A stretch of DNA of 64,000 bases from Chloroflexota bacterium (GTDB lineage: Bacteria; Chloroflexota; Anaerolineae; Aggregatilineales; UBA3940). A program made the position numbers and the translations under genes. Every line of letters begins with the position of its first letter. Within the stretch, counting starts at the first letter, position 1. The notes beneath the pieces were generated by a model. It made no database searches, was not told where the DNA came from, and saw nothing but the letters and a program-made list of their open reading frames with translations. Location of the stretch: NCBI GenBank assembly GCA_036679085.1, contig JAZIGM010000048.1, positions 12,002 through 76,001 on the forward strand, written 5' to 3'. This document shows positions 1 through 64,000 of the stretch, one piece after another.

Positions 1-1323
1 CCGCACATGGAAGGGGACCTGCGTGCTCGTGCGGATGACGAGCCGGTCGTCCTCGTCCCACCACGTCATGGCGATGTGCGGCTCGATGGGCGCCTGCTGC
101 ACCTTTGGGCTGTAGTACGTGTCCTCGAAGATGTAGTCCGCCTGCGCAAAGCCCGCCTCGACATCGCCAAGCTCCCAGTCGATCACCGCGGCGAGGTTGC
201 GATTGCGGTCCTCGATGTTCCAGCTTTCTTCCTCGTCGTGGATGATCGGCGCGCCCGGCTTCATCGCCTCACGCGGATCGAAGATCGCCGGCAGCACCTC
301 GTACTCCACTTCGATGAGGTCGAGCGCCCGCTGCGCGATCTCCTCGGTTTCGGCGGCGACGGCGGCGACGCGGTCGCCCACCCAGCGCACCTTGTAGTCC
401 AGGCTGTAGTTATCGTGCGGGCCCGGCTCCGGGTGCGACTGGCCCGCCGTCGTATAGGGGACGCGCGGCAGGTCTTTGTACGTCAGCACCGCGTGCACGC
501 CCGGCAACTCGCGGGCCTTGCTCACGTCGATGTTCTTGATCAGCGCGTGCGCGTGCGGGCTCCAGAGGATCTTCGCGACAAGCATCCCCCGGTGCTCGAT
601 GTCGTCGGTGAAGGCGGGCTTGCCCTGCACCAGCTTCAGCGCATCGACTTTGGGCTCCGGCTTGCCGACGTAATCCCGCGCCCGCTCCTCGCTCACGACC
701 ATCGTCGGCATCGGCGTGGTCTTGACGACCGTGCCGCCGTCGGCGGTGGGCACAGCCGGGGGCTCCTCCTGCTGGACGGGCTTGAACAGCCCCTCCGGCA
801 CAGGGACCGCCCCCTCCTGGAAGATGGGCGGGACTTCCTCGCCGCGCATGACTGCCGCCGCGCGGAGCACGGCCTGCACCGGTTTGAGATACCCGGTACA
901 GCGGCACAGCACGCCGCTCAGCGCCTCGCGGACCTCCGCCTCGGTCGGGTTGGGGTTCTCCTCAAGCAGCGCCTTGGCCGCCATGATCATGCCGGGCGTG
1001 CAGTACCCGCACTGGATGGCGCCCGTCTCGACAAACGCTTCCTGCAGGGCATGGAGCGGCTCGCTGCCGCGCCAGCCGCGCTGCTGCTGCCCGCCGACGC
1101 CCTCAATCGTCTCGACTTCGTGGCCCTCCACCTGGGCCGCCAGCATGACGCACGTGCTCACCGGCTTGCCATCGAGCAGCACCGTGCACGCGCCGCACTC
1201 GCCCGTCTCGCAGCCGTGCTTCACGCCGACGACGCCGTTCTCGCGCAGCACGTCGAGCAGCGTCTGGCTGGGGCGAGCGTCAAATGTCACATTCTCGCCG
1301 TTTAGCCTGAAGGTGATGTTCAT
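1..1323 (-). CDS. Xanthine dehydrogenase/aldehyde oxidoreductase family protein: fused N-terminal 2x[2Fe-2S] domains plus molybdopterin-binding large subunit (XdhD-like). N-terminal 441 codons only; runs off the left edge.
   Basis: Absent from the ORF track because it has no stop in the window. My minus-strand translation from ATG at 1323 reads MNITFRLNGENVTF..GCETGECGACTV..CGYCTPGMIMAAKALL.., followed by a hammerhead-like domain. The start overlaps the upstream stop (ATGA). Confidence 0.8.
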   Translation of the reverse strand, partial: MNITFRLNGENVTFDARPSQTLLDVLRENGVVGVKHGCETGECGACTVLLDGKPVSTCVMLAAQVEGHEVETIEGVGGQQQRGWRGSEPLHALQEAFVETGAIQCGYCTPGMIMAAKALLEENPNPTEAEVREALSGVLCRCTGYLKPVQAVLRAAAVMRGEEVPPIFQEGAVPVPEGLFKPVQQEEPPAVPTADGGTVVKTTPMPTMVVSEERARDYVGKPEPKVDALKLVQGKPAFTDDIEHRGMLVAKILWSPHAHALIKNIDVSKARELPGVHAVLTYKDLPRVPYTTAGQSHPEPGPHDNYSLDYKVRWVGDRVAAVAAETEEIAQRALDLIEVEYEVLPAIFDPREAMKPGAPIIHDEEESWNIEDRNRNLAAVIDWELGDVEAGFAQADYIFEDTYYSPKVQQAPIEPHIAMTWWDEDDRLVIRTSTQVPFHVR

Positions 1324-2165
1324 GATGCTGTCCCGCCTTCCGCCTCAGTCTCATACCCGATTCGTGCCAGTGCCGCCGACAGCGCGCGCCGGGCCACCAC
1401 CGGGGCAATCGCCAGGCGATAGTCCGGGCGGCCCAGGTAGTCCGACTTCACATCTGCCGGGTTGATGTCTGCTGTCAGCGCGTCCAGCCCGGAGAGGTCC
1501 GGCCACTGAATGTCGAAGTCGAGCAGCTTCAGGCCGCTTGCCAGCAGCCCGCCGACCGCCACGCGGGCGGAAAGCGTGCCGCTCTCGACCTCCCGCACGA
1601 CCGCAGCCGCGCTCACAATCGGCTGATCAACCGGGGTCCGCGCCACCTGCTCGTAGGCCGTGCCGACCTTGCCTTCGGCCAGGCGCAGCTCGACGGCGGT
1701 GATGAGGCGGCCCTGCAAGCCTCCGGCAGGCACGCCCGGCCAGGGGATCAGCTCATCCTGCCCGGTGACGGCCATCTCCGCGCCGAGCGCGGCCAGCGCC
1801 ACCCCGAGCGGGCTATCAACTTTGCCGGCAGCCAGCGTGCCGCCGATTGTCGCAACGTTGCGGATGTTCCAGCCGGCCATGCGGTGAGCGGCTTCCGCCA
1901 GCAGCCCGCCAAACGCATCGCCAAGCTGCTCGACGATCGTCTGCAGCCGCACCATTGCGCCCAGCCGCAGCACGCCGTCTTCCGTGTGAATGGTATCCAG
2001 CCCGAGTTCCGATAAGTCTACCACCGCCTCGACGTCGGGGTTGCGCTGCCCGACCAGGTCCGTCCCGCCTGCGAGCGGCACGGTGCGGATCTCCGGGCGC
2101 TGCAGGAGCCGTAGCGCCTCGTCAAGATCGCGCGGGCGATGGTATTCGCGCAGATTGTATAACAT
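1320..2165 (-). CDS. Molybdopterin-dehydrogenase FAD-binding subunit (CoxM/XdhB/YgfM-like)
   Basis: 281-aa ORF. MLYNLREYHRPRDLDEALRLL..VPLAGGTDLV matches the FAD-binding subunit pattern. Translationally coupled to the Fe-S/Mo subunit gene. Confidence 0.85.
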   Translation of the reverse strand: MLYNLREYHRPRDLDEALRLLQRPEIRTVPLAGGTDLVGQRNPDVEAVVDLSELGLDTIHTEDGVLRLGAMVRLQTIVEQLGDAFGGLLAEAAHRMAGWNIRNVATIGGTLAAGKVDSPLGVALAALGAEMAVTGQDELIPWPGVPAGGLQGRLITAVELRLAEGKVGTAYEQVARTPVDQPIVSAAAVVREVESGTLSARVAVGGLLASGLKLLDFDIQWPDLSGLDALTADINPADVKSDYLGRPDYRLAIAPVVARRALSAALARIGYETEAEGGTAS

Positions 2166-2276
2166 CTGTGACCTTCCTTGCTGTCACTGCTCAGCACCGT
2201 GATGCACAGGCTCAACCTGAGTGTAGCGTGTGGTCACCCCTTCCGGCCTGAGAGATAGGTATGGCATAAAACCGGG

Positions 2277-2837
2277 TCAGTCATGGGCCGCAGCCAGCTC
2301 CTCGTCCGAATAGACCCGCCAGCCGAGACGTTCTAGATCAGAATCAGATAGAGCGCCGCTGCCCGGCATCTCGACAAGCGTAACGTCAGCCTCCGCCGCA
2401 ACCGTGCCGTCGGGCAGGCGCAGTTCGCTGTGCGCCTGTACGATCCGGCCCCGGTCTTTCAACAGGCGTCCGATGAGTGTGAGTTCGGTGTTGGTGGGAA
2501 CCGGCTGCCGGTAGCGAACGTTCAGCTTGCCGGTGAACATGAAGCGGTTGGGGTTGGAGATCATCGGGGTGCGCCCGGCAATCTCGTCGAGCAGCGCCGC
2601 CACGATACCGCCATGCACAACGCCGGGATATCCCTGGTATGCCTCAGGCGCGGTGTAGCGTGCGCGCACCTCGTCCCTGCCGTTGTCCTCAAAGCTCACC
2701 TTGAGGCCGACGGGGCTCTCCAGCCCGCACACAAAGCAGTGGCGGGAGTTTGGCTGCCGGGTCCGCTCGTCGTGCTGATGCTCGGACTGGCTCACGGGGC
2801 ATACCTCGGCACTAGGGTGGGGTGAACCCCTCCCCAT
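2277..2837 (-). CDS. PaaI/hotdog-fold thioesterase; start codon uncertain
   Basis: 186-aa ORF with CFVCG..GLKV and GVVHGGIVAALLDE motifs typical of PaaI-type thioesterases. The N-terminal ~25 aa may not be translated. Confidence 0.65.
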   Translation of the reverse strand: MGRGSPHPSAEVCPVSQSEHQHDERTRQPNSRHCFVCGLESPVGLKVSFEDNGRDEVRARYTAPEAYQGYPGVVHGGIVAALLDEIAGRTPMISNPNRFMFTGKLNVRYRQPVPTNTELTLIGRLLKDRGRIVQAHSELRLPDGTVAAEADVTLVEMPGSGALSDSDLERLGWRVYSDEELAAAHD

Positions 2838-2890
2838 GCAGGCGGCTGTGCCACCTGCCGGGGAGAAATGATGATGCGATTTCCCCTGTC

Positions 2891-2915
2891 CCCCTCCCCT
2901 TTAGCGGGGAGGGGG
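2891..2915. repeat. GC-tract hairpin (cccctcccc / ggggagggg, 9-bp stem)
   Basis: Perfect inverted repeat read directly between the LLM oxidoreductase stop and the thioesterase start. Similar C/G-tract hairpins occur at 27679-27722, 34438-34465 and 45864-45886. Confidence 0.6.
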
Positions 2916-2954
2916 TGTATTGCAGGGGTGGAGTTGACGGATCCGTTCGCCGGT

Positions 2955-3953
2955 CTAGTTGACGGCGAACGCGTCGATCATGTACTTGACGTCCGGGCCA
3001 AGCGGGTACAGGATCGGGCAGGTGCAGCCGTTGTCGATGTACTCCTGCACCTTCGCGCGGCACTCCTCGGGCGAACCGGCGGCGGCAACCATCTGCACCA
3101 TCTCGTCGGGCACCAGCTCCATCGCCGACTCGATCTCTTCCTCGGTGGCGGGCCAGCCCAGCCGCGACTTGATTTCGTTGACCAGCGAGGCATCTGCGCC
3201 GAGCGCCTTGGCGAAGTGCGGCTGCTGCGCGAGATACTGCGTCACCATCTTCTTTGCGCCGTCCAGCCCGCGGCGGCGATCCGGGTCCATCGAGCACACG
3301 ACAAGCTGCGGGCGGTCGATCTCATCGATGCTGCGGCCTGCCCGCTTGGCACCGGCCTCGATCCGGTCCATCGCCTCAAGGTTGTACTCCGGCTTGACGA
3401 GGTAGTTAAGCACCACGCCATCCGCGATCTCGCCGCTCAGTTCCAGCATCTTGGGGCCGGTCGCGCCGATGTAGATCGGCACGTTGCGCGGACCGGTGTT
3501 GCCGTGTACCACATCCAGCTTGATGCCACGCACCTGCACGAACTCGCCCTCGAACGTCACCGTCTCTGCATTTAGCAGGCGGCGCACCACCTCGACCACC
3601 TCACGCATGGCCTGCAGCGGCTTGGTGCGCTGGATGCCGACATTGGAGGCAAGCGGGTCCCACCAGGCGCCGATGCCGCAGATAACGCGGTCGGGGGCCA
3701 GGTCGTCAAGGGTCAGGAAGGTAGCGGCGATCAGGGCGGCGTTGCGCGTCCAGTTGTTGATCACGCCGGAGCCAACCTTGATGCGCTCCGTGCAGGCGGC
3801 GAAGGCGGCCATCGGCACGATGGCATCGCGGACCAGGCGCGACTCTGCCTGCCATACCGCCTCGAAGCCCTTCTCCTCGGCATACTTCACATACTCAATG
3901 CCGTCGCGAATGGGGTGGGCATCCTGGAGATACAGTGCTACTCGGTCAATCAC
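2955..3953 (-). CDS. LLM-class (luciferase-like) F420-dependent oxidoreductase
   Basis: 332 aa. The N-terminus (..[23 protein letters not shown]..) and overall TIM-barrel pattern resemble Mer/LLM F420-dependent enzymes. Last gene of the F420 operon. Confidence 0.75.
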
Positions 3954-4007
3954 GGTGACATCCTTTCACAAAATACGGGTGTCGTTGGGAACAGAACAAC
4001 CCCGGCG

Positions 4008-4646
4008 CTAGACACTCACCAGCCAGCCCGGCTCATGCAGCTCGCGTTCGATCAGCATCTCGCGGTACAGATCCAGGTCGGCAGGGACGTCAACGTCAAG
4101 GCCGAGGGTTGGCGACTGGTACACGTACACGTCGGCACCCGCCGCCTCCGCAGCCGCACGGTGCTTTTCCAGACTGCCCTCGCCGAACTCGTACGGGAAC
4201 AGCCCCGGCGGCTTGATTAACATGGCATTGGTACCCTCTACCCGCCGGTCCGTGCCGATGACGACCACCGGCGGGTGTTTGGCCATGGCGACCATGTTCT
4301 CGATGTCCTCCGGCTGCAGCAGCGGAATGTCAGAGGCGATGAGCAGCACGCCGCTGACGTTCATCCGCATCACAACCTGAGTCGCCATGGTCAGGCTTGC
4401 GTTCAACTCGGGCGCGCCGCTCTCCTGCAGCGTCTGCGCGCCGAGCTGCCGGGCCAGCGACAGCGCGGCGCTGTCGCGGCTGACGACCATGGTACCCTTG
4501 ATGCTCTCGACCATGTTAAGGGTACGCAGGGTGCGTTCCAGCATTTCCCGGCTTAAAGACTCTCGTTGTTTGATATCCAGAACGGATGATAACCGACTTT
4601 TCGAACGGTTGAGTGGTTTGATTGGCACAATAGCCCAGATGCTCAC
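4008..4646 (-). CDS. cofC: 2-phospho-L-lactate (or PEP) guanylyltransferase CofC/FbiD
   Basis: 212 aa. IWAIVPIKPLNRSKSRL is the characteristic CofC N-terminus. 4-bp overlap with cofD. Confidence 0.8.
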   Translation of the reverse strand: MSIWAIVPIKPLNRSKSRLSSVLDIKQRESLSREMLERTLRTLNMVESIKGTMVVSRDSAALSLARQLGAQTLQESGAPELNASLTMATQVVMRMNVSGVLLIASDIPLLQPEDIENMVAMAKHPPVVVIGTDRRVEGTNAMLIKPPGLFPYEFGEGSLEKHRAAAEAAGADVYVYQSPTLGLDVDVPADLDLYREMLIERELHEPGWLVSV

Positions 4647-5593
4647 AGTTGATCTTCCTCTACCCAGTCCAAGAGGGCGATTGCGAGGTCTACTTTGTTG
4701 TCTAGCGTTTGCATGAGTGTCCGCCGCGCTGTGACCTTGACGCCCAGCGCTTCTATCGGGGCGAGCAAATCTCTATCGGCCTCGTCCAGTATAAACCCAT
4801 CCACCAGTTCTCGATAGTGCTGCACAACGCCGAGCGGGGAGATATCCACGCCCAGTTCGGACATCAATTTGGCCGTCGGGCCTTTGACCGCCTGCCCCGC
4901 AATAATGGGTGTCACGGCGATGCGCGGTACGCGCGCCCCGGCGATCCGCTGGCGGATACCGGGGATCGACAGGATGGGGTCGATGCTCAAAAACGGGTTG
5001 GACGGCCCGAACACAATCAGGGTTGCCGAGTCAAGCGCCTCGGCGACAGCCGGGCTCGGCTGCGCTGCCTCGCAGCCCTCAAAACGAATACGGTGGACCA
5101 CCGGCTGCCAGCGCTCCCGCACGAAATACTCCTGGAAGCCCAGGCTGCCCCGGTCCGTTTCTAATACGGTGCGGACCGCATCATCCGACATCGGCAGCAG
5201 CGTCGGGCCAACGCCGAGCGCCCGGCTCAACTGCCGCGTAATCTCGGTGAGCGTCCTGCCCTGGCGCAGCAGCGCGGTCCGCACCAGGCTGGTGCCGAGG
5301 TCGGCGTCGCCGAGGTTGAACCACGTCGGCCCGCCGTACCGCTCGACCATCTCCATCGCGCGGAAGGTGTCCCCTGCGAGGCCCCAGCCAAACTGCGGGT
5401 TCGCCACGCCGGCGAGCGTGTACATCAGCGTGTCCACATCCGGGGAGATGTGCAGACCCAGATGCTCGAAGTCGTCGGCGGTGTTGACGATCACCGTCAG
5501 CGACTCAGGCGGGAGCACATGGGCCAGCCCCAGGGCCAGCTTCGCCCCGCCGACCCCACCGACAAGCAGCACAACACGGTCGCGGACGCTCAT
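4643..5593 (-). CDS. cofD: 2-phospho-L-lactate transferase CofD/FbiA
   Basis: 316 aa. LVGGVGGAKLALGL..NTADDFEHLGLHISPDVDT are CofD hallmark motifs. Confidence 0.9.
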   Translation of the reverse strand: MSVRDRVVLLVGGVGGAKLALGLAHVLPPESLTVIVNTADDFEHLGLHISPDVDTLMYTLAGVANPQFGWGLAGDTFRAMEMVERYGGPTWFNLGDADLGTSLVRTALLRQGRTLTEITRQLSRALGVGPTLLPMSDDAVRTVLETDRGSLGFQEYFVRERWQPVVHRIRFEGCEAAQPSPAVAEALDSATLIVFGPSNPFLSIDPILSIPGIRQRIAGARVPRIAVTPIIAGQAVKGPTAKLMSELGVDISPLGVVQHYRELVDGFILDEADRDLLAPIEALGVKVTARRTLMQTLDNKVDLAIALLDWVEEDQL

Positions 5594-6213
5594 CGGAACA
5601 CCACCCTCGTCTCAAGTGGCTCGCGGGACCTGGTGCGCTCCTCTGCCGGGTAGCCGAGCGCGATCACGCCCTGCGGCTCGTAGTCAGGCGGCAGGTCGAG
5701 CGCTTCCCGCACCGCCGCCTGACAGAACAGGGGCGCACACATCCACACCGCACCCAGCCCCTCGGCGTGCGCGGCAAGCAGGAGGTTCTGGGCAGCCATG
5801 GCGACACCCTGTACCGCCATCTGGTGCTCGAAGGACTGCCGCCGCTCGTCAGGGTAAGTGTCCATGTCGGCCATCGTCAGGCACACGACGACCAGCGCGC
5901 CCGCGCCGGTCAGCCGCTGGCGGGAGCGGCCTGTATCCTTCGCGATAGCCTCCTCGGAAACACCATCCGCGCGGAGATCGGCTGCAAGCTGCGCGGCCAT
6001 TGTGTCGGCCAGCAGCCGCTTGCTTGCCTCGCTCTCCAGCACGACGAAGCGCCACGGCTGGCGGTTGTGCGCAGAGGGCGCCCACGTCGCCGCGTCGAGC
6101 AGGCGCAGCAGCACCTCGCGCGGCACCGGGCGTGGCTCAAACCGGCGGATCGAGCGCCGCGTATAGATCGCGTGGTACAGGTTTTCTGCCGTAATTTGTC
6201 CCGTCGATTCCAC
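5590..6213 (-). CDS. Nitroreductase-fold protein resembling the FbiB C-terminal domain (candidate dehydro-F420-0 reductase)
   Basis: 207 aa. RRSIRRF..APSAHNRQPWRF is the nitroreductase signature. Lies between cofE and cofD with a 4-bp overlap onto cofD. Confidence 0.7.
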   Translation of the reverse strand: MESTGQITAENLYHAIYTRRSIRRFEPRPVPREVLLRLLDAATWAPSAHNRQPWRFVVLESEASKRLLADTMAAQLAADLRADGVSEEAIAKDTGRSRQRLTGAGALVVVCLTMADMDTYPDERRQSFEHQMAVQGVAMAAQNLLLAAHAEGLGAVWMCAPLFCQAAVREALDLPPDYEPQGVIALGYPAEERTRSREPLETRVVFR

Positions 6214-6271
6214 GTTTGTGTTATCCGGCCCGCGGGAACCCGCAGCCGGCCCGTTGTTGATAATTCAGCCG

Positions 6272-7033
6272 CTACCGGTACAAATCCATCTCACGCGGGC
6301 GCACGAGGTCGGCGGCGCTCGCCTCCTCGTCGGCGGGGTACGTCAGGCCGCGCACAATCACAACCGGCATACCCTCTGCCGCCTGCCCCTGCACCAGCCC
6401 GGCAGCAGCGGCGATCTCATCCGCGAAGCCGACCTCCGTCACCTGCAGTGCCTCGCCGAACAGGTCCGGGCGGCCTCGCATATCCCACAGGGCGGGCAGC
6501 CCGGCGGCGCCAATCGCCACGCCGACCGTGCCCATGCGGAAGGGGCGTCCGTGACTGTCGCTGATGATGACCGCCACCGTCACCCCGAAATGTTCGTTGA
6601 GCGCCGCACGCAGCTCCCGCGCGGAGCGGTCCGGGTTCTCAGGCAGCAGCAGCCGCCACTCGCCGTCCGCCCGCGTGTTGGAGTGGTCCATCCCGGCATT
6701 CGCGCAGACAAAGCCCAGCCGGTGCTCGGCGATGAGCACGCCGCGCCGCATGCGCGAAATACCGGCGGATTCGCTCAGGATGAGCGCGACCTCACGCGGG
6801 TCTTTGCCGACCTCGGCGGCGATGCGCCGCGCCTCCTCGTCCGGCTCGACGGTCGCCAGGTCCACCCAGCGCCCCTCTGCCTTCGAGACGATCTTCGAGG
6901 TCACGACGACGACGTCGCCATCCACGAGGGTCTGGCCGCTCGCCTTGAGCGCCCCGGCGATGATGGCGGCCAGGTCATCCCCCGTTTCGATGAGGGGGAT
7001 GCCCGGCACGCCGATGAGCTGCAACTGCGTCAT
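6272..7033 (-). CDS. cofE: Coenzyme F420-0:L-glutamate ligase CofE
   Basis: 253 aa. [29 protein letters not shown] are CofE motifs. Confidence 0.9.
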
Positions 7034-7036
7034 GAA

Positions 7037-7720
7037 CTAACCGATCCCGGTGATGCGGATGCCGGCGCTCTTCACCTTATAGCGCTTGTTCACGCCGATG
7101 AGCAGCGCGGTCAGGCTCTCAGCGACGATAGCGTTCGCCAGAGGCCCGGCGTCAATGCCGCGTGTGCCCACCGCTTCGACGAGCTTGATGACTTCCTGCC
7201 GGGCTTCCTCGTCGTCGCCGGTCACGAGCACATCGCAGTCAACTTCATGATCCAGATGGTTGAGGTGCACCGCCGATACATTCTGGAAGGCGGACACCAC
7301 GCGCACGCCCTCGCCGAGGAAGGCCTGCGCTTCCTCCGCCGCCGTACGACCTTCAGGCAGCGAAACGACCCACACCGGCGGGGAGAGCGGGACGGTCACA
7401 TCGACGAGGATCTTCCCCTGCACCTCGTTGTACACGCTCTCCAGCGTCGGTCGGTGCGCCGAGTAGGGCACGGAGAGCACGACAATGTCGGCTTCGCGCG
7501 CGGCGTCCGGGTTCGTCATCCCGCGCACGACGTCCTTGCCCAGTTTTTCGTTTAGCTCTGCTGCGGCCCGCTCCGCCTTTTCCTGCTGGCGCGAGCCGAT
7601 GATCACATTGTAACCCTGATGCGCCCAGCGTAAAGCCAGCCCACCACCTTCACTACCGGTTCCGCCAAGCACAGCGATGGTGGGAAGATTGTTGTTCTCT
7701 GGCACGGTGTTGTACTCCAA
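7037..7720 (-). CDS. fno: NADPH-dependent F420 reductase (Fno/NpdG)
   Basis: 227 aa. IAVLGGTGSEGGGLALRWA Rossmann motif of the NpdG family. The track start is TTG; a GTG 15 nt downstream preceded by GGAG is an alternative start. Confidence 0.85.
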   Translation of the reverse strand: MEYNTVPENNNLPTIAVLGGTGSEGGGLALRWAHQGYNVIIGSRQQEKAERAAAELNEKLGKDVVRGMTNPDAAREADIVVLSVPYSAHRPTLESVYNEVQGKILVDVTVPLSPPVWVVSLPEGRTAAEEAQAFLGEGVRVVSAFQNVSAVHLNHLDHEVDCDVLVTGDDEEARQEVIKLVEAVGTRGIDAGPLANAIVAESLTALLIGVNKRYKVKSAGIRITGIG

Positions 7721-7779
7721 TCTGTTGTCGAAGCTCTTGTGTCTGTCGCTAGTTGCAGATGTTCACGCCAGGGACTGTG

Positions 7780-7788
7780 ATTATATCA
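7780..7788 (-). promoter_or_regulatory. Extended -10 promoter element TGATATAAT for the fno-cofE-...-LLM operon
   Basis: The minus strand reads ..ggatgTGATATAATcacag.. about 60 nt upstream of the fno start. Perfect TGnTATAAT. Confidence 0.45.
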
Positions 7789-7854
7789 CATCCACTATGT
7801 CCCCTGCTCGATTCGTTGCCCGCCGCTAACCGACGGAACTCCCGCCCCTCGTCA

Positions 7855-8022
7855 GGGAGCCGCGAAGCTCATTCGCGACGGGTTGGAGCCCTCGCGTCAC
7901 AACTCGCCAGGGAGCCGCGACGTTTAGTCGCGGCGGGTATCACCCCCACTCCTGTGCAGTTAGCTTCGCCTACTGTACGCCCTCATCCCGCATCGTAGGG
8001 AAGCGCGAATAAACTTCGCGGC
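7855..8022. repeat. Three copies of the GCCGCGA(A/C)-N5/6-(T/G)TCGCGGC hairpin repeat family
   Basis: Copies at ~7859-7880 (gccgcgaagctcattcgcgac), 7914-7934 (gccgcgacgtttagtcgcggc) and 8003-8022 (gcgcgaataaacttcgcggc), in the fno/ssnA intergenic region. Confidence 0.8.
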
Positions 8023-8050
8023 AGACTTTTTAGCGGCGTTTTTTTGCGCC

Positions 8051-9418
8051 TCAGCCCGGCAGCGTCGCCTTTGCGTATTCCTCGTAGCGAGCCCAGACCT
8101 CCGGCACGATCTCCCGCGCCCGCGCGGCGATGGCCTCCTCGTCGAGCGTCAGCAGCTTGCGGTCACGCATGAGCACCTCGCCGCCGACGATGGTCGTCGT
8201 GAACATCGACGCCTCGACGCCGAAGATGATGTGCCAGGGCAGGTTGCCCGCCGTGAGCGGCGTGATCGGGTGGTAATCCACCAGCATGATGTCGGCTGCC
8301 GTGCCCGGAACCAGCAGGCCCGGCGCGGTGTCACCGAAGAAGACCTTTGCCAGCGCCGCGTTGTTATGGATGGCCATCTGCACGATGTCCATGCCGTTGG
8401 CGCGGCGCGGGTCGCGGTGCGTGACCTTGTGCAGAAGGTACGACGCCTTCCAGTCCTCGTACATGTTGTTCGTGAAGCCGTCGTTGCCGAGGCACACCGG
8501 GATACCCAGCCGCAGCATCCCCTCGATGTCCGCCGCGCCGACGGCGTTGTTCATGTTGGAGCGCGGCTGGTGCGTCACCCACGTGCCCGTGTCGCGCAGA
8601 AGCTCCGCCTCGCGCATGTCGATGTGCACGGCATGTGCAACGATGGTCTTTTCACCCAGGATGCCGAACTCGTGCAGGCGGTCAACCACCCGCTTGCCGT
8701 ACCTGGTCAGGCTGTCATACTCGTCCGCCTCATGCTCGGCTACGTGGATGTGGAAGCCGGTGTCCAGCCCTTCGGCAGCCTCAGCGCAGGCGGCAAGCGT
8801 CTCGTTCGAGATGCTCAGACTGGCGTGCAGCCCGAAGGTCGCGGCGATGCGGTCATGCCTGGACGCCTCCTTCAGGAAGCGCACGTTCTCCTCGATGCTC
8901 TCGCGGGCTTTGTCCGGCCCGTAGCGGTCGGTCACCTCGTAGCACAGCACGGCGCGCAGCCCTGCCTCGTTCACCGCCTCGGCGATGATGTCCAGCGAGC
9001 CGAGCAGGGCGTTGGGGCTGGCATGGTGGTCGATGAGCGTGGTCGTGCCGTGCTTGATGGCATCCACGAGCAGCACGAGCGCGCTGTAGCGCACGGCTTC
9101 CTCGTCAAGCGCCTGGTCAAGCGGCCACCACAGCCGCTCCAGAATCTCAGGGAAGTCCTTGGGCGCCGGGCCGGGGATCGCCATCCCGCGTGCGAACGCG
9201 CCATAGAAGTGCGTGTGCGCGCAGATGTTGCCTGGCATGATGAGCTGCCCGCGCGCGTCGAGGCGCTCCGCATCGGGGTACTTCGCCTCCAGGTCGGCGG
9301 CGGTGCCAACCTCGCCAATTAACCCGTTCTCGACATAAACCGCGCCCTTCTCGATCAGGTCGGCGCCCGGCTGCCAGGTGACAACCGTTCCATTTGTGAT
9401 CAGCAATGGACCAGCCAT
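8051..9418 (-). CDS. ssnA: SsnA-type putative aminohydrolase (amidohydrolase superfamily)
   Basis: Matches remembered E. coli SsnA motifs: MPG..CAHTHFY, LWWPLDQALDEE, IDHHASPN, RSNMNN. Start moved to internal ATG 9418, preceded by GGGAGAG; the track ORF starts at GTG 9472. Confidence 0.85.
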   Translation of the reverse strand: MAGPLLITNGTVVTWQPGADLIEKGAVYVENGLIGEVGTAADLEAKYPDAERLDARGQLIMPGNICAHTHFYGAFARGMAIPGPAPKDFPEILERLWWPLDQALDEEAVRYSALVLLVDAIKHGTTTLIDHHASPNALLGSLDIIAEAVNEAGLRAVLCYEVTDRYGPDKARESIEENVRFLKEASRHDRIAATFGLHASLSISNETLAACAEAAEGLDTGFHIHVAEHEADEYDSLTRYGKRVVDRLHEFGILGEKTIVAHAVHIDMREAELLRDTGTWVTHQPRSNMNNAVGAADIEGMLRLGIPVCLGNDGFTNNMYEDWKASYLLHKVTHRDPRRANGMDIVQMAIHNNAALAKVFFGDTAPGLLVPGTAADIMLVDYHPITPLTAGNLPWHIIFGVEASMFTTTIVGGEVLMRDRKLLTLDEEAIAARAREIVPEVWARYEEYAKATLPG

Positions 9419-9475
9419 GTGTGTACTCTCCCGTGTACTACTGTTATCGACTGTGCGGATGCTCTGTACCACCCA

Positions 9476-10165
9476 TCAAAGCTGTGAATCGCAGCCTGCC
9501 ACCTTCGCGCTCGCCAGAAGCCCACCGCGCGCCCGGATCGCCGCCTCTACTGCGTCGAGATCCGCCGCGCTGTCACCGAGCAGCGCCAGCGCCCCGGCGG
9601 GCCGCTCCTCCGCCGCGCAGAGCATCACCGGCCCCCTGCGGCACTGTATTAGCAGGTCAACCTGATAGGTGCGCTGCCCTTCGCGGACCGTTACGCTGCG
9701 CTCGGGCTGGATGCCCCGCGCTTTCAATTCCTGATACAGGTAGTCGAGCGTGACATCGTCGGTGCGGTAGAGGTCGTTGACCTCCGTCGCGGTGACGAAG
9801 CGCTCCCACGTCGTCTGGATGAAAGTGATGCGCCGCCAGCGAACACTCACGATCGGCGGGACCTTGCGCTTGAGCGGGCCAAGCTGCAGCTTGAAGTAGT
9901 GGTCACCCGCGCGCGGATGATCGGGCTCATCCGGCAGCAAGTCCACGCGGCGCACTAACTCATGGCCAGTGCGCCGCGCGTAGAAATGTATCGCCCAACG
10001 AAGGTCGGGGCTGAACTTCTTTGTGAAGTAGAAGGCCACGTACTCAGCGTGAATACCGTCCGGCGCATGCCGAACCGGAATGCGGTACCAGTGCTGGTCC
10101 CGTGCGATGTCGAAGTCACGCGGGTCGGGCATCACGCCGACGAGTACGCGGTCTTCCGGATACAT
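9476..10165 (-). CDS. Hypothetical protein (229 aa from ATG 10165), operonic between the PLP enzyme and SsnA
   Basis: Well-formed non-repetitive protein (MYPEDRVLVGVMPDPRDFDIARDQHWYRIPV..). The ATG overlaps the upstream stop (TGATG). I recognise no family. Confidence 0.6.
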   Translation of the reverse strand: MYPEDRVLVGVMPDPRDFDIARDQHWYRIPVRHAPDGIHAEYVAFYFTKKFSPDLRWAIHFYARRTGHELVRRVDLLPDEPDHPRAGDHYFKLQLGPLKRKVPPIVSVRWRRITFIQTTWERFVTATEVNDLYRTDDVTLDYLYQELKARGIQPERSVTVREGQRTYQVDLLIQCRRGPVMLCAAEERPAGALALLGDSAADLDAVEAAIRARGGLLASAKVAGCDSQL

Positions 10166-11583
10166 CACTCGCCGTGGATGTGGTGCTTCTTGCGGAAGGC
10201 GATGATCTGCTCGTCGATCTCGCTCACCATCTTCTGGTGAGCCTCCCACCAGGCCGGATCGCGCTGCGCGTCGAGTTCCTCGACCGTCTTGCCCTGCTGC
10301 TCAACCCAGGTGTAGTACTTGAGGTTGTGCCAGCGCTGGCGCGTTTCCTCAGTGCCCTCGCAGATCCAGTCGGTCTTCTGGCCGAGGAAGGTCGAGGACA
10401 TGATGTGGGCAGCCCGCACCTCGGTCATCTCGCCCTCTTCCTGGCGCAGCCAGTCCATCACCGAGTAGTAGCGGTCGATGGCGTCGGTGAAGATCGTGAC
10501 GATCACGTCGTCCTTGCCCAGGCCGTAGTACTTGGCCGTCTTGATCGCGCCGAGCGTATTGCAGACGCTCGAAATACCCATGACACCGCTGAGCTTCTCG
10601 ACCGTCTCCTCGGGCACGCCGTAGTACTTCGCCAGCGTCGCCTTGCCGACCGGGTCGGTAACGAGCGCCAGGCCGCGCACCGACTCCATGTCGTCGATGC
10701 ACATGATGGCGTCCATGTTCAGCACGTGGTGAACCCACGTGACGTGCTTGTCGCCGATGCCCTCGATGCGGTGCGAGCCATAGCCGTTGTTGTAGAGCGT
10801 CGGGCACTGGATCGGCTCCAGACCGACGATCTTGTGATCCGGCCAGACCTGCTTGAGCCGGTCGCCCGCCGCAATCGTGCCGCCGGAGCCCATCGCCGAG
10901 ACGAAGGCCGAGATCTTGCCCACGCCGATGCCCCGCTCCTTGAGCACATCGGCCAGCTCGACGATGGTGTTGCCCGTCACGTAGTAGTGGAAGCGATAGT
11001 TGCCCATCACTTCAAACTGGTTGAGCACGCGCACCTTGGGGTCCTTGCGCAGCTCCCAGGTCTTGTCATAGATCTCCTTGACGTTGCTCTCCGAGCCGGG
11101 CGTGCCGATCACGCGCGCGCCGAGCCGCTCGATGTACTCGAAGCGCTCGCGGCTCATATCCTGCGGCAGCACGACAATGCCGTCGAAGCCCATGCGGCAG
11201 CCGACGAACGCGCCGCCGATGCCGTAGTTGCCGGTTGAAGGCCACACCAGCGTGTGGATCGCCGGATCCACCTCGCCGGAGAGCTCCTTCTCGACCACCA
11301 CAGAGTACGCCGCACCAACCTTGTGGCTGCCAGTCGGGAAGTCGGTGCTGTACAGCGCGACGATGTTCGCGTCAACGCCGGTCAGCTCCTTCGGCAGAAC
11401 AACGTAGCGGATCTGGTTGTTCTCGTCCTTCCAGGTGATGTTGAAGAGGTTGATCGGGTCGAGTGGGTCTTCTTTCCTGGCCCGCAGCGCCTGGGCGCGC
11501 ACATCCGGATTGATCTTTTCCGGGTGGAGCATCTCGTCGAAGGTGGGGCCGGTGATAATCTTGGTGCCAATCTGTTCTGCCAT
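10165..11583 (-). CDS. PLP-dependent enzyme, fold type II (cysteine synthase/CBS-like), ~80-aa N-terminal extension, function unknown
   Basis: 472 aa. PTGSHKVGAA (candidate PLP lysine), WPSTGNYGIGGAF and SAMGSGGT motifs align with the CysK/CBS family layout. Confidence 0.7.
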   Translation of the reverse strand: MAEQIGTKIITGPTFDEMLHPEKINPDVRAQALRARKEDPLDPINLFNITWKDENNQIRYVVLPKELTGVDANIVALYSTDFPTGSHKVGAAYSVVVEKELSGEVDPAIHTLVWPSTGNYGIGGAFVGCRMGFDGIVVLPQDMSRERFEYIERLGARVIGTPGSESNVKEIYDKTWELRKDPKVRVLNQFEVMGNYRFHYYVTGNTIVELADVLKERGIGVGKISAFVSAMGSGGTIAAGDRLKQVWPDHKIVGLEPIQCPTLYNNGYGSHRIEGIGDKHVTWVHHVLNMDAIMCIDDMESVRGLALVTDPVGKATLAKYYGVPEETVEKLSGVMGISSVCNTLGAIKTAKYYGLGKDDVIVTIFTDAIDRYYSVMDWLRQEEGEMTEVRAAHIMSSTFLGQKTDWICEGTEETRQRWHNLKYYTWVEQQGKTVEELDAQRDPAWWEAHQKMVSEIDEQIIAFRKKHHIHGE

Positions 11584-11668
11584 AGCTATTCTCCTCTACA
11601 GTCAGAATAAAGGTTGGTGTTCGCGCAACTATCTGTGAGTGCTCGACAGTCGTTGTTGCCAGTTTCGA

Positions 11669-12688
11669 TTATTCGCCGCGCTGGCTCTCGTAGTAGTGCT
11701 CCGGCGGCAGCGTTTGGGCCGCCCGCGGCCTGGGCGATGGACGCCGCTCCATACCGAGCGTGCTCGCGACGAGGTAGAGCGGGCGGCCTTTCACCTCGTT
11801 ATAGATGCGCCCCAGGTACTCCCCGATGATGCCCAGCGAGATGAGCTGCACCCCACCCAGGAAGAGCACCATGATGAGCGTCGTCGCCTGCCCCTGCAGC
11901 GGGGCGGCATCGGTGAAGAGCCGCAGGTAGACCACCACCACAATGCCCACTGCGCTGAGCGCGGCGATGGTAAAGCCCAGATACATGGCAAGCTGCAGCG
12001 GGAAGTACGAGAACCCGGTGATCGCATCCCAGGCGAGGCGTAGCATCTTCCTCAGCGTGTACTTGGTCTCGCCCGCGTAGCGCTCGTGACGCTCGTACTC
12101 AACCCCGGTCTGCCGGAAGCCGGCCCATGCCACCATGCCACGCACGAAGCGGTGTCGCTCGCGCATCGCGTTCACGACGTCCACCACCTGCCGGTCCATC
12201 AGCCGGAAGTCGCCCGTATCAAGCGGGATGTTGATATCCGTGATGCTCGACAGGATGCGGTAAAAGGCCGCCGCGGTGAAGGTCTTGAACCACGTCTCAC
12301 CCTCCCGCTTGGCGCGCACGGCATACACGACCTGATAGCCCTCCCGCCACTTCGCGATGAGGTCCAGAATCACCTCGGGCGGGTCCTGCAGGTCGGCGTC
12401 GATGAGCACCACCGCGTCGCCGCTGGCATAGTCCATCCCGGCGGTGACGGCAGCGCTGTGCCCGAAGTTGCGCGCAAAGTGGATCGCGCGCACGTGCTCC
12501 GGGTCGTGCTCATAGAGCTCGTTGATCAGCTCCATCGAGCCGTCGGTACTGCCGTCATTGACCAGCACCAGTTCCCAGCTTACGCCGGCCTGCGCCATCA
12601 CCTCGGAGACGCGGCGGTGCAACTCGTGGATATTGCCAGCCTCGTTATAGATTGGTGCGACGATTGATAGGACAGGAGTCATGAGCAA
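11669..12688 (-). CDS. GT2 polyprenyl-phosphate glycosyltransferase (DPM1/ArnC/GtrB-like) with C-terminal TM helices
   Basis: 339 aa. [28 protein letters not shown] are GT-A motifs, with two hydrophobic C-terminal helices. Confidence 0.8.
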
Positions 12689-12745
12689 ACACTTTGCCGG
12701 CCACGCGGCCTCAGCGTCCCTCCCAGCACGGGCTATTGTAACCGC

Positions 12746-14008
12746 TTACGAGCCAAAAATCCCGTTTATCACCTGGGAGGCTTCGGCGAGGTCCGGCGAG
12801 ACCTTCGGTGCCTGCCGCACAGCCTTCTGAGCCGCCGCCACGTCCTTCAAGCCGTTGCCGGTGATGAGCGCGACGATCTCCTCGTCGGGCGCAAACACGC
12901 CCTCCTTCGCCGCCTTGAGCAGCCCGGCATACGTCGCGGCTGCCGCCGGTTCGGCAAACACGCCGGTGGCTTGCGCCAGCTTTGGGATGGCGGCCAGGAT
13001 CTCCTCGTCGCTGACGGTCAGGTAGATGCCGCCCGTCTCGGTGACGGCGCACATCGCCTTGACGCGGTCACGCGGGAGCCCGGCGCTGATGCTGTCCGCG
13101 ATGGTATTCGTCTTGATAGGCTGCATCTCAGCCGGGTCGAGGCCCTCTTTCCAGGCGTTGTACAGCGCCGCCGAACCTTCCGCCTGCACGCCGATGAGGC
13201 GCGGCACGCGGTCGATCCAGCCCAGCGCATACATGTCCTTCAGGCCCTTATGCACCCCGGCGATGATATTGCCGTCGCCCACGCTGACGATGATCGTGTC
13301 CGGCGCGCGGAACAGCCCGCGCTTGCCGGTCAACTGCTCGCAGATCTCGTAGGAGACGGTCTTTTTGCCCTCCGCCGTGTACGGGTTGTAGCCCGTGTTG
13401 CGGCAGTACCAGCCATACTTCTCCGTCGCGGCGAGGCACAGCTCGAACGCGTCGTCGTAGGTGCCGTCCACAAGCAGGACGTGCGCCCCATAGACGAGAA
13501 GCTGTGTGATCTTGGCCTCCGGCGCGCTGGCAGGCACGAAGATCACCGTCGGCATCTGCACGCTGGCGGCAAGGCCGGCGAGCGCAGCGGCGGCGTTGCC
13601 CGTGCTCGCCGTCGTCACGATCTTGCGGCCCTCTGCCCTGGCCTTGGCTACCAGCAGCGCGCTGGCCCGGTCCTTGAGCGAGGCGGTCGGGTTGCGCCCG
13701 TCGTCCTTGATCCAGACCTTCCCGACGCCGATCTCTTTGGCGACGTTGTCCGCGCGGTAGAGCGGCGTATCGCCCACGAGGAGCGGGGGCGTCGGGGCAT
13801 TGTAGGCGATAGGCAGCAGCGCCTTGTAGCGCCATATGCCGCGCACGTCGAGCAGCCCATCTTCCTGCAGGCGGTCGGCAATCAGCTCATAGTTGTACTG
13901 CACGTCGAGATTGCCGTCATTACCGTGGTCCGGGCAGACGTACTCGACCTCGCCGGGCGCATAGGTTTTACCGCAGATCGTACACTTCAAGCCGGTGACG
14001 TGTTCCAT
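12746..14008 (-). CDS. thrC: Threonine synthase(-like) PLP enzyme with N-terminal Zn ribbon
   Basis: 420 aa. CTICGKTY..YVCPDHG ribbon, NPTASLKDRAS PLP-lysine motif, TASTGNAAAALA. Confidence 0.7.
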   Translation of the reverse strand: MEHVTGLKCTICGKTYAPGEVEYVCPDHGNDGNLDVQYNYELIADRLQEDGLLDVRGIWRYKALLPIAYNAPTPPLLVGDTPLYRADNVAKEIGVGKVWIKDDGRNPTASLKDRASALLVAKARAEGRKIVTTASTGNAAAALAGLAASVQMPTVIFVPASAPEAKITQLLVYGAHVLLVDGTYDDAFELCLAATEKYGWYCRNTGYNPYTAEGKKTVSYEICEQLTGKRGLFRAPDTIIVSVGDGNIIAGVHKGLKDMYALGWIDRVPRLIGVQAEGSAALYNAWKEGLDPAEMQPIKTNTIADSISAGLPRDRVKAMCAVTETGGIYLTVSDEEILAAIPKLAQATGVFAEPAAAATYAGLLKAAKEGVFAPDEEIVALITGNGLKDVAAAQKAVRQAPKVSPDLAEASQVINGIFGS

Positions 14009-14047
14009 GATGTGGAAGTTTGCCTCTTTTCCTTACCGTCAGTCCGC

Positions 14048-15067
14048 TTATTCTTCGATGAAAGCCGTGCCGAGCCCGGCGGGTGGTGCAACGCGCAGCA
14101 GGTTGCCGAGCGGGCGCTGCGCCCACTTCGGGGCGAGCAGGATAAGCCGATGGATGGCGTCGCTACCGACGAGCAGCAGCACACCCAGCATCAGCAGCCA
14201 CTGGAGCGAGTTGAACAGCACAACCGGAACTGCCGGGAACGACGTTTGAAGCACCTGCGCCAGCGCGCGGGTGATCCCGTACAGGATAGCGCCGAACGCC
14301 GCGCGGAAGGGCCGCCAGCCGCCAAAAATGACGATGGCGAGCGCGATCCAGCCGATGCCCAGGATGTGGTTATCCGACCAGCCGATCTTGATGTCGAGCG
14401 AGTAGGCCGCGCCGCCCAGGCCAACGAGCGCGCCGCCGATCGCCGTGTACAGGTAGCGCACCCGGTTTACGGTGATGCCGCGCACAAACGCCGCCTCAGG
14501 GCGCTCGCCCACGCCGCGCATCTGCAGGCCGGGCTGTGTGCGGTACATCCACCACCAGGCGGCAATGACGACCAGGAAGCTGAAGTAGATCAGCAGGTCG
14601 TGCCGGAACAGCATCGGCCCGAGCACGGGGATATCCGACAGGATCGGGATGGGCATGTGCTTGACACGCGGGCCGGGCAGACGGGTGAAGCCCTGCCCCA
14701 GGAAGTTCGCCATGCTGGTGAGCAGCATCGTCAGCACAAAACCGATGGCAACCTGATCGCGTTTCAGGCGGATGCTGCCCCACGCGATGAGGAGTGCCAC
14801 CAGCGCCCCCAGCAGCGCGGCGACAGCCAGCCCGGCCATCACCGGCAGGAAGTGCCCGGTGATACCCGCGTCCGTCAGCCGGCCGCCGACCACGTACGCC
14901 ACGACAAACCCGCCCATCGCCGAGAACATCATGCTCCCGTCCAGCGACAGGTTGATCACGCCGGCGCGCTCGGTGATCGTCTCGCCCGTCACGGCCAGCA
15001 GCAGCGGCGCGCTCTGGGCCATGATCGAGGCCAGAATGCGAACAAACTCGGTATCGTTGACGCTCAT
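14048..15067 (-). CDS. ABC transporter permease, BMP/nucleoside type (YufQ/NupQ-like)
   Basis: 339 aa, multi-TM, with ..AVTGETITERAGVINLSLDGSMM.. 4-bp overlap with the upstream permease. Confidence 0.8.
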   Translation of the reverse strand: MSVNDTEFVRILASIMAQSAPLLLAVTGETITERAGVINLSLDGSMMFSAMGGFVVAYVVGGRLTDAGITGHFLPVMAGLAVAALLGALVALLIAWGSIRLKRDQVAIGFVLTMLLTSMANFLGQGFTRLPGPRVKHMPIPILSDIPVLGPMLFRHDLLIYFSFLVVIAAWWWMYRTQPGLQMRGVGERPEAAFVRGITVNRVRYLYTAIGGALVGLGGAAYSLDIKIGWSDNHILGIGWIALAIVIFGGWRPFRAAFGAILYGITRALAQVLQTSFPAVPVVLFNSLQWLLMLGVLLLVGSDAIHRLILLAPKWAQRPLGNLLRVAPPAGLGTAFIEE

Positions 15068-16161
15068 GACTCAACCGCCTCCACCGGGACAGGTTGTTCC
15101 TCAGCCACCTCTTCTGCCGGTGTCTTCCGTTTTCTGAATAGCTGCCGGTAGTCACCGAACAGCAGCATGAACAGCACCAGTGTGCCCTGGATGATGCCGC
15201 TGAGCGAGGAGTGAAGCTGCGTGCGAAGCTCCACGACCGAGCCGCCCGTCAGCAGGCCGGAGAAGATCAGCGAGATAACGACGACCAGCAGCGGGCGCAG
15301 CGACGCCAGCAGCACGATCAGGATGGCAAGGAAGCCGATGCCGCCTGAGATGCTCTGCCGCAGGCTATCGAACCAGCTCAGCACACGGACCGCACCAGCG
15401 AGGCCCGCCAGCGCGCCGCACAGCATCATCGAGGTGATCGCCTCGCGCTCGCTGGAGATGCCCAGCATGAACGAGGCGCGCATGTTCTTGCCCAGCGCCT
15501 TCAGCCTCAGCCCCCAGATCGTGCCGCGCAGGGCCAGCGCCACCGCGATCAGCGCGATGATCGCCAGCACCAGCGAGAGCGGCGCGAAGCGGGTATTGCC
15601 ATACAGCGGGAACAGGGCGTACTCCGGGAAGGGCTCCGTGCCGCGGAACGTACCGCCCTCAGGCGGCTGCCACGGGCCTGAGATGAAGTAGTTTGTGGTG
15701 ATGATGGCCAGGTTGTTGAGCGCCACCCCGCCGAAAATCTCGTGGACACCGCCGCGAGTTTTCAGCACGGCGGCCAACGCCGCCCACAACGCACCGGCGA
15801 CCATCGAGAGGATGATCGAGCATGGCAGGAAAATCCAGTGCGGGGCGTTGGGCATCGCCTCCGTCCACTTGAGCGCCACCCACGACGCGGCGATCGCGCC
15901 CATGATCATCTGGCCCTCGACGCCGATGTTCCACAGCCCGGCGGTGAAGGTCATCAGCAGGCCGATCGACGCCAGCAGCAGCGGCACCCAGAACGCCAGC
16001 GTCAGGAACGTGGACTGGGGGCTGCCAAACGCACCCTCCCACAGCGCGCTGAACGTCTGTACCGGGTCGGCCTGGTAGACCATCACCAGCAGTGCCGTGG
16101 TGGCAACCGCCAGGATGATAGGTACGGCGGGCCATACCGTACGCAGGACTCGTTCTCTCAT
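15064..16161 (-). CDS. ABC transporter permease, BMP/nucleoside type (YufP/NupP-like)
   Basis: 365 aa, multi-TM, with GLWNIGVEGQMIMGA. 4-bp overlap with the ATPase gene. Confidence 0.8.
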   Translation of the reverse strand: MRERVLRTVWPAVPIILAVATTALLVMVYQADPVQTFSALWEGAFGSPQSTFLTLAFWVPLLLASIGLLMTFTAGLWNIGVEGQMIMGAIAASWVALKWTEAMPNAPHWIFLPCSIILSMVAGALWAALAAVLKTRGGVHEIFGGVALNNLAIITTNYFISGPWQPPEGGTFRGTEPFPEYALFPLYGNTRFAPLSLVLAIIALIAVALALRGTIWGLRLKALGKNMRASFMLGISSEREAITSMMLCGALAGLAGAVRVLSWFDSLRQSISGGIGFLAILIVLLASLRPLLVVVISLIFSGLLTGGSVVELRTQLHSSLSGIIQGTLVLFMLLFGDYRQLFRKRKTPAEEVAEEQPVPVEAVES

Positions 16162-17816
16162 AATTCCTGCCCTCCGATCAAGTGCCCGATCTCGTCGATG
16201 GACGTCTCCGAGGTCTGCAAAATGCGGGACATCTTGCCACCGGAGAAGACCGCAATGCGGTCACTGCGGTCGAGTAGCTCGTCAAGGTCCGCCGACATGA
16301 AAATGACTGCCGTACCCTCGCGCCGCCGCTCTTGGAACAGCTCCCAGATGCGGTCGGCGGAAGTAACGTCGAGGCCCCGCGTGGGGTGTTCAAGCAGGAT
16401 CAGGCGCAACGGGCTGTCAAGCAGGCCAAGCATGAGCCGCTGCTGATTGCCGCCGGACAGCTCCTCGGCGCGCGAATCCGGCCTGCCCTTGATGTTGTAA
16501 TGCTTGATGCGCTCTTCGATGTCTTTGCGGGCCTTTGCCCAGTCGATCACAAACTCCTGCTTCGGCTCGGCCAGCACCATATGCTCGGTCAGCGACAGAC
16601 CGGACACGAGGCCCTCCTCAAGCCGCCCGGCGGGCACGTAGGCCCCACCCCGGCGCTTGAAAACATGGTACGGATCCTCGCTCGTCCACGAGATGAGCAC
16701 GGTGCCGATCAGCCAGATCAGCCCGGCCAGCAGTATCGCCACGCCAGTCTGCCCGGCGAACCGCAGGCCGTTGATCTGCCCGCTCGCCAGCAGCACAATC
16801 AGCCAGATGAAGCGCACGACGAACACGGCAGCCGCCAGCCAGGGCACCCAGAAGAACGGCGACCGCTTGCCCTTAAGCGGCTCGCCATCGAGCAAAACCT
16901 GACCGCTTGCAACCGGCAGCAGCCCCGCGCAGGCTTGCAGCAGCAGGCGCTGGCCGCTGCCTTCCAGCCCGGCCAGCCCCAGCACCTCGCCCTCCTTCAC
17001 CGTGAGGTTGATATTCTCCAGCGTCAGGCGGTAGGTGCGGATCTTGACATCCTTCAGTTCGAGGACAGTCTTTTCCGAGCGGAGTTCGGGGCGCGGCTGG
17101 CGGGGGATCTCCTCGCCAAACATCATGCGCACCAGGTCGCGGTTCTCGCAGGGGATCTTCTGCGTGCCGACCAGCCGGCCAGCGCGCAGCACGGCGACCT
17201 CGTCGCACAGTTCCTGCACTTCCTCCAGCTTGTGCGAGACGAGGATGATGGTCTTTTGCTCCTCGTGGGCAAGCCGCCGCATCGTGTCGAACAGGATTTC
17301 TTTCTGCTCCGCACTGATGCCTGTCGTCGGCTCGTCGAGGATCAGCACCTCAGCGCCGAGGGAGAGCAGGCGCAGCAACTCCATCTGCTGGCGCTCGCCC
17401 AGAGTCAGCGTGTCAACGTACTCGCGCGGGTCAAGCTCAAAACTGAAGCGCCGGGAGGTCTCCCGCAGGTCAGATTCGCCCTTGTTCATGTCGAGGATCA
17501 GGGCGTTATCGTAGGCCAGCAGGTGATTCTCGACCACCTGCATGGGCGGGAAGTCCTGCGGGGATTGGTACAGCATGCCGATCCCCTTAGACAGGGCATC
17601 AGAGGGGGACTTGAATGTGACAGGCTCGCCATCCAACAGGATGTCGCCGCTCGTCGGGGCCTGGTAGCCGGAAAGGATCTTCATGAGCGTGCTCTTGCCG
17701 GCGCCGTTTTCACCGAGCAGCCCATAGATACGTCCCGGCTCAAACACGAGGCTGATCCCATCGTTAGCACGAACCGTGCCGAAGTACTTGTGGATGTCTC
17801 GTAGTTCGACGCGCAT
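16158..17816 (-). CDS. ABC transporter ATP-binding protein with tandem NBDs and an unusual hydrophobic insertion in NBD2
   Basis: 552 aa. NBD1 has GENGAGKST and ILDEPT. NBD2 has a degenerate GLEGSGQ, then LSGGNQQR and LLEHPTRGLD. Residues ~319-388 are two predicted TM helices. Confidence 0.85.
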   Translation of the reverse strand: MRVELRDIHKYFGTVRANDGISLVFEPGRIYGLLGENGAGKSTLMKILSGYQAPTSGDILLDGEPVTFKSPSDALSKGIGMLYQSPQDFPPMQVVENHLLAYDNALILDMNKGESDLRETSRRFSFELDPREYVDTLTLGERQQMELLRLLSLGAEVLILDEPTTGISAEQKEILFDTMRRLAHEEQKTIILVSHKLEEVQELCDEVAVLRAGRLVGTQKIPCENRDLVRMMFGEEIPRQPRPELRSEKTVLELKDVKIRTYRLTLENINLTVKEGEVLGLAGLEGSGQRLLLQACAGLLPVASGQVLLDGEPLKGKRSPFFWVPWLAAAVFVVRFIWLIVLLASGQINGLRFAGQTGVAILLAGLIWLIGTVLISWTSEDPYHVFKRRGGAYVPAGRLEEGLVSGLSLTEHMVLAEPKQEFVIDWAKARKDIEERIKHYNIKGRPDSRAEELSGGNQQRLMLGLLDSPLRLILLEHPTRGLDVTSADRIWELFQERRREGTAVIFMSADLDELLDRSDRIAVFSGGKMSRILQTSETSIDEIGHLIGGQEL

Positions 17817-17932
17817 AAGGTAGCGCTTTCTGTCGCTAGTGCCAGGTGTCCGTTATGAGTGACATCAGGGGGTGAGAGAGAGCGGCCTGATCAGCCGCTC
17901 TCTCCGCCCATCGGCTCAATGATGCAGGCTCG

Positions 17933-19264
17933 CTACTCGCTCGCGCCCGTCATGCCTTCCAGGATCTGCGGTGCGTACCAGATCTGCGGATCGGTAGCAA
18001 CCTCGCCCGCAGGCACGTACTCGGTGCCATCCTGGAGGTTGATCGGGCCAGCCCAGACTTCGATCTCACCGGAGCCCAGGCCAGCGATGTACTCCTCGAC
18101 TGCCGCCAGCCACTCTTCATTGGCCTCAAGCGCAGGGCCATGGATCCAGCCCACCGGCGAACGATCGTGGTCGTTGATGTCCTCCCAGTAGGCTTCGTTC
18201 CACTCGAAGCGCTGCGTCCAGGTGCCGTCGATCACGGCCTGAGCCTCTTCGAGATAGTCCGGGCCCCAGTTGAAGTACGGCACACCCAGGCAGATGTCCG
18301 GGGCGTTGTCGCACGCGCCGACGTAGTCGTACGGGATGGCGAAGACGCGCTCGCCCTGGGCCGCACGCTGACCGGACACGTCAATCGCCTCGGTCGTGTC
18401 GATACCGCTCAGGATCACGTCGATGCCGCTGTCGATGAACTGGGTCACGACCTGCGTCGGGTCGAGCGTCACGCCGGGGATGTTGAACCAGAAGCCGATC
18501 CAGACGACCTCGAAGTACAGGTCAGCCGGATCCTCGCCACGGAAGTTCTCCCAGCAGTAGCGCGCGCCGAGATAGGCCGAGTTCGCCAGACGGCGGGTCT
18601 CATGGTTGATCAGGGGGCCGAGGTAGCCGATACGCCCCGTCTCGGTCGCCATTGCCGCCGCGCAGCCCGCGATGGCCTTCATGTCTTCCATGCGGCCAAA
18701 CACGTTGGTCAGGTTCGGCGGAGCCTCACCGGCGTCCTGGCCCTCTTCCCAGGCGTCGTCGCCCGAGGTCATCACGAAGGCCACGTCGGGGTGCTTCCGA
18801 GCAGCGGTGTTGGTGTCCTCCTCGAACTCGTCCGAGGTGGCGAAGATCAGCCGCGCGCCCTGGGCAACCATGTCGTCCACGACGCCTTCAACCGTCGCTT
18901 CCGGCTTGTCGGCGGGGTTCAGGCTCTCGAAGGCGATCATGCGCGCACCGGGGATGTGCTCCTCGATGTACAGACCACCCTCGTAGTGGGCCTGGCTGTA
19001 ACCCCGGTCATTGCGGGGGCCGACGAGGATCACGCCGAACACGAACTCCTCGTCCTCAGCCGCCGGTTCTTCGGCTGCGGGCTCCTCCTCCGCCGGCTCC
19101 TCAGCCGCGGGTTCCTCGGCTGCGGGCTCTTCCGCTGCAGGCTCTTCCGCCGCCGGTTCCTCGGCTGCCGGTTCCTGGGCGGGCGCAGCGGGCTGGCAGG
19201 CGACCATCAGGAGTGCCGCCATAGCAGCCAGCAGCAGTGCCAGTGCCATGCGCTTCCGGAACAT
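17933..19264 (-). CDS. BMP-family (PnrA/Med-like) ABC substrate-binding lipoprotein, probable purine nucleoside binding
   Basis: 443 aa. Signal peptide with LLMVAC lipobox, a PAAEE-repeat linker, then a BMP-like domain (GVILVGPRNDRGYSQAHYEG). Confidence 0.8.
   Translation of the reverse strand: MFRKRMALALLLAAMAALLMVACQPAAPAQEPAAEEPAAEEPAAEEPAAEEPAAEEPAEEEPAAEEPAAEDEEFVFGVILVGPRNDRGYSQAHYEGGLYIEEHIPGARMIAFESLNPADKPEATVEGVVDDMVAQGARLIFATSDEFEEDTNTAARKHPDVAFVMTSGDDAWEEGQDAGEAPPNLTNVFGRMEDMKAIAGCAAAMATETGRIGYLGPLINHETRRLANSAYLGARYCWENFRGEDPADLYFEVVWIGFWFNIPGVTLDPTQVVTQFIDSGIDVILSGIDTTEAIDVSGQRAAQGERVFAIPYDYVGACDNAPDICLGVPYFNWGPDYLEEAQAVIDGTWTQRFEWNEAYWEDINDHDRSPVGWIHGPALEANEEWLAAVEEYIAGLGSGEIEVWAGPINLQDGTEYVPAGEVATDPQIWYAPQILEGMTGASE
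19046..19174. repeat. 15-nt tandem repeat (~8 units) encoding (PAAEE)n linker
   Basis: Protein residues 31-73 read EPAAEEPAAEEPAAEEPAAEEPAAEEPAEEEPAAEEPAAEDEE. The DNA shows matching 15-nt periodicity. Confidence 0.85.
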
Positions 19265-19396
19265 AGTAGTGCTCCTTCCTCCTCATAGAGGGACTCAAAG
19301 AGTCTATTACTGGTAAGCCCCGGTGTGGTGCAGGTGAGGGCTTACAGGGAGGCCGATAGGCGGGTAATTCACGGACGCTACCGGCTTCCTTTATAA

Positions 19397-19425
19397 CAGG
19401 GAGGCAGCGGGCTGCCGCCTCCCTG
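19397..19425 (-). terminator. GC-rich hairpin just downstream of the carbamate kinase stop (no clear U-tract)
   Basis: cagggaggc..gcctccctg inverted repeat read directly, 13 nt after the arcC stop. May be a terminator or processing site before the ABC operon. Confidence 0.35.
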
Positions 19426-19437
19426 CCATAAACGGTG

Positions 19438-20391
19438 TTAGTCGTGCCTGATCCAAGTCCCGGTTTCGTTGGCGAGAGCACGGGCGAGGTTCTCGGGATT
19501 GGTGATGAGGGCTGCCTCGCCGCCGTTCTCCAGGAACTCGATTACCGCTTCTATTTTAGGCTTCATGCTCCCTTCGGCAAAGTGCCCCTCTGCGAGGTAC
19601 CGCTTTGCTTCGGAGACGGTCATGCTGTCAAGCCACTGCTGGTTGGGCGTGTTGAAGTGGATGGCCACCTTCTCGACCGCGGTCGTGATCACGAACAGGT
19701 CCGCGCCGAGTTCAGCCGCCAGCAACGACGAGCCCCGGTCCTTGTCGATCACGGCAAAGACGCCCTCAAGCTCGCCCTTGTCGTTCTCGATCACCGGGAT
19801 ACCGCCGCCGCCCACCGCGATCACGATGATGCCGTTCTCCAGCAGCGTGCGGATGGCGTCCGTCTCAACGATGCGGAGCGGCCTGGGCGATGCCACCACG
19901 CGGCGCAGCCCGCGCCCCGCATCTTCGATCACCGTCCACCCCTCGTTGCGGAAATACTCGGCCTGCTCCTCGCTGAGGTAGCCGCCGATTGGCTTGGTGG
20001 GGTTCGTGAAGCCCGGATCGTCCTTATCAACGATCGTCTGCGTCACGACGGCGGCGGTCGGCTTGACAATGCCGCGGCGCTTGAACTCGTTGTCCAGCGC
20101 CTGCGCCAGCATGTAGCCGATCGCGCCCTGCGTGTCCGCGCCGATCACGTCGAGCGGGACAGTGTGGACCTCGTGAGCAGCCAGCTCGGCGCGGCGCAGG
20201 ATGTAGCCCACCTGCGGGCCGTTGCCGTGCGTCACGACGATGTCGTATCCCTGCTCGATCATCGAAGCCAGGTGCTGCGCGGTCTCCCGGACCGCCTCGA
20301 ACTGGTACTTGACGGCGACCCGGTCTTTCGACTTGATCAGCGCGTTGCCGCCAACTGCGACTACGGCCAGCTTGCGCTTGTTCTCTGCCAT
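19438..20391 (-). CDS. arcC: Carbamate kinase (ArcC/YqeA-like)
   Basis: 317 aa. VVAVGGNAL..VVTHGNGPQVG is the carbamate kinase signature. Confidence 0.9.
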   Translation of the reverse strand: MAENKRKLAVVAVGGNALIKSKDRVAVKYQFEAVRETAQHLASMIEQGYDIVVTHGNGPQVGYILRRAELAAHEVHTVPLDVIGADTQGAIGYMLAQALDNEFKRRGIVKPTAAVVTQTIVDKDDPGFTNPTKPIGGYLSEEQAEYFRNEGWTVIEDAGRGLRRVVASPRPLRIVETDAIRTLLENGIIVIAVGGGGIPVIENDKGELEGVFAVIDKDRGSSLLAAELGADLFVITTAVEKVAIHFNTPNQQWLDSMTVSEAKRYLAEGHFAEGSMKPKIEAVIEFLENGGEAALITNPENLARALANETGTWIRHD

Positions 20392-20429
20392 ATCAGGTAT
20401 CGTCTATTCCTCGATAGCTCAGATGGCGA

Positions 20430-21413
20430 TTAGCGCATCGTCAGGGCCATGACGGCCTTCTGCACGTGCAGACGGTTCTCCGCCTGGTCATAGACGATGC
20501 TCTGTGGGCCTTCGAGCACGCCGGTCGTCACCTCGATGTCGCGGTCCGCCGGAAGCGGGTGCATGTAGTAGCCAGCCCCGTCACGGGTCAGGGCCATACG
20601 CCGCTCGTCGGCGATCCAGTCCGTGTACTTCTGGCTGATCCGAGCCGACTCTGCCTCGTCGGTCGTGGTCAGCATCGCGCCCCAGGACTTGGCGTACACC
20701 ACGTCTGCACCCTTGAAGCCCTCATCGAAGTCCTCGAGGATCTCGAAGCTGCCGCCGCTCTCGCGAGCGTTGAGCGCCGCCTGCTCCTCAATCTCGGGGA
20801 TCAGCTTGAATTCGGGCGGACGGGTCAGGCGGACGTTCATGCCGAAGCGCGTCGCCAGCAGGATCAGGCTCTGCGGCACGGACAGCGGCTTCTGGTAGCT
20901 CGACGCGTACGCGTACGAGACGTTGAGCACCTTGCCGCGCAGGTCACGCCCAAAGCGCTCGATCATGGTCATCAGGTCGGCAAGCGCCTGGAAGGGGTGG
21001 TAGTAGTCGCACTGCATGTTCAGCACCGGGACGCGGCTGTACTTCGCGACCTCGCGAAGATACTGGTTGCCCTCACCCCAGTCGCAGTGGCGGATAGCAA
21101 TACCATCGGCGTAGCGCCCGACGATCTCACCGATCTCCCTGCCGGTGTCGCCGTGGTGGATCTGCGTCGTCTTGCTGTCGATGAACATGGCATGCCCGCC
21201 GAGCTGGGCCATACCCGTCTCGAAGCTGGTGCGGGTGCGCGTGCTCGAGAAGAAGAACAGCAGCGCCAGCACCTTGTCGCGCAGCAGCGCGTGCGACTCG
21301 CCGAGTGCGCGGCGCCGCTTCAGGTCAAAGGCCACGTCCAGAACCGTCTCCAGCTCTTCCTTCGTCCATTCCTGGGTCGTGATCATGTCACGGCCAGCCA
21401 AGTACGTCTGCAT
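20430..21413 (-). CDS. ygeW: YgeW-like (knotted) carbamoyltransferase
   Basis: 327 aa. Has STRTR, NMQCDYYHPFQALADL, YQKPLSVPQS..TRFGMNV and GGSFEI..GADVVYAKSW blocks that parallel remembered E. coli YgeW. Shorter than YgeW at both ends. Confidence 0.8.
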   Translation of the reverse strand: MQTYLAGRDMITTQEWTKEELETVLDVAFDLKRRRALGESHALLRDKVLALLFFFSSTRTRTSFETGMAQLGGHAMFIDSKTTQIHHGDTGREIGEIVGRYADGIAIRHCDWGEGNQYLREVAKYSRVPVLNMQCDYYHPFQALADLMTMIERFGRDLRGKVLNVSYAYASSYQKPLSVPQSLILLATRFGMNVRLTRPPEFKLIPEIEEQAALNARESGGSFEILEDFDEGFKGADVVYAKSWGAMLTTTDEAESARISQKYTDWIADERRMALTRDGAGYYMHPLPADRDIEVTTGVLEGPQSIVYDQAENRLHVQKAVMALTMR

Positions 21414-21490
21414 AGTCGCTCAGATCTCCTTCAATTTTAGATTTTGAAAACTCGACACAAGTACGGTTAGCGCAGGTCGCCCCATGAGGG

Positions 21491-21559
21491 GAGCGAGCCC
21501 ACAGATAACACCGACTGCACCGGTGAATACCCGTGTCATCTGTGAAACCGGTGGGCTCA
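21491..21559. repeat. Nested inverted repeats with 9-nt CAC periodicity in the ygeY/ygeW-like intergenic region
   Basis: Outer helix is gagcccac..gtgggctc and inner helix is cacagat..atctgtg. Units cacagataa/caccgactg/caccggtga were read directly. Confidence 0.6.
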
Positions 21560-21609
21560 GGCGTCCCCTCTAGAGCAACTGCGTCATTCCCTGATTAATC
21601 GATAACGGG

Positions 21610-22812
21610 CTATTTCTTCGGCAGGAACGCCGGAAGCAGCGCGTACCACTCGGTGGCGCGCACCACGTCATCCAGCGGAACCTGATCCAGCACGGAGTGG
21701 GCGTAGATCTCATCGCCCGGGCCAAAGCCGATGCTCGGGATGCCGGCCTTGCCCATCCAGAAGCAGCCGTTTGTCGAGAAGTCCCACTTGCCGGTCGGCA
21801 GAGGCTCGCCCCACAGGGCCGCGCCCGCCTGCACGCCCGCCTGCACGTAGGGATCGTCCTCCGGCAGCAGCCATGCCGGGTAATACTTCTCCAGCGGGAA
21901 GACGAACCCGGTGTAGCTCGGCGTATCGTAGATCAGGATCTCGGCGGTAATATCATCGCGGTCACCGATGATCCGCTGGATGCGCTCAAGCTCGGCCTTG
22001 TAGTCCTCGCCGTAGGTCAGGCGACGGTCGATGTAGATCGTCGCCTCGTCGGGCACGGCGTTGATGCTGGGCGTCTGCACTTCCATGTCCGTCACCGTGA
22101 TGCGGCCAGGGCCCAGGAACTCGTGGTCGCCCAGCTCCGGTTCCAGCTTGCTGATCGCGTCGATGATCGGCACGAGCTTGTAGATCGCGTTGTCGCCCAG
22201 GTAGTTGCTGGCCGCGTGCGCGCTCTTGCCCTTCGCCACGACCTTCATCTCAACCCGGCCCTTGTGGCCACGGTAGACCTGCATCTTGGTCGGCTCGCCG
22301 ATCACGACGAAGTCCGGCCTGAGGCCCTCGTGCTCGACCAGCGCGTGCGGGGCGATACCGTCGTTCCACTCCTCCATGTTGCCGAAGTAGTAGCCGGTGA
22401 TGCCTTCCAGCAGGCCAAGCTCCTTGGCGAGTGCCAGCCCGTAGACCATGCCCGGCGTGCTGCCCTTCTCGTCGCAGGCACCGCGCGCGTAGAGAATACC
22501 GTTCTCAACCTTGCCCTCGAACGGGTCCCACTCCCACTCATCCGGGTCGCCGATGCCGACGGTGTCGATGTGGCTGTCATACAGCAGCTTGGTCGGGCCA
22601 TCGCCGATGCGCCCGACGACGTTGCCCATCGAGTCCCACCAGACTTCGTCGAAGCCCAGCTTCTTCATTTCGGCTTCAATGCGCTCGCCGACCTCGCGAA
22701 TCTCGCTCTCCATGCTGGGGATCGCCACGATCTCGCGCATGAACTGGATGATGTCCTCGCGCTGCTCCGCTACCCGGCTCTTGATCTTGTCGATGATGGA
22801 TTGGTCAACCAT
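21610..22812 (-). CDS. ygeY: YgeY-family M20 peptidase/deacylase (selenium-metabolism-associated hydrolase family)
   Basis: 400 aa. IPSMESEIREVG..LYDSHIDTVG..YARGACDEKG are M20 metal-site motifs in the YgeY arrangement. Confidence 0.85.
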   Translation of the reverse strand: MVDQSIIDKIKSRVAEQREDIIQFMREIVAIPSMESEIREVGERIEAEMKKLGFDEVWWDSMGNVVGRIGDGPTKLLYDSHIDTVGIGDPDEWEWDPFEGKVENGILYARGACDEKGSTPGMVYGLALAKELGLLEGITGYYFGNMEEWNDGIAPHALVEHEGLRPDFVVIGEPTKMQVYRGHKGRVEMKVVAKGKSAHAASNYLGDNAIYKLVPIIDAISKLEPELGDHEFLGPGRITVTDMEVQTPSINAVPDEATIYIDRRLTYGEDYKAELERIQRIIGDRDDITAEILIYDTPSYTGFVFPLEKYYPAWLLPEDDPYVQAGVQAGAALWGEPLPTGKWDFSTNGCFWMGKAGIPSIGFGPGDEIYAHSVLDQVPLDDVVRATEWYALLPAFLPKK

Positions 22813-22889
22813 GTCTCTGCTTTTACTCCTGTTGGTATTGTTGTCTAGGGAGAGAACGTTATCCGAGTTTTTGCAATAAGCACATCACC

Positions 22890-24599
22890 TCAACCGACAA
22901 AGAGATCGACTTGCTCAAATGTCTCCACATCCACCAACCCTTGATCGGTCAGCTTCAGGGAGGGGATAACTTCCAGAGCCATGAAGCTCATAGCCATGTA
23001 CGGATCATGCAGCGGGGACCCCAGCTCTCTGGCCGCGTTGAGCAAATTATCCATCCCTGCCCGTACTTCGCCAATCGGCGCCTCGCTCATGAGGCCCGCG
23101 ACTGGCAGCGGCAGCGCTGCGAGCACCTGCGTGCCATCAACAGCGACCAGCCCACCCCCGATCCGCGCCACTTCGCGCGCAGCCGTCATCATACTCTCGT
23201 CGTCTGCACCGATGACGACCAGGTTGTGGTGGTCATGCGCGACCGTCCCGGCGATCGCGCCGCGTTTCAGGCCGATCCCCTGGATAAAACCCTTGCCGAT
23301 GTTGCCCGTCGCGCGGTGCCGCTCGATGACAGCCATCTTGAGGATGTCCCGCTCAACGTCGGCAACCGCACAGCCATCCACCTGCTTCACGTCGAGAATG
23401 CGGTGCTCGGTCACGAGTTGATCCGGGATGCTGCCGATCACCCGCGCCCGCGTGCCGTTCGCCGGGATGGTGAAGTCGACCGCGTCCCAGTCGATGTTCA
23501 TCGTGTTGCGAAGCTGGATCGGGCGGCGAACCTCCTCCAGGGGAAGCATCTTGCCGTTTTCAGCGACCCTGTACCCGCCCCGGTATACGATCTCCGGAAC
23601 CGGGTTGTACAGGTCGGAGAAGATGAACAGGTCCGCCCGGCGGCCTATCGTAATCGCGCCCCGATCGTGCAGGCCGAAGTACCGCGCCGTGTTGATCGTG
23701 CCCATCTGGATGGCGCGCACCGGGTCGATGCCGTGCTGGATAGCCACACGCACCATGTAGTCAATCGAGCCCTGGTCGAGCAGGTCGGCGGGCTGGCGGT
23801 CGTCGGTGCAGAAGCAGATGTGGTGGCTGTTCTCCGGCGTGACGAGCGGCAGCAGCGCCTCCAGGTTGCGCGCGTTGGTCGCCTCGCGGATGAAGATCGT
23901 CATACCGAGGCGCAGCTTTTCCCGCGCCTCCTCGACGGTCGTACACTCGTGGTCGGAGCGCACGCCTGCCGCCACATAAGCGTTGAGCGCCTTACCCGTC
24001 AGGCCGGGGGCGTGCCCGTCGATCACGGAGCCTTCAAACGCCTCCAGCTTGTCTAGCACCAGCTTGTCGCCCATGATGACGCCGGGGTAATTCATCACCT
24101 CGGCCAGGCCAATCACCCAGTCGTTGTTCAGCAGATGCCGGATATCGTCCGCTTCCAGGTTGGCCCCGGCGGTCGCCATGTGTGTGGAGGGCACACAGGA
24201 GGAGGCCATCACATACATGCTGAGCGAGCCGTATTTGGCCTGCTCCAGCATAAAGCTGATGCCCTCCAGCCCGAGCACGTTGGCGATCTCGTGCGGGTCA
24301 GTCACAACCGACGTGACCCCGCGCGGCAGAACGGCCTTCGCGAACTCGCGGGGGGTGCACATCGAGCTTTCAATATGGACGTGCGCGTCGATGTAGCCCG
24401 GCGCGACGTACTTGCCATCTAGGTCGATAACCTGCTCCGCCTCGTACCCGTCGCCCAGCCCGACAATCCGCGAGCGGCGGATGGCAATGTCGGTGAGGTA
24501 CACCTCGCCGGTGAACACGTTCACCAGATTCGCGTTCTTGAGCAGCACGGCTGCCGGCTTGTCGCCCCGCGCAATCCGGATGAGCTTTTCGCGTTCCAT
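22890..24599 (-). CDS. ade: Adenine deaminase
   Basis: 569 aa. APGYIDAHVHIESSM..VVTDPHEIANV is the Ade signature. Confidence 0.9.
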   Translation of the reverse strand: MEREKLIRIARGDKPAAVLLKNANLVNVFTGEVYLTDIAIRRSRIVGLGDGYEAEQVIDLDGKYVAPGYIDAHVHIESSMCTPREFAKAVLPRGVTSVVTDPHEIANVLGLEGISFMLEQAKYGSLSMYVMASSCVPSTHMATAGANLEADDIRHLLNNDWVIGLAEVMNYPGVIMGDKLVLDKLEAFEGSVIDGHAPGLTGKALNAYVAAGVRSDHECTTVEEAREKLRLGMTIFIREATNARNLEALLPLVTPENSHHICFCTDDRQPADLLDQGSIDYMVRVAIQHGIDPVRAIQMGTINTARYFGLHDRGAITIGRRADLFIFSDLYNPVPEIVYRGGYRVAENGKMLPLEEVRRPIQLRNTMNIDWDAVDFTIPANGTRARVIGSIPDQLVTEHRILDVKQVDGCAVADVERDILKMAVIERHRATGNIGKGFIQGIGLKRGAIAGTVAHDHHNLVVIGADDESMMTAAREVARIGGGLVAVDGTQVLAALPLPVAGLMSEAPIGEVRAGMDNLLNAARELGSPLHDPYMAMSFMALEVIPSLKLTDQGLVDVETFEQVDLFVG

Positions 24600-24608
24600 G
24601 GTCGCTTC

Positions 24609-25994
24609 CTATTCCCTCATTGAGCCAGGCTCAAACGGAGCGCCGGGGATGAACTGCCCGCGCCCGGTTTCGGCGGTGATTTCACCGCCCTGGTACACAA
24701 TCTCGCCGCGCGAGATCGTCGTATGGACCTCGCCCTTGACCCTGAAGCCCTCGTACGGGCTGTACCCGGCGAGGTAGTGCAGGTCCTCATGCCGGATTGT
24801 CTTTTCGACGGACGGGTCGTAGAGCACGATGTCGGCGTCGCTACCCTCGCGCAGGAAGCCCTTGCGCGGCGCGATGCCGAACAGCCGGGCGGGGGTCTCG
24901 CACATCATCCGCACCATGTCGGTCAGCTCGATGCGCCCGCCGTCCACGCCGTAGGTGTACATCAGCGGGAGCAGCGTCTCGATGCCCGGCAGGCCGCCCG
25001 GCGTCTGGGTGAAGGTCTCGTACTCCTCCTTCTGCTGGATGGTGTAATCGCAGCTATCGGTCGAGATCACATCGACCGCGCCCCGGCTGACAAGCTCCCA
25101 CAGCTTTTCCGGCTCGCCGACGCCCCGGATGGGCGGCTGCAGGATGTAGTGCTGCGGTTTTTCGCCCTCGTAGACGCGGTCGTCAAGCAGCAGGTACTGC
25201 GGGCACGTCTCGCACCAGGCCGCGACGCCCCTGCCCACAGCCTCCCGCACCAGTTCAACGCTGCGCGCCGTCGAGCAGTGGACGATATACACCGGCGCAT
25301 CCGCCGCTTCGGCGAGGAACAGCACGCGGTGGATCGCCTCCTGCTCCGCGATAGCGGGCCGCGCCATCGCGTGGTAGCGCCACGCCGTGCGCCCCGAGCG
25401 GACAAGCTGCTCGGTCTCCTCGGTGACGATGGCGTCGTTCTCGGCATGCACAACGACAAGCCCGCCGATCCGGGCGGACTGTTTCAGCAGGCGCAGCAGC
25501 GTCGCATCGTCCATGTAGTAGTTCGGGCGGTAGGTCGTGTAGACCTTGAAGCTCGGAACGCCCAGCTCGACGAGGGTCTCAAGCTCAGGCTCCCGCCCTG
25601 GAGGGAACTCCGTGATCATGCAGTGGAGGGCGTAATCGACAACGGCCACGCTCGCCTCGTCCTTGCGGTTGGCGATGGCCTCCTCGAAGGTCTCGCCGGG
25701 GAACTGCGTGGCGAAGTCAATCACGGTCGTTACGCCACCGGCGGCGGCGGTGCGCGTGCCGATCAGCCAGTCGTCAGCGGTCTGGTAGATGCCCGTATTA
25801 AGCTGGATGTGCGTGTGTGCATCGATGATGCCCGGCAGCACCAGCAGCCCGGAGGCGTCGATCACCCGGTCATTCGGCCCGGGTTGGATGGAGTCGGCGA
25901 CCTCGGAGATAGTCTGGTCCTCGAATGCGACATCGGCCTGCCATACCTTCTCGGCGCTGACGACCGTGCCGCTCTTGATGATGGTCCGTGTCAT
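24609..25994 (-). CDS. hyuA: D-hydantoinase/dihydropyrimidinase family cyclic amidohydrolase (HyuA/YgeZ-like)
   Basis: 461 aa. LPGIIDAHTHIQL..AAAGGVTTVIDF. Confidence 0.8.
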   Translation of the reverse strand: MTRTIIKSGTVVSAEKVWQADVAFEDQTISEVADSIQPGPNDRVIDASGLLVLPGIIDAHTHIQLNTGIYQTADDWLIGTRTAAAGGVTTVIDFATQFPGETFEEAIANRKDEASVAVVDYALHCMITEFPPGREPELETLVELGVPSFKVYTTYRPNYYMDDATLLRLLKQSARIGGLVVVHAENDAIVTEETEQLVRSGRTAWRYHAMARPAIAEQEAIHRVLFLAEAADAPVYIVHCSTARSVELVREAVGRGVAAWCETCPQYLLLDDRVYEGEKPQHYILQPPIRGVGEPEKLWELVSRGAVDVISTDSCDYTIQQKEEYETFTQTPGGLPGIETLLPLMYTYGVDGGRIELTDMVRMMCETPARLFGIAPRKGFLREGSDADIVLYDPSVEKTIRHEDLHYLAGYSPYEGFRVKGEVHTTISRGEIVYQGGEITAETGRGQFIPGAPFEPGSMRE

Positions 25995-26016
25995 GTGGTG
26001 CGCTTCTCCGGTGTGG

Positions 26017-27384
26017 CTACTTGCTCTGAGGGATAGGCTCCTTGTTGATCAGCGCGCGCGAGATCTGGTTGTGACGCTCGATTACCGGCCCGAGGTCGAT
26101 GGTCGTTAGCTGGCCTTCCTTGACCACCACGCGCCCGTTAATCATCGAGAAATCGACGCCGAGCGGCGCACAGAGCACCGTCGCCGCGACGGGGTCGTGT
26201 AGCGCGCCCGCGTACTCAACGCGGTTCAGGTCGATGGCGATCAGGTCCGCCGACATGCCCGGCGCCAGCGCGCCGATGTCGTCACGGCGCAGCACGCTCG
26301 CGCCGCCCAGTGTCGCCATCTCAAGGGCCTGACGGGCGCTGAACACCTCCGGCCCGTGCTGCACGCGCTGGAGCAGCATCGCCTGCCGCGCCTCGCCGAG
26401 CATGTGCCCGCCATCGTTGCTGGCGGAGCCATCCACACCGAGGCCCACGCGCACGCCATGCGCGCGGTACGCCAGGATCGGCGCGACGCCGGAGCCGAGG
26501 CGCATGTTGCTGTTCGGGCAGTGCGCCACGCCGGTGTCCGTCTCGGCGAACAGCTTGACTTCCTCGTCGTTTACAAAGACCGAGTGCGCGTGCCACACGT
26601 GATCGCCCATCCAGCCCAGGTCCTGCATGTACTCGACGGGCCGCCGCCCGAACGTCTCCAGGCAGAACTGCTCCTCATCGAGCGTTTCGGCGAGGTGGGT
26701 GTGCAGCAGCACGTCGTACTCCTGCGCCATCTTAACCGACTCGCGCATCAAATCCGGCGTGACGGAGAACGGCGAGCACGGCGCAAGCACGATGCGCAGC
26801 ATCGAGTGCCGCGAGGGATCGTGGTACGTCTCGATAGCGCGCTGGCTGTCCCGCAGAATGTCTTCCTCTTTCTCGACCACGCTGTCGGGCGGCAGCCCAC
26901 CCTGCGACTCGCCCAGGCTCATCGAGCCGCGCGCCGCATGGAAGCGCATCCCGATCTCCTGCGCCGCGCGGATCTCGTCGTCGATGCGGGCGTCGTTCGG
27001 GTAGATGTACAGGTGGTCGCTCGATGTGGTGCAGCCGCTGAGGATCAGTTCGGCCATCGCCGTGAGCGCGGAGATGTACACCGCCTCACTCGTCAGCCCT
27101 GCCCAGATGGGGTACAGGGTTTTCAGCCAGTTAAACAGGTTGGAGTCCTGCGCCATCGCCCGCGTGAGGGTCTGGTACATGTGGTGGTGGGTGTTGACCA
27201 TCCCCGGCATGACGATGTGGCCGCTCAGGTCGATGATCTCGTCCGCTTCCGACGGCAGTTCGCTCGTCGGCCCGACCTGCTCGATGACGTTGTCTCGGAT
27301 GAACACCCCGCCGTCGGAGATTTCGCGGCGGTCGCGGTCCATGGTGACCAGCGTGTGCGCGTGGCGCACAAGGACGGTGCCCAT
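26017..27384 (-). CDS. Amidohydrolase of the guanine/8-oxoguanine deaminase-chlorohydrolase subgroup
   Basis: 455 aa. MPGMVNTHHHMYQTLTR..CTTSSDH..HLAET motifs. Confidence 0.75.
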   Translation of the reverse strand: MGTVLVRHAHTLVTMDRDRREISDGGVFIRDNVIEQVGPTSELPSEADEIIDLSGHIVMPGMVNTHHHMYQTLTRAMAQDSNLFNWLKTLYPIWAGLTSEAVYISALTAMAELILSGCTTSSDHLYIYPNDARIDDEIRAAQEIGMRFHAARGSMSLGESQGGLPPDSVVEKEEDILRDSQRAIETYHDPSRHSMLRIVLAPCSPFSVTPDLMRESVKMAQEYDVLLHTHLAETLDEEQFCLETFGRRPVEYMQDLGWMGDHVWHAHSVFVNDEEVKLFAETDTGVAHCPNSNMRLGSGVAPILAYRAHGVRVGLGVDGSASNDGGHMLGEARQAMLLQRVQHGPEVFSARQALEMATLGGASVLRRDDIGALAPGMSADLIAIDLNRVEYAGALHDPVAATVLCAPLGVDFSMINGRVVVKEGQLTTIDLGPVIERHNQISRALINKEPIPQSK

Positions 27385-27678
27385 TAGCAGCAGCTCCTTG
27401 CAGACTGTTGGGGGTGATGAGTTGGCTCTAAGCGACTCAATGTGACCTGCGAGCCGTGTCCGCGTGGCTCGCGGTTGTGGTTCCGGTCTGCCTCAAAAAA
27501 AGGTGCCTCAAAGGGCAGGGAAAGCCCCCTGCTCATATCTGATAGGTCCTCTTCAGGTATCCGGGGAATGAAGCAGGATGCCCGGCTAGATGCTCTAGGC
27601 TCGCTATTGGCTCTATGTTACCCGCCGTTGCCAGAAGTGCAAACTTATGTCAGGTGTTCCACCATGTCATTTGTCTCA

Positions 27679-27722
27679 GCCCTCCCCCGGCAGTGCCCCA
27701 GTGAGATTGCCAGGGGGAGGGC
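27679..27722. repeat. Long GC-tract hairpin (gccctcccccggca / tgccagggggagggc) 20 nt downstream of the folD stop
   Basis: Inverted repeat read directly. No U-tract follows on the minus strand. Confidence 0.6.
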
Positions 27723-27742
27723 CGTTACATGGTCTGGCTGTG

Positions 27743-28651
27743 TCAGGCAGGCTGGCTCTTCTTGATCGCCAGTTCCGCACCGTGCAGCGTGTTCTTGAGC
27801 AGCATGGCGATGGTCATCGGGCCGACGCCGCCGGGGACGGGCGTGATAGCGGCGGCACGCTCCTTGGCCGCCTCGAACTCGAAGTCGCCCTTCCACACGT
27901 AGCCCTTCGGCGCGTTCGGATCCTCGACCTTGACGGTTGCCACGTCGATCAGCACCGCGCCAGGCTTAATCCACTCGCCCTTGATCATCTCCGGGCGGCC
28001 CATCGCACCGACCACGATGTCTGCGTTAGCCAGCGCCGCGGGGATGTCCTTCGTGCGGCTGTGGCAGACCGTCACCGTGGCATTGGCCTGGATCAGCAGC
28101 AGCGCCATCGGCATGCCGACGATATTGCTGCGGCCCAGCACCACTGCGTTCGAGCCGGCGATCTTGAAGCCCTCGACCAACTGCTCGGCGCGCTGCAGCA
28201 GCACCATGCAGCCGTAGGGCGTCGCGGGGATGAACTCGGGCTCGCGGCCCTTCATCGCGAGGCGGCCAATATTCTCCGGGTGGAAGCCGTCTACGTCCTT
28301 GTCGATGCTGATGGCCTTGAGCACGGCTTCCTCGTCGAGGTGGTCAGGGAGCGGAAGCTGTACCAGAATGCCGTGTACCTTCGGGTCGCTGTTGAGATCG
28401 GCAATGACCTTCTCAAGCTCTTCCTGCGTAATGTCGCCGGGGAGTTCGTGCAGGAAGGAGTCGATCCCCACCTCAGCGCAGCGGTTGCGCTTCATCTTCA
28501 CGTACATCTGGGATGCGGGGTTATCGCCGACGAGCACCGCAGCCAGTCCGGGCGTAATGCCGTGCTCATCCTTCATGCGCTGCACGGCATCCGCAACTTC
28601 CTGCTGGACCTCTGCCGCGATGGCTTTGCCGTCAAGAACGATTGCTGTCAC
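27743..28651 (-). CDS. folD: Bifunctional 5,10-methylene-THF dehydrogenase/methenyl-THF cyclohydrolase FolD
   Basis: 302 aa. LVGDNPASQMYVKMK..HGILVQLPLP. GTG start preceded by GGAGG. Confidence 0.9.
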   Translation of the reverse strand: MTAIVLDGKAIAAEVQQEVADAVQRMKDEHGITPGLAAVLVGDNPASQMYVKMKRNRCAEVGIDSFLHELPGDITQEELEKVIADLNSDPKVHGILVQLPLPDHLDEEAVLKAISIDKDVDGFHPENIGRLAMKGREPEFIPATPYGCMVLLQRAEQLVEGFKIAGSNAVVLGRSNIVGMPMALLLIQANATVTVCHSRTKDIPAALANADIVVGAMGRPEMIKGEWIKPGAVLIDVATVKVEDPNAPKGYVWKGDFEFEAAKERAAAITPVPGGVGPMTIAMLLKNTLHGAELAIKKSQPA

Positions 28652-28866
28652 GGTTACCTCCGTATCAGTGACGCGTGAATCGATTGGAAGGAGTATGTGT
28701 CCCCACTAGCATAACACGTGCACTGATTCCTGCCACACTGCGGAATGTCATATTTGACTGCGCCATCGTTCGTATATCTGGGGTTCCCCCTGCTCCACAC
28801 CCCCTCATCCCACAAGTCTGCCCCCTCCCCTTGTCCCGAACCCGCCCGCATGCCATACTATGGCCC

Positions 28867-30156
28867 ATGACACAGCAGGTCCTTCTCCGGGGCGCAAACG
28901 TCGCCAGCGCGCACGGCGTCGAGCCGCTCGACATCCTCATCGAGGGCGAGCACATTGCCGCCGTTGCACCGCGCCTTGCCGGCAGCGCCCCGCAGGCAGA
29001 GGTCATCGACCTGACCGGGCTGACGGTGCTCCCCGGCCTGATCGACGCGCATGTGCACCTGCGCGAGCCGGGCGGCGAGCACAAGGAGGACTTCGACAGC
29101 GGCACGCGCGCCGCGCTCGCCGGGGGCGTGACGACCGTCCTCGCCATGCCCAACACCAGCCCGCCGATCACAAACTGTGACACGTTCGAGCAGGCGAACC
29201 GGCTCGCCGCCGCGAAGGCCGTATGCGATTACGGGCTGTACATCGGCGCAACGGCGGACAACGCCGCCGAGGCGGCATCGCTCGCAGACCGCGCCGCCGG
29301 GCTGAAGATGTACGTCGGCTCCAGCACCGGCAGCCTGCTCGTAGACCACTTCGCCGCGCAGATCGCGCACTTTGAGGGCTACCCGGCGGACCGCGTCATC
29401 GCGGTGCATGCCGAGGACGAGGCCGCCGTGCGCTACTACGCCACACGCGGGCAGCGCCGCCCGCCGATCTGCGCCGCGCTATCCGTCGCCTACCTGCTTG
29501 CGCTTGCGGAACAGACCGGGCGGCGGCTGCACATCTGCCACGTCTCGACGCGGGCCGAGCTTGACCTGATCCGTGAGGCGAAGGCTCGCGGCGTGCCCGT
29601 CACCTGTGAGGCGACGCCGCATCACCTGTTCCTGACGCTGGAGGCAGAAGCCCGCATCGGCGCGCTGGCGGTGTGCAACCCGCCTCTGCGCGAACAGGCA
29701 GACGTCGATGCGCTGTGGGCCAACCTCGACGTGCTCGACATCGTTGCCACCGACCACGCGCCGCACACCCTCGACGAGAAGCGCGGCGACCAGCCGCCCT
29801 CCGGCATGCCGGGGCTGGAGACGATGCTGCCCCTGCTGCTAACCGCCGTCCACGAAGGGCGGCTGACCCTGCCCGACGTCGTCCGCCTGACCGCGACCCG
29901 CCCCGCCGAGATCTTCGGGCTGGGGCGCAAGGGGCGCATCGAGCCCGGCTGTGACGCCGACCTGACCGTCGTCGATCTGTCCGCGCGCTGGACGCTCGGC
30001 GATGCGCCGCTGTACACTCGCTGCGGCTGGACGCCCTTCGCCGGGCGCGAGGTGCGCGGGCGCGTCGAGCGCGTCTACCTGCGCGGGCGGCAGGTGTTTG
30101 ACGGCGAGCGGGTGCTCGCCGCGCCGGGGACGGGCCAACCTGTGATAGACTCATAA
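28867..30156 (+). CDS. Dihydroorotase-like cyclic amidohydrolase (class I PyrC/allantoinase type)
   Basis: 429 aa from ATG 28867 (MTQQVLLRG..). LPGLIDAHVHLREPG..GGVTTVLAMPNT. The track ORF starts 64 codons earlier in implausible sequence. Confidence 0.8.
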   Translation: MTQQVLLRGANVASAHGVEPLDILIEGEHIAAVAPRLAGSAPQAEVIDLTGLTVLPGLIDAHVHLREPGGEHKEDFDSGTRAALAGGVTTVLAMPNTSPPITNCDTFEQANRLAAAKAVCDYGLYIGATADNAAEAASLADRAAGLKMYVGSSTGSLLVDHFAAQIAHFEGYPADRVIAVHAEDEAAVRYYATRGQRRPPICAALSVAYLLALAEQTGRRLHICHVSTRAELDLIREAKARGVPVTCEATPHHLFLTLEAEARIGALAVCNPPLREQADVDALWANLDVLDIVATDHAPHTLDEKRGDQPPSGMPGLETMLPLLLTAVHEGRLTLPDVVRLTATRPAEIFGLGRKGRIEPGCDADLTVVDLSARWTLGDAPLYTRCGWTPFAGREVRGRVERVYLRGRQVFDGERVLAAPGTGQPVIDS

Positions 30157-30164
30157 AGCGGATC

Positions 30165-30225
30165 CACAGATGGCACAGATAGCACAGATGGAAAAGATTT
30201 ATCCGTGCCATCTGTGACATCTATG
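30165..30225. repeat. Triple 9-nt direct repeat (cacagatgg cacagatag cacagatgg) plus inverted copies (ccatctgtg acatctatg)
   Basis: Read directly, 9 nt after the dihydroorotase-like stop. Forms a 9-bp stem with a 16-nt loop. Confidence 0.7.
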
Positions 30226-30274
30226 GACTCAGTATTCTCACATGCGTGCCATTCGTGGATCAAAACGCTGATTT

Positions 30275-31552
30275 ATGAACTCACGCTCCCTTCGTCCTGA
30301 AATCCTCGTCATCGGTGCCGGGCCGGGCGGCTCGGCGGCAGCGCGTGCGCTCGCCGAGGCCGGGCATGATGTGCTGCTCATTGACAGCGCCGACTTTCCC
30401 CGCGATAAGACGTGCGGCGACGGCCTCACGCCGATGGCGGTGCGCACGCTCCGTAAAATGGGCGTGCTGGCGCAGGTCAAGGCTGCCGGGGCGCAGCGCA
30501 TCGACTACAACCGCATCACTGGCCCGTTCGGCCTCTCGGCAACAATGGCCTTTGCCGAGTACCAGCCCGATTACCCCTATGCACTCGTGCTACCCCGCCT
30601 GATCCTGGACGACGTGCTCCGCCGCTACGCGCTTGTCGCCGGGGCCGAGTTCCGGGGGCGGGTGCGCGTCGAGGACATCCGGCGCGAGGGCGACCGCGTC
30701 ATGGAGGTGGTCGCAAGCACGCCGGAAGGCCCACTCACGCTCCAGCCACGCCACGTCGTCATCGCCGTCGGCGCGAACATGGGGCTGCTCAAGCGGGCAG
30801 GGTTCATCACGCACAGACCGCGCTTCATCCGCGCCGCCCGCGCCTATTTCGACGGCGTGGAGGTCCCGCCGGGGCGGGAGATGTACGACTTCTACTTTGA
30901 CCTGAAGCTGCTGCCCGGCTACGGCTGGATCTTCCCGACAGGCGGCGGTCGGGCGAACATCGGCGTAGGGGTGCTGCCCGTGCCCTGGTCCACGCGCCAG
31001 CCGACACATACCCTGCTTGACGAGTTCCTGGAGCGCCACCGCGCGAACGGGCTGGGGAAGGCCGAGCCGGCCAGCCCAGTCAAGGGTTACCCGCTGCGCA
31101 TCGACTTCCCCGCCACCCGCGCCGCCGGCGAGAACTGGGTGATCGTCGGCGAGGCCGCCGGGCTGGTCAACCCGGTCACCGGCGAGGGCATCGACCTGGC
31201 GCTGGAGAGCGGGCTGATCGCCGCGCGCTGCCTGCACGACGACATCCGGCGGGCACGGGCGGACCATCACACCTACCAGCGCGAGCTGTGGGACCGCTTC
31301 GGGCCGATGTTTAGCGGGCTGCGCATCCTGCGTGATATCCTGATCACGCCTGTCTTTACCGATTACGCCCTGCTGCTGATGAGGCAGCACAAGTTTCTCA
31401 CCACCACCGTCATGAAGATTGCACAGGGGATCGACCCACCGGCCAACGTGTTCCACCCGCTGTTCATCTTGCAGTTCTTCCTGCCCGTTACGCCACGCCT
31501 CATCGCCGAGACGGTCGGCAGGGCGTTTGCGAGGCAGCACGGCGCGCTATGA
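30275..31552 (+). CDS. Geranylgeranyl reductase family FAD-dependent oxidoreductase
   Basis: 425 aa. ILVIGAGPGGSAAA..DKTCGDGLTP..GYGWIFP motifs. Confidence 0.8.
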   Translation: MNSRSLRPEILVIGAGPGGSAAARALAEAGHDVLLIDSADFPRDKTCGDGLTPMAVRTLRKMGVLAQVKAAGAQRIDYNRITGPFGLSATMAFAEYQPDYPYALVLPRLILDDVLRRYALVAGAEFRGRVRVEDIRREGDRVMEVVASTPEGPLTLQPRHVVIAVGANMGLLKRAGFITHRPRFIRAARAYFDGVEVPPGREMYDFYFDLKLLPGYGWIFPTGGGRANIGVGVLPVPWSTRQPTHTLLDEFLERHRANGLGKAEPASPVKGYPLRIDFPATRAAGENWVIVGEAAGLVNPVTGEGIDLALESGLIAARCLHDDIRRARADHHTYQRELWDRFGPMFSGLRILRDILITPVFTDYALLLMRQHKFLTTTVMKIAQGIDPPANVFHPLFILQFFLPVTPRLIAETVGRAFARQHGAL

Positions 31553-32430
31553 GCCGCCCGCAGGTTACCATCCTGATCACCGCCTACCGCGAGGCCGCGA
31601 CCATCGGGCGCGCGCTGGAGGCGCTGCTGCCGCAGGCAGCCGGTGCGGAGGTCATCGTCATCTGCCCGGACCGCGAGACAGCGGACGCCGCCCGCGCTTA
31701 CCCCGGCGTCGAGGTGCTACAGGACCCGGGCCGGGGCAAGCCCGCCGCGCTGAACCTCGGGCTGGAGCGGGCGCGCGGCGAGATCATCGTCATGACCGAC
31801 GGCGACGTGTACGTAGGCGAGGGCGCGCTGCCCGCGCTGCTTGCGCCCTTCGATGACCCGCAGACCGGTGTCGTCAGCGGGCGGCCTATCTCACTCAACC
31901 CGCGCAGCACGCTGCTCGGCTACTGGTCGCACCTGCTGACGGATGCCGGGGCGCACGCCGAGCGGGCCCAGCGCGACGCCGCCGGGGAGTTTTTCGTCGC
32001 GTCCGGCTACCTGTACGCCGTGCGCGCCGGGCTGGTGAAGCACATCCCGGAGGATGCGCTGGCAGAGGATGCGGTCGTGTCGCACATGGTCGGGGAGCAG
32101 GGCTACCGGGTGCGCTACGCGCCGGAGGCGCGGGTCTACGTGAAGTACCCGACGACCTACGCGGACTGGCTCAAGCAGAAGGTTCGCAGTGCGGGCGGCT
32201 ACGCACAGCCGGTCATCGCGCGCTCGCCGCTCAGGATGCGCAGCTTCTGGCATGAGGTCGCCGCCGGGACAGGGCGTGCGCTGCGCTACCCGCGCAGCCT
32301 CCGCGAGTTCGTGTGGACGCTCGCGCTGTTCGCGGCGCGGCTGCACCTGTGGCTGCGGATCTTCTGGCAGGTGCGCGTGCGCCAGCGCCCGCTGAGCGAG
32401 CTGTGGCAGCGGGTCGAGAGCACGAAATAG
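31549..32430 (+). CDS. GT2 family glycosyltransferase
   Basis: 293 aa. VTILITAYRE..MTDGDV GT-A pattern. ATGA overlap with the reductase gene. Confidence 0.75.
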   Translation: MSRPQVTILITAYREAATIGRALEALLPQAAGAEVIVICPDRETADAARAYPGVEVLQDPGRGKPAALNLGLERARGEIIVMTDGDVYVGEGALPALLAPFDDPQTGVVSGRPISLNPRSTLLGYWSHLLTDAGAHAERAQRDAAGEFFVASGYLYAVRAGLVKHIPEDALAEDAVVSHMVGEQGYRVRYAPEARVYVKYPTTYADWLKQKVRSAGGYAQPVIARSPLRMRSFWHEVAAGTGRALRYPRSLREFVWTLALFAARLHLWLRIFWQVRVRQRPLSELWQRVESTK

Positions 32431-32473
32431 CAGGGCTTACCCTTCACTTATAGCTAGCACAGGGAGTGGCATC

Positions 32474-32929
32474 ATGAGGTACGATACAGAACCACGTTTT
32501 GACTGGGGGGCCATCTTCCGCGCCGCGGCGATCGTCATCGTCGTGACGGCAATCATCGGGTTTGCCATCCCGCCCATCCTGACCATCGCGCTCGGCTACA
32601 ACCACACCGGGCGCGTCGCAGGCAACGACCTGTACCGCTGGGCCTACTGGGGCATCGCCTGGGCGCTCACGATCTGGCAGGGCGCATGGATGCGGCGCGC
32701 TGTCGGCGACCGCATCTGGGATGATATGGCCTTCGTCGGTGTGATCGTGGCGGCGGTGCTGTTCGCGCTCAAGATGCTGATCGCGCTGATCTACGAGCCG
32801 ATCAGCTCGGAAGGGGCGCTGATGCCCATCATCACCTCGCTCGATACCGGCGGCGCGCTGATCCTCATCTTCGTGGCGCTGGTGGGCGCGGGTGCTAACC
32901 GGATTCGCGGGCAAACCAGAACGCGCTGA
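32474..32929 (+). CDS. Hypothetical integral membrane protein (about 4 TM)
   Basis: 151 aa with alternating hydrophobic helices. Follows the GT2 gene by 43 nt. Confidence 0.55.
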   Translation: MRYDTEPRFDWGAIFRAAAIVIVVTAIIGFAIPPILTIALGYNHTGRVAGNDLYRWAYWGIAWALTIWQGAWMRRAVGDRIWDDMAFVGVIVAAVLFALKMLIALIYEPISSEGALMPIITSLDTGGALILIFVALVGAGANRIRGQTRTR

Positions 32930-32976
32930 GCATCTGCCCAGCGCGCTTGATCGTCCAGTTCAAGGTAGTGAGGCGG

Positions 32977-33546
32977 CTACCGGAACCGCCTCGTTGAGAG
33001 CCAGCCGCCCGGCTTCCCTGAGCCGCCGCCCTTCCCGCTTGCGGGCTTGCCCGCCGGGGGCGTGATTTTCGGCAAGGGCTGTGCGGGCTTCTGCGGCTGC
33101 GCGCCAGCCACAGGCCTGGCGGCATCCGCCCCGCCGCCTGTGGGCGGCTTTGGCTTGCCGTTCGGGCGGAGGGGGTTCTTGCTCAACGCACTGGTGATCA
33201 CCCCTACCATCCCCCCGATGTCGAGATCTCCCTTGTTCAGCACCCCGACCACAGGCCAGGCGGAGAGCTTCTGCCGGTCGGCCTCGTCCAGCACTTTGGC
33301 CGTCGCCACGAGCACCCGCATCGGCGCGGACTCCTCCTTCTCGCGCACGTGCGAGAGGAAGGCGAAGCCGTCCATACGGGGCATCATCAGGTCAAGCAGG
33401 ATGAGGTCGGGCCGCTTCTGGCCCAGCTTGTCGATCGCCTCCAGCCCGTCTCTTGCGGTGTCGGTCTGGTGGCCGGCCATCTTCAGGGTGATGTTGAACA
33501 GTTCCCGAACGTCGGGTTCGTCGTCCACGACGAGGATGTGTGCCAC
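32977..33546 (-). CDS. Stand-alone response regulator receiver domain with Pro/Gly/Lys-rich C-terminal tail
   Basis: 189 aa. LVVDDEPD..LILLDLMMPRMDG..ATAK receiver motifs. No kinase gene adjacent. Confidence 0.8.
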   Translation of the reverse strand: MAHILVVDDEPDVRELFNITLKMAGHQTDTARDGLEAIDKLGQKRPDLILLDLMMPRMDGFAFLSHVREKEESAPMRVLVATAKVLDEADRQKLSAWPVVGVLNKGDLDIGGMVGVITSALSKNPLRPNGKPKPPTGGGADAARPVAGAQPQKPAQPLPKITPPAGKPASGKGGGSGKPGGWLSTRRFR

Positions 33547-33605
33547 GGGTGCTGCCTCGCAGTGCTAGTGCTGGCTGTGCGTCGTGCTGGATGATGGGCC
33601 GGGGC

Positions 33606-34184
33606 TTACTCCGGCTTGTCGTCGTTGTCCACAAACAGCGGCAAATGGCCGAGCGCGATCACGTTCTGCCACTTGGCGCGCTCGCCCTCGGTGAAGATCG
33701 CCGCCTGCGCCACGATCTCGCCGCCTGCCTTGTTAACCACAAGCTGCATCCCCTGCAGGGTGCTGCCGGTCGAGATCACGTCGTCGATCAGGATAATGCG
33801 CTTGCCTTTAATGAGGTCACGATCCTTCTCATCGAGGTAGAGCGTCTGGTGCTCGCCGGTCGTGATGGAGAGCGTCTCCGCCTTGAGCGCCTCGCCCATG
33901 TAGGGCTTGTAGCTCTTGCGCAGCACGACCCAATCCATGCCCATCTCGGCGGCGAGCGCGTAGATCAACGGGATACTCTTGGCTTCTGCCGTAACGAGCA
34001 CGTCAGCGTCGATCCCGCGCAGACGCTCTGCAAGCTGCCGCGATACCGCCTGCACCAGTTCGGTGTCGCCCAGGATGTTGACAATCGCAATACGTACGCC
34101 AGGCGCAACTTCAAACAGCCGCAGGTCGCGGCGCACACCTGCGACTTCTACCGTATACGTCTCACGTTCTACGGGCATGCACAA
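33606..34184 (-). CDS. Type I phosphoribosyltransferase (adenine/purine PRT-like)
   Basis: 192 aa. RIILIDDVISTGSTL PRPP-binding motif. Confidence 0.7.
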   Translation of the reverse strand: MCMPVERETYTVEVAGVRRDLRLFEVAPGVRIAIVNILGDTELVQAVSRQLAERLRGIDADVLVTAEAKSIPLIYALAAEMGMDWVVLRKSYKPYMGEALKAETLSITTGEHQTLYLDEKDRDLIKGKRIILIDDVISTGSTLQGMQLVVNKAGGEIVAQAAIFTEGERAKWQNVIALGHLPLFVDNDDKPE

Positions 34185-34437
34185 ATTTCTCCTGCTTGAT
34201 GAGCTTCGCGTTTCAGTCGCGGGGAAAGCCCATGCCGCATTCTACTACGATCCAGCCCGCAGCCGCCATAGAAAATTTCCCTGCTATCACTGGCGATGCG
34301 CATCTTTTGCACAATAGGTGGTGATGACGCTGCTCTCACCCCTCACCCCGGCGCGACTGTCTGTCGCGGTGCAGTTAGCGCAGCCAACTGGCCCCTCTTC
34401 CCACGGAGGGGCGAGAGGCTGGATTCAGCGCCTGTTT

Positions 34438-34465
34438 CCCCTTCTCCTCTGTGTGGGAGAAGGGG
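34438..34465. repeat. GC-tract hairpin (ccccttctcc / ggagaagggg, 10-bp stem)
   Basis: Perfect inverted repeat in the PRT/pcp divergent intergenic region. Confidence 0.6.
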
Positions 34466-34513
34466 TACCCGCGCCGCCGGCGGCGGGGCGGGGCGGGGAT
34501 GAGGGAGCAGTTC

Positions 34514-34522
34514 TGCTACAAT
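34514..34522 (+). promoter_or_regulatory. Extended -10 element TGCTACAAT upstream of pcp
   Basis: ..ttcTGcTACAATggtg.. lies 28 nt before ATG 34550, which is preceded by GGAGG. Confidence 0.45.
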
Positions 34523-34549
34523 GGTGAAAAACTCAGCACAGGAGGCATC

Positions 34550-35170
34550 ATGACCGACGGCAGGAGAACGGCTCTGATCACGGCGTTCGAGCCCTTTGGC
34601 GGGCGGGAGAAAAACGCCGCCGAGGAGGCGTTGCGCCGTCTCGCCGGGCAGGTTGGCGAGACGTTCCCGTTGCGGCTGGAACAGCGCGTGCTGCCCGTCG
34701 AGGCAGACGCGGCGGCGCAGCAGTTATGCGCGGCAATCGACGAGGTGCAACCCGCGTACGTGGTGTGTCTGGGTGAGGCGACGCGCGGCGAGATCTGCCT
34801 GGAGCGGATTGGCTACAACGAGCGCCGCTACCCCATGCCGGATAACGCCGGTCGCCAGTTTGACGGCGACCCGATCCGTGAGGATGGGCCGGAAAGCTAT
34901 ACCGCCACCCTGCCGCTCGACGCCATGCTGGAGGCGATGCAGGCAACGGGCGTCCCCGTGCGCCTGTCGGACGACGCCGGTCGCTACCTGTGCAACGAGG
35001 CGCTCTATACCTGCCTCGACCACATCGCGCAGCGAGGTTTGCCCGTGCGTGCCGGTTTTATTCACGTCCCGCGGGTGCCGGGGCCTGACAGCCCGGACGG
35101 CGGATCCCTCCCCACTGAGGATGTCGTCCGGGCGCTGATAGCAGGCCTGACAGCGCTGGCCGAGTGTTAG
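34550..35170 (+). CDS. pcp: Pyroglutamyl-peptidase I (peptidase C15)
   Basis: 206 aa from ATG 34550. ITAFEPFGG, DAGRYLCNE (Cys nucleophile context) and FIHVP (His). Confidence 0.85.
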   Translation: MTDGRRTALITAFEPFGGREKNAAEEALRRLAGQVGETFPLRLEQRVLPVEADAAAQQLCAAIDEVQPAYVVCLGEATRGEICLERIGYNERRYPMPDNAGRQFDGDPIREDGPESYTATLPLDAMLEAMQATGVPVRLSDDAGRYLCNEALYTCLDHIAQRGLPVRAGFIHVPRVPGPDSPDGGSLPTEDVVRALIAGLTALAEC

Positions 35171-35431
35171 CTAGTGGCCGCCGTTCCCCTCGCCGCCGCG
35201 ATACATCCAGCGCCAGATTTCCAGCGCCAGGTCGGCCAACTGAGCCTTGTCGGAGATCGACGCGAGGAACGTGAGCGTCGCCGGGCTGAAGCAGCCCGCA
35301 TACACTTCCAGCAGCTCTCTGCGTGACTGCTGGTAGAGCAGTGCGCGGCAGAGGTCGTCGTTAATGAGCGCCCTGCCGATCAGCTCGTCAAGTTTTTGTC
35401 TCTCTGCGTACGTGATGGGTGCGTCCTGCAT
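35171..35431 (-). CDS. Hypothetical small helical protein (86 aa)
   Basis: The ORF has plausible composition. Its stop abuts the pcp stop with zero gap (convergent). No recognised family. Confidence 0.45.
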   Translation of the reverse strand: MQDAPITYAERQKLDELIGRALINDDLCRALLYQQSRRELLEVYAGCFSPATLTFLASISDKAQLADLALEIWRWMYRGGEGNGGH

Positions 35432-35559
35432 GAGAGTACCGCCTCTCCGGGTAAGTTTCCCTTACTATCCTTACTCCGGTTCGGCGGGCTGATCTGTCAC
35501 ACCTGAGTTGGATTTCATGAAATTTTCACAGCAGGTGCGGACAACTCGCCGCACGTTAG

Positions 35560-36780
35560 TTAACGTCGGCGGTAGGGGCGGAAGTCGAGGATGGTAACCG
35601 TCTGGCGTGCGCCAAAATCGTCAAAGGCGACCACAAGCTGCCCGCCCTCGTCGGCAGCCGCGCGGACCATCCAGTAGAGCACTTCGTCCATGCGATGCTC
35701 CATGAACAGGACCTGCTGCTCCGGGAAGCGAGTCGTGGAGCCGTCGTACACCACTGTCAGGAAGGGAACCGGCTCTACCCCGTTCTCGCCTTCCTGTAGC
35801 GTATAGAAGGTCATCTCCCGCACGCCCTGCACCACCACCGGCAGGCCGCCAATCCGCGCGCCAGTTTCTGTCCATGTCAGCAGGCCGGTCCACGGGTGCG
35901 TGGCGATCATGGCGTCCACCGCCCGCTGCGGAAAGTCATCCGCCGCCGCGATGACCGGCGCAAGTTCTTCGGCAATCACCTGCCCCATGAACGCCTCGGG
36001 GACGCGCGTGGGGGTCGCTGTGGCAGTGGGGGACGGGGTGAAGGTGGGCAGCGGGGTCGCCTGCGCCGCGGCTCTGGTCGGCGTGGGGGTTACTGCGCCG
36101 GGCTGCATGGCGGAGATCAGCACAAGCTGCCCCTCGCGGCCAAACGTGTGGGTGTAGGCTGCTGTCAGCACCTGGTCGCGCTGCTCCGCCTGGATAACAA
36201 GCGCACGCAGCGCCAGCGAAGCATTGCTCCGGCTGAGCCGCCAGCGACTCGCCGCGTGCCCGTTTTCGGCGCTGCCCGTCGTGCTGAGCACCATCACGTC
36301 GTCTTCCCAGGTGATCGTGCCCTGTGTGAGCAACCGGCCTGCGTCGTCACGGCTTGGCACAAGCACCGACAGCGTCGAAATATCGCCAAGCTCCAGCGGC
36401 TGCCCGCCAAGCGTCAGCCGCCCGCCGACCACGGCTAGCTCGCCCCGGAGCAGGGTTGTCTGCCACCAGGCAGACTCCTGCGTGGTCGGCAGCGGCTCAG
36501 AGAGAAGGGGGAGCGCCTGGTCAAGCAGCCGGTTAGACCAGTCATCCGCCGGGGTGGATGGGCCGGGACCGGTGAGTGTCAGCGCCGCCTGGGGCGTGCG
36601 CAGGACCTCAGTCGGCAGCAGGCGTCCGGGCTGCGTCGGCGTGGCGCTGGGCGGCGCTGGCGTCATCGCGGACAAATCGCCGGGCAGCCCGTTGCGAAGC
36701 TGATACAGCATCAACCCGAGCGCGATCAGGGCGAGCACCAGGGTAAGGAGTCGCAGCCGCCTGATCCGCCGTTCATCCAT
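35560..36780 (-). CDS. Hypothetical membrane-anchored protein (406 aa from ATG 36780)
   Basis: MDERRIRRLRLLTLVLALIALGLM is an N-terminal anchor, followed by Pro/Thr linkers. The track ORF extends 68 codons further into the upstream gene, so it was trimmed. Confidence 0.55.
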   Translation of the reverse strand: MDERRIRRLRLLTLVLALIALGLMLYQLRNGLPGDLSAMTPAPPSATPTQPGRLLPTEVLRTPQAALTLTGPGPSTPADDWSNRLLDQALPLLSEPLPTTQESAWWQTTLLRGELAVVGGRLTLGGQPLELGDISTLSVLVPSRDDAGRLLTQGTITWEDDVMVLSTTGSAENGHAASRWRLSRSNASLALRALVIQAEQRDQVLTAAYTHTFGREGQLVLISAMQPGAVTPTPTRAAAQATPLPTFTPSPTATATPTRVPEAFMGQVIAEELAPVIAAADDFPQRAVDAMIATHPWTGLLTWTETGARIGGLPVVVQGVREMTFYTLQEGENGVEPVPFLTVVYDGSTTRFPEQQVLFMEHRMDEVLYWMVRAAADEGGQLVVAFDDFGARQTVTILDFRPYRRR

Positions 36781-36784
36781 CACG

Positions 36785-37600
36785 TTACTGAGCCGCCCAC
36801 ACTCCCAGGTTGTCGAAGACGACGCGAAGCTCGCTGCTGCGCGGGCCCACTGCGTACACGGCGACATCGCCGCGCGTGTGCCGGGTGTCCGTCGCCACGG
36901 CGATGCTCTGCCCGTCAAAGAAAACCTCGATGCGCGAACCGTTCGCCAGCACGCCAATGGTATGCACGCCTGCCGACGAGGCACTCAGCCCGGCGGGCAG
37001 CGTGACATCAAGGATCGGGTCGGGTACAAGCACACCGCCGGAGCGCGCGAACACCGTCACGCGGCCATCGCAGAAGAAGGTCAGCGCGTAGTAGTTGCCA
37101 CTATCGCGCATGCGGAAGAACATGCCGTAGCCGCCGCCCGACGGGCAGGCCTGCGGCGTAACCTCGACCTGCGCGTACAGGTTCCCGGCATCCACTGCCG
37201 ACGAGTTCTGCACGGTCATGGCATTCGGTGCGAGCGCAAACACGTACCCGCCGTTCTCCAGCGACACCTGCACGCCCTCCTCACTGACGGTGGGCCAACC
37301 CGCCTCAAAGCCGGAGCTGAACACCAGCTCGCCAAGCGGGCGATCAATCGCAGGGGTAACATCGCCGCCACCGGCCCCGATCAGGCCGCTGCTCGCCACC
37401 GCACCGCCCGGCGTGGCGGTCGGGAAGGGCGTTACAGTCGGCGGAGGCAGAAAGGTCGGGGTCGGCTCCGGGATGGGCTCGGTCGGCGGCGGGGTAGCGG
37501 TCGGTAGGCTGCCAAGCCCGGCAACGGACGCGCCGCCGCAGCCCGCAAGAAGCAGCAGCACAGGCAGGAGGGAAAGCAGGGTCAGGATCGGTCGTCTCAT
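36785..37600 (-). CDS. Lipoprotein with jelly-roll (LamG/DUF1080-like) C-terminal domain
   Basis: 271 aa from ATG 37600. MRRPILTLLSLLPVLLLLAGCGG lipobox, a PT-rich linker, then GMFFRMRDSGNYYALTF..RIEVFFDG. Confidence 0.6.
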   Translation of the reverse strand: MRRPILTLLSLLPVLLLLAGCGGASVAGLGSLPTATPPPTEPIPEPTPTFLPPPTVTPFPTATPGGAVASSGLIGAGGGDVTPAIDRPLGELVFSSGFEAGWPTVSEEGVQVSLENGGYVFALAPNAMTVQNSSAVDAGNLYAQVEVTPQACPSGGGYGMFFRMRDSGNYYALTFFCDGRVTVFARSGGVLVPDPILDVTLPAGLSASSAGVHTIGVLANGSRIEVFFDGQSIAVATDTRHTRGDVAVYAVGPRSSELRVVFDNLGVWAAQ

Positions 37601-38005
37601 GTGCGTCAACCTGTTTCGGGTATCGTCAAATATCAATCGCGGATGATAACGCAGGCAACCGCCCTTGCCCAAAGATCGAGGTATCGCGGCAGGTCGGGGC
37701 GAGCCGCCACCTACCCCGCGCCTTGTGGCTCTGTGGTCTCTGCGTTACATTTCTGTGCCGGGTACGTAGAATCAAGTGTCGGAATCGTGCAGATCGTGGT
37801 ATCATGGTGAGCAGAAAATTAGCTTATATGTTCTAATCCGGTCCGCGGAGCAGGCCGAGCGCACAGCAGGCAGCCCTGATGATTGGCTTCCAGATGGGGG
37901 ATCTATTGCATTCCCATTTGAGCCATTCGCGGGTAGGATTTCTCCACAACGACCGTGCTGTGCGGCTCACAACTGCACGTTGCAAAGAGGCCGATTCAGG
38001 CACGC

Positions 38006-39108
38006 ATGACATACGACGACGACGCGACACAACCTCACCGCCCCATCCCGAGGCCCCGCCCGCGCATGCCGCTCTGGAAGCGGCTCGTGCTGTTTTTGAG
38101 CACCCTGGTGGGGCTGGTGCTGGTCGGCTGTATGACGCTGGGCCTCGTCGCACTGACGCCCATCGCAGGCGGCGAGCCGCTGATCACCGGGCTGCTGCCG
38201 CTCACTGAGGAGCCCGGCCCGACCGATACCGGCTCCCCCCCACCCCGAGCGACACACAGCCGCCGTCCGCTTCGCCGGAGACGCCCGCCACCGGCCCGGC
38301 GGCGCCGGAGCGCCTATCGCCATCACCGCCGGGCACGGACACAGAGGCGCCGACGCTCAGCCCGACGCCTTCCGACACGCCCACGCCGCTGCCCACGCCG
38401 GATGACATCTCGCGGGAGCTGCACGTACCGATCCTGATGTACCATTATGTCAGCGCGCCACCGCCGGACGCAGACGTGTACCGCGTCGATCTCTCCGTAC
38501 CGCCGGAGAACTTCTACTGGCAGATGCGCTGGCTCAAGGAGAACGGCTACAACGTCATCACGCTGGAGCATCTTTTCTACTATCTCAACACCGGCTGGCC
38601 CGAACTGCCTGAGAAGCCCATCGTGCTGACGTTCGACGACGGCTATATCGACAATTATGAGTACGCCTTCCCGGTGCTGCAGAAGTTCGGCTTTTCGGGC
38701 ACGTTCTTCATCCTGACCGACGTGACCGACCGCGCGCAGCCGGGTTATATGACCTGGGACATGATCCGCGAGATGCACGCCGCAGGCATGGACATCCAGG
38801 TACACGGGCGGGAGCATCACGACATGAGTGGGCGCGACCGCGACTGGCTGATCTTCCACCTGCTCGGCCCGGCGCAGACCATCCACGCGAACCTTGGCTA
38901 CCAGCCGCGCTTCCTGGCGTACCCGTCTGGCCGATATGACGCCGATGTAATCGCTGTAGCGCAGGAGATGGGCTACTGGGGCGCGGTGACCACCACCCAG
39001 GGCTCGCTGCAGAGCAAGGACGCGCCGTTTGAGATGCGACGCCTGCGCGTGCGCGGCGAGTGGGACTTCGCACACTTTATCCGCATCGTGCAGGAGTACA
39101 GCGGCTAG
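38006..39108 (+). pseudogene. Polysaccharide deacetylase (NodB domain) with N-terminal TM anchor, split by a frameshift at a C7 run (~38235-38241)
   Basis: Frame A (38006-) encodes the TM anchor, then turns into Arg-rich nonsense. Frame B, open from 38209, encodes a PT-rich linker plus HVPILMYHYV..LTFDDGY..HGREHH. Confidence 0.75.
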
Positions 39109-39147
39109 CCGCGCACCACTCCTGCTCATCCATGAGGGACGGCTAAG

Positions 39148-39795
39148 ATGAGACACCTCAAACGCATGCCCGCGTGGCAGGTCCTTGTGCTTGCCGCGCT
39201 CATATCCCTGATCGTCTTCGCGCTCACCGTCCTTGCCACCTACCTGCTCTGGCTGTACGGAACCGGCGAGCATGTCATTGAGTGGGACCTGTGGAGCATG
39301 CTCGAAGGTCTGAGCGCTGCCGCCGCGTTCGCCGTTGTGGTTGGTGGCGGCTTCTTCGCGCTGCTCCAGCTCATCGAGGCCACCGAGCGGCGGCACATGG
39401 AGATCTATAACGACGTGTTCAAGCGCCTGATGGACGACCGCGAGATCGCCGCCCGCCGCTGGATCTACCAGAAGCTGCCCGACGACCCGGAGCAGGGCAT
39501 TGCGTCGCTCAGCGAGGTCGGGCAGCGGCACGTCAAACTGGTGCTGAACTCGTTCGACCACCTCGGCTTCCTGCTAATGCAGGACTGGGTAACGGACGAC
39601 GGGATCATCGGCTGGGTCAGCCCGATTGTGCTCAAGACGTGGGCCAAGCTCGGCCCCTACGTAGCGTATGAGGCAGCGCGGCGCGGCGAACCGTACTACT
39701 ACGGGGCGGCGGTCGCGCTGGCCCGGCGCTGCGAGGAATGGTGGCGGCAGCACCGCCCCGATCTCGGCTTCGTGTGGCTGGACGATGCGCTGTAG
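39148..39795 (+). CDS. Hypothetical membrane protein (2 N-terminal TM helices plus a soluble domain)
   Basis: 215-aa ORF with coherent composition. No confident family assignment. Confidence 0.55.
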   Translation: MRHLKRMPAWQVLVLAALISLIVFALTVLATYLLWLYGTGEHVIEWDLWSMLEGLSAAAAFAVVVGGGFFALLQLIEATERRHMEIYNDVFKRLMDDREIAARRWIYQKLPDDPEQGIASLSEVGQRHVKLVLNSFDHLGFLLMQDWVTDDGIIGWVSPIVLKTWAKLGPYVAYEAARRGEPYYYGAAVALARRCEEWWRQHRPDLGFVWLDDAL

Positions 39796-39824
39796 CAGTT
39801 TGGGGCCTAATTAAACCGAATGGA

Positions 39825-39845
39825 GCCGCGAATAAACTTCGCGGC
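39825..39845. repeat. Hairpin repeat gccgcgaataaacttcgcggc
   Basis: Identical 21-mer also at 42463-42483; a near-identical copy at 8003-8022. Confidence 0.85.
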
Positions 39846-39948
39846 GGATTTTGCCCTGCTGCCAGCAGGGTTCACCAGTTGCCCTCTCGCCCGGTTTCCG
39901 GCAGAATCACCCGACCTGCTGCAGGCTGCACATCGAACCTGGTAGGTT

Positions 39949-39977
39949 TTGACAGGGATTTTCTTTATAGTCTAAAT
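39949..39977 (+). promoter_or_regulatory. Candidate promoter: TTGACA, 17-nt spacer, CTAAAT, upstream of mvaA
   Basis: ..ctggtaggtTTTGACAgggattttctttatagtCTAAATcagg.. The 13-nt core taggttttgacag recurs at 42620-42632. Confidence 0.4.
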
Positions 39978-39986
39978 CAGGCCTAC

Positions 39987-40010
39987 AGCCCACGAATCCG
40001 TGGGCTTTTG
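39987..40010 (+). terminator. Stem-loop plus T-run (agcccacg aatc cgtgggct tttg) in the mvaA leader
   Basis: Perfect 8-bp stem followed by TTTT, 29 nt upstream of ATG 40039 and just downstream of the candidate promoter. May act as a leader attenuator. Confidence 0.4.
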
Positions 40011-40038
40011 AGTGTCCGCCAGAGAGAAGAGCAAGTTT

Positions 40039-41325
40039 ATGAGTGAAAAGACATCACGTCTGCCCGGCTTCTACAAACTGCCTCCCGACAAGCGCGCGCG
40101 GGTCGTCGCTTCCTGGGCCAACCTGAACGACGAAGAGCAGCACATGCTAACCGGCGATCCCGGCCTGACGCTCGCGCTTGCGGACAAGATGATCGAGAAC
40201 GTCGCGGGCGTATTTGCGCTGCCGCTCGGCATTGCGGCCAACTTCCGCATTGATGGCCGCGACGTGCTCGTGCCGATGGCCGTCGAAGAGCCGTCCGTCG
40301 TGGCGGCAGCCAGCCACATGGCGAAGCTGGCCCGTGCCGGGGGCGGCTTCCGCACGAGCAGCACGCCGCCGGAGATGATCGGCCAGATCCAGGTACTCGA
40401 CCTGGACGACCTCGACGCGGCGGCGGAGAAGGTGCTCGCAGCGAAGGACGAGTTGATGGAGATCGCCGCCTGCTGTGACAAGATGGTCGTTGAGCTGGGC
40501 GGCGGCCCGCGTGATGTCGAGGTGCGGGCGCTGCACGACACGGCTGCCGGGCCGATGCTGATCGTCCACCTGATCTACGACTGCCGCGACGCGATGGGCG
40601 CGAACATGGTCAACACGGCCTGCGAGCAGCTTGCCGGGCCGATCGAGCGCATCACCGGCGGGCGCGTCGGGCTGCGCATCCTCTCCAACCTGGCCGACCG
40701 GCGGCTGGCACGCGCGGAGTGCACCATCCCGGCGGACGTGCTCGGCTTTGACGACTTCCCCGGCGAGGTGGTCGCCGCGCGCATCGTCGAGGCGTGGGCT
40801 TTCGCCGCTGCCGACCCGTACCGCGCGGCGACGCACAACAAGGGCATCATGAACGGCATCGACCCGGTCGTTATCGCCACCGGCAACGACTGGCGGGCCG
40901 TCGAGGCGGGCGCGCACGCCTACGCAGCCCGCTCCGGGCGGTACACGTCGCTCAGCACGTGGGGCCTGGACGAGCAGGGCAACCTGACCGGCTCGCTGGA
41001 ACTGCCGATGCCCGTCGGCATCGTGGGCGGCGCGACGCGCGTCCACCCCGTTACCAGGATCGCGCTGAAGATCCTCGGTGTTGAGTCCGCGCGGGAGCTG
41101 GCGCAGATCATCGTCGCCGTCGGGCTGGCGCAGAACCTCGGCGCGCTGCGTGCGCTGGCGACGGAGGGCATCCAGAAGGGGCACATGGCCCTGCATGCCC
41201 GGCAGATAGCCATCGCCGCCGGGGCTACCGGCGAGCAGGTCGAGCAGCTTGTCGCGCAGATGCTCGAGACGGGGCAGATTAACTTGGCATACGCACAGGA
41301 ACTCCTGCGCGAGGCGCAGGCTTGA
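40039..41325 (+). CDS. mvaA: Class II HMG-CoA reductase
   Basis: [20 protein letters not shown] and [21 protein letters not shown] motifs. ATG 40039 is preferred over the track's GTG 40012 because purine-rich sequence lies upstream of it. Confidence 0.9.
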
Positions 41326-41338
41326 GGAGAACAGCAGC

Positions 41339-42427
41339 ATGACCATCCCAGGGAGTCAGAACACGAGCGGCAGCAGCCGCCTCCAGCGACCGCTTCGCGA
41401 GGTGGGGATCGTCGGCTACGGGGCCTACCTGCCCCGCTACCGCCTGCCCGCCGCCGAGATCGCGCGGGTGTGGACGGGGGGCATGGGTGGCGCACCGATT
41501 AAAGAGAAGTCCGTGCCCGGCCTCGATGAGGATGTGGTAACCATGTCCATCGAGGCAGCCCGCAACGCGCTCGCCCGCGCGCAGATCGACCCCGCCGAGA
41601 TCCGCGCGGTGTGGGTCGGCAGCGAGTCACACCCGTACGCCGTCAAGCCCACCTCGACCATCGTCGCGGAGGCCATCGGCGCGGTGCCGAACACCCTCGC
41701 CGCCGACTGGGAGTTCGCCTGTAAGGCGGGGTCGGAGGCGATGCAGGCTGCTATCGGCTTTGTCGGCAGTGGCATGGCCCGCTACGCCCTGAGCATCGGC
41801 ATGGATACCGCCCAGGGCCGCCCCGGTGACGCGCTGGAGTACACAGCAGCGGCGGGCGGCGCGGCCTATCTCATCGGCCCGGCAGACGAGAGCCTTGCCC
41901 GCATCGAGGCGACGTACTCGTATGTCACCGACACGCCGGACTTCTGGCGGCGGGCGCATGAGACGTACCCCTCGCACGGCGACCGCTTCACCGGCGAGCC
42001 TGCGTACTTCGCGCACGTGCTCTCCGCCGCACGGGCCGTTCTGGAGGAGCTTGGCGCGGAGGCAAGCGACTTCGCCTATGCCGTCTTCCACCAGCCCAAC
42101 GTCAAGTTCCCACAGCGCGCGGCGAAGATCCTCGGCTTCACGCCGGAGCAGATCAAGCCGGGCCTGCTGGCCGGGCGTGTGGGCAACGTGTACGCGGGTT
42201 CGTCGCTGCTGGGCCTGAGCGCCACGCTTGACGCCGCGCAGCCCGGCGACCGCATCCTGATGGTGTCCTACGGTTCCGGCGCAGGCTCGGATGCGCTGGT
42301 GCTCACCGCGACGGAGAACATCGTCGAGCGGAAGAACCGCGCCCCGTCCACCGAGGAGTACATCGCGCGGCGCACCGAGATCGATTACGCCATGTACACG
42401 CGCTACCGCCGCAAGCTGAAGACATAG
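41339..42427 (+). CDS. HMG-CoA synthase, archaeal/thiolase-fold type
   Basis: 362 aa from ATG 41339, preceded by [41 protein letters not shown] (catalytic Cys context). Confidence 0.85.
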
Positions 42428-42462
42428 GTGGGGCTGCTATCCCCTCGCCCCGCTTGCAAGCA

Positions 42463-42483
42463 GCCGCGAATAAACTTCGCGGC
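42463..42483. repeat. Hairpin repeat gccgcgaataaacttcgcggc
   Basis: Identical to the copy at 39825-39845. Confidence 0.85.
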
Positions 42484-42740
42484 TACCTCCTCTGTTTCTG
42501 GCAGAGGGCGTGCAGGGATGAGGGGCGGGTAATCTAACGCTAATTTTGTGGGGACGGGCCGCCCGGCGAGGTAAAACCGGGCGGTCCTGGCTGCCATCGG
42601 GCCTGTGAAACTCATCTGATAGGTTTTGACAGTCCCGCTGATAGCTTCTGAAAGTATCGCCAAAGATAATTACACTAGGCGCGGCAGCATACGCCGCCGA
42701 GCCGGAGACAGACGATCGAGAGGTTGAAAAGGACACGACC

Positions 42741-42941
42741 ATGCAAATCCCGCATCACTGGAGACTCCGTGAACAGCGCTACAATCTGACCGGCACCATC
42801 TGCACCCGCTGTGGGAAGGTCGCTTTCTCGCCGCGCCCGGTGTGCCCGGAGTGCAGCCAGCCCGTCGAGGCAGCCGAGTTGTTCGCCACGCGCCGCACTG
42901 CGCCGCGCCCGGTCGCCATCATGGAGCCCGCCCAGCGTTAG
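42741..42941 (+). CDS. Stand-alone Zn-ribbon mini-protein: truncated paralogue of the DUF35 N-terminus (or a gene remnant)
   Basis: 66 aa. HWRLREQRYNLTGTICTRCGKVAFSPRPVCPECSQP parallels NWRLEAQRYSLVGEECPHCKTKIFPPRDVCPECAQP of the next gene. It lacks the OB fold. Confidence 0.5.
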   Translation: MQIPHHWRLREQRYNLTGTICTRCGKVAFSPRPVCPECSQPVEAAELFATRRTAPRPVAIMEPAQR

Positions 42942-42961
42942 CCGGAGTTATCATAGCGATT

Positions 42962-43363
42962 ATGAATGTTTCACAGAACTGGCGGCTGGAGGCCCAGCGC
43001 TACAGCCTTGTAGGTGAGGAATGCCCGCACTGCAAGACGAAGATCTTCCCCCCGCGTGATGTCTGCCCGGAGTGCGCGCAGCCCGCGCAGGAGCTTTACA
43101 AGCTCTCCGGCAAGGGGGAGGTCTACAGCTACACCGTCGTGCTCGACGCACCGGAGGGGTTTGAGGAGTACCAGCCGTACACCATCGCCCTGGTCAAGCT
43201 GGATGAAGGCCCGATGGTGATGGCCCAGCTCACCGACTACGAGACGGAGCCGCAAATCGGTGACCGCGTCGAGATGGTCACGCGGCGGCTGCGTACCGAT
43301 GGCGATCAGGGCATCATCGTGTATGGCTACAAGTTCCGCCCACTGCTGCGGCCCGAAGCCTAG
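42962..43363 (+). CDS. DUF35 Zn-ribbon/OB-fold protein (thiolase/HMGS-associated scaffold family)
   Basis: 133 aa from ATG 42962. CxxC..CxxC ribbon followed by an OB-like segment (GEVYSYTVV..IALVKLDEGPMVMAQL). Confidence 0.8.
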   Translation: MNVSQNWRLEAQRYSLVGEECPHCKTKIFPPRDVCPECAQPAQELYKLSGKGEVYSYTVVLDAPEGFEEYQPYTIALVKLDEGPMVMAQLTDYETEPQIGDRVEMVTRRLRTDGDQGIIVYGYKFRPLLRPEA

Positions 43364-43411
43364 CCTGCTTGCTGCATCATCCAATTCATCATCAACATCA
43401 ACCAACAAAAC

Positions 43412-43451
43412 ATGCCGCCCCGATTATCGAGGCGGCATAATTGTTTCTTGC
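43412..43451. terminator. Bidirectional intrinsic terminator between DUF35 and rpsA (convergent)
   Basis: atgccgcc..ggcggcat 8-bp stem. T-rich on the plus strand (aattgtttctt) and on the minus strand (gttttgttggttg). Confidence 0.6.
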
Positions 43452-43467
43452 CTGACGAACGACGAGC

Positions 43468-44916
43468 CTAGTCGTCGTTGCCGACCTTCACGCCGAAATC
43501 TTCCCAGTCCTCATCCATATACTCGGGGGAGTCCACCCGCTTCAGGCTGAGGCCCAGGCGACGGCGGTCCGGCTCGATGCGCAGGATGCGCAGCGTGAGC
43601 ACATCACCCTCGTTGACCACGTCACGCGGGTGCGCCACGCGGTGATCAGCCAACTCGCTGATGTGGATCAGCCCTTCAATGGCGGGCTGCTCGACCAGAC
43701 TCGCAAAAGCTCCAAATTTCGCCAGTTTGGTGATCTTGCCCTGGACAAGCTGCCCCGGACGGTACGACTGTGCCAGGTCATCCCACGGGTCAGGCATGAC
43801 GTTCTTCCGGCTGAGGCCGATGCGCTGGCGCTCCCGGTCGACGCTGATCACCTCGACCTTGACCTGATCCCCCGTCTTGAGCACTTCCTTCGGGTGGTCG
43901 ACGTGCCGCCATGACAGTTCCGACAGGTGGATCAGCCCGTCCGCGCCGCCGATGTCGACAAACGCGCCGAAATCGGTAAGGCGCACCACGCGCCCCTCGC
44001 GGATCTGCCCGACCTCCAGTTCCTCGAACAACTCCTGACGCCGCCGTGCGCGCTGCTCCTGTGCCGCTGCCCGCTCGGAGAGGATCAGCCGGTTGCGACC
44101 CCGATCCACCTCAATAACCTTGACGCTGATCTCCTCACCGACCATGCTGCCCCAGCGGTCAGATGGCTGCTCGCCCCCATCGCGACGGCGACGCTCCATG
44201 CTGACCTGCGACGCCGGCACAAAGCCACGAATACGCCCGAAGGGCACAATCAGACCACCCTTGTTGTAGCCGGTGATCCTGCTCGCGTAGGCTTCCTTGG
44301 ACACAAGGTAAGCCTCCGCCTGCTCCCAGTCCTGCTCCTCGAGCGCGCGGCTCAGCGAGAGCACAGGATGGTCGCCGGGACCTTCCAGAGTGAGGACGTA
44401 GACCTGGATCTCCTGCCCGACCTCCAGCGCGTCGATCACCTCGCGATCAAGTCTGCCCAGATCACGCGACTGGATGACCCCTTCGGTCTTGGCGCCTATG
44501 TCCACGTAGATCTGCTGGTCGGAGATGCTCGTAATCGTCCCGGTGACAAGCTGGCCCTTCTCAATGAGCGCTACCGTGCCCTCAACGGCGCCCTCGCCGC
44601 TGATGTACTGGAGGAAAACCTGCTCGTCGGTGAGTTCCGGCTCCTCGTCAACCTCGCCCGCGTCGACCGGCACAGCAGCCTCTGCTTCCGGTTCGGCTTC
44701 TAATGGGGCGGCAACCTCATCAGCCTCGGGTGCGTCATCGGGGGGAGTGTCTGGGGCTTCCTGAGCTACGGCAGGCTCTCCTGCAGATGAAGCTTCCACT
44801 TCGGGCTGACCGTTCTCGCCTGCCGGCTGTACGTCCTGAACTGTCTGCTGCTCCTCGGCGGCTTCGCCCTCCGCCATGGCTTCGGGCTCACCGAGGACCT
44901 TCTCGTCGTTATCCAT
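43468..44916 (-). CDS. rpsA: 30S ribosomal protein S1 (four S1 domains) with an acidic N-terminal extension
   Basis: 482 aa from ATG 44916, preceded by AGGAG. Repeated G.V..I..FGAFV-type S1 motifs. The upstream 144 codons of the track ORF are Cys/Arg-rich junk. Confidence 0.9.
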   Translation of the reverse strand: MDNDEKVLGEPEAMAEGEAAEEQQTVQDVQPAGENGQPEVEASSAGEPAVAQEAPDTPPDDAPEADEVAAPLEAEPEAEAAVPVDAGEVDEEPELTDEQVFLQYISGEGAVEGTVALIEKGQLVTGTITSISDQQIYVDIGAKTEGVIQSRDLGRLDREVIDALEVGQEIQVYVLTLEGPGDHPVLSLSRALEEQDWEQAEAYLVSKEAYASRITGYNKGGLIVPFGRIRGFVPASQVSMERRRRDGGEQPSDRWGSMVGEEISVKVIEVDRGRNRLILSERAAAQEQRARRRQELFEELEVGQIREGRVVRLTDFGAFVDIGGADGLIHLSELSWRHVDHPKEVLKTGDQVKVEVISVDRERQRIGLSRKNVMPDPWDDLAQSYRPGQLVQGKITKLAKFGAFASLVEQPAIEGLIHISELADHRVAHPRDVVNEGDVLTLRILRIEPDRRRLGLSLKRVDSPEYMDEDWEDFGVKVGNDD

Positions 44917-44950
44917 GCGGACTCCTATAAACTTTTGCGGGGTCGTGAGT

Positions 44951-44956
44951 ATTATA
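44951..44956 (-). promoter_or_regulatory. Perfect TATAAT -10 box upstream of rpsA
   Basis: The minus strand reads ..TGGTCAtttgacttgaggacgtgTATAATactc.., about 35 nt before the rpsA ATG. Confidence 0.4.
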
Positions 44957-45007
44957 CACGTCCTCAAGTCAAATGACCATAGGCTAAGAAGGCCATTAGC
45001 GTGCGAA

Positions 45008-45832
45008 TCACTCGCCGGGGCGTGAAAGCGCACGCAGCGTGCCGCCGTGCCCCGGCAGCAGCAGCGGTGAGAGCAGCCACAGCAGCCAGCCGCCGCGCAC
45101 ATGCCGGTAGGCACGCAGCAGTATCTCCACGTAGCGGCGGCGTCGCAGCCCGAGCAAGCTCCGCACACGGGCAGGCACGAGGCTGGCCTGCAGGTCGCGG
45201 AGCAAGGCCATCCGTACCGGGCCGAGCGCTTCCTCATACTTGCCATATAGCCGGTCGGTGAGGTCGGAGTGCGCGAGGTGATGGCGCAGGTGTTGCTCGC
45301 GCGCGCTATGATACGCCGCGTAGCTCGGCGGCACGCCCCGGATGCCAAGCTGCTCGCCGATCAGCCGCGACGCCTCAAACGAGCACCGCCGCTCTGCATC
45401 CGTCATCGGCTTGAACACGATGCGGTGCGCACGCTCTCCGTAGTCGATTAGCATGAACAGTGTGTCGCGGTACGCCCACTGCGGAATGCGCCGCTCACGC
45501 TGCTCCTCGACATGGCGATGCGCCGCGTTGACCGCCCGCACCGCCGCCGCAGCGGTCTGCGGGTCGCCAAACACCATCGCCTGTGCGAAGCGCACCGTCT
45601 CGAAGAAGCGCTCGACCGGCGCGCCCGGCAGCGCCCCGGTGTAGAACAGCCAGTCCACTGCCTTGTTGAGCGCAAACTCCGCCGCCGACCCCGCGAAGAT
45701 CAGCAGAATGGTGTCCAGCGTGCCCCAAATGCGCCGCGCCACGGCGGGCGCCGCCTGCTCCCCGATTGTCAATGCCGCCCCCTCTCGTCGTCGGCCTGTG
45801 TGTGGAGTCTGACATACCGGGCGAGGCAGCAC
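45008..45832 (-). CDS. DUF2236 / MpaB-like oxygenase family protein; start uncertain
   Basis: 274-aa ORF. The region ..ILLIFAGSAAEFALNKAVDWLF.. and its length resemble MpaB/DUF2236 proteins. An internal TTG start is possible. Confidence 0.55.
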   Translation of the reverse strand: MLPRPVCQTPHTGRRREGAALTIGEQAAPAVARRIWGTLDTILLIFAGSAAEFALNKAVDWLFYTGALPGAPVERFFETVRFAQAMVFGDPQTAAAAVRAVNAAHRHVEEQRERRIPQWAYRDTLFMLIDYGERAHRIVFKPMTDAERRCSFEASRLIGEQLGIRGVPPSYAAYHSAREQHLRHHLAHSDLTDRLYGKYEEALGPVRMALLRDLQASLVPARVRSLLGLRRRRYVEILLRAYRHVRGGWLLWLLSPLLLPGHGGTLRALSRPGE

Positions 45833-45863
45833 AACCCCACCCTCCCCCAGATCATCGTCGGTA

Positions 45864-45990
45864 GGGGCGGCTCTCAGAGCCGCCCCCGCACCGCAGAGAG
45901 AGGATGATGGATTATCGACGGGGAGCCGCGAAGTTCATTCGCGGCGGATTCTATAACCACCCCTCGGCGGGAGCCGCGACGTTTAGCCGC
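45864..45990. repeat. Cluster of hairpins: ggggcggctc tca gagccgcccc (45864-45886), gccgcgaagttcattcgcggc (45925-45945) and a degenerate gccgcgacgtttagccgc (45973-45990)
   Basis: Read directly in the DUF2236/SAM-hydrolase divergent intergenic region. Confidence 0.75.
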
Positions 45991-46064
45991 TGCTGTTTTT
46001 ACCTCCCCCCGTCCCCCACCCCGCATCCTTGCGGGGCGATCACGTCTCAAGTACAATGCGCAGC

Positions 46065-46937
46065 ATGACAGGAACCACTCCGATCATCACACTGCTCACC
46101 GACTTCGGCCAGAGGGGCAGCTACGTGGGCGCGATGAAGGGCGTGATCTTGAGCATCACGCCGTCTGCCCAGCTTGTCGACATCAGCCACGAGGTCAACC
46201 CTCAGGATATCCAGCAGGCCAGCCTGATTCTGTCGAACGTGTACCCGTACTTCCCTGCCCACACGGTGCATCTGGTCGTCGTTGACCCCGGAGTGGGTTC
46301 GCGGCGCAAGCCCATCGCCGTCGAGACACCGCGCGGGCGTTTCGTCGCGCCGGATAACGGCGTGCTGACGCGCGTCCTGCTGCAGGAACCGGAGTGGAGG
46401 GCGGTCGCGCTCGACAACCCGGACTACTGGCGAGCCGCCCCGAGCCACACCTTTCACGGGCGGGACATCTTCAGCCCGGTTGCCGCTCATCTCGCCAGCG
46501 GCGTGCCGCTTGCGCAGCTCGGCAGTCCGGTCGACGACCTCGTCCGCTTCCCCCTGCCGCCGCTGGAGCTGACCTCCCGGTCGGTGCGGGGGCGCGTCGT
46601 GCGAGTCGATCACTTCGGCAACGTGCAGACGGATATCATGCGGCTGCGCTGGCGCGATGAGGACACCGTTGAGCTGGACCCGCTCGACCCGGCATTGAAG
46701 GATCGGGCGCCGGTCCTGTTCAGCGCACAGAACGCGTGTGTGTCGTTCGGCTGGCACGAGCTGGAAGGGTTGTACCACACTTACAGCGAAGTGCCCGTCG
46801 GCTCACCGCTGGCGCTGATCAGCAGCAGCGGCGAGCTGGAAATTTCCGTCAACCAGGGCAGCGCGCAGGACAAGCTTGGCATCAAAGTCGGCGACCCCGT
46901 CACGCTGTTCTTTGAGCGGCGGAACCGCCGGAGGTAG
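46065..46937 (+). CDS. SAM hydroxide adenosyltransferase (DUF62 / SAM hydrolase, chlorinase-fluorinase superfamily)
   Basis: IITLLTDFG..YVGAMKGV..VVVDPGVGS..APDNG motifs. ATG 46065 is preferred; ATG 46056 is possible. Confidence 0.8.
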   Translation: MTGTTPIITLLTDFGQRGSYVGAMKGVILSITPSAQLVDISHEVNPQDIQQASLILSNVYPYFPAHTVHLVVVDPGVGSRRKPIAVETPRGRFVAPDNGVLTRVLLQEPEWRAVALDNPDYWRAAPSHTFHGRDIFSPVAAHLASGVPLAQLGSPVDDLVRFPLPPLELTSRSVRGRVVRVDHFGNVQTDIMRLRWRDEDTVELDPLDPALKDRAPVLFSAQNACVSFGWHELEGLYHTYSEVPVGSPLALISSSGELEISVNQGSAQDKLGIKVGDPVTLFFERRNRRR

Positions 46938-47038
46938 TCTGCACGCAGCCCATATCCGAGTACACTTGTCCTACCAACCCGAACAAGGAACCGCCAACAA
47001 TCACCATCTGAACCGGCACAAGGAAAAAGGGATAAGCT

Positions 47039-48329
47039 ATGGATCGCTTCATTATACAGGGCGGCGTCCCGCTCAACGGCACGATTACCGCGAGCGGCAA
47101 CAAGAACGCCGCACTCAAGCTCCTCCCCGCCTGCCTTCTGACCGACGAACCCGTCACGCTGCACAACGTCCCCGACATTGCCGACGTCCGCACCATGATC
47201 CGGCTCGTCCAGAGCCTGGGTGCCGAGGTCGTCAACGAGGGCGGCGGCACGCTGCGCGTCCATGCCAAAAACATCGACAGCAGCATAATCGACCGGGAGC
47301 TTGCCACGCAGATCCGCGCAAGCATTGTGCTGGCCGGGCCGCTGCTGGCCCGCGTCGGCTACCTGGAGCTTCCCCCGCCCGGCGGCGACGTGATCGGGCG
47401 GCGGCGCGTGGACACCCACGTGCTCGCGATGAAGCAACTCGGCGCGAGCTGTGAGTTCAACTCGCACTTCATCTTCAAGACCGACGGCCTGCGCGGGACC
47501 GACATCCTGCTTGACGAGGCGAGCGTCACCGCAACCGAGAACACCATCATGGCCGCGGTGCTGGCGAAGGGCACGACCATCATCCGCAATGCCGCCTGCG
47601 AGCCGCACGTGCAGGACCTGTGCCACTTTCTCAACACGCTCGGCGCGCAGATCGAGGGCATCGGCTCGAACGTGCTGACCATCCACGGCGTGGACCGGCT
47701 GCACGGCGGTGAGTTCCGCATTGGCGCGGACTACATCGAGGTTGGCAGCTTCATCGGCGCGGCAGCCGTCACGCGGGGCCGTGTGCGCATCCAGAATGCC
47801 GACCCGCATCACCTGCACATGATCCACATGGTCTTTAACCGCCTCGGCGTCCACTGGGAGACAGACGGCAACGACGTGATCGTGCCCGAATACCAGCCGC
47901 TGAAGATCGTGCCCGACATCGGCGACCAGATCCCGGAGATCAAGGCGCAGCCCTGGCCCGCCTTCCCCAGCGACCTGCTCAGCATTGCGCTCGTTGTCGC
48001 TAACACAGGCCGAGGGCACGGTGCTGTTCCACGAGTGGATGTACGAGAACCGCTTCTTCTTCGTGGACAAGCTGATCTACATGGGTGCGCGCGCGGTGCT
48101 GTGCGACCCGCACCGCTGCATCATCCAGGGACGGAGCCGGCTCCACGGCGAGAGGGACCGTATCACCAGCCCGGACATCCGCGCGGGCATGTCGCTGCTG
48201 CTCGCGGCACTGTGCGCGGAGGGCACGACCATCATCCGCAACGTGGCGCAGATCGACCGCGGCTACGAGAACGTCGAGGGCAAGCTGCGCGCGCTGGGCG
48301 CCAAGATCGAGCGCAGCTCTGACGACTAG
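47039..48329 (+). pseudogene. murA: UDP-N-acetylglucosamine 1-carboxyvinyltransferase MurA, interrupted by a +1 frameshift near 47999-48006
   Basis: The first frame is a good MurA up to ..[15 protein letters not shown] and then becomes junk. A second frame (track ORF 47985-48329) continues [40 protein letters not shown]. Confidence 0.85.
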
Positions 48330-48347
48330 GCGCGACGCACACACAAC

Positions 48348-48378
48348 AAAGGGCGCACCCCGGTAGTGCGCCCTTTTT
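48348..48378. terminator. Intrinsic terminator after murA, probably bidirectional
   Basis: aaagggcgcac cccggta gtgcgcccttttt is a 9-11-bp stem plus T-run. The reverse strand is followed by ttgttgtgtgtg. Confidence 0.7.
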
Positions 48379-48403
48379 CATAGCAAACCCTGCCGAACGG
48401 GGG

Positions 48404-49636
48404 TCAGCCTTCCTCCTCGCTCCCCTCAGCCGCCTCGTCGCCCTCTGTCACGGCGATCACCTCGGCTTCGCTCGAGTCAGGCTCGCTGCCGTTCTCAACA
48501 GGCAGGCCCGGCCCATCCGACACCTCAAGCCCGCCGACCGACTCAGCGAGCACGCTGGCCTCAAGCTCCGCGAGGTGCTCCACCGCCTCCTCGAAGGTCG
48601 GCGAAACCGGCTCGACCGGCATCTCCTCCTGCGGCGGCTCATATTGCTGGCGGGCGATGTCCGCTAACTCGACAAGCTGCGCGTCGGTGAAGTCCTGGCC
48701 GTTATACTCGGCGGCGAGCGCCGGGTTGGCATGCGGATCCATCGTGTAGCGCCAGCGGTTCGGGCGCACCTGCCGCAGCACCGAGCGGCACGTATCGCAG
48801 CGCACGGTGCGCTTCACGACGAGCACACCGAATACACGCTGCACGCGTTCGTCAAGCTGGAGCGCCCCTCTCTGGCAGACCGGGCACTCCTGAAGAACGA
48901 AGCCGTGCCGGTAGCGCATCAGCTCCCGCTTGCGCCGCCCGCGCCGCGCCAGGTAGATCGTCAGCACGAGGAGCAGGACGGCGGCAGCCACCGTTGCCCA
49001 GCCCAGCGTCTCGCGGGGCAAGTCCAGTGCGCGCAGCGGCCCGCCGCCCGGCGTGATGGGCGTGGGCGTGGTCGAAATATCCTGCCCGCCCGTGCCGGGC
49101 GCAGGCGCGACGGCAGCGACTTCGGTGACTGTGGGAGTGGCAGTGGCCGTAGGCTCCTCAGTCTCGGTTGGCTCCGGAGTTGGCGACGGCCTGTCCGTCG
49201 GGGTGGCGGTTGGCTCGGGAGTGTCGGTCGGCTCGGGCGTCTCAGTCGGCGTGGGAGAGGGCGTCACCGGCTGCGCCGTGGGCGGCGGGGCAACGGGAAG
49301 CTGTGCCTCAGGGTCCACCGCAACGTAGTCGGCGGAGACCCAGCCCTGTCTGCCGTTATAGTCGATGAGCAGCCACCGCCCATCCGGGCTGACACCGAGG
49401 ATGCGCACCGGCTCACCCTCGTCCAGCCCGCCGATGGGCCGCCAGTCGGTGGATGCGCCCGCCCGCACGATCAGCCGCTCCGCCTCGACGACCTGCCCGT
49501 TCGCCCCATCAGGCGTGGGCGTGACAGCCTCGTCAGGCGGGGCGTCCTGCTCGGCGGGCGCGGCCAGCACGCCGGGCACTGCCACTAGCAGCGCCAGCGC
49601 CGCGAGCCATGCTCCCCATAGTGCCCGTCTGCTCAT
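48404..49636 (-). CDS. Hypothetical single-pass membrane protein: signal peptide, SH3b-like domain, PT-rich linker, TM helix, cytoplasmic CxxC..CxxC Zn ribbon, acidic tail
   Basis: 410 aa. RAGASTDWRPIG..GWVSADYV is SH3b-like. Also LLLVLTIYLARRGRRKR, CPVCQRG..CDTCRS and a C-terminal E/D-rich tail. Confidence 0.6.
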   Translation of the reverse strand: MSRRALWGAWLAALALLVAVPGVLAAPAEQDAPPDEAVTPTPDGANGQVVEAERLIVRAGASTDWRPIGGLDEGEPVRILGVSPDGRWLLIDYNGRQGWVSADYVAVDPEAQLPVAPPPTAQPVTPSPTPTETPEPTDTPEPTATPTDRPSPTPEPTETEEPTATATPTVTEVAAVAPAPGTGGQDISTTPTPITPGGGPLRALDLPRETLGWATVAAAVLLLVLTIYLARRGRRKRELMRYRHGFVLQECPVCQRGALQLDERVQRVFGVLVVKRTVRCDTCRSVLRQVRPNRWRYTMDPHANPALAAEYNGQDFTDAQLVELADIARQQYEPPQEEMPVEPVSPTFEEAVEHLAELEASVLAESVGGLEVSDGPGLPVENGSEPDSSEAEVIAVTEGDEAAEGSEEEG

Positions 49637-49667
49637 ATCACTTCACCAACCGGGCGCATGCCCCTTT

Positions 49668-51041
49668 TCAATCTTGCGATGGTTCGGAAACGACCGCCCG
49701 CTCGGCGGGCGATGACTCCTCTGCTGGCGGGATAATCGCCTTGATCACCCGGTCGATAAGCGCCCAGAGCACGTTCTGGTTGAAGCCAACAACAATCGCC
49801 AGGAAGTACAACCCGAACTGTTCGCTGGGGTCGCCCAGCGAGACCGGGCTCGTGCCAAGTATGAGCGCCGAAGCGCGTAACAGAAAATAGGTAATCGCTC
49901 CCAGCGCGACGCCCATAAACGGGTTCAGGATATACCACGGCGTATGGATCGGGTCAAAGTCCCGCTCTTTGACAATGTGCTTGATCAGCACCCACAGCGC
50001 GCCGACGACGCCTCCCAGCCCGCCGTAGAGCGCCGGGAGGAAGGTCGCCGCCATCCACTGGGGCACGAGCTGCGTCGCAGCCTCGAATACGCGGCTGGAC
50101 ATGAGCGTCGCGCCCGCCAGCACCATCAGCCAGGTGATCAGGTAGATCGCCAACCACGTACCGCGCGTCCGCGACCACTGGCGCACCTTCTCCTCCAGGC
50201 GCAGCCGCGCCTTCACACTCTTGACAAGCTGCTCGGCGTTGTCGAAGTGCGCCTCTCCGGCCAGCAGTAGTTCACGCGCACGCTTAAGGTCGGCAATCGC
50301 GGCTTCCGTCGTCCGGTAATAGCCGCGCACGTCCATAATAACGACGTTGTACGTGTCGTTAATCTCTTCCCACAGCGCGTCGATGCGCTCCTGCGTGATG
50401 AGCAGCCGCTCCAGCTCCGGGTCGGGCTCAAGCTCCTCCGGCCCGGAAACCGTCGTCCCCGCCGCCGTGTCGCGCTCGAACGGGTCGTGGGGCCGGGTGA
50501 GTACCGCAACCCCGTGTGCCATCACCGGGGACGCACTGGCGGGCGTGCCGCCATCAAAGGGGATCTTATCGCCCAGCGCAAAGGGGATAGCATCCGTACT
50601 GTCAAAGGGGCGCTCGCCCGGAGGCGCACTATCCTCCTCGGCTGTCCGTTCATCTGCCGCTTGATCCGCCGGGGGCGCGGGGTACGGCTCGCCGCTCAGC
50701 GTGTGCGGCAGATCACTTTCCTCGCCGGGGCTACGCGGCAGCGCCGTTTCGTTCGCGTCCACCGGCGACCCGGTATCGGCATACGCCTGCGGAGGCTCGG
50801 GCGTGGACTCGTAGCCGCCTGCCGGGAAGGGCTCGCCGGATAGCGTGCGCGGGAGGCCCGGATCGCCAGCCGGGTCGGGGTGGAGCGCCGTTTCATCCGC
50901 ATTGGGCGTCCCCATGAGAGCCAGTTCTTCCGGGCTGAGGTCGCGCGGCGGGTTGACCTTCCTCGGCTCGACACGGACGCGCGTCAGGTCTTCCGCCTCG
51001 ACCTCGAATTCCTGTCCGGGTCTGGGTTCATCATGCGGCAT
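49668..51041 (-). CDS. Hypothetical membrane protein: disordered N-terminus with an internal repeat, coiled-coil region, C-terminal multi-TM domain
   Basis: Start set to Met14 of the track ORF by codon arithmetic. Internal repeat ETALHPDPAGDPGLPRTLSGEPFPAGG / ETALPRSPGEESDLPHTLSGEPYPAPP. Confidence 0.5.
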   Translation of the reverse strand: MPHDEPRPGQEFEVEAEDLTRVRVEPRKVNPPRDLSPEELALMGTPNADETALHPDPAGDPGLPRTLSGEPFPAGGYESTPEPPQAYADTGSPVDANETALPRSPGEESDLPHTLSGEPYPAPPADQAADERTAEEDSAPPGERPFDSTDAIPFALGDKIPFDGGTPASASPVMAHGVAVLTRPHDPFERDTAAGTTVSGPEELEPDPELERLLITQERIDALWEEINDTYNVVIMDVRGYYRTTEAAIADLKRARELLLAGEAHFDNAEQLVKSVKARLRLEEKVRQWSRTRGTWLAIYLITWLMVLAGATLMSSRVFEAATQLVPQWMAATFLPALYGGLGGVVGALWVLIKHIVKERDFDPIHTPWYILNPFMGVALGAITYFLLRASALILGTSPVSLGDPSEQFGLYFLAIVVGFNQNVLWALIDRVIKAIIPPAEESSPAERAVVSEPSQD

Positions 51042-51209
51042 GTGCTGTCCCTCTGATGGCTCCGTCCCACCGTGGCACAAGCTGGTTACAAACGGTTGTC
51101 CGCATTATAGCACAGCTTCTGATCGCTCAATAGCAGGGGCGTGCGGGCTGAGGGTCACGGCACTTGCGCCGAACCCCGCCACCTCCCCCTTGGCGGTTCC
51201 CCCCCTATC

Positions 51210-51238
51210 TTGACGATCCCCCCTCGTCCGGCTATTAT
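51210..51238 (+). promoter_or_regulatory. Promoter: TTGACG, 17-nt spacer, TATTAT, ending 8 nt before the DinB-like ATG (candidate leaderless mRNA)
   Basis: ..ctatcTTGACGatcccccctcgtccggcTATTATtcagtgcgATG.. No Shine-Dalgarno sequence. Confidence 0.45.
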
Positions 51239-51246
51239 TCAGTGCG

Positions 51247-51729
51247 ATGAGCACCAGAGAGGACGTCTTACGAGAATTACGGGAGGCCCGCGCCGCGCTG
51301 CTCAGCGCCATCGACGGGCTGTCCCCCGACCAGATGCGCCGGCCCGGAGTGGTCGGCGTCTGGTCCGTTAAAGACGTTCTCGCGCACATCACCGCCTGGG
51401 AGTCTGAGCTGATCGCCGCGCTGAACGACTTGAAGACACAGCGCGCGCCGCGCATCGTCGAAATCGAGGATATCGACGAGTGGAACGAGGAGCAGTACCA
51501 CGCAACGGCGCGACGCCCGCTTGAAGACGTTCTTGCCGACTTTGAGGCCGTTCACCGGGCGCTGCTCGCCGTCGTCGAGGGCCTCGACAACCGGCAGTTG
51601 GGCGATAATCGCGTCTATCCCTGGATGGAAGGCGAACCGCTGGCCTATCTCATCGCCGAGAACGCCACCCTGCACGAGCAGGAGCACGCCGACGACATCC
51701 GCGCGTGGCGCGAGCAGGAAGGGTTGTGA
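51247..51729 (+). CDS. DinB/ClbS-like four-helix-bundle protein
   Basis: 160 aa. ..WSVKDVLAHITAWE.. and ..HEQEHADDIRAW.. are His-containing helices typical of the DinB_2-like fold. Confidence 0.65.
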   Translation: MSTREDVLRELREARAALLSAIDGLSPDQMRRPGVVGVWSVKDVLAHITAWESELIAALNDLKTQRAPRIVEIEDIDEWNEEQYHATARRPLEDVLADFEAVHRALLAVVEGLDNRQLGDNRVYPWMEGEPLAYLIAENATLHEQEHADDIRAWREQEGL

Positions 51730-51790
51730 CGCCGCGTGTGGTTTCAGCACCCCATCATCACACCGCCTTAATACGCACTTGGGAGAGGCA

Positions 51791-52225
51791 ATGAGCCGAG
51801 TTATCAACCCGGACAGTCCGGGAAAGCTGCGCAGGCAGCTCATGCGAACGTCAGCCGAGATCATCCGGCGCTTGAGCCTGAAACACAAGGTGGACGACGA
51901 GGCCCGCGACATGGCCGCCCTGCTCGTCTATTGCTTCCGCGAGATTGACGCCGGTATCGATGAGTCGGTGCGCGCCTGGGAGAAGCGAGATTACTGGGTC
52001 AAGGCCGAGCAGTTCCGGCTGCGCTGGGCGTGGGTCGGGAAGGCCGCCGACGACCTGCACCAGATCATCATGACCGATGAGTGGGACCGGCTGCCGCCGA
52101 CGCTCATCAAGCTGCTCCCCGAATTCCGGGACATCAAGATCTCCAAGTTCACCCGCAAGCCCACGCTCTGGCAGGGCTCTTACAAGCGCCTGATGCGCGA
52201 GAATTCGAATCACCGGGAAGCCTGA
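51791..52225 (+). CDS. Hypothetical protein (144 aa)
   Basis: Start at Met91 of the track ORF, preceded by GGGAGAGG. The upstream part of the track ORF overlaps the DinB-like gene out of frame. Confidence 0.5.
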   Translation: MSRVINPDSPGKLRRQLMRTSAEIIRRLSLKHKVDDEARDMAALLVYCFREIDAGIDESVRAWEKRDYWVKAEQFRLRWAWVGKAADDLHQIIMTDEWDRLPPTLIKLLPEFRDIKISKFTRKPTLWQGSYKRLMRENSNHREA

Positions 52226-52232
52226 CCTCATT

Positions 52233-53099
52233 ATGAAACGCTCTCTGCTCGTGCCTGCGCTGTTCCTGATCTCACTTCTGCTCGCTGCCTGCGGCGGCTT
52301 TGCCGGATCGCCGCCGACCTTCGCCCCTGCTACCGAACCCGCCGCCAGTGCGGGCGAGACGTCCGCGCCGACCGAAGCCCCCGAAGCGGCTGGCCCCGAG
52401 GCGCAGGCCGCCGCCCCGACCACGCCCCCGCCAACCGCCACGCCTGAAGAGCCCTTCCCCGGCGAAGGCCCCTGGGAGGTGACCTTTGATACGGCGGACG
52501 GCGTGACGCTCGCCGGGGTGGTCAGCGGGGAGGGGCCGGGCGCGTTCGTACTCGTGCCGATGTACCCCGGCGGCCCGGAGGGCTGGGCGCCATTCGCGCA
52601 GCAGGCCGTTGAGCAGGGCTTCCGCGTGCTGACGTTCGACCTGCGCGGGCGCGGCGCATCGGGCGGTGAGGCAGACATGACATCGGCGCTGGTGGACGTT
52701 CAGGCAGCGGTCGCCTTCCTTGCCGGGCATGAGGCCGACCCCATCGTGCTGGTCGGTGCGGGGCAGAGTACCATCCCGGCGATCCAGGCCGCCGCACAGG
52801 ATGCCGGGAACGGCGTGATCGACGGCCTCGCGCTGCTCTCCCCGCTGCCCGAGGATGGCGTGCTGCAACTCGGTGAATCGGACCTGCAGGCACTGACACT
52901 GCCGACGCTGTGGCTCGGCGCGCGGACGGACATGACGCAGCAGGCCGAGTCAATGTTCGAGCAGGCCGGCGGCGACAATAAGGAACTGTGGATTTACGAG
53001 GGGACCAGCCTGCGCGGAACCTACCTGCTTGAAGGCGCGGACGGCCCGGACGTGACGCGCCGCCTGCTGGAGTTTGCGGCCCGCGTCTCGGAGGGCTGA
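52233..53099 (+). CDS. Lipoprotein with alpha/beta-hydrolase-like domain
   Basis: 288 aa. LLLAACGG lipobox, an A/P/E/T-rich linker, then a hydrolase-like pattern (VLVPMYPGG..LTFDLRGRG..LVGAGQS). Confidence 0.55.
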   Translation: MKRSLLVPALFLISLLLAACGGFAGSPPTFAPATEPAASAGETSAPTEAPEAAGPEAQAAAPTTPPPTATPEEPFPGEGPWEVTFDTADGVTLAGVVSGEGPGAFVLVPMYPGGPEGWAPFAQQAVEQGFRVLTFDLRGRGASGGEADMTSALVDVQAAVAFLAGHEADPIVLVGAGQSTIPAIQAAAQDAGNGVIDGLALLSPLPEDGVLQLGESDLQALTLPTLWLGARTDMTQQAESMFEQAGGDNKELWIYEGTSLRGTYLLEGADGPDVTRRLLEFAARVSEG

Positions 53100-53135
53100 C
53101 CCGCCCTGATCGGCTAGCTGCAGAGAGGAGCACAC

Positions 53136-53765
53136 ATGCCAGCCATCGATCCCCGAATCGTAGAGTTTCTCACGCTGCTGGCTCAGGGGCTCCTCGTTAT
53201 TGCGCTGCCGATCCTCATTGCGGCGGGCGTGCAAGCCATCCGTGTGCAGGCGCGCCGGCTTGGTCAGGAGCGGATCGATACGATCCTTGCCGCCGTGCGC
53301 ATGGCGGTCGCTGTCGCTGAGCGTGCCGGGCTGGTCGACAAGCTGACCGGCCCGGAGAAGCGCGCCGAGGCGCTGCGCATTGCTGACTCCTTCCTGCAGA
53401 AGCGGGGCATCCGGCTCGACCTCGAAGAGCTGGTCAACCTCATCGAAGCGGAGGTCATGCTCCAGTTCCGCAACCCGCAGCCGCCAGAGGACACCGTCGA
53501 GAACCGGCAGGCGCTTATCCAGAAGGCGATTGAAACTGCCGTCCTCGCCGCCGAGCAGGCCGGGCTGGCCGGGCTGATTGAGAACATCGGCCAGCGAAAG
53601 AAGGCACATGCCATGTCGGTCGTCGCCCAATACCTCGACGATGCAGGGGTGTCCATCCCCGCTGAACTGGCCAGCAACCTGATCGAGGCCCAACTGCTGC
53701 GCTTCAAGCTGGCCGCAAGTGGCCGCCTGCCCGCCACCCACGATCCCACCCGCCCATCTCGCTGA
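53136..53765 (+). CDS. Membrane-anchored protein with a duplicated LL-H-holin-family-like domain
   Basis: 209 aa with an N-terminal TM helix. Two repeats of the pattern A..AERAG...G.EK...A......L...GI.....L..LIEA.V, recalled from the LL-H-family phage holin annotation. Confidence 0.5.
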   Translation: MPAIDPRIVEFLTLLAQGLLVIALPILIAAGVQAIRVQARRLGQERIDTILAAVRMAVAVAERAGLVDKLTGPEKRAEALRIADSFLQKRGIRLDLEELVNLIEAEVMLQFRNPQPPEDTVENRQALIQKAIETAVLAAEQAGLAGLIENIGQRKKAHAMSVVAQYLDDAGVSIPAELASNLIEAQLLRFKLAASGRLPATHDPTRPSR

Positions 53766-53834
53766 TGTTATGCCGCTCTTGATTTTCAATTTAGTTTTTA
53801 TTTAGACTCGTAACCGCATTCTCATGTCGAGCCA

Positions 53835-53843
53835 TGATACAAT
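53835..53843 (+). promoter_or_regulatory. Extended -10 element TGATACAAT in the most AT-rich intergenic stretch of the window
   Basis: ..gccaTGaTACAATgataaatg.. lies 36 nt before ATG 53879, which is preceded by GGAGAG. Confidence 0.45.
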
Positions 53844-53878
53844 GATAAATGTCGTGGCGATTAGTGGAGAGATTGGTT

Positions 53879-54373
53879 ATGTCTGACGGGTCCCGTCCGG
53901 TTTACCCACAGCAGTTCGAGTCCAAAGCTGAACCCATTGTCGATGCCAGGTATAAGCGGCAGGCATGGTGGCGGGTGACCTTCCCGGTCGTCCTAGCTGC
54001 CGTGCTGGCTGTCGTCTTTCTCGTCCTGCTGATCGTGCTCGGGGGCCCGACGGCTATCTCAGTTGTCGCGCGCTACGCCACGATCCTGCTCGTCGTGCTG
54101 CTGGGGTTTCCCCTTCTGCTGGTCACGCTCGGGCTGTTCGGCGGGCTGGTGTGGATGATGTCGAAGGCGCTGGAGAAAACGCCCCCGTACACGCGCAAGG
54201 CCCATGACTTCGTCGGGAACGTGTACCGCTTTACGGATGACGCAACCGACCGTGTCGTGGATGTGGTCATCAACGCGAGAAGCACGATGAGCGGTGTCAA
54301 TACCGCGCTGAGAGAGCTAGGGATCAAAACCGACCTACCGGACGAGGCCGAAGAGCCTCACCGGCAGATTTGA
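53879..54373 (+). CDS. Hypothetical membrane protein (3 TM)
   Basis: ATG 53879 is preferred over the track start 53849, given the promoter and RBS positions. Has a strongly hydrophobic core. Confidence 0.5.
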   Translation: MSDGSRPVYPQQFESKAEPIVDARYKRQAWWRVTFPVVLAAVLAVVFLVLLIVLGGPTAISVVARYATILLVVLLGFPLLLVTLGLFGGLVWMMSKALEKTPPYTRKAHDFVGNVYRFTDDATDRVVDVVINARSTMSGVNTALRELGIKTDLPDEAEEPHRQI

Positions 54374-54398
54374 CCAGCGGATCAAGAAGGAGACCAAT

Positions 54399-54677
54399 AT
54401 GGTGGATACAAGCAAGGTGAGGAACAAGGTGAGTCAGACGCTGGACAGCGCCCTCCAGCCCGTGCAGGAAATGGGCTGGCAGCCGAAGGTCTACGCCCTC
54501 GGCGGCCTGATAGGGCTGGCGCTGGGCCTGCTGACGGCGTACTTCTATGTCCGCTCGGTCGAAGAGCAGCAGGGGGCATTCGCCCGCCCGCAGGCCCCCA
54601 CCGCCGGCGACACCGTCAAGCTGGGACTCTCGCTGATGGGCGTGATCCGCAGCATTACGGAGTGGGCTGCCCGCTAG
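54399..54677 (+). CDS. Hypothetical small membrane protein (92 aa, 1 TM)
   Basis: ORF with a central TM helix (YALGGLIGLALGLLTAYFYV). Lies 25 nt after the previous gene. Confidence 0.45.
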   Translation: MVDTSKVRNKVSQTLDSALQPVQEMGWQPKVYALGGLIGLALGLLTAYFYVRSVEEQQGAFARPQAPTAGDTVKLGLSLMGVIRSITEWAAR

Positions 54678-54797
54678 CCGCCCCGCCACGCCGGGCGCAC
54701 TCTGCATCCTCGTACGGGCAGCATCAGGCTGCCCGTTTTTCGTCCCGCCGTCACCCGCCGATAGCAGCACTGGCTGCCCGGCGTTACAATCCCCTGC

Positions 54798-55958
54798 ATG
54801 TTCAGCCGCACCATCCGCTTCATCCGCGAGCTAGGGCCGCGCCGGGCTGCCGCCTGGCTGCTGCGAGCCGCCGTCGCCATCGCCGCACTGAGGCTTATCG
54901 CCCCGCGCCCCGCCTACGTCGTCATCGGCGCTCCGCAGACGGTCGACACCGCACACCCCATCACCTGCGTACACACGCGCCTCACCGACGAGGTCGAGGA
55001 GTGGAAGATCCAGCGCACGCTTCAGATGGTGCGCGAGATGGGCGCGCCGACCATCGTCGAGTTCTTCCCCTGGCCCTACATCGAGACAGCGCCCGGCCAG
55101 TACAACTGGGCCCGGTTCGACCGCATCGTCGAGCACGCCCGCGCGCAGGGCCTGACCGTTATCGCCCGGCTGGGGATGGTCCCTGCCTGGGCGCAGCCCG
55201 ACCCCGACGAGGTGGAACGAGACATCACGTACAACACGCTCCCGCCTGAGAGCGTCGATGATTTCGCCCGGTTTGTCGAGGCCTTCACCGCGCACTACCG
55301 GGGCCAGATCGACATGATTATCATCTGGAACGAGCCAAACCTGGCCTTTGAGTGGGGCTACGAGCAGCCCGACCCGCAGCGCTACATCGACCTGCTGCGC
55401 GCCGCCTACCCCGCCGCCCACCGGGGCAACCCGGACGTGACAGTGCTGGCCGGGGCGCTCGCGCCGACGCTGGAGCCGCCGGGCAGCCCGCACGGCCTGA
55501 ACGAGATCGACTACCTGACCGCGCTCTACGAGGCGGGCTTTAAGGACCTGTACGACGCCCTCGCCGTGCACACCTACGGCTTTAAGTTCCCGCCTGAGGA
55601 CCCACCCGCGCCCGACGTGCTGAACTTCCGCCGGGCCGAGTTGCTGCGCGAGATCATGGTGGCCTACGGCGACGAGAACAAGCCGGTCGTGATCACCGAG
55701 TCGGGCTGGAACGACCACCCGCGCTGGACGAAGGCCGTGCGGCCCGGCCAGCGCATCGCCTACACGCTCGGCGCCCTCGAATACGCCGAGGAGAACTGGC
55801 CGTGGGCCGAGGCGCTGTGCCTTTGGGCCTTCCGCTACCCTGCGCCCGTGCAGAGCTACCCGGACTACTTCACACTGGTCGGGCCGGACTTCACGCCGAA
55901 GCCCATCTACGACGCGGTTCAGGCCTGGGCACGCGGGATGGAGGTCGGCGAGCAATGA
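54798..55958 (+). CDS. Clan GH-A TIM-barrel glycoside hydrolase (GH5-like) with N-terminal anchor
   Basis: 386 aa. IIWNEPN (acid/base Glu context) and VVITESGW (nucleophile Glu context). Confidence 0.65.
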   Translation: MFSRTIRFIRELGPRRAAAWLLRAAVAIAALRLIAPRPAYVVIGAPQTVDTAHPITCVHTRLTDEVEEWKIQRTLQMVREMGAPTIVEFFPWPYIETAPGQYNWARFDRIVEHARAQGLTVIARLGMVPAWAQPDPDEVERDITYNTLPPESVDDFARFVEAFTAHYRGQIDMIIIWNEPNLAFEWGYEQPDPQRYIDLLRAAYPAAHRGNPDVTVLAGALAPTLEPPGSPHGLNEIDYLTALYEAGFKDLYDALAVHTYGFKFPPEDPPAPDVLNFRRAELLREIMVAYGDENKPVVITESGWNDHPRWTKAVRPGQRIAYTLGALEYAEENWPWAEALCLWAFRYPAPVQSYPDYFTLVGPDFTPKPIYDAVQAWARGMEVGEQ

Positions 55959-56767
55959 GCGGAGCTTGCCGGTCTGGAGGGGGGTTCCCCATCAGCCGCA
56001 TTCAACTGGTGGCGCTGATCACCCTTCTGACCCTGCTGCTGGCGCTCGCCGGGTGCGGGCCGGAGGACCCGGCCTGGGCGCGGGTGCAGGAGACAGGCGT
56101 GCTGCGCGTTGGCATGGACGCGGCTTACCCGCCCTTTGAGTCGCTTGATGAGAACGGGCAAGTCGTCGGCTTCGACGTGGACATGGCGCGGGAGATCGGG
56201 CGGCGGCTCGGGCTGGAGGTGCAGTTCGTCAACATCGCCTACGACGGGCTGTACGATGCGCTCGTTACCGGGCAGGTGGACGTACTGATTTCGGCGCTCG
56301 TGCCGGCCTACGGCACGGAGCGGGCCCGCTTCAGCGAGCCGTACTTTAACGCCGGGGATGTGCTTGTCGTGCCACCCGGCTCGTCTATCGAGGAGATGCG
56401 CGACCTAGGCGGGCGCACGCTCGCCGTCGAGTATGGCTCCGGCGGCGATGTCGAGGCGCGGAAGTGGGAGCGGCGCGTCGCCGCGCTGACCGTCGAGCGC
56501 TACGATACCCCGGCCAGCGCGCTCGACGCGGTGCTGGCAGGCGAGGCAGATGCCGCGCTGGTCGATGGGATTTCGGCGCGGCTGGCCGTCGGCCAGCATC
56601 CCGACGACCTCATGCTGGCGGAGGGCGTCACAGAGACCCTGTTCGCTATTGCCGTCCACGAGGACAGCAATATCTTGCTGCGGGAGATAAACACGCTCGT
56701 CGAGGAGATGATCGAGGACGGCACGCGCGACGCCCTGACGCAGAAGTGGTTCGGCGCGCCGTACTAA
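55955..56767 (+). CDS. Family 3 (amino acid-type) ABC substrate-binding lipoprotein
   Basis: 270 aa from the ATG overlapping the upstream stop (ATGA). LLLALAGCG lipobox. GVLRVGMDAAYPPFE..GFDVDMAREI. Confidence 0.8.
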   Translation: MSGACRSGGGFPISRIQLVALITLLTLLLALAGCGPEDPAWARVQETGVLRVGMDAAYPPFESLDENGQVVGFDVDMAREIGRRLGLEVQFVNIAYDGLYDALVTGQVDVLISALVPAYGTERARFSEPYFNAGDVLVVPPGSSIEEMRDLGGRTLAVEYGSGGDVEARKWERRVAALTVERYDTPASALDAVLAGEADAALVDGISARLAVGQHPDDLMLAEGVTETLFAIAVHEDSNILLREINTLVEEMIEDGTRDALTQKWFGAPY

Positions 56768-56821
56768 GCGAGACGGAAGGGCCTCGCGTGAGGCCCCGTG
56801 AGTGGCGGTCGGTGTCGACGC

Positions 56822-57022
56822 TCACGAGCGCCTGCGCAAGAATCCGAGGTGCCGCCACCAGAGATACATGACAACTGCGTATGCCACGACCCCGAGCACG
56901 GTGCCCACTGTCTCACCGACCAAGCCGATGACCTTCAGCAGCCCGGCAACGATCATGAACGCTGCTATAGCGGGCACCGAGGGGATGACCACGTTCCAAT
57001 AAACCCAACCGCGGATCCGCAT
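56822..57022 (-). CDS. Hypothetical small membrane protein (66 aa, 2 TM)
   Basis: Hydrophobic ORF preceded by GGGGAAGGA. Confidence 0.5.
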   Translation of the reverse strand: MRIRGWVYWNVVIPSVPAIAAFMIVAGLLKVIGLVGETVGTVLGVVAYAVVMYLWWRHLGFLRRRS

Positions 57023-57146
57023 GATCCTTCCCCTTTACTAGCGGGCGCCCAGGCGCCACCCTCACGACTCATCATAGTCGAATGGGGCGGTGTCCACAAT
57101 ACGCGCCACCCAGCCGTCAGTGGTGGCTAGCGCTCTCCTGTCACGG

Positions 57147-57773
57147 TCATGGCATCGGCGGATCCAGATCGGGCCGGGCGATGCGCATCAGGCTCCTCAG
57201 CCGGTCGGCGGCCCGCCGGTTGGCCTCGTTCTCCGGGTCATCCTCGCTCTCCGACGGCAGGTGCTTAAGGAGCTCGACGCCGGCATGCGTGATCTTGTAG
57301 CGACGAATGCTAGAGAAGGGGAGCGGGCGCGTGGAGACCAAAAAGCCACGGACCACTAGCACGGTTATGCTCTGCTTAGTCTCTGGCTCGGGCCAGATGC
57401 CTTGTGGTGATCGGGCGGCCTGCCGGAGGATCGTCCGGGCCTTCCAGTTGAGGTGTTTAATCACACGCCAGTGCATCGGTAACTCGTTCTGAGGGAAGAA
57501 CACACTGATGGGCAGGCCACCCTCCCACTGCGCCCGCAGAATGTCGATCAGTTCTTGATCAGTCAAGTCTCTCAATGGCGAGCCTGGCTTGAACATCATC
57601 CAGTCCTCGCCGTAGTTAGTGGCATCGGTACCCACGACACGCCCCTGCTCGTCGAACAGGTAGAACATACCGCAGTAGATACATTCCCCTTCCTCGGGAT
57701 GCAGGCGGAACACATCGCCCCCGCATATATTGCACTTTGAAAAATGAGCATCGTCGTGAGCGTTGTAAGTCAT
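57147..57773 (-). CDS. Hypothetical protein with an N-terminal Zn ribbon and a possible C-terminal winged-helix domain
   Basis: 208 aa. CNICGG..CIYCG. The segment ITVLVVRGFLVS..YKITHAGVELLKHL looks wHTH-like. Lies in a lower-GC patch. Confidence 0.5.
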   Translation of the reverse strand: MTYNAHDDAHFSKCNICGGDVFRLHPEEGECIYCGMFYLFDEQGRVVGTDATNYGEDWMMFKPGSPLRDLTDQELIDILRAQWEGGLPISVFFPQNELPMHWRVIKHLNWKARTILRQAARSPQGIWPEPETKQSITVLVVRGFLVSTRPLPFSSIRRYKITHAGVELLKHLPSESEDDPENEANRRAADRLRSLMRIARPDLDPPMP

Positions 57774-57864
57774 GGCACCACCCCCAGATTTATTTAAAGG
57801 ATTAGATCGTTAGCTCAGCAATTGCCGCGATCATGAGGTCGTTTGGGCCGATATAATCGATTTT

Positions 57865-58104
57865 TCATTCAATGGGTTCGCGAATTTCGTAACTGCCCTG
57901 CGGCGGGCGGTCAATCGGATCATCTGAGAGGATACCAGCAGTCTGCTCGATAAAGGCCAACCACGCGTCTTGATCGGCGAGCTCCTCTCGAACGGGCTGA
58001 ACGACGAGCACAACCTCCAACTCGGTGTCCGTGACACTCGTTGGAACTTCCAGCTTGAAAATACCATCCTCGCCGACATAAGCCCTTGTCTTGAACGTTT
58101 CCAT
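57865..58104 (-). CDS. Antitoxin-like small protein (VapB-like pattern), no recognisable toxin partner
   Basis: 79 aa. An N-terminal beta-strand segment (GIFKLEVPTSV..LEVVLVVQPV) and a tail W..FIEQTAGILSDDPIDRPPQGSYEIRE recall cyanobacterial/Chloroflexi PIN-associated antitoxins. Confidence 0.45.
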   Translation of the reverse strand: METFKTRAYVGEDGIFKLEVPTSVTDTELEVVLVVQPVREELADQDAWLAFIEQTAGILSDDPIDRPPQGSYEIREPIE

Positions 58105-58162
58105 CGTTCGCCCCTCTCATGGTTGGCCACCACTGCGATCATTATACAGCAGTAAATGATCC

Positions 58163-58220
58163 ACGAATAACACGAATGGCACGAATGAATGAAACGCAAG
58201 CCGCGACGTTCAGTCGCAGC
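58163..58220. repeat. Triple 9-nt repeat (cacgaataa cacgaatgg cacgaatga) followed by hairpin repeat gccgcgacgttcagtcgcagc and a T-run
   Basis: Read directly in the antitoxin-like/M23 intergenic region. Same architecture as 30165-30225, with a different 7-nt core. Confidence 0.7.
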
Positions 58221-58255
58221 GTTTTTCTACCTGTCGGCTCCGGGAACTATCGCCC

Positions 58256-59338
58256 CTACTCCTCGAACTGGATCTCCAGCCAGCTTGTGCGCCCCGCCTC
58301 GATGTACACCCGCTCCCGGTAGATCTTCCGCCCGGAGTTCACCGAGACGTCATACCAGCCCTGCGGCAGATCGCCGTAGGTGAAGTTCTCGCCAAGCTCG
58401 TCGTCCGGGTGGACCTCCCCCTCGGCGTATGTCGAGCCGTAACGTGGCATGTCCTCACCCGCAATGTGGATCGCCACGTCGGGCAGCGGCACGCCATCCG
58501 GCCCGGTGATCCGCCCGGCGAGCGTACCGTAGCCGGGGTACGGCATGATCCACAGGTCGGGGTTGCGGGTGCTGCCCGCGTAGTCCATCGGGTCGCCCAC
58601 GCGGACCTCGAAGTGCAGGTGCGCGCCGCCGTTCGCGATACCCGTGCCGCCGACCGCGCCGATGGCCTGCCCTGCCTCGACCGTCTCGCCGGGCTGCACG
58701 TCTATCGCCGAGAGATGGCCGTATAGCGCATAGACCGGCTGCCCGGCGTAGCTCGCGCCATCCAACTGCAGGATGATCACGTTGCCGTAGAACCCTGCAT
58801 CCGGGCCGATCACCGTCGCCTCATCCGAACCCGCGAAAAACACCGTCGAATCAGCCACGGCAAGAACGGGCGTGCCCTCCGGGTTCTGGAACTCAACACC
58901 GCTGTGGACGCGCAGACGCCCGCCGGACGTGCTGCCGTACGGATAGGTGCGGTCCAGGTAGTTACGGTACTCCGGGCCGATGGGCCGCTGCATCCAGTAG
59001 TGGTCGTTGGGAACCACCGCGCCGTTCTCCACCGGCGCATCACTCGGCAGGCTCACCTCGACGCTGCCGCCGCTCTCGTTCGGGTCGAGCGTCGGCGTTT
59101 CCGTCGCCGCCGGGACCGCCACAACGAGCGTTTCCTCGGCGGCAGGCGCGGCGGCCATCACTCCGGCCTCAGCCTCGGCCTGAGCAGGCGGCTCGGTTGC
59201 CACCGCCTCGCGCTCGATGACCGGCGCGGACGGCGTCTTGGTGGGCGTCGGCGCGAAGCTTTCCTGCGGTGCGCATCCGCCCACTATCAGCCCAACAAGA
59301 AGGAGTAGTAAGGATAAAGTTCCAGCTCGGCGCTGCAT
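58256..59338 (-). CDS. M23 family metallopeptidase lipoprotein with a C-terminal beta-sandwich domain
   Basis: 360 aa. LIVGGCA lipobox, HSGVEF and GGAHLHFEV Zn-site motifs. Confidence 0.85.
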   Translation of the reverse strand: MQRRAGTLSLLLLLVGLIVGGCAPQESFAPTPTKTPSAPVIEREAVATEPPAQAEAEAGVMAAAPAAEETLVVAVPAATETPTLDPNESGGSVEVSLPSDAPVENGAVVPNDHYWMQRPIGPEYRNYLDRTYPYGSTSGGRLRVHSGVEFQNPEGTPVLAVADSTVFFAGSDEATVIGPDAGFYGNVIILQLDGASYAGQPVYALYGHLSAIDVQPGETVEAGQAIGAVGGTGIANGGAHLHFEVRVGDPMDYAGSTRNPDLWIMPYPGYGTLAGRITGPDGVPLPDVAIHIAGEDMPRYGSTYAEGEVHPDDELGENFTYGDLPQGWYDVSVNSGRKIYRERVYIEAGRTSWLEIQFEE

Positions 59339-59343
59339 AGGCG

Positions 59344-60858
59344 CTATCTGAGACCCGTTCGCTCCTCAACTATGGAGAGCACTTCGTCTGCCAGGTTGCG
59401 ACCCTGCTCGCGCAGGGCAGCGATGTCGTCGCGCAGCCGGTTCGCGACCGCCTCGTCACGCAGGCTGCCCACGTTGATCAGCACGTTCAGGGCGGCGGCT
59501 TCGAGCGCCGCGCGTGCCATGTGCGCGCCCGCCGCCGCATCGCTCGCCGCGTTGATATTGCCATACCGCGCGGCAATCTTAAGCTGTCCCAGCGCATCGA
59601 TCACCCGCCGCGCCGTCTCCAGCGGAACTTCCGCCGCGTGGATCGTGGCCTCCTCGATGGCGTCGGCGCGGGCCGGGTCGTTCCGGTCTATGCGGAAGGC
59701 TTCGATCACTTCCCCGTATGCGGCGGCATCCGCATCGACAAGGTTAGCCAGTTCGCCGCGCAGTACATCCGTCTCCGAGGCGACAGCCTTCATTTCGGCT
59801 TCAACCTCGGCGTACCGCTTCTTGCCAATGGTTGTACGGGCGACCATGCCCGCAAGCGCCGCCGAGAGCGCCCCGACGAGCGCCGCCACCGCACCACCCC
59901 CCGGCGCGGGTTCGCCGCTTGCCACCGCCGAGATGAAGTCCTCAGGCGCAAGCTGCTTCTGCTCCTGCTGCTGAATTTGCCATTCGAGGATCTGCCCCGC
60001 CGGGTCGAACAGGTCAAGCTGCAGGTACCAGCGCGCCGCATCGACAAGCGCCTGCTCCGGGATCATGCCAACCAGTTCCGCCCGCGTGATCGTGCAGCCA
60101 TAGCGGGCCGCCTCCCGGCGGATCATCTCCTGCACGCGGTGGATGGGCGTGCGGGTGTAGTCGGTGAGGTTCATCGACACCTGCGCCTGCCCTTCAACGA
60201 GCAGGCCGAGCGCCTTCACGAAGCGCAGCCCGCCGCTGGAGTGGCGGATCGCCTTGGCGATCTCCTTCGCTATCTCGACGTTATCCGTATTGAGGTAGAC
60301 GTTATAGGCGATCAGCGGAGCGCGCGCGCCGATGACCGTCGCCCCCGCCGTGCCAAGCTCACGCGGGCCGAAGTCCGGCGCGCGGTCATCGTCGGTGGCG
60401 ATCACTTCTTTAAGCCCCTCGTACTCGCCCTGCCGCAGCACCGCGAGGTTTTCGCGCTCTGGCCGCGTCGCCGCGCGCTCGTACAGGTACACCGGGATGC
60501 CCAACTCCTCGCCCACGCGCTGCCCGAGCCGCCGCGCCATCTCGACGCAGGTTTCCATCGTCACGCCCCGGATGGGCACAAACGGCACCACGTCCGTCGC
60601 GCCGATGCGCGGGTGCTCGCCTTGATGCTGGGTCATATCGATCAACTCGGCAGCCGTGCGGATCGCCTCAAACGCTGCCTGCTCAACGGCTTCCGGCACG
60701 CCAACGAACGTCAGCACGGAGCGGTTGTGATCGGGGTCAGAACTGTAGTCCAGCACGGAGACGCCCGGCACGCTGCGGACGGCATCGACAATCTGCTCGA
60801 CCACTTCGAGCCGGCGGCCCTCGCTAAAATTCGGAATGCACTCGACCAGGGGTTTCAC
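59344..60858 (-). CDS. ftcD: Bifunctional glutamate formimidoyltransferase / formimidoyl-THF cyclodeaminase (FtcD)
   Basis: 504 aa. VECIPNFSEGR..HPRIGATDVVPFVP in the N-domain, with a helical cyclodeaminase C-domain. Confidence 0.9.
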   Translation of the reverse strand: MKPLVECIPNFSEGRRLEVVEQIVDAVRSVPGVSVLDYSSDPDHNRSVLTFVGVPEAVEQAAFEAIRTAAELIDMTQHQGEHPRIGATDVVPFVPIRGVTMETCVEMARRLGQRVGEELGIPVYLYERAATRPERENLAVLRQGEYEGLKEVIATDDDRAPDFGPRELGTAGATVIGARAPLIAYNVYLNTDNVEIAKEIAKAIRHSSGGLRFVKALGLLVEGQAQVSMNLTDYTRTPIHRVQEMIRREAARYGCTITRAELVGMIPEQALVDAARWYLQLDLFDPAGQILEWQIQQQEQKQLAPEDFISAVASGEPAPGGGAVAALVGALSAALAGMVARTTIGKKRYAEVEAEMKAVASETDVLRGELANLVDADAAAYGEVIEAFRIDRNDPARADAIEEATIHAAEVPLETARRVIDALGQLKIAARYGNINAASDAAAGAHMARAALEAAALNVLINVGSLRDEAVANRLRDDIAALREQGRNLADEVLSIVEERTGLR

Positions 60859-61015
60859 GTCGTCGACTCCTCGCTAATTCGGGGCATATAACAAACGGGC
60901 AGCGGGGCGGATTATAGCGTCTACCCTCAGACGGTCACAACCCGCCGCACTGCCCCAAATGTACCATATTGAAGCAAATCTTGACGTTGTGATGGCTTCT
61001 TTGCCGTATCCCGCC

Positions 61016-63439
61016 TCAGCTTGTCGGCTGGAAGTGCACCACCGTCACACCCTCGCCGCCCTCGTTGCCGGGCGCGCTCTGATAGTCCTTGATCAGCGGG
61101 TGGCCCCTCAGTATATCGTGGATGGCCCGGCGCAGCGTGCCGGAGCCTTTGCCGTGCACGATGCGCACCCAGGGCAGCCCGGCAAGGTACGCCTGATCGA
61201 TGTACTCCTCGACGCGCGGCAGCGCCTCGTCACGCGTCATGCCGATGAGGTGCAGTTCCAGGCCGGGGCTCTCCGCCTGCGGGCGCTTCACGCCGCTCAT
61301 GCCGCGCTCGGCTTCGGGCTTGCGCTTCTTCTTGCGCCCGATGAACTCCACCGAGTCCGCCGCGACCTTCACGCGGAAGGTGCCGACCTGCACCTCGACC
61401 TCACCGTTGCCCACACTGAGCACCTCACCCTCGGCGTTCAGCGAGGGCACAAACACCCGGTCGCCGGGCCGCAGTTCGCCCGCCTCGCGCGGCTCCTCAC
61501 GCGGCTCGGACTTCGGCACCTGCTTTGCGGCACGCCGGACGGGCTCCTGCACCACGTCCTCAAGGGCAGCGATATCCCGCTCGATCTCGGCCAGCTTTTC
61601 GCGGGCGGCGGCACTCTCGCGCTGGAGGCTCGGCGGGATGGCGCGGATGAGCCGTCTCAACTCGCGGACCTCCTCGCGCACCATCTCAAGTTCCTGCTCC
61701 GCCTGGCGACGGGCCTCCTCGACGATCTGCTGGCGCTCCTCCTCGATCTGGTCGAGGCGCTCCTGCAGCCGGTCGCGCAGGATCTGCGCCTCGTGCTCGG
61801 CGCGGTTCATGCGCCGCTCGGACTCGAGGGCTTCCTCACGCGCCCGGTGGATCTCGTCGAGCAGGTCGTCGGCGGTGAGGTCTTCCGCGCCGACGTAGCT
61901 CCGTGCCATGTCGAGGATGTGCTCCGGCAGGCCGAGCCGCTGCGAGATCAGGATGGCGTTCGAGCGTCCCGGCAGCCCGATGATCAGCCGGTAGGTCGGC
62001 CTGAGCGTCTTCACATCGAACTCGACGCTGGCGTTCGTCACGCCCCTGGTGCTGTGCGCATACAGCTTCAGTTCCGGGTAGTGCGTGGCGACGAAGGTCG
62101 TCACGCCCCGGTCGAGCAGGTCGTTCAGGATGGCACGGGCGATAGCCGCGCCCTCGGTGGGGTCGGTGCCCGCACCCAGCTCATCGAGCAGCACCAGCGA
62201 GCGGTCGTTTGCCGCCTCGAGGATCTGGATAATGTGTGTCATGTGCGCGGAGAACGTGCTCAGCGACTGCTCGATGCTCTGCTCGTCGCCGATGTCGGCA
62301 TAGACTGCCTCGAACACGCTCAACTCCGACTCAGGCGCCGCCGGGATGTGCAGGCCACACTGCGCCATTAGCGCCAGCAGCCCGACCGTCTTCAGCGTGA
62401 CGGTCTTGCCGCCGGTGTTCGGCCCGGTGATGACCAGCACGTAGGTATCGTCGTCCAGCACCGCGTCGATGGGCACGACCTGCTGCGGGTCGATGAGCGG
62501 GTGCCGGGCGTTGTACAGCTTGATCGTGCTGCCGGGGAAGCGCTCCTCGTCCCACTCGACGAGCGTGGGCGGGTGCGCCCGCAGCGTGCTTGCGTACTTG
62601 GCCTTCGCAAACGCCGCGTCAAGCTGCGCCAGCGCCTCGACCGACCACGTGATCGGCTCGGCGTGCTCACCGACGAGCAGGCTCAACTCGCGCAGAATGC
62701 GCTCGATCTCCGTCTGTTCCGCGACCTCAAGCTCGCGGATGCGGTTGTTGATCTCAACCGTCACCTCCGGCTCGATGAACACCGTCGCCCCGGAAGAAGA
62801 CTGGTCGTGCACGATGCCCTTGATGCGCCCTTTGGCCTCCGCCCGCAGCGGGATCACGTAGCGCCCGTTGCGCTGCGTGATGATGGCCTCCTGCAGATAG
62901 GGCGCGTAGCGGCTGCTCTGGATGATGCTTTGCAGGCGGCTGTGCAGCCGGTCATGCTGGACGCGCAGCTCGTGCCGGATAGACGCCAGCGCCGGGCTGG
63001 CGGAGTCCAACACCTCACCCTGCTCGCTGATCGCGCGGTCGATGGCGGCGACCACCGGCTTGCCCTCGTACAGCGCCCCGGCGATCTCCGCAAGCAACGG
63101 AAAGCGCTCGGCGACCTTCTCGATGGTAGCCTTCAGCGCGCCGCCCGCCTGCAGCGTCGCCTTGATCTCAAGGAAGTGCTCCGGCAGCAGCGGTATGCCA
63201 CGGGCCGCCCGCCCGACGTGCCCGCGCACGTCCCGCGCCCCGCCGACCGTCACCTGGCTGTTCTCCTCGAGCAGTTGGCGCGCCTCGCTCGTCTCCTGCA
63301 GGCGGCGGCGCGCCTCGTCCAGCCGGTTGGTCGGCTCAAGCCGCTCCAGCAACTCGCGGCTGGCCGAGAAAGCGGCATATTCCGCGAGACGGGCAAGCAC
63401 CTTATCCAGTTCGAGCTTGTTTAGCGTTTTACGATCCAT
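61016..63439 (-). CDS. mutS2: Endonuclease MutS2 (MutS domain plus C-terminal Smr)
   Basis: 807 aa. GPNTGGKT Walker A, LLDELGAGTDP, C-terminal Smr (LHLIGMTRDEAL..RIVHGKGSGTLR). Confidence 0.9.
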   Translation of the reverse strand: MDRKTLNKLELDKVLARLAEYAAFSASRELLERLEPTNRLDEARRRLQETSEARQLLEENSQVTVGGARDVRGHVGRAARGIPLLPEHFLEIKATLQAGGALKATIEKVAERFPLLAEIAGALYEGKPVVAAIDRAISEQGEVLDSASPALASIRHELRVQHDRLHSRLQSIIQSSRYAPYLQEAIITQRNGRYVIPLRAEAKGRIKGIVHDQSSSGATVFIEPEVTVEINNRIRELEVAEQTEIERILRELSLLVGEHAEPITWSVEALAQLDAAFAKAKYASTLRAHPPTLVEWDEERFPGSTIKLYNARHPLIDPQQVVPIDAVLDDDTYVLVITGPNTGGKTVTLKTVGLLALMAQCGLHIPAAPESELSVFEAVYADIGDEQSIEQSLSTFSAHMTHIIQILEAANDRSLVLLDELGAGTDPTEGAAIARAILNDLLDRGVTTFVATHYPELKLYAHSTRGVTNASVEFDVKTLRPTYRLIIGLPGRSNAILISQRLGLPEHILDMARSYVGAEDLTADDLLDEIHRAREEALESERRMNRAEHEAQILRDRLQERLDQIEEERQQIVEEARRQAEQELEMVREEVRELRRLIRAIPPSLQRESAAAREKLAEIERDIAALEDVVQEPVRRAAKQVPKSEPREEPREAGELRPGDRVFVPSLNAEGEVLSVGNGEVEVQVGTFRVKVAADSVEFIGRKKKRKPEAERGMSGVKRPQAESPGLELHLIGMTRDEALPRVEEYIDQAYLAGLPWVRIVHGKGSGTLRRAIHDILRGHPLIKDYQSAPGNEGGEGVTVVHFQPTS

Positions 63440-63505
63440 TTCCGGTCGATTCTAAGCCGGCCCGTCGTGGCCGGCTTGTCGTGATTGTTATGAGCCGCCG
63501 CGCGG

Positions 63506-63880
63506 CTAGTCTTTTCGCGCTCTTCTAGCTTCGTTCGCCTCTGCCTGTGCCTTCAGGACTGTCTGTATCGCTGCGGTCGGCACTTCCTCATCGTACCTGA
63601 TCTGTACGGTTCTCTTCCCGGTCTTGTAACCTTGATCTTCAAACATCTGGCGGTGTTCGCTTTGAAGCTCATCCGCCCAGATTTCAAGGGTGACGTGGTT
63701 CTTGTACGCGGTAACCCCGGCAACCATACCGTGATACCTGTACCAGGGCACGCCCCATCTGATAGCTTCCTCTGCTTCCGGCAGGGTCGCCTTGACGATT
63801 TGCCGGATTTCTCTGAGGTGCGGCTGTGCCTTTTCGTCTGAGCTGGCAATGTACGAATCAACGTCGTTCGGCTTATCCAT
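63506..63880 (-). CDS. DUF1801 (YdhG-like) domain protein
   Basis: 124 aa. ..VDSYIAS..PHLREIRQIVKATLPEAEE..WGVPWYRYHG.. is the typical DUF1801 layout. Confidence 0.7.
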   Translation of the reverse strand: MDKPNDVDSYIASSDEKAQPHLREIRQIVKATLPEAEEAIRWGVPWYRYHGMVAGVTAYKNHVTLEIWADELQSEHRQMFEDQGYKTGKRTVQIRYDEEVPTAAIQTVLKAQAEANEARRARKD

Positions 63881-63931
63881 TACGCCTCTTTTCTTTACAT
63901 CCCGAACTCCGTGATTCTAACACACTGCCGC

Positions 63932-64000
63932 TCATTCATCTTCATCCCGGTCAAGCTCCTCAAGCGGCACCGTCATGCCGAGGATACTCCAGCCGGCATC
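63932..64000 (-). CDS. 3' end of an unidentified CDS entering from the right edge
   Basis: The minus frame reads ..DAGWSILGMTVPLEELDRDEDE-stop. Too short to identify. Confidence 0.3.
   Translation of the reverse strand, partial: DAGWSILGMTVPLEELDRDEDE

Follow-up and report, generated by a model that had tools for sequence, protein, structure and literature searches.

The question raised by this locus is whether a long run of genes in a member of the Chloroflexota encodes a form of the anaerobic urate pathway known from the ygeW-xdhD cluster of E. coli and, if so, what stands in for the reductase YgfK. The window, that is, the whole stretch of 64,000 nucleotides analysed, comes from a population represented by an Aggregatilineales MAG (Anaerolineae, Chloroflexota). 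In the ORF listing, 25 consecutive genes, all on the minus strand, extend from position 28651 to position 1, as the sequence-only reading had described, and its view that they are related to the E. coli cluster was borne out, here in an Aggregatilineales member of the Chloroflexota. The reading preferred here, given a probability of roughly 65%, is a variant of reductive uric-acid (2,8-dioxopurine, or "yanthine") degradation in which an F420-dependent luciferase-family hydride transferase (LLM) replaces YgfK.

GC content by codon position was of the coding type in all 25 ORFs (GC3 0.73–0.90). The long plus-strand ORFs lying over these genes displayed an antisense-shadow pattern (GC1 0.82–0.92). 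Contigs of the same population (L082, L083, L087 and L088; 99.4–99.8% identity across 13.95 kb) extended the run by at least 9 kb beyond position 1, and the whole cluster measures at least 37 kb, most of it inside the window.

Seven of the nine E. coli pathway families were present, with identities to the E. coli proteins of 35–49%, except for the YgfM-like subunit at 29%. Curated HMM cut-offs were passed by SsnA, the HyuA-like D-hydantoinase, YgeY, carbamate kinase, adenine deaminase and 8-oxoguanine deaminase, all six named previously, and also by CofC, CofD, CofE and Fno. The LLM, the XdhD-like and YgfM-like subunits, the carbamoyltransferase and the FbiE-like protein scored below their nearest curated cut-offs. 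Comparison with the E. coli proteins confirmed that ygeX, ygfK, yqeB and yqeC are absent from the window. The count of five amidohydrolase-superfamily genes within 22.1 kb (8051–30156) was also confirmed.

Among these, SsnA (8051–9472; likely start 9418, 455 aa), predicted to open the ring of reduced 2,8-dioxopurine, scored 534.5 with NF005540 (cut-off 444) and 517 with TIGR03314 (455.5); it is 36% identical to E. coli SsnA and carries the same name in the public annotation. The D-hydantoinase/dihydropyrimidinase (24609–25994; TIGR02033, 467 against 393) is the HyuA equivalent, with 40% identity to E. coli HyuA. Two feeder enzymes accompany them: an adenine deaminase (22890–24599; TIGR01178, 629 against 472.5), which would supply hypoxanthine from adenine, and an amidohydrolase of the 8-oxoguanine deaminase type (26017–27384; NF006055, 709.5 against 532), publicly named as such, with urate as its expected product.

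The molybdenum enzyme is truncated by the window edge. The N-terminal 441 aa of a fused [2Fe-2S]/molybdopterin subunit (1–1323) carry the Pfam domains Fer2, Fer2_2, Ald_Xan_dh_C and MoCoBD_1; the top NCBIfam match was TIGR03313, and identity to E. coli XdhD was 35%. The full-length protein of the same population comprises 989 aa and is identical to the window part at 440 of 441 residues. It retains the fused XdhD architecture and a loop with a Glu aligned to E606 of XdhD; this loop is shared with E. coli XdhD, whereas XdhA lacks it. The TIGR03313 score of 709 lies below the cut-off of 1102, and XdhA-type models scored equally. The FAD-binding YgfM-like subunit (1320–2165; PF00941) matched TIGR03312 best, with 66 bits against a cut-off of 241.5. 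Both subunits, as assigned earlier, fall short of the family cut-offs but keep the fused architecture and the Glu606 insertion of XdhD, and the XdhD-like protein is proposed to be the reductase that would convert urate to 2,8-dioxopurine.

In the same-population contigs, six complete genes come after XdhD on its strand, encoding an XdhC-like factor, an FAD/Fe-S subunit, a 118-aa ORF, a DUF6909 protein, a Mo subunit and a further ORF. The FAD/Fe-S subunit, 118-aa ORF, DUF6909 protein and Mo subunit make up a second enzyme of the xanthine-dehydrogenase type, encoded a short way beyond the window. A maturation factor akin to the N-terminal half of YqeB lies directly beyond the window edge. SelD and YqeC were found neither in the window nor in the 9 kb that these contigs add.

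The short carbamoyltransferase (20430–21413; 327 aa), placed by HMM scores and motifs as a YgeW/AOTCase relative, reached no NCBIfam cut-off (AOTCase 263 against 288, OTCase 253 against 306, YgeW 215 against 453 and 202 against 500). Its identity was 41% to AOTCase, 37% to YgeW and 33% to ArgI. Nor is the protein a true OTCase; it lacks the OTCase motifs SMG/HCLP. The label "YgeW-like" holds for several motifs shared with YgeW (QCDxxHPxQ, SYxKPLSVPQ and LTRDG...YMHxLPAD), but both YgeW models failed and the AOTCase and OTCase models scored about equally. Phosphorolysis of a ureido group is the role proposed for it from sequence; in all relatives the gene stands beside carbamate kinase (19438–20391; TIGR00746, 386.6 against 358), the equivalent of YqeA (49% identity), which would turn carbamoyl phosphate into ATP. 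The YgeY-family M20 hydrolase (21610–22812; TIGR03526, 470 against 321.5; 41% identity to E. coli YgeY) is predicted to hydrolyse a ureido group.

Overlooked in the sequence-only reading was a six-gene F420 block (2955–7720) embedded in the cluster, with SsnA on one side and YgfM/XdhD on the other. It encodes Fno/NpdG, an NADPH-dependent F420 reductase for F420H2 regeneration (7037–7720; TIGR01915, 233.7 against 149.8; 222 aa in the public call), the F420:gamma-glutamyl ligase CofE (6272–7033; TIGR01916, 295 against 181), a stand-alone nitroreductase resembling the FbiB C-terminal domain or FbiE (5590–6213), the biosynthetic phospholactate/enolpyruvyl transferase CofD/FbiA (4643–5593; TIGR01819, 298.6 against 257.5) and guanylyltransferase CofC/FbiD (4008–4646; TIGR03552, 161 against 105), and the Mer-like LLM (2955–3953). 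The nitroreductase matched the C-terminal part of PRK13294 and TIGR03553 with 158–166 bits, below the cut-offs, and is probably the dehydro-F420-0 reductase; stand-alone FbiE is already known from Chloroflexi (PMC8498797). An FO synthase (CofG/H or FbiC) was not found in the window.

For the LLM, the best 16 NCBIfam matches were all F420-type LLM families, with Mer at 197 bits against a cut-off of 276. Its AF2 model (pLDDT 87.7) returned only F420 enzymes among the top 30 PDB fold matches, with TM scores of 0.85–0.87 to F420-bound Mer. The block is the defining difference and likely the substitute for YgfK: YgfK is an NAD(P)H/Fe-S flavoprotein, whereas here the F420H2-dependent LLM is proposed as the 2,8-dioxopurine (yanthine) reductase. 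F420H2-dependent LLM-fold enzymes dearomatise picrate (PMC8498797), and YgfK depends on coupling to SsnA (PMC12507026). Li et al. (2025) had proposed, from neighbourhood analysis alone, a putative PF00296 F420 reductase in Chloroflexota SsnA neighbourhoods (PMC12507026).

It is also conceivable, though unlikely, that the urate pathway is real and the F420 block is a neighbouring housekeeping operon for F420 biosynthesis, its LLM acting on another substrate and the 2,8-dioxopurine reductase being encoded elsewhere. Consistent with this, F420 synthesis is not self-contained, as the cluster has no FO synthase, about 330–345 bp separate SsnA from Fno, and the LLM is below every curated cut-off. 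In some Chloroflexota genomes an SsnA-Fno-CofE trio lies apart from purine genes with no LLM within 10 kb (L011), so the F420 link may not run through the LLM. The comparison of 80 related SsnA loci argues the other way. YgfK occurred in none of them, nor in the window, whereas an F420-type LLM was present in 59 (the window type in 35 and a second type, TIGR03560, in 25, with one locus counted under both), so that two distinct LLM types each lie beside SsnA. CofE neighboured SsnA/Fno in 66 loci, and Fno adjoined SsnA in 64. In four loci (L043, L046, L063 and L069) SsnA and LLM stay close together although F420 biosynthesis genes are missing, the LLM directly adjoining SsnA in L043 and L046, and in the window the F420 genes are internal rather than at the cluster edge.

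Two PLP enzymes are found in the cluster, compared with one in E. coli; neither had been mentioned before. The CysK/CBS-like fold-type-II enzyme (10165–11583; 472 aa; PF00291) scored 122 with cysteine synthase models (cut-off 351), and its top PDB matches were cysteine synthases at about 100 bits. Its orthologue occurred in 17 loci, each time paired with a ThrC-like gene, and it is a candidate to take over part of the role of YgeX. The threonine-synthase-like enzyme (12746–14008; TIGR00260, 208.5 against 167; 25% identity to YgeX) has an altered substrate site: in alignments with three solved ThrCs, the Arg of NP[YH]R[LI]EG is replaced by Thr and the last Thr of ASTGNT by Ala. Among the cluster orthologues, 12 of 13 share the Arg-to-Thr change and 9 of 13 have ASTGNA, and the protein is a candidate diaminopropionate or beta-substituted-alanine lyase.

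A nucleoside importer had been suggested earlier. The BMP-family ABC system is indeed present, comprising permeases (14048–15067 and 15064–16161) and an ATPase (16158–17816) that match NCBIfam sugar/B6-type components below cut-offs, and a BMP/PnrA-family substrate-binding lipoprotein (17933–19264; PF02608); nucleosides are a candidate cargo. Only two solved relatives of the lipoprotein were found, Brucella Bmp (3s99) and AtzT (6pi5), and the free base guanine co-purified with AtzT (PMC6834077). The ligand is likely a purine base or nucleoside.

Less probable than the housekeeping-operon reading is that SsnA, the hydantoinase, the M20 hydrolase and the carbamoyltransferase act on analogous but distinct intermediates of another N-heterocycle (another oxopurine, a pteridine, or hydantoins/dihydropyrimidines). 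A hydantoinase with an M20 hydrolase is the classical hydantoin-utilisation pair, the characterised E. coli enzymes share just 29–49% identity with their counterparts here, the XdhD-like protein fits XdhA-type models equally, and the carbamoyltransferase falls outside the YgeW subfamily and the PLP enzymes outside that of YgeX. Against this, SsnA and YgeY both clear the cut-offs of equivalog-level models derived from urate-cluster families, the E606 loop is retained, and the two deaminases, the purine-type BMP protein and the second xanthine dehydrogenase point to purines converging on urate.

The remaining genes, apart from FolD, had likewise gone unmentioned. A hotdog-fold (4HBT) protein (2277–2837; PF03061; 172 aa in the public call) has orthologues in 14 related loci and is kept between LLM and YgfM. 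The family-less orf229 (9476–10165) had no match in Pfam, NCBIfam or PDB sequences but has 3302 homologues; its AF2 model (pLDDT 89) contains an N-terminal PUA-like (ASCH/YTH-like) domain with weak Foldseek matches to McrB-N, ASCH and YTH domains (E about 2e-3), and its orthologue in 13 loci invariably lies between a PLP gene and SsnA. The family-2 glycosyltransferase GT2 (11669–12688; PF00535; PgfS/ArnC-like below cut-off), with hydrophobic C-terminal membrane segments at 231–292, occurs in 12 loci, is missing from compact clusters (L069, L032 and L043), and is probably a lineage-specific passenger. FolD (27743–28651; 383 bits, just under the subfamily cut-off) is separated from the 8-oxoguanine deaminase gene by the widest gap, 358 bp with GC-rich hairpins, and is probably its own transcription unit outside the pathway.

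Overlaps of 1–4 bp, reported earlier, were present at 6 of the 24 junctions: 4-bp ATGA overlaps at YgfM/XdhD, CofD/CofC, FbiE/CofD, permease 1/permease 2 and ATPase/permease 1, and 1 bp at PLP/orf229 when the public gene start is used. The co-localisation is not due to chance: dozens of further Anaerolineae MAG species show this gene order. The blocks HyuA-YgeY-CTase-CK, PLP-GT2-PLP-orf229-SsnA and Fno...LLM-hotdog-YgfM-XdhD keep their order in other species, and the compact locus L069 reads PLP-PLP-LLM-YgeY-CTase-CK-SsnA...HyuA-YgfM-XdhD-XdhC. That the run is merely a set of unrelated operons sharing a strand is very improbable given this order and the seven of nine pathway families, even though the known pathway has no place for FolD, GT2 or orf229, gaps of 110–360 bp with hairpins divide the run into at least four units, and promoter and terminator scans of the run gave chance-level results only.

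The earlier statement that several steps are biochemically unassigned is outdated, as two 2025 studies assigned every step. For the F420-type urate pathway preferred here, we infer a route from the observed family memberships, gene order and conservation, in which all substrate assignments, above all those of the LLM, carbamoyltransferase and PLP steps, are predictions. Purines would be imported by the BMP-type system and converted to urate by adenine deaminase, 8-oxoguanine deaminase and the second xanthine-dehydrogenase-type enzyme outside the window. The XdhD-like/YgfM-like enzyme would remove the C6 oxygen, giving 2,8-dioxopurine, which would be dearomatised by hydride from the F420H2-dependent LLM; Fno would recharge F420 from NADPH, with the cofactor tail made by CofC, CofD, the FbiE-like protein and CofE. 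Opening of the reduced ring by SsnA would pull the unfavourable reduction forward, and the hydantoinase would open the second ring to 2,3-diureidopropionate. One ureido group would yield ATP through the YgeW-like carbamoyltransferase and carbamate kinase, and the other would be hydrolysed by YgeY. One or both atypical PLP enzymes, replacing YgeX, may then form pyruvate and ammonia from the diamino or ureido amino acid that is left.

The cluster probably encodes an F420-type variant of a known pathway, and the idea of an F420 reductase in Chloroflexota predates this analysis (PMC12507026). If the preferred reading is true, it would represent an environmental Chloroflexota version of the gut-bacterial anaerobic uric-acid pathway, with the genes for F420 synthesis and recharging built in.

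The minus-strand run at window positions 1–28651 comprised 25 consecutive ORFs. All of them displayed GC3 values of 0.73–0.90, a codon-position pattern typical of genuine genes at this genome's GC content of 65%, and the long plus-strand ORFs overlying them followed an antisense-shadow pattern with GC1 values of 0.82–0.92. ORF count and codon-position GC thus confirmed the 28.6-kb, 25-gene run described in the sequence-only reading. From position 28651 downwards, the gene order was FolD, 8-oxoguanine deaminase, D-hydantoinase, adenine deaminase, YgeY, carbamoyltransferase (CTase), carbamate kinase, BMP-family binding protein, ABC ATPase, two permeases, ThrC-like PLP enzyme, GT2 glycosyltransferase, CysK/CBS-like PLP enzyme, a 229-aa ORF (orf229), SsnA, Fno/NpdG, CofE, FbiE-like nitroreductase, CofD, CofC, a Mer-like luciferase-family F420-type oxidoreductase (LLM), a hotdog protein, a YgfM-like FAD subunit and the N-terminal 441 residues of an XdhD-like FeS-Mo subunit. 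The remainder of the window was housekeeping. The earlier interpretation of a urate-type locus held in outline, its purine genes having been recognised, but the defining feature, the six-gene F420 block from Fno to LLM (2955–7720, minus strand), had been missed; the two PLP enzymes, GT2, orf229 and the hotdog gene had also gone unreported.

LLM and ten other proteins had identical counterparts in MAGs of Aggregatilineales (Anaerolineae, Chloroflexota), on many contigs. Contigs of the same population, 99.4–99.8% identical over 13.95 kb, ran on past window position 1. On these contigs the XdhD-like protein reached its full length of 989 aa and was followed by a 284-aa XdhC/CoxI factor with 37% identity to the N-terminal half of E. 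coli YqeB. A second xanthine-dehydrogenase-type operon came next, just beyond window position 1 (13958–20846 on the same-population contig L088), encoding a 479-aa FAD/Fe-S subunit and a 737-aa pucD-like Mo subunit, with a 118-aa membrane ORF and a 576-aa DUF6909 protein between them. One further ORF followed, and all extension genes lay on the same strand. The cluster therefore measures at least 37 kb and holds at least 31 genes.

The reference pathway in E. coli and C. sporogenes has been fully assigned by two 2025 studies (PMC12507026; bioRxiv 10.1101/2025.04.24.650524), so that the earlier remark on biochemically unassigned steps is outdated. According to these studies, XdhD-YgfM (DOPDH) reductively converts urate to 2,8-dioxopurine, which is dearomatised by YgfK (DOPOR) in a reaction that requires coupling to ring opening by SsnA. 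HyuA then opens the second ring to give 2,3-diureidopropionate, YgeW and the carbamate kinase YqeA yield ATP, YgeY takes off the other ureido group, and YgeX produces pyruvate and ammonia.

The window has SsnA, the hydantoinase, YgeY, carbamate kinase, a YgeW-related CTase, an XdhD-like subunit with fused FeS and Mo parts, and a YgfM-like FAD subunit in common with the E. coli cluster ygeW-ygeX-ygeY-hyuA-yqeA...ygfK-ssnA-ygfM-xdhD and, by gene content, also its logic of reducing the purine, opening two rings and gaining ATP from a ureido group. Curated NCBIfam cut-offs were exceeded by SsnA (NF005540, 534.5 versus 444; TIGR03314, 517.3 versus 455.5), the HyuA-type D-hydantoinase (TIGR02033, 467.4 versus 393.25), the YgeY M20 hydrolase (TIGR03526, 470.3 versus 321.5), carbamate kinase (TIGR00746, 386.6 versus 358.25; 38 bp from the CTase gene), 8-oxoguanine deaminase (709 versus 532) and adenine deaminase (629 versus 472). 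Identities to E. coli SsnA, HyuA, YgeY, YqeA, YgeW, XdhD and YgfM were 36%, 40%, 41%, 49%, 37%, 35% and 29%, respectively. The YgfM-like protein contained PF00941, its best match being TIGR03312 (66, cut-off 241.5). The full-length same-population copy of the XdhD-like protein scored 709 against TIGR03313 (cut-off 1102), level with XdhA_XDHase (700, cut-off 780). It had XdhD's fused 2Fe-2S and Mo architecture and a loop with a Glu aligned to E606, a loop that XdhA lacks. The E606-bearing loop of XdhD had been singled out by Li et al. (PMC12507026).

For comparison, 80 related SsnA loci were considered, nearly all labelled Chloroflexota, with a few from other phyla, mostly Acidobacteriota. The E. 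coli YgfK query found no tblastn match in the window or in any of these loci, and YgfK and PydA-type models matched none of the 25 ORFs. YqeC and MocA likewise gave no tblastn match in the window or the 80 loci. YgeX and YqeB had no tblastn counterpart in the window; across the window and the 80 loci, YgeX yielded only distant matches, to the ThrC-like gene, and YqeB partial matches after XdhD in four loci. YqeB, YqeC and SelD were all absent from the 64-kb window. These searches bear out the absence of ygeX, ygfK, yqeB and yqeC stated in the sequence-only reading. In contrast to E. coli, the region thus has no YqeC or MocA, only the XdhC-like factor that resembles YqeB in its N-terminal half, and where E. 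coli has GuaD and proton symporters it carries deaminases for adenine and 8-oxoguanine together with an ABC importer. YgfK is missing, and the Mer-like F420 LLM, Fno and F420 tail-biosynthesis genes are present instead; YgeX is missing, and two other fold-type-II PLP enzymes are present instead.

Such exchanges are known from Clostridioides difficile and C. sporogenes, whose variants use a PydA-like reductase (UacX), a hydrolase (UacY) and an XdhAC-type DOPDH, so that the dearomatising reductase and the ureido-cleaving enzyme behave as swappable modules around a constant SsnA core. The clostridial reductase is probably a ferredoxin-linked FMN enzyme, and C. difficile gives up the ATP gain, whereas the window keeps CTase and carbamate kinase and is predicted to use a deazaflavin hydride carrier.

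The genes for F420 biosynthesis and recharging scored above their cut-offs, with CofC/FbiD at 161 (105), CofD/FbiA at 298.6 (257.5), CofE at 295.3 (180.7) and Fno at 233.7 (149.8). The nitroreductase matched FbiB C-terminal models best (TIGR03553, 158 versus 249.6), which fits the stand-alone dehydro-F420-0 reductase FbiE of Chloroflexi. As a candidate purine reductase it was set aside, since these matches, like its location with cofD and cofE on either side, are consistent with a role in reducing dehydro-F420. The Chloroflexi-type F420 biosynthesis of Thermomicrobium roseum, with its stand-alone FbiE (PMC8498797), has CofC/FbiD, CofD/FbiA, CofE and a separate FbiB-C-terminal-like nitroreductase in common with the window; in the window, however, these genes are embedded in a catabolic cluster with FO synthase not nearby. 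Neither the window nor the 9-kb extension contained a matching gene for FO synthase (CofG/CofH or FbiC), which may lie elsewhere in the genome.

LLM itself (2955–3953, minus strand) fell into the F420-type LLM class by sequence and by fold. Its 16 best NCBIfam matches were all F420-LLM families, with FMN families appearing at E-values of 1e-11 or weaker. In a Foldseek search of the PDB with the AF2 model (pLDDT 87.7), the top 30 matches were all F420 enzymes and FMN enzymes first appeared at rank 31. Methylene-tetrahydromethanopterin reductase (Mer) was the closest solved and curated relative, with 28–32% identity, the same F420-binding TIM barrel, and TM-scores of 0.85–0.87 to the F420-bound structure. 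Unlike Mer, LLM is found in a bacterial host and in a purine-catabolism context, and it fell below both Mer equivalog cut-offs (NF002619, 196.7 versus 276; TIGR03555, 190.8 versus 348.7); it is therefore not Mer. Close homologues bear the JGI name '5,10-methylenetetrahydromethanopterin reductase', which is probably misleading in this context.

A chemical precedent for dearomatisation by an LLM is offered, by analogy, by the F420H2-dependent LLM-fold picrate reductases. In the Fht/Npd system of Rhodococcus and Nocardioides, a luciferase-fold enzyme begins dearomatisation by transferring a hydride from F420H2 to an electron-poor aromatic ring (PMC8498797). That substrate, however, is a nitroaromatic xenobiotic, the hosts are Actinobacteria, and the likeness to the window LLM is at the level of the fold family. 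Work by Heiss et al. in 2002 is said to have paired the picrate hydride transferases with an NpdG/Fno-type NADPH:F420 oxidoreductase, by which F420H2 is regenerated. On the reading favoured here, LLM, F420H2 and Fno would jointly do the job of YgfK, with synthesis of the cofactor tail carried by the cluster itself.

A more far-reaching reading, to which we assign a probability of about one half, is composed of three parts. The Mer-like LLM fed by Fno would be an F420H2-dependent 2,8-dioxopurine reductase, the first role of F420 in purine catabolism; the co-encoded tail-biosynthesis and recharging genes would form its dedicated supply module; and the ThrC-like/CysK-like pair together with the short CTase would be new last-step enzymes.

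Beside SsnA, Fno was present in 64 and CofE in 66 of the 80 related loci. An LLM of the window type occurred in 35 loci and one of the TIGR03560 type (264 versus 231) in 25, with both in a single locus, so that 59 of 80 carried an LLM. The gene of the TIGR03560-type enzyme lay immediately upstream of SsnA in divergent orientation. In loci without the F420 biosynthesis genes, LLM stayed with SsnA, being adjacent to it in loci L043 and L046, and the compact locus L069 retained the order PLP-PLP-LLM-YgeY-CTase-carbamate kinase-SsnA...HyuA-YgfM-XdhD-XdhC.

In some other Chloroflexota families (loci L011 and L061), SsnA-Fno-CofE stood with a conserved ORF of about 400 aa belonging to no family, in a non-purine neighbourhood and sometimes with no LLM within 10 kb. 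At L061, the second, unrelated F420-LLM type (TIGR03560) lay divergently upstream of SsnA-Fno-CofE, and the ~400-aa ORF was present as well (8451–9374, minus strand; 12782–13990, plus strand). At L011, genes for Lon, methylmalonyl-CoA mutase and PBP surrounded the trio (10031–14188), and neither an LLM nor purine genes occurred within 10 kb of it. In view of such settings, the F420 link may not run via LLM, or the SsnA homologues concerned may act with a different partner. Some relatives also carried ORFs of 864–923 aa between LLM/YgfM and XdhD (L033, 16162–18771; L020, 16650–19244; L004, 17600–20371); those of L033 (Pfam and NCBIfam) and L004 (NCBIfam only) matched no family.

The third part of the F420H2-dependent reading concerns the last steps. 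The 327-aa CTase (20430–21413) reached no curated cut-off, scoring 263 as AOTCase (288), 253 and 248 as OTCase (PRK00779, 306; TIGR00658, 281), and 215 and 202 against the YgeW models (NF005538, 453; TIGR03316, 500). It was 41% identical to Xanthomonas AOTCase, 37% to YgeW and 33% to ArgI. The motifs QCDxxHPxQ, SYxKPLSVPQ and LTRDG...YMHxLPAD were common to CTase and YgeW, whose insertions and C-terminal extension it lacked. DxxxSMG and HCLP are the ornithine-binding motifs of OTCase; in CTase, KSWGA stood for SMG and HPLP for HCLP. Scores below the cut-offs and mixed motifs indicate that it is neither YgeW proper nor a true OTCase. Across the related loci, CTase always adjoined carbamate kinase, inside SsnA clusters. 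The pair might have belonged to an arginine deiminase pathway, a candidate rejected because there is no arginine deiminase, the OTCase motifs are absent, and the pair always lies inside SsnA clusters. CTase is here treated as a putative short YgeW-like enzyme that would do YgeW's job; its public label, 'ornithine carbamoyltransferase', is probably misleading here.

The ThrC-like enzyme (12746–14008) passed TIGR00260 (208.5 versus 167.1). In ThrC, phosphate is bound by the Arg in NP[YH]R[LI]EG and by the Thr in ASTGNT. Both residues were kept in three aligned solved ThrCs and both were replaced in the window enzyme, with Arg-to-Thr in 12 of 13 cluster orthologues and Thr-to-Ala (ASTGNA) in 9 of 13. 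The public label 'threonine synthase' is probably misleading here. This enzyme was also the best YgeX candidate, scoring 65 against NF006058 (cut-off 276) with 25% identity to YgeX. In the related loci the ThrC-like and CysK/CBS-like enzymes always occurred as a pair. One or both of them probably replace YgeX, with diaminopropionate, albizziin or its isomer as candidate substrates.

Among the remaining members, the BMP-family binding protein had only two solved relatives, Brucella Bmp and AtzT. As guanine co-purified with AtzT (PMC6834077), the ligand is no less likely to be a free purine base than a nucleoside. In the close relative L004 a GPH-family cation symporter lay between orf229 and ssnA (8603–9970), and the ABC transporter genes of locus L005 were only 30–39% identical to those of the window, so different lineages appear to have exchanged one uptake system for another.

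The orf229 gene (9476–10165, minus strand) always lay between the PLP gene and ssnA; its product had about 3300 homologues and matched nothing in Pfam, NCBIfam or PDB sequences. The AF2 model of orf229 was confident, with an N-terminal domain weakly resembling PUA-like readers of modified bases (ASCH/YTH/McrB-N), a fold match too weak for a functional call. GT2, with C-terminal membrane helices, is likely a passenger, as it was absent from compact clusters; the hotdog protein was kept between LLM and YgfM.

With respect to transcription, five gene junctions overlapped by 4 bp and one more by 1 bp (with the public gene start). Larger gaps followed FolD (358 bp), separated SsnA from Fno (~330 bp) and occurred elsewhere (196, 173 and ~115 bp). 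GC-rich hairpins without T-runs were located directly 3' of the stop codons of FolD, YgeY, carbamate kinase, the Bmp binding protein and LLM (gaps 27385–27742, 21414–21609, 19265–19437, 17817–17932 and 2838–2954), and may be processing, stability or terminator elements. Since several gaps open with such hairpins, at least four transcription units are suggested, FolD probably being a separate one. Rfam models (at the gathering threshold) and a tRNA search matched nothing anywhere in the window, so the long gaps are not explained by a riboswitch or RNA element, and sigma-70 promoter and intrinsic-terminator scans gave counts at the shuffle level expected by chance.

The intergenic search for a common operator yielded solely the perfect palindrome TGTGATTATATCACA (7776–7790), which occurs once in the window, within the 330-bp gap upstream of Fno, and overlaps a TGnTATAAT resembling an extended -10 element. 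It was found solely in same-population contigs and was dropped as regulatory evidence because it is not conserved across species. No dedicated regulator was found inside the cluster. A stand-alone response regulator (32977–33546, minus strand) and a phosphoribosyltransferase possibly of purine salvage (33606–34184, minus strand) lie about 5 kb away.

The dihydroorotase-like gene (28675/28867–30156) was rejected as a fifth pathway amidohydrolase; it passed the PyrC domain model (362 versus 279) and is divergently transcribed, and is therefore probably housekeeping. Formiminotransferase-cyclodeaminase and FolD are tetrahydrofolate C1 enzymes of the classical clostridial purine fermentation via formiminoglycine. 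Both were encoded in the window (59344–60858 and 27743–28651, minus strand), prompting the question whether a second route for purines exists.

Judged by its genes, the locus is a new variant of the known reductive urate pathway, one already hinted at in the literature. Li et al. (PMC12507026) had flagged a Chloroflexota F420 enzyme on the basis of a family-presence neighbourhood network, without anatomy or biochemistry; the Dodd-lab preprint does not mention F420, and the word 'purine' is absent from the 2021 F420 review (PMC8498797). Given that priority, the added value here lies in detailed anatomy, conservation counts and testable assignments, along with the correction of labels that are probably wrong in public MAGs ('ornithine carbamoyltransferase', 'threonine synthase' and 'methylene-H4MPT reductase').

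Work on gut bacteria resolved the reductive urate pathway as recently as 2025. For the most difficult reaction, the dearomatising of 2,8-dioxopurine, the known enzymes either use NAD(P)H and Fe-S clusters (YgfK) or are probably linked to ferredoxin (UacX). If true, a deazaflavin version would be a third and mechanistically simpler solution, by direct hydride transfer and with no Fe-S clusters. It would also extend F420 biology to purine catabolism and imply that purines are mineralised by abundant Anaerolineae, which are represented here by metagenome assemblies alone. In engineered urate-lowering strains, the combination of LLM and Fno might be expressed more readily than YgfK, provided F420 is supplied. 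If both the F420 reductase and the new last-step enzymes prove true, anaerobic urate degradation would be widespread in environmental Chloroflexota, beyond gut bacteria.

Follow-up and report, generated by a model that had tools for sequence, protein, structure and literature searches.

An F420 gene block beside ssnA in a Chloroflexota purine-catabolic cluster and a proposed F420-dependent replacement for YgfK

E. coli dearomatises the 2,8-dioxopurine ring with YgfK, an Fe-S flavoprotein that uses NAD(P)H; in C. difficile, the PydA-like UacX carries out this step. Which enzyme takes this step in a Chloroflexota bacterium whose ssnA and ygfM/xdhD genes are separated by a block of F420 genes? 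The analysis of a 64-kb window (the whole stretch of DNA examined here) suggests, with fair likelihood, a Chloroflexota form of the cluster for reductive (2,8-dioxopurine) degradation of urate and purines, in which Fno and a luciferase-like enzyme, hereafter LLM1, replace YgfK and are coupled to SsnA.

The block lies on the minus strand at 2955-7720, flanked by ssnA and ygfM/xdhD. Families were assigned to the open reading frames of the window by comparing NCBIfam scores with curated cut-offs, complemented by Pfam.

2955..3953, minus strand: LLM1, Mer-like F420-type luciferase-like oxidoreductase (PF00296, E 1.2e-69)
4008..4646, minus strand: cofC/fbiD, phospholactate/PEP guanylyltransferase (TIGR03552, 161 bits, cut-off 105)
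4643..5593, minus strand: cofD/fbiA, 2-phospho-L-lactate transferase (TIGR01819, 298.6 bits, cut-off 257)
5590..6213, minus strand: stand-alone nitroreductase-fold protein, homologue of the FbiB C-terminal domain, FbiBc (PF00881; TIGR03553, 158 bits, under the cut-off of 249.6)
6272..7033, minus strand: cofE, F420-0:gamma-glutamyl ligase (TIGR01916, 295 bits, cut-off 181)
7037..7705 (or 7720), minus strand: fno/npdG, F420:NADPH oxidoreductase (TIGR01915, 233.7 bits, cut-off 150)

The content, order and common strand of these six genes agree with the initial annotation, as does the PaaI thioesterase gene that follows them, a hotdog-fold gene (PF03061) at 2277-2795. The 3-4 nt gaps or overlaps ascribed to the whole block hold for three junctions only (fno/cofE +3 nt, FbiBc/cofD -4 nt, cofD/cofC -4 nt); cofE/FbiBc and cofC/LLM1 are separated by 58 and 54 nt, respectively. 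For CofC, CofD, CofE, NpdG and SsnA, the scores exceed the NCBIfam equivalog cut-offs. The nitroreductase-fold protein, whose top NCBIfam matches are residues 254-441 of PRK13294 and TIGR03553, is a putative dehydro-F420-0 reductase. The probable start of fno is the GTG at 7705, preceded by GGAG and giving 222 aa, in agreement with the gene call. The start codon of cofC is uncertain, with alternative gene calls yielding 178-212 aa. Pfam and NCBIfam annotation detected no FO synthase (cofG/cofH/fbiC) in the 64-kb window.

Rather than being isolated, the block is embedded in a purine-catabolic cluster of at least 27 kb, which includes the following features.

1..1323, minus strand: XdhD-like fused 2Fe-2S/molybdenum hydroxylase, N-terminal 441 aa (Pfam Fer2, Fer2_2, Ald_Xan_dh_C, MoCoBD_1)
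1320..2165, minus strand: YgfM-like FAD-binding subunit (PF00941, E 4e-24; 29% identical to E. coli YgfM)
2277..2795, minus strand: hotdog-fold (THEM4/PaaI-like) protein, 172 aa (PF03061; PDB matches 2ov9 and 2prx)
8051..9418, minus strand: SsnA amidohydrolase, 455 aa (NF005540, 534.5 bits, cut-off 444; TIGR03314, 517 bits, cut-off 455.5)
9476..10165, minus strand: conserved 229-aa protein between a PLP enzyme and ssnA
10165..11583, minus strand: CysK/SbnA-like PLP enzyme
11669..12688, minus strand: GT2 glycosyltransferase
12746..14008, minus strand: ThrC-like PLP enzyme
14048..19264, minus strand: BMP/PnrA-type ABC transporter, with two permeases, ATPase and binding protein (PF02608 Bmp)
19438..20391, minus strand: carbamate kinase (above NCBIfam cut-off; 49% identical to E. 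coli YqeA)
20430..21413, minus strand: carbamoyltransferase (37% identical to E. coli YgeW)
21610..22812, minus strand: YgeY hydrolase (above NCBIfam cut-off; 41% identical to E. coli YgeY)
22890..24599, minus strand: adenine deaminase (above NCBIfam cut-off)
24609..25994, minus strand: D-hydantoinase/HyuA-like (above NCBIfam cut-off; 40% identical to E. coli HyuA)
26017..27384, minus strand: 8-oxoguanine-deaminase-like (above NCBIfam cut-off)

The XdhD-like gene is cut by the window edge and encodes 989 aa at full length in near-identical contigs. Its fragment is 35% identical to E. coli XdhD, and the full-length copy in locus L163 reaches 37% (608 bits) and carries the loop specific to XdhD, where a Glu aligns with E606 of the E. 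coli enzyme. The XdhD-like protein (TIGR03313, 709 bits, under the cut-off of 1102) is predicted to reduce urate to 2,8-dioxopurine. Its YgfM-like partner scores 66 bits against TIGR03312, under the cut-off of 241, and the 3' end of ygfM overlaps the start of xdhD by 4 nt, an overlap likewise found in E. coli. SsnA, 36% identical to its E. coli counterpart, is predicted to open the ring of reduced 2,8-dioxopurine by hydrolysis, and the BMP/PnrA-type transporter probably serves purine/nucleoside uptake. The two PLP enzymes, whose genes are also kept in Acidobacteriota loci, are candidate replacements of YgeX; E. coli YgeX itself matches the ThrC-like gene at no more than 25%. The hotdog gene recurs between LLM1 and ygfM/xdhD in many loci of the present architecture (type A) and in several metagenome loci, and the 229-aa protein, which has no match in Pfam, NCBIfam or PDB, is kept in 13 related loci at 40-71% identity. 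Homologues of the remaining E. coli pathway proteins are present in the window at 29-49% identity; judging from homology, the YgfK step is the only one without a candidate of the known kinds.

This absence extends beyond the window. The initial annotation had reported no YgfK-like gene, and tblastn with E. coli YgfK (E<=1e-3), PreT and PreA indeed returned no match in the 64 kb. An orthologue immediately past the left edge had also been considered, and Pfam-annotated gene calls of 99.4-99.8%-identical contigs reveal no YgfK/PydA/UacX-type reductase in the next 7 kb. Neither did a YgfK/PydA-like reductase appear in 80 related ssnA loci, examined with up to 10 kb of either flank, nor YgfK/UacX in 80 LLM1 loci. 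The MG1655 annotation confirms the contiguous E. coli order ygfK-ssnA-ygfM-xdhD. It also corrects the view that the F420 block occupies the position of ygfK: the E. coli gene is located on the far side of ssnA, whereas here the block sits between ssnA and ygfM. Similarly, YgfK is no longer to be regarded as a generic electron feeder of the system, as published work shows that YgfK is itself the enzyme that reduces 2,8-dioxopurine with NAD(P)H; the hypothesis hence narrows to a non-orthologous replacement of the 2,8-dioxopurine reduction step. According to published biochemistry, YgfK by itself gives no product and the reduction requires coupling to SsnA, which explains the co-localisation of the reductase with ssnA.

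We surveyed gene neighbourhoods in both directions. The forward survey covered 42 SsnA loci from species representatives (64-78% identity) for which 6 kb or more upstream and 7 kb or more downstream were available. Directly downstream of ssnA and on the same strand, fno was found in 37/42 and cofE in 38/42, a strongly conserved adjacency. An F420-type LLM occurred in 38/42, and all 42 fully flanked loci had fno or such an LLM. An Xdh gene was present in only 12 and PLP genes in 8 of the 42, so the link of ssnA to the F420 genes is tighter than its link to other pathway genes. The reverse survey considered 27 relatives of LLM1, at 67-91% identity, whose upstream sequence spans 6.5 kb or more, 15 of them with full flanks: ssnA was found in 19/27 and cofC/cofD in 23/27, and 14 of the 15 fully flanked loci contained ssnA or an Xdh-family gene. 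By these counts, the adjacency of ssnA and F420 genes is far beyond chance, although the top 80 SsnA loci form one clade and part of the conservation therefore reflects shared descent.

The flanks themselves differ widely. Type-B loci hold ssnA-fno-cofE-fbiBc-cofD-cofC-LLM1 as a unit, with unrelated flanking genes in the one such locus inspected for them (L045). Many loci, termed type C, keep ssnA-fno-cofE and have no LLM1 within 10 kb, an unrelated F420-LLM of the TIGR03560 family being found instead. The loci sampled from type B (L045) and type C (L010, L058) have no other purine genes nearby. In Acidobacteriota and in locus L056, the ssnA-LLM1 pair is accompanied by XdhD, a UacY-like amidohydrolase and a carbamoylase, without F420 biosynthesis genes, while some LLM1 loci have Xdh genes and no ssnA in the flank. 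The ssnA, fno/cofE and LLM genes thus co-occur despite very different flanks, in two phyla.

The top NCBIfam matches of LLM1 are all F420-LLM families, none at its cut-off, and the nearest solved structures by sequence are Mer, FGD and Adf. Its AF2 model (pLDDT 88) retrieved only F420-dependent LLMs among the top 30 Foldseek PDB matches, led by Mer (TM-score 0.84-0.86) and followed by FGD and Adf. LLM1 retains the Gly-Val non-prolyl cis-peptide that forms the F420 backstop of Mer (G63-V64), whereas invariant Tyr8, Trp98 and Gln239 occupy the positions of Glu6, Asp96 and Phe233 of Mer and are placed by the model at the C-terminal ends of barrel strands; the catalytic Glu and pterin-binding residues of Mer are missing. 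As judged by sequence and model, LLM1 is an F420-type enzyme and not Mer.

We propose that LLM1 is an F420H2:2,8-dioxopurine (yanthine) reductase, its substrate being presumed from context. XdhD-YgfM would convert urate to 2,8-dioxopurine, and the Mer-like TIM-barrel of LLM1 would pass hydride straight from F420H2 to this electron-poor ring, in place of YgfK/UacX. Enzymes of the LLM family that use F420H2 pass hydride to electron-poor aromatic rings, e.g. the picrate reductase Fht, and bacterial Fno works in the F420H2 direction (PMC8498797). Fno (7037-7705) would accordingly regenerate F420H2 from NADPH, and SsnA (8051-9418) would hydrolyse the reduced product, drawing the unfavourable reduction onward to the hydantoinase, the carbamoyltransferase and carbamate kinase, YgeY and the PLP enzymes. 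CofC, CofD, the FbiB-C-like reductase and CofE would make the cofactor from FO of presumed supply; in this lineage their genes lie physically between ssnA and LLM1, behind a promoter-like element of their own. The earlier idea that F420H2 and Fno replace YgfK, with the LLM acting on a purine intermediate, is supported by comparative genomics (YgfK/PydA absent, ssnA-fno/cofE-LLM together in two phyla), once the electron-feeder role is dropped. The statement in the initial annotation that no link between F420 and this pathway was known to have been described no longer holds. Li et al. 2025 (PMC12507026) noted that Chloroflexota have, instead of YgfK/UacX, a putative reductase of the F420 luciferase family, and independently proposed an F420-dependent yanthine reductase there. 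What the present analysis adds is the embedded operon for F420 biosynthesis, the compact core of ssnA, fno and cofE, and the second LLM family.

The promoter-like element described ahead of the block is present, in a long spacer.

7776..7790, minus strand: TGTGATATAATCACA, a perfect 6-3-6 palindrome containing an extended -10 promoter-like element (TGATATAAT, 7788-7780)
7848..8022, no strand assigned: three copies of a REP-like palindromic repeat (GCCGCGAAGTTTATTCGCGGC type), occupying the long ssnA-fno spacer

Perfect TATAAT hexamers number only seven across the window, and TGATATAAT holds one of them; four of the seven, this one included, are followed within about 75 nt by the start of a listed ORF. 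A TATAAT box also occurs in the ssnA-fno spacer of five relatives (L001, L002, L004, L084 and L086); the palindrome is not conserved. The spacer is 330 nt long and filled with repeats, against a median of 93 nt in relatives; the same repeat type occupies three further intergenic sites in the window. With such an element and spacer, neither co-transcription of the block with ssnA nor its co-regulation with the purine genes is implied here.

It is unlikely, in our estimation, that the F420 system serves the purine cluster while LLM1 has another role. LLM1 could then feed reducing equivalents into the dehydroxylation of urate by XdhD-YgfM, or catalyse the reduction or oxidation of another intermediate, and the yanthine reductase would be an unrecognised protein such as the 229-aa ORF product, the hotdog protein or one encoded elsewhere in the genome. 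The cluster does contain conserved genes of unknown function, LLM1 adjoins fused Fe-S/Mo hydroxylase genes without ssnA in the flank in five loci (L093, L119, L128, L150, L161), and the literature names no physiological electron donor for clostridial XdhAC. However, xdhD is translationally coupled, as in E. coli, to the gene of a YgfM-like FAD subunit that can accept NAD(P)H, LLM enzymes give hydride directly to small molecules and not to partner proteins (PMC8498797), LLM1 accompanies ssnA rather than xdhD in type-B and Acidobacteriota loci, and only the YgfK step lacks a candidate.

We consider it quite improbable that a housekeeping F420 operon and a general-purpose F420 enzyme lie by ssnA merely through inherited Anaerolineae gene order. 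The TATAAT element conserved in close relatives, the repeat-filled spacer, the single clade of all 80 SsnA loci, the tolerance of unrelated genes (GT2, multi-TM proteins) within these clusters and the position of LLM1 after cofC in 50/60 loci with enough upstream sequence are compatible with such a reading. It accounts poorly for the persistence of ssnA-fno-cofE while all other flanks are reshuffled (architectures A, B and C), for the ssnA-LLM1 pair kept in Acidobacteriota without F420 biosynthesis genes, for LLM1 at the head of Xdh operons divergent from cofC-cofD, and for the lack of YgfK/UacX at every locus examined.

Finally, there is very little likelihood that the SsnA-like amidohydrolase and F420 enzymes of Chloroflexota act on a different reduced N-heterocycle (pyrimidine, pterin or deazaflavin-related), the purine genes being neighbours in only some genomes: the merely 36% identity of SsnA to the E. 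coli enzyme, the different LLM family of type C, and the absence of Xdh, hydantoinase and YgeY within 10 kb in the sampled loci of types B (L045) and C (L010, L058), the groups to which most of the 80 belong, would fit, but type A and type C SsnA score 534 and 540 bits against an equivalog cut-off of 444, XdhD carries the E606-type loop linked to yanthine formation, and a full urate pathway surrounds the genes in the window and in 11 related loci.

Profile searches bore out the gene set and order that the initial annotation had proposed between the SsnA gene and the YgfM/XdhD genes. The segment reads as follows in transcription order, and all genes of positions 1-27384 lie on the minus strand (G+C content of the host genome, 62-69%).

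8051-9418 (-), SsnA (NF005540, 534.5 bits for a cut-off of 444; TIGR03314, 517.3 bits for a cut-off of 455.5), followed by a 330-nt spacer
7037-7705 (-), fno/npdG (TIGR01915, 233.7 bits for a cut-off of 150)
6272-7033 (-), cofE (TIGR01916, 295 bits for a cut-off of 181)
5590-6213 (-), stand-alone nitroreductase-fold protein, best matches to FbiB C-terminal domain (FbiB-C) models
4643-5593 (-), cofD (FbiA; TIGR01819, 298.6 bits for a cut-off of 257)
4008-4646 (-), cofC (FbiD; TIGR03552, 161 bits for a cut-off of 105)
2955-3953 (-), LLM1, a Mer-like luciferase-like oxidoreductase of the F420 type (PF00296, E 1.2e-69)
2277-2795 (-), hotdog-fold protein
1320-2165 (-), YgfM-like FAD subunit, from profile searches
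1-1323 (-), first 441 residues of a fused 2Fe-2S/molybdenum XdhD-like protein, from profile searches

SsnA shares 36% identity over its full length with the E. coli enzyme. The junctions within the F420 block, described initially as gaps or overlaps of 3-4 nt, are of that kind in three cases out of five (+3, -4 and -4 nt), the other two measuring 54 and 58 nt. What had been called a nitroreductase-fold gene is indeed present and is more exactly an FbiB-C homologue, which scores 158 bits against TIGR03553, under the cut-off of 249.6, with BluB as the next best match; it would act as a dehydro-F420-0 reductase. An FO synthase (CofG/CofH, FbiC), or any other member of a radical-SAM family, was absent from the window in Pfam and NCBIfam scans that covered all codon-bias-supported ORFs of at least 290 aa, four of which (S1, an amino-acid-binding protein, an M23 peptidase and MutS2) were judged by eye from their translation. 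The FO synthase gene may lie elsewhere in the genome. Two large ORFs of related loci were considered as FbiC and rejected: one of 843 aa, upstream of ssnA in locus L045, encodes a NACHT/HEAT protein, and one of 967 aa, within the L018 operon, encodes a histidine kinase (L-numbered handles denote related loci retrieved with SsnA or LLM1, with flanks of up to 10 kb).

The E. coli uricolytic cluster is ordered ygeW-ygeX-ygeY-hyuA-yqeA ... ygfK-ssnA-ygfM-xdhD (Li et al. 2025, PMC12507026; bioRxiv 10.1101/2025.04.24.650524). Contrary to the initial claim, the place between ssnA and ygfM is hence not that of ygfK, since ygfK lies upstream of ssnA in E. coli. According to two 2025 studies (including Li et al., PMC12507026), XdhD-YgfM (or XdhAC) converts urate to 2,8-dioxopurine ("yanthine"), YgfK (or the PydA-like UacX) reduces the yanthine ring with NAD(P)H, SsnA then opens it, and the pathway ends with HyuA, YgeW/YqeA (or UacY), YgeY and YgeX. 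Queries with E. coli YgfK, PreT and PreA, the last as a proxy for UacX, gave no tblastn match in the window or in either set of 80 related loci, retrieved with SsnA and with LLM1 respectively. The initial annotation had also counted a ygfK orthologue just beyond the left edge as evidence against its proposal. Contigs encoding an identical LLM1, which are 99.4-99.8% identical to positions 1-13953, extend 7 kb past that edge; there they complete XdhD (989 aa in full) and encode a maturation factor of the XdhC/CoxI type and a second XDH, of canonical form, without YgfK; their Pfam content over these 7 kb includes no family of the YgfK/UacX type. The absence of both known reductases therefore covers the window, the 7 kb past its left edge and up to 10 kb on each side of the related loci.

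LLM1 is a 332-aa TIM barrel devoid of Fe-S motifs. Its top NCBIfam matches are all F420-dependent LLM families, led by Mer, and no NCBIfam model reached its cut-off for assignment to a curated F420-LLM subfamily (best, Mer PRK02271, 196.7 bits for a cut-off of 276). The closest solved structures by sequence are those of Mer (E 1e-43, 32% identity), FGD1 and Adf. The AlphaFold2 (AF2) model of LLM1 (pLDDT 88, pTM 0.88) superposes on Mer, the closest solved homologue (PDB 8QPL, 1Z69), with TM-scores of 0.84-0.86, and a Foldseek search of the PDB with this model returned F420-dependent enzymes only among the top 30, FMN-dependent monooxygenases appearing from rank 31.

Residues were compared by combining an HMMER alignment with the mutational study of Mer from M. 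jannaschii (jMer; PMC11094777), in which a Gly61-Val62 cis-peptide forms the backstop under F420, Glu6, at the end of strand beta-1, is catalytic, and Asp96 and Phe233 bind the pterin. In F420-dependent luciferase-like hydride transferases this non-prolyl backstop, Gly-Val or Gly-Ile, comes after strand beta-3. Conservation was surveyed in 54 LLM1 sequences of 63-100% identity, Acidobacteriota included. G63-V64 of LLM1 aligns with the jMer G61-V62 pair and is invariant in the 54 sequences, which places a putative cis-peptide backstop at the same position; the Asn at the end of strand beta-6 of Mer corresponds to N183. In contrast, Asp96 and Phe233 of Mer are replaced by Trp98 and Gln239, both invariant in the 54 sequences, and Glu6 probably falls at the position of Tyr8, judging from an ungapped extension of the HMMER alignment and from strand beta-1 of the model, which spans residues 6-9. 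Residues Y8, Q10, D11, H13, W68, W97, W98, N183, Y184, Q239 and Y240 are found in 54/54 sequences, and position 99 is Asp in 53 and Glu in one. Those invariant residues that belong to barrel strands sit at the strand C-termini in the AF2 model, namely on the active-site face.

Because its model matches F420 enzymes and the catalytic and pterin-binding residues of Mer are replaced, LLM1 is, as judged from sequence and model, an enzyme of the F420 type whose substrate pocket differs from that of Mer and is rich in aromatic residues. That it would be a true Mer, as suggested by the database name "methylene-H4MPT reductase" frequently given to LLM1 proteins (JGI automatic annotation included), is rejected on the score, which is under the Mer cut-off, and on these replacements (Glu6/Asp96/Phe233 to Tyr8/Trp98/Gln239); for the same reasons the database name is probably wrong. 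A Mer-like methylene-folate reductase feeding FolD/FTCD, which are encoded elsewhere in the window, is dismissed on the same grounds, and the urate route yields no C1 unit.

The initial annotation had recognized that an adjacency absent from relatives would speak against a link between ssnA and the F420 genes; forward and reverse surveys found this link maintained. In the forward survey, an SsnA query against one genome per species gave 80 top loci (64-78% identity), nearly all from Anaerolineae (labelled Aggregatilineales/Aggregatilineaceae, Anaerolineales, Ardenticatenaceae, Promineifilaceae and genus Thermoflexus), with several from Acidobacteriota. By tblastn, fno and cofE follow ssnA on the same strand in 64 of these 80 loci, with a median ssnA-fno gap of 93 nt. 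The flanks of 42 loci span 6 kb or more on the upstream side and 7 kb or more on the downstream side; among these, fno is present in 37, cofE in 38, LLM1 in 25 and a second LLM family (LLM2) in 13, and fno or an LLM gene in all 42, as compared with only 12 for an Xdh gene and only eight for PLP genes. The ssnA-F420 link is conserved, more tightly than the link of ssnA to other purine genes, ssnA-fno-cofE being the most conserved core; the 80 loci form one clade, and some of their conservation is shared descent. Conversely, an LLM1 query was run against metagenome contigs (67-91% identity), and in the 27 loci whose upstream flank spans 6.5 kb or more, ssnA was found in 19 and cofC/cofD in 23; an ssnA or Xdh-family gene is present in 14 of the 15 LLM1 loci with full flanks. 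Five architectures were distinguished.

Architecture A: full cluster, as in the window
Architecture B: unit ssnA-fno-cofE-fbiBc-cofD-cofC-LLM1, with unrelated flanks (NACHT, TetR, chorismate-binding) in L045, the sole locus checked
Architecture C: ssnA-fno-cofE with LLM2 divergent upstream; housekeeping genes in the flanks checked (L010, L058)
Architecture D: Acidobacteriota and L056; XdhD, PLP enzymes, ssnA and LLM1, without F420 biosynthesis genes
Architecture E: metagenomes; cofC-cofD-fbiBc divergent from LLM1, ssnA absent from the flank

LLM2 belongs to the TIGR03560 F420 family (269 bits for a cut-off of 231), that of Rv1855c, and is exemplified by a 307-aa protein at 8439-9362 (-) of L058. 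It lies divergently upstream of ssnA-fno-cofE in this locus and in at least 22 other type-C loci (e.g. L008, L011, L013, L020, L035 and L040), hosted by genomes of the Promineifilaceae/Ardenticatenaceae type. A common active-site motif in LLM1 and LLM2 was sought and rejected, as the two share 29% identity over 128 residues and the WW motif is not common to both. Type-C loci also encode, after cofE, a secreted 412-aa protein without family match. Architecture E is represented by L093, L119, L128, L150 and L161; LLM1 is followed by an FAD/Fe-S subunit and a fused Fe-S/Mo hydroxylase in L119, and by Xdh-family matches in L150 and L161. In the Acidobacteriota locus L071, LLM1 is followed (13077-15624) by a carbamoylase-like CN-hydrolase and a UacY-like PF07969 amidohydrolase, a pair that stands in place of the carbamoyltransferase/carbamate kinase and YgeY; two aldo-keto reductases and a GMC oxidoreductase flank this cluster.

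We propose that Fno and LLM1 stand in for YgfK. Fno would transfer a hydride from NADPH to F420, the formation of F420H2 from NADPH being its usual direction in bacteria (PMC8498797); LLM1 would pass it on to the electron-poor ring of 2,8-dioxopurine, its putative substrate; and SsnA would immediately hydrolyze the reduced ring. YgfK alone gives no detectable product, and its step was argued to need pull by SsnA (Li et al., PMC12507026). This need would explain the co-localization of reductase and ssnA genes, and the same logic that of ssnA with fno/LLM, so that LLM1 and SsnA would be coupled. As proposed, LLM1 shares with YgfK/DOPOR (NADPH:2,8-dioxopurine oxidoreductase) and UacX the reaction, the obligatory coupling to SsnA and NADPH as net electron source, here via Fno. 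It is homologous neither to YgfK, a 1032-aa Fe-S/FAD/FMN protein, nor to UacX of C. difficile, an FMN protein with the DHODH fold, and unlike them would need a diffusible deazaflavin and a separate Fno.

The proposed chemistry has parallels within the LLM fold. Mer likewise transfers a hydride from F420H2 to a C=N-type acceptor. In Rhodococcus and Nocardioides, the picrate hydride transferase Fht/Npd is encoded alongside an NADPH:F420 oxidoreductase, Fno/NpdG. Fht is an LLM-family F420H2 enzyme that initiates catabolism by placing a hydride on an aromatic ring poor in electrons (PMC8498797), its substrate being nitroaromatic as opposed to the oxopurine proposed for LLM1; this likeness is one of described chemistry.

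The ssnA-fno spacer, at 330 nt against the median of 93 nt in relatives, contains copies of a REP-like 21-nt palindrome (GCCGCGAAGTTTATTCGCGGC and variants) that recurs in intergenic regions of the window.

7859-7877, 7914-7934 and 8004-8022, three copies in the ssnA-fno spacer, which they lengthen
39825-39845, 42463-42483 and 45925-45945, copies at three other intergenic sites

At 7790-7776, the element TGTGATATAATCACA holds an extended -10 box embedded in a perfectly palindromic sequence, TGTGAT-ATA-ATCACA. This palindrome might also serve as an operator; it occurs once in the window and in no related locus. A scan for the sigma-70 consensus did not flag the fno promoter, since it has no -35 match, and the element was judged by how rare TATAAT is and where it lies. 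The window contains just seven perfect copies of this hexamer, and for four of them, including that of fno, a listed ORF starts no more than about 75 nt downstream; among close relatives, three SsnA loci and two LLM1 loci likewise have TATAAT in the ssnA-fno spacer. Because the hexamer is rare, well placed and recurrent in relatives, the F420 block probably has its own promoter, as would suit a cofactor operon. Rfam models gave no match at gathering thresholds over the whole window, which rules out a riboswitch or another known RNA in the spacer.

Upstream of ssnA on the same strand come a conserved 229-aa ORF and a CysK/SbnA-like PLP enzyme, then a GT2 glycosyltransferase, a ThrC-like PLP enzyme and a BMP-type ABC transporter, and beyond the transporter a carbamate kinase (407 bits for a cut-off of 266), a carbamoyltransferase scoring under the YgeW cut-off, a YgeY hydrolase (TIGR03526, 470 bits for a cut-off of 321), an adenine deaminase, a D-hydantoinase (TIGR02033, 467 bits for a cut-off of 393) and an 8-oxoguanine-deaminase-like protein. 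E. coli YqeA, YgeW, YgeY, HyuA, SsnA, YgfM and XdhD match genes of the cluster at 29-49% identity. The window and E. coli clusters have in common homologues of SsnA, XdhD, YgfM, HyuA, YgeY, the carbamoyltransferase and the carbamate kinase, a 4-nt ygfM/xdhD overlap, and a reductase function, predicted in the window, adjoining ssnA. They differ in that the window lacks YgfK and YgeX, has a carbamoyltransferase that is not a YgeW equivalog, and carries the F420 genes and LLM1 between ssnA and ygfM, and in that the same cluster also includes feeder deaminases, an ABC transporter and, past the left edge of the window, a second XDH.

For XdhD and YgfM the assignments rest on architecture and one loop, not on curated cut-offs: the XdhD-like protein has the fused architecture, 37% identity to E. 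coli XdhD and a Glu aligned with E. coli E606, and scores 709 bits with TIGR03313 for a cut-off of 1102, nearly equalled by XdhA models; the YgfM-like protein scores 66 bits with TIGR03312 for a cut-off of 241. XdhC/CoxI and the second XDH occupy positions 15746-20999 of L163; this XDH consists of an FAD plus Fe-S subunit of 479 aa and a Mo subunit of 737 aa, whose genes have between them a 118-aa ORF and one for a DUF6909 protein of 576 aa. LLM1 itself is 100% identical to a protein annotated in Aggregatilineales MAGs. Since the rest of XdhD, XdhC/CoxI and the second XDH lie beyond the edge, the locus is predicted from its genes to encode a complete route from purine through urate to pyruvate.

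The diaminopropionate ammonia-lyase YgeX has no orthologue in the window, where the E. coli query retrieved only the ThrC-like PLP enzyme, at 25% identity. A pair of fold-type-II PLP enzymes, CysK/SbnA-like (10165-11583, -) and ThrC-like (12746-14008, -), is found where E. coli has YgeX. Both genes are kept with ssnA in Chloroflexota and Acidobacteriota (L025, L038, L056 and L071), and the two enzymes are candidates for non-orthologous processing of diaminopropionate or albizziin. The 229-aa ORF (9476-10165, -), between the CysK-like gene and ssnA, shares 40-71% identity with its counterparts in 13 related loci, had no informative match in Pfam, NCBIfam or the PDB, and could be an unrecognized pathway component. 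The GT2 enzyme (11669-12688, -) is a polyprenyl-phosphate glycosyltransferase. In the relatives L004 (17600-20371) and L015 (16650-19244), a hydrophobic protein of 860-920 aa is encoded between the hotdog or ygfM gene and xdhD; a reductase identity was rejected for these large ORFs, which lack similarity to the Xdh/YgfK queries, and their translated N-termini suggest that they are probably membrane proteins. The purine clusters of the window and its relatives tolerate such seemingly unrelated envelope genes.

The idea of linking F420 to purine degradation, put forward in the initial annotation, is sound, although not new: a full-text literature search for "F420" together with "ssnA" returned only Li et al. 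2025 and its preprint, in which two sentences make the point as a bioinformatic remark. The Chloroflexota variant noted there resembles the window in having SsnA with a PF00296 protein a few genes away and in lacking both YgfK (IPR017701) and UacX (PF01180). Li et al. give this as a neighbourhood-colouring remark, to which their supplement adds no detail on the F420 variant, and do not mention that fno and the F420 biosynthesis genes are embedded in the cluster, that ssnA-fno-cofE forms a core, that two LLM families unrelated to each other are involved, that Acidobacteriota have such loci or that the active site departs from that of Mer. New here are fno and four F420-tail biosynthesis genes embedded in the cluster, the ranking of ssnA-fno-cofE as the core, the second F420-LLM family paired with ssnA, the ssnA-LLM1 pairing in Acidobacteriota and the specific residues that separate LLM1 from Mer. 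A 2021 review of F420 mentions neither purine, urate nor xanthine and reports that no F420-dependent enzyme had been experimentally studied outside Actinobacteria, among bacteria, and archaea (PMC8498797).

We tentatively advance a broader reading, which as a whole we consider possible rather than probable: that F420 serves chiefly for purine catabolism across much of the Anaerolineae, as well as in some Acidobacteriota that gained the system by transfer; that LLM1 is an iron-sulfur-free F420H2:2,8-dioxopurine reductase; that the F420 biosynthesis operon is genetically subordinate to ssnA; and that Promineifilaceae/Ardenticatenaceae independently recruited an LLM of the TIGR03560 type next to ssnA-fno-cofE. 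The reductive urate pathway was elucidated only in 2025, its thermodynamic bottleneck is ring reduction, and the known ring-reducing enzymes are oxygen-sensitive Fe-S or ferredoxin-linked proteins. Should a small Fe-S-free F420 enzyme carry out the same chemistry, it would constitute a non-orthologous replacement of this step, and the "anaerobic" pathway could run in facultative or aerobic bacteria of sludge and soil. It would also give F420 a concrete physiological role in Chloroflexota, the first to be defined there, correct a widespread methylene-H4MPT reductase auto-annotation and offer an alternative part for engineered uricolytic strains.

Two further observations concern other parts of the window. 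murA (47039-48329, +) appears frameshifted near 48005: of its 427 residues the Pfam match reaches only residue 306, and the +1 frame encodes the canonical C-terminus of MurA as far as 48329. The cause is either an error of assembly or decay to a pseudogene. Mevalonate-pathway genes, for HMG-CoA reductase and HMG-CoA synthase, are grouped at 40012-43363 (+) together with a gene for a putative DUF35-like OB-fold protein, recognized from its translation.

Follow-up and report, generated by a model that had tools for sequence, protein, structure and literature searches.

The window analysed here, i.e., the whole stretch of 64,000 nucleotides, carries a gene cluster of the reductive (2,8-dioxopurine) type for the degradation of purines and uric acid, in an F420-type version from Anaerolineae (Chloroflexota), with the genes of a 472-aa PLP enzyme, a 229-aa protein and SsnA at its centre. 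This identity is based on NCBIfam/Pfam matches for SsnA, HyuA, YgeY, the carbamoyltransferase, the carbamate kinase and the F420 genes. All the features examined lie on the minus strand at the coordinates given in Table 1, the block of downstream pathway genes spanning 19438..25994. The cluster also encodes an 8-oxoguanine deaminase, and for each hydrolysis of the published pathway a gene is already present in the window. No regulator gene was recognised among the cluster genes, from XDH through the 8-oxoguanine deaminase, and no shared operator motif was identified across the intergenic regions of the cluster, while promoter- or terminator-like sites were neither found in the spacer before ssnA nor in excess anywhere in 7000-14500. 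A threonine synthase (ThrC)-like PLP gene and a GT2 gene lie just upstream of the central genes, both as described in the sequence-only reading; a GT2 gene in this position, separating the two PLP genes, is peculiar to Chloroflexota.

Table 1. Features of the purine-degradation cluster in the window.
Feature	Coordinates	Strand	Basis
XDH FAD subunit, 4HBT thioesterase, fbiB-C/cofD/cofC/cofE, npdG (upstream part of the cluster)	within 1320..7720	-	names taken from relatives with Pfam labels and matching gene order
F420-dependent luciferase-like reductase	2955-3953	-	within the 1320..7720 upstream part
ssnA orthologue, 455 aa	8051..9418	-	NCBIfam NF005540, TIGR03314
Spacer, 57 nt, with GGGAGAG ribosome-binding site	9419..9475	-	sequence read
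229-aa ORF	9476-10165	-	homologue starts
229-aa C-domain, residues 136-229: Vsr/DUF559 (PD-(D/E)XK) remnant without ~27-aa core, then disordered tail	9476..9760	-	alignment with relatives
229-aa N-domain, residues 1-135: PUA-like barrel (ASCH/EVE/YTH/McrB-N type), pI 9.5	9761..10165	-	AF2, Foldseek
472-aa fold-type-II PLP enzyme, CysK/CBS-like clade	10165..11583	-	profiles, alignment, Foldseek
GT2 polyprenyl-phosphate glycosyltransferase-like gene (PgfS/ArnC-like)	11669-12688	-	profile matches, gene order in relatives
ThrC-derived PLP enzyme, 420 aa, N-terminal Zn ribbon	12746..14008	-	profiles, comparison with solved threonine synthases
Carbamate kinase (downstream pathway gene)	19438-20391	-	NCBIfam scan
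Carbamoyltransferase (downstream pathway gene)	20430-21413	-	NCBIfam scan
YgeY (downstream pathway gene)	21610-22812	-	NCBIfam scan
Adenine deaminase (downstream pathway gene)	22890-24599	-	NCBIfam scan
D-hydantoinase, HyuA (downstream pathway gene)	24609-25994	-	NCBIfam scan

SsnA and the two PLP enzymes

With 534.7 bits on the NCBIfam equivalog NF005540 (cut-off 444) and 517.5 bits on TIGR03314 (cut-off 455.5), SsnA is by its profile scores a clear orthologue of the amidohydrolase of the reductive uric-acid pathway, for which a ring-opening function has been described (Li et al. 2025). The central genes had been read as a translationally coupled trio, with 58 nt between the 229-aa gene and the start of ssnA. 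Coupling holds for the first two, since the stop TGA of the PLP gene and the ATG of the 229-aa gene do have one base in common (TGATG, 10167-10163), but not for SsnA, because it starts (ATG at 9418) after a gap of exactly 57 nt and behind its own ribosome-binding site.

Alignment and Foldseek agree with the earlier view of the 472-aa protein as a CysK/CBS-like enzyme with the motif PTGSHKVGAA, whose K88 corresponds in the alignment to the lysine that binds PLP in cysteine synthases and is accompanied by STGNYG, GSGGT and GIGDKH. Its best Foldseek matches are the cores of beta-cyanoalanine synthase, OASS and CBS (E 5e-19, 25-30% identity; TM 0.75-0.83 with CysK-like cores, normalised to the target), and the desulfhydrase Fn1055, of the CysK/CBS clade, is also among the matches. 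Helical extensions without counterpart in the PDB flank this core: the N-terminal one, formerly put at ~80 aa, does exist but measures ~45-50 aa over CysK, while the C-terminal one (~90 aa) had been missed. The protein falls below every NCBIfam cut-off, scoring 121.8 bits on the CysK equivalog for a cut-off of 351 (one third), and its clade is present in 277 GTDB species genomes, with 66-91% identity across Chloroflexota, Blastocatellia, Heliomicrobium, Symbiobacteriaceae, Sumerlaeota, Syntrophorhabdales and Latescibacteria. On these comparisons, it belongs to a separate, strongly conserved CysK/CBS-fold PLP clade and is not an ordinary cysteine synthase. It retains the PLP lysine, along with the Asn and phosphate loops and a serine at the position contacting the pyridine N in CysK (Ser272), which make up the machinery for aminoacrylate chemistry.

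The ThrC-like protein passes the TIGR00260 thrC cut-off (208.5 vs. 167.1) and matches the Aquifex threonine synthase 2zsj with an E of 1.7e-64. However, five residues that are invariant in four solved threonine synthases (T88, N154, S155, R160 and N188) are substituted in the 52 members of its clade: T88A, N154T, S155G/A and N188D in 52/52, R160T in 50/52. We take these positions to be the phosphate site of threonine synthase. The enzyme thus looks like a ThrC derivative with a rebuilt leaving-group site, and a conserved partner of the 472-aa enzyme. Its gene lies at most 3 kb from the 472-aa gene in 43 of the 68 loci that extend 1.5 kb or more on each side. When loci of the 472-aa enzyme flanked by 8 kb or more are considered, at least one purine-cluster gene is found in 35/43, and the 472-aa enzyme is alone in an unrelated neighbourhood in 8/43. 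The PLP pair is usually adjacent and co-localises with XDH, SsnA, the carbamoyltransferase and the carbamate kinase in six or more phyla, the 472-aa gene directly following the XDH gene in Heliomicrobium and Blastocatellia. As the genes of both PLP enzymes accompany those of purine degradation in different phyla, the two enzymes are reasonable candidates for the terminal step, to which one of them had been tentatively assigned from the sequence alone. Moreover, a tblastn search of the window with the E. coli YgeX recovers only the two PALP genes, and weakly (25% identity with E 3e-11; E 5e-4), while YgeX is the best match nowhere in the window or in ~100 related loci (~10 kb each), which upholds the claim that the window lacks a YgeX-type lyase and extends it to these loci.

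The 229-aa protein and its relatives

The 229-aa ORF is a real gene, given its 3302 homologues and a dN/dS of 0.09-0.23, like that of its neighbours. A 257-aa version with a GTG start was rejected, the homologues all beginning with MYPEDRV. Initially assigned to no recognised family, the protein turned out to have a PUA-like domain when its AF2 model (pLDDT 89) was submitted to Foldseek, both against the PDB (6n0s with E 1.4e-3; YTH, ASCH and EVE matches with probability >0.9) and against a viral library (ASCH/EVE proteins, best E 3.9e-4). Relatives with intact DUF559/MTES_1575 domains match PF04480/PF18741 and either stand alone or are fused to UvdE, RadC or HRDC, in unrelated contexts; purine genes were found near none of them. 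By contrast, all copies linked to a PLP gene are degenerate, each having lost the catalytic core, and the conserved N-domain residues (W26, Y27, R28, F45, Y90, R111) are shared with the DNA-nuclease relatives. Other relatives are N-domain-only proteins of 144-146 aa, devoid of a tail, and one degenerate relative (39% identity) is not beside a PLP gene. The 229-aa copy has no PADLOC hit. Altogether, alignments and the structural model indicate that the protein is a nuclease-dead descendant of endonucleases combining a PUA-like reader with a Vsr/DUF559 domain.

As expected for a gene conserved beside PLP genes, it directly follows the PLP gene in ~40 Chloroflexota loci (median gap 12 nt). It stays there in neighbourhoods without purine genes, so the link is to the PLP gene and not to SsnA, from which it is separated by an MFS transporter gene in two relatives (L001 and L003); nothing thus points to the accessory subunit of SsnA that had been proposed. 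The dead version is absent from non-Chloroflexota phyla, and Heliomicrobium, Blastocatellia, Latescibacteria, Syntrophorhabdales and Ca. Amarolinea have PLP-pair/SsnA clusters that are identical but for the lack of this gene; for a nuclease-dead PUA-like/Vsr-like protein, this also argues against the missing catalytic step once considered. Because the dead version follows the PLP gene in ~40 Chloroflexota loci, even outside purine clusters, and is absent from other phyla, we regard it as a partner with an accessory or regulatory role, and not as a missing enzyme of the pathway.

The terminal step of the pathway

The YgeX step is the sole step of the pathway without another candidate gene in the window. 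In the reading that we favour, with a probability of about 0.5, the PLP pair would replace YgeX at this terminal step and the 229-aa protein would be a non-catalytic partner or regulator of the 472-aa enzyme. The pair would take up the 2,3-diaminopropionate that YgeY/carbamoyltransferase release and convert it to pyruvate and 2 NH3, through beta-elimination via a PLP-aminoacrylate. Two enzymes may be required because the pathway delivers the D-isomer, whereas CysK/ThrC-type enzymes normally use L-substrates; they could be isomer-specific lyases, or one could epimerise before the other acts as the lyase. As to the 229-aa protein, it would bind bases or nucleic acids and be dispensable for catalysis. 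Its family ends in a conserved hydrophobic tail, which is exactly GGP[LI]M[VI]D[LV]P[LIF]-COOH in 81/119 homologues; in a preferred, if weakly supported, scenario, this tail would dock in the active site of the PLP enzyme, so that a binding or regulatory output would be coupled to how much substrate is present. The tail of the window's own protein is atypical and longer (...GGLLASAKVAGCDSQL), which, with the tail-less relatives and the one relative away from a PLP gene, speaks against docking.

At face value, the fold and the PLP motifs, both CysK-like, in the 472-aa enzyme and the threonine synthase scores of its partner might indicate an ordinary cysteine synthase and an ordinary threonine synthase brought into the operon by chance, with a YgeX encoded elsewhere, all the more so as the search for ygeX covered the window and the ~10 kb loci. 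This is improbable in view of the low CysK equivalog score, the altered lysine and entrance motifs, the five uniformly swapped residues of the ThrC-like protein and the company that the pair keeps in at least six phyla. We consider it just as improbable that the 472-aa enzyme acts on another beta-substituted alanine, either eliminating urea from 3-ureidoalanine (albizziin) or, as a cysteine desulfhydrase, providing sulfide for the molybdenum cofactor of XDH. Albizziin is indeed a pathway intermediate, the CysK/CBS clade includes desulfhydrases such as Fn1055, and the gene can directly follow that of XDH; yet the 3-ureido group is already removed by YgeY or a second carbamoyltransferase, one or the other being present in these clusters, no urease gene was identified among the classified genes, and cofactor sulfuration is normally carried out by fold-type-I desulfurases.

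The one-base overlap with the PLP gene, the immediate succession in ~40 loci and the persistence of the pair outside purine clusters could also be expected if SsnA or the PLP enzyme needed the 229-aa protein as a subunit, catalytic or structural, that supplied the missing step, and some PUA-like (ASCH) proteins are small amidohydrolases, e.g., E. coli YqfB. Such a role is nonetheless unlikely, considering the equivalent clusters without the gene, the MFS gene that parts it from SsnA, the N-domain residues held in common with DNA nucleases and the presence of a gene for every hydrolytic step. Somewhat less doubtful is an action on nucleic acid, and not on or with the PLP enzyme, as a binder of lesions or modified bases or as a DNA-binding operon regulator sensing aberrant purines (e.g., 8-oxoguanine, xanthine). 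It would fit the ancestry among nucleases fused to UvdE, RadC or HRDC, the basic N-domain (pI 9.5) and its conserved residues, the 8-oxoguanine deaminase of the cluster, the UDG-family gene carried by one relative and the lack of a recognised regulator gene between XDH and that deaminase. Against it, the gene is mid-operon and translationally coupled behind an enzyme gene, its linkage is specific to the PLP gene and holds where purine genes are lacking, some copies have no C-domain altogether, and the intergenic regions yielded no common operator motif.

Comparison with known systems

The named reference system is the reductive uric-acid cluster of E. coli and Clostridium (xdhD-ygfM, ygfK, ssnA, hyuA, ygeW, yqeA, ygeY, ygeX), with which the window has in common SsnA, HyuA, YgeY, the carbamoyltransferase, the carbamate kinase and an XDH-type molybdoenzyme, as well as clustering with purine deaminases and a transporter. 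It differs by an F420-dependent luciferase-like reductase and F420 biosynthesis genes in place of YgfK, a feature of Chloroflexota SsnA clusters already noted by Li et al. (2025), who scored 'YgeX' solely as Pfam PF00291; by the CysK-like and ThrC-like pair instead of YgeX; and, in Chloroflexota, by the additional GT2 gene, a small helical protein and the 229-aa protein. YgeX (2,3-diaminopropionate ammonia-lyase) is the proven final step in E. coli and Clostridium, and the PLP pair has the same fold type II and an equal slot in the pathway logic. Orthology is nevertheless lacking, since PRK08206, the DAP ammonia-lyase profile (cut-off 276), gives 17 bits for the 472-aa enzyme and 65 bits for the ThrC-like protein, and the Asn loop reads TDGNHG in YgeX vs. 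STGN in both proteins here. The Asp of TDGNHG is presumably Asp120 of YgeX, the base for the D-isomer.

Regarding the 229-aa protein, modification-dependent restriction endonucleases pair a PUA-superfamily reader with a nuclease domain, e.g., the EVE-HNH protein VcaM4I (PMC7897488, PMC6765204); along with Vsr/DUF559 endonucleases, they resemble its family in the PUA-like N-domain and in the DUF559/MTES_1575 domain intact in other branches. Unlike them, the 229-aa copy has no nuclease core and is fixed in a catabolic operon beside a PLP enzyme, not in a defence or repair context. Its possible docking finds an analogy in the CysE-CysK, CymR-CysK and CdiA-CT-CysK complexes, where a CysK-fold enzyme likewise meets a non-homologous protein through a flexible tail with a conserved hydrophobic end, and the structural neighbours of the 472-aa enzyme include two peptide complexes, 3tbh and 5xoq; this is an analogy only, those tails ending in Ile and the 229-aa family mostly in Leu or Phe.

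As for the enzymes themselves, the 472-aa protein has in common with O-acetylserine sulfhydrylase, cystathionine beta-synthase and beta-cyanoalanine synthase the core fold, the PLP lysine, the Asn loop, GSGGT and the GISS serine, but shows SHKVG for SVKDR and, at the active-site entrance, an invariant GIGDKH for GIGAGF. Similarly, the ThrC-like protein has the PTxSxKDR and STGN of short-type threonine synthases (PDB 2zsj, 6cgq, 1uim, 2d1f), from which it departs by the substitutions uniform in its clade (T88A, N154T, S155G, R160T, N188D), by the extra N-terminal Zn ribbon and by its conserved purine-cluster context. Cysteate synthase, a ThrC-derived enzyme with a new substrate, offers a precedent for such a change.

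The purine-degradation cluster and its genes

The reductive (2,8-dioxopurine) uric-acid pathway was elucidated in 2025, for E. coli and Clostridium only (Li et al. 2025): in these organisms, SsnA, HyuA, YgeW/YqeA and YgeY lead to 2,3-diaminopropionate, which YgeX (2,3-diaminopropionate ammonia-lyase) converts to pyruvate, while Chloroflexota SsnA clusters have, according to the same study, an F420 reductase in place of YgfK. The cluster examined here is that pathway. SsnA scores above the curated equivalog cut-offs (NF005540: 534.7 vs 444 bits; TIGR03314: 517.5 vs 455.5 bits), and the genes of the SsnA clustering criterion (hyuA, ygeY, a carbamoyltransferase, a carbamate kinase and an XDH-type enzyme) lie alongside. 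Family scans around ssnA and its two neighbours identified an NADPH-F420 reductase, CofE, a D-hydantoinase, YgeY, a carbamoyltransferase and a carbamate kinase, and they also place an adenine deaminase, an 8-oxoguanine deaminase and a Bmp-type ABC transporter in the cluster; all published steps but the last have a gene in the window. In relatives, of which the closest is an Anaerolineae MAG (PLP enzyme 91% identical), the gene order of the window is followed by CofD/CofC, an F420-dependent luciferase-like reductase and XDH.

The positions and order of the three minus-strand genes at the centre of the sequence-only reading (a 472-aa PLP enzyme, a 229-aa protein and SsnA) were borne out by reading the sequence, with small corrections; for instance, the gap before the SsnA start measures 57 nt, not 58. 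Translational coupling, proposed for the whole trio, holds for the first two genes, which overlap, and not for ssnA, given its gap and its own ribosome-binding site. That the 229-aa ORF is a real gene follows from its 3302 homologues and from its dN/dS vs relatives (0.09–0.23), which lies in the same range as those of the 472-aa enzyme, SsnA and other neighbours. Since all homologues begin with MYPEDRV, it starts at the ATG and not at an upstream GTG. No Rfam family matched in the 64-kb window that would indicate riboswitch control, and no internal promoter- or terminator-like site above chance was found in the three-gene block.

Coordinates of the features discussed (L001, L003 and L010 are related loci from other genomes or metagenomes)
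Feature	Sequence	Position	Strand	Remark
4HBT-type thioesterase gene	window	2277-2837
SsnA-npdG spacer	window	7721-8050		330 nt
First 36-nt direct repeat	window	7848-7883
Second 36-nt direct repeat	window	7903-7938
Third related copy	window	8004-8022		inverted
ssnA	window	start at 9418	-	57 nt past the 229-aa ORF; own GGGAGAG ribosome-binding site
229-aa ORF	window	9476-10165	-	ATG shares one base with TGA of the 472-aa PLP gene (TGATG at 10167-10163)
472-aa PLP gene	window	10165-11583	-	contains PTGSHKVGAA
GT2 gene	window	11669-12688
ThrC-like PLP gene	window	12746-14008	-
Region upstream of ABC ATPase gene	window	17817-17932		carries the shared 12-mer
ygeY	window	21610-22812
8-oxoguanine deaminase	window	26017-27384
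343-aa protein	window	27647-28678	+	divergent from cluster
Second cyclic amidohydrolase	window	28675-30156	+	divergent from cluster
Small helical protein	L001	8277-8555
MFS transporter gene	L001	10744-12111		between 229-aa gene and ssnA
MFS transporter gene	L003	10709-12070		between 229-aa gene and ssnA
UDG-family gene	L010	5862-6449		between carbamoyltransferase and carbamate kinase genes
Small helical protein	L010	9761-9988

Several other features of the cluster deserve mention. YgeY removes the 3-ureido group hydrolytically, and a second carbamoyltransferase paralogue, 27–29% identical to the first, tends to alternate with it between clusters (loci L004, L008, L015, L022 and L078), occupying in L078 the very position held by YgeY in the window; some organisms may thus cleave both ureido groups by phosphorolysis and gain a second ATP. 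The 4HBT-type thioesterase gene is conserved in several relatives, flanked by those of the F420 luciferase-like reductase and of the XDH FAD subunit, and the published pathway is devoid of any thioester step. On the plus strand, the 343-aa protein has no NCBIfam match at E up to 1e-10, and the second cyclic amidohydrolase, which is dihydroorotase/allantoinase-like, falls under all equivalog cut-offs and over that of the generic pyrC_multi domain. In Chloroflexota, the otherwise adjacent genes of the two PLP enzymes are split by GT2 (a membrane polyprenyl-phosphate glycosyltransferase gene) and by the gene of a small helical protein (75–95 aa, soluble, charged, family not recognised), located between GT2 and the PLP gene in most Chloroflexota loci; it was looked for and is missing from the window and from loci L013 and L015.

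A search in the intergenic regions of the cluster for the operator of a putative regulator turned up nothing beyond repeats in a spacer and one 12-mer shared by two of these regions. The two 36-nt direct repeats of the SsnA-npdG spacer are 83% identical, both with a GC-rich hairpin core, and the same spacer contains a perfect palindrome, TGTGATATAATCACA, overlapping TATAAT; these elements may serve the npdG-cof genes as promoter/operator, or else represent a REP-like element. Just 5' of npdG, and likewise of the ABC ATPase gene, stands the 12-mer ACTAGCGACAGA with CAyCTGsm before it, perhaps as a regulatory or leader element common to both.

Two PLP enzymes as candidates for the last step

That no YgeX-type lyase is present had been noted from the sequence, and database searches agree: no ORF has YgeX as best match, either among the related loci surveyed or within the 64-kb window, where tblastn with YgeX gave at most 25% identity and the profiles PRK08206 and TIGR01747 remained under cut-off. 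The survey covered 91 related loci, whose ORFs were called, then classified against the proteins of the window and the E. coli cluster. The gene of the second PLP enzyme, a ThrC-like protein, lies within 3 kb of the 472-aa enzyme gene in 43 of the 68 loci with at least 1.5 kb on both sides, and immediately adjoins it in Latescibacteria, Syntrophorhabdales, Heliomicrobium and Blastocatellia, while at least one purine-cluster gene is found in 35 of the 43 loci having at least 8 kb of flank.

The 472-aa enzyme is not an ordinary cysteine synthase. It shares with CysK the fold-type-II core, the PLP lysine (K88 in the alignment with cysteine synthases), the Asn loop (STGNYG, S116-T117-G118-N119) and the glycine-rich phosphate loop (G232-S233-G234-G235-T236), and it also keeps the GISS serine, but its clade has SHKVG where CysK has SVKDR and, at the entrance loop, an invariant GIGDKH instead of GIGAGF. 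In the NCBIfam scan, it falls under every curated cut-off, whether for CysK (TIGR01139: 121.8 bits vs 350.95) or for diaminopropionate ammonia-lyase (PRK08206: 17.2 vs 276; TIGR01747: 15.9 vs 274). Foldseek of its AF2 model (pLDDT 88) retrieves the cores of beta-cyanoalanine synthase, OASS and CBS (E 5e-19, 25–30% identity), and the N-terminal (15–48) and C-terminal helices (373–466) have no PDB counterpart in this search. The clade is unusually conserved (66–91% identity), with relatives encoded in 277 GTDB species genomes; among the loci listed, it occurs in Chloroflexota, Blastocatellia, Heliomicrobium, Symbiobacteriaceae and Sumerlaeota and, on metagenomic contigs, additionally in Syntrophorhabdales and Latescibacteria. 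Because SsnA and the F420 reductase of the other phyla are as close to the window's copies (64–70% identical), these sequences suggest that the whole module was transferred between phyla. An OrtB-type thiolase was also considered for the 472-aa enzyme and rejected, as there is no NCBIfam OrtB match.

The ThrC-like protein is similar to threonine synthases of the short type (2zsj at E 1.7e-64); it scores above the cut-off of TIGR00260 (208.5 vs 167.1) and below those of PRK08197 (282.3 vs 303) and of the diaminopropionate ammonia-lyase PRK08206 (65.4 vs 276). Five positions, T88/N154/S155/R160/N188 in T. thermophilus numbering, are invariant in four solved threonine synthases, and are A, T, G/A, T and D in 50–52 of the 52 members of the ThrC-like clade (A/T/G/T/D in the window). 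We take these five residues of threonine synthase to hold the phosphate of O-phosphohomoserine, a role for which no confirmation was found in the literature searched. With Thr and Asp in place of Arg and Asn, the enzyme would be better suited to a leaving group that is cationic rather than anionic.

We infer that the PLP pair would replace YgeX at the terminal step, because every other published step has a gene here and because the reaction, beta-elimination on a 3-substituted alanine, is of the CysK type. The presence of two enzymes may have to do with the D-configuration in which the D-specific hydantoinase branch of the pathway (Li et al. 2025) delivers its product. Against such a replacement counts the occurrence of the 472-aa enzyme alone, in unrelated neighbourhoods; outside purine clusters, its neighbours are miscellaneous and give no substrate clue. 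The earlier proposal that one of the two PLP enzymes may perform the last step is partly supported: by context and motifs, the 472-aa enzyme with its ThrC-like partner are good candidates, and their role is a predicted one. With this pair, the pathway is, as far as its genes tell, a new form of a known one, with predicted biochemical roles. In the neighbourhood survey of Li et al., “YgeX” was scored solely as Pfam PF00291; since any PF00291 protein was counted, the use of two non-orthologous PLP enzymes by Chloroflexota and, through transfer, by members of Acidobacteriota, Bacillota and other phyla would have been overlooked. Confirmation would close the last gap in the F420-type pathway, found in Anaerolineae that are abundant in the environment and in wastewater. 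The CysK and ThrC families would gain two new reaction specificities, and engineered urate-degrading strains a set of alternative parts.

Nature and linkage of the 229-aa protein

Searches of Pfam, NCBIfam, PDB sequences and PADLOC returned nothing for the 229-aa protein. The structure search advocated by the sequence-only reading did reveal a fold, though not an enzyme for the missing step: the AF2 model (pLDDT 89) has two domains, and all top PDB matches of the first (residues 1–135) are McrB-N, YTH, ASCH or EVE domains, with marginal E-values (1.4e-3 to 4e-2) and probabilities of ~0.84–1.0, mostly >0.9; viral ASCH/EVE proteins match at best with a likewise marginal E of 3.9e-4. In the model, this domain thus consistently matches a PUA-like (ASCH/EVE/YTH) pseudo-barrel, and no Pfam PUA-like profile matched it in any of 20 family members. 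The label “catechol 2,3-dioxygenase-like”, which JGI attaches to some homologues, has no fold or profile support.

An exhaustive search gathered 738 representatives of the family. In its more distant members, the reader domain is followed by a DUF559/REase_MTES_1575 (Vsr-like) nuclease domain that is intact, and some of these members are fused to UvdE, RadC-JAB, HRDC or HEAT repeats. A phmmer search links the 229-aa protein (residues 5–199) to one of them, P0325 (E 1.5e-29), which, like at least 119 relatives among the matches listed, carries PF04480+PF18741. A reader domain joined to a nuclease domain is the architecture of modification-dependent nucleases (PMC7897488, PMC6765204). The 229-aa protein itself has no Pfam match to PF04480/PF18741 even at E up to 1, and its alignment with intact relatives reveals the deletion of a ~27-residue core (IExDGdxWH...DNxRNN...GWxVLRF), which is missing in every copy adjoining a PLP gene; some copies are reduced to the N-domain (144–146 aa). 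Residues W26, Y27, R28, F45, Y90 and R111 of the reader domain are conserved family-wide. Relatives whose nuclease domain is intact are found by themselves, in unrelated surroundings; the nuclease-dead version is directly 3' of the PLP gene in ~40 loci (median gap 12 nt), also when the genes around it are those of an aldolase, a peptidase and a CoA-transferase; one degenerate relative, 39% identical, does not adjoin a PLP gene. On these alignments, the 229-aa protein is a reader-nuclease that has been disarmed and retained next to the PLP gene, a clear and unusual case of a restriction/repair-type nuclease inactivated and retained under purifying selection inside a metabolic operon.

The conservation of this gene beside the PLP gene in relatives was thus confirmed; a role of its product as a missing step or as a subunit of SsnA was not. 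The PLP-pair clusters of other phyla lack the 229-aa gene, as does that of Ca. Amarolinea. The protein seems tied to the PLP enzyme yet dispensable for it, and is unlikely to be a pathway enzyme. As for a subunit of SsnA, an MFS transporter gene can intervene between the two genes.

A possible metabolite-gated switch

We give roughly one chance in five to a joint, more far-reaching reading: the disarmed reader-nuclease would be the partner of the 472-aa enzyme in a metabolite-gated switch and, independently, the last step of anaerobic purine degradation would be carried out by the CysK-like and ThrC-like pair, a two-enzyme route hitherto unrecognised. A nuclease reading modified bases would have been disarmed, then recruited as partner of a new diaminopropionate-handling PLP enzyme, whose active site its C-terminal tail would occupy until displaced by the substrate. 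Through this switch, the flux of purine catabolism would be tied to a nucleic-acid-binding output, be it regulation or the handling of damaged purines such as 8-oxoguanine. A UDG-family (uracil-DNA-glycosylase-like) gene is found in a related purine cluster; seen beside the 8-oxoguanine deaminase of the window, it hints that purine catabolism and the handling of damaged bases are connected.

In 81 of 119 close homologues, the C-terminus reads GGP[LI]M[VI]D[LV]P[LIF] and ends exactly 10 residues after the invariant GG. The protein of the window has a longer, atypical tail, and tail docking is therefore a lead only. CysE, CymR and CdiA-CT dock into CysK via their tails, and it is to these that the C-terminus of the 229-aa family is likened, as an analogy, with CymR-CysK as the analogue of the proposed switch.
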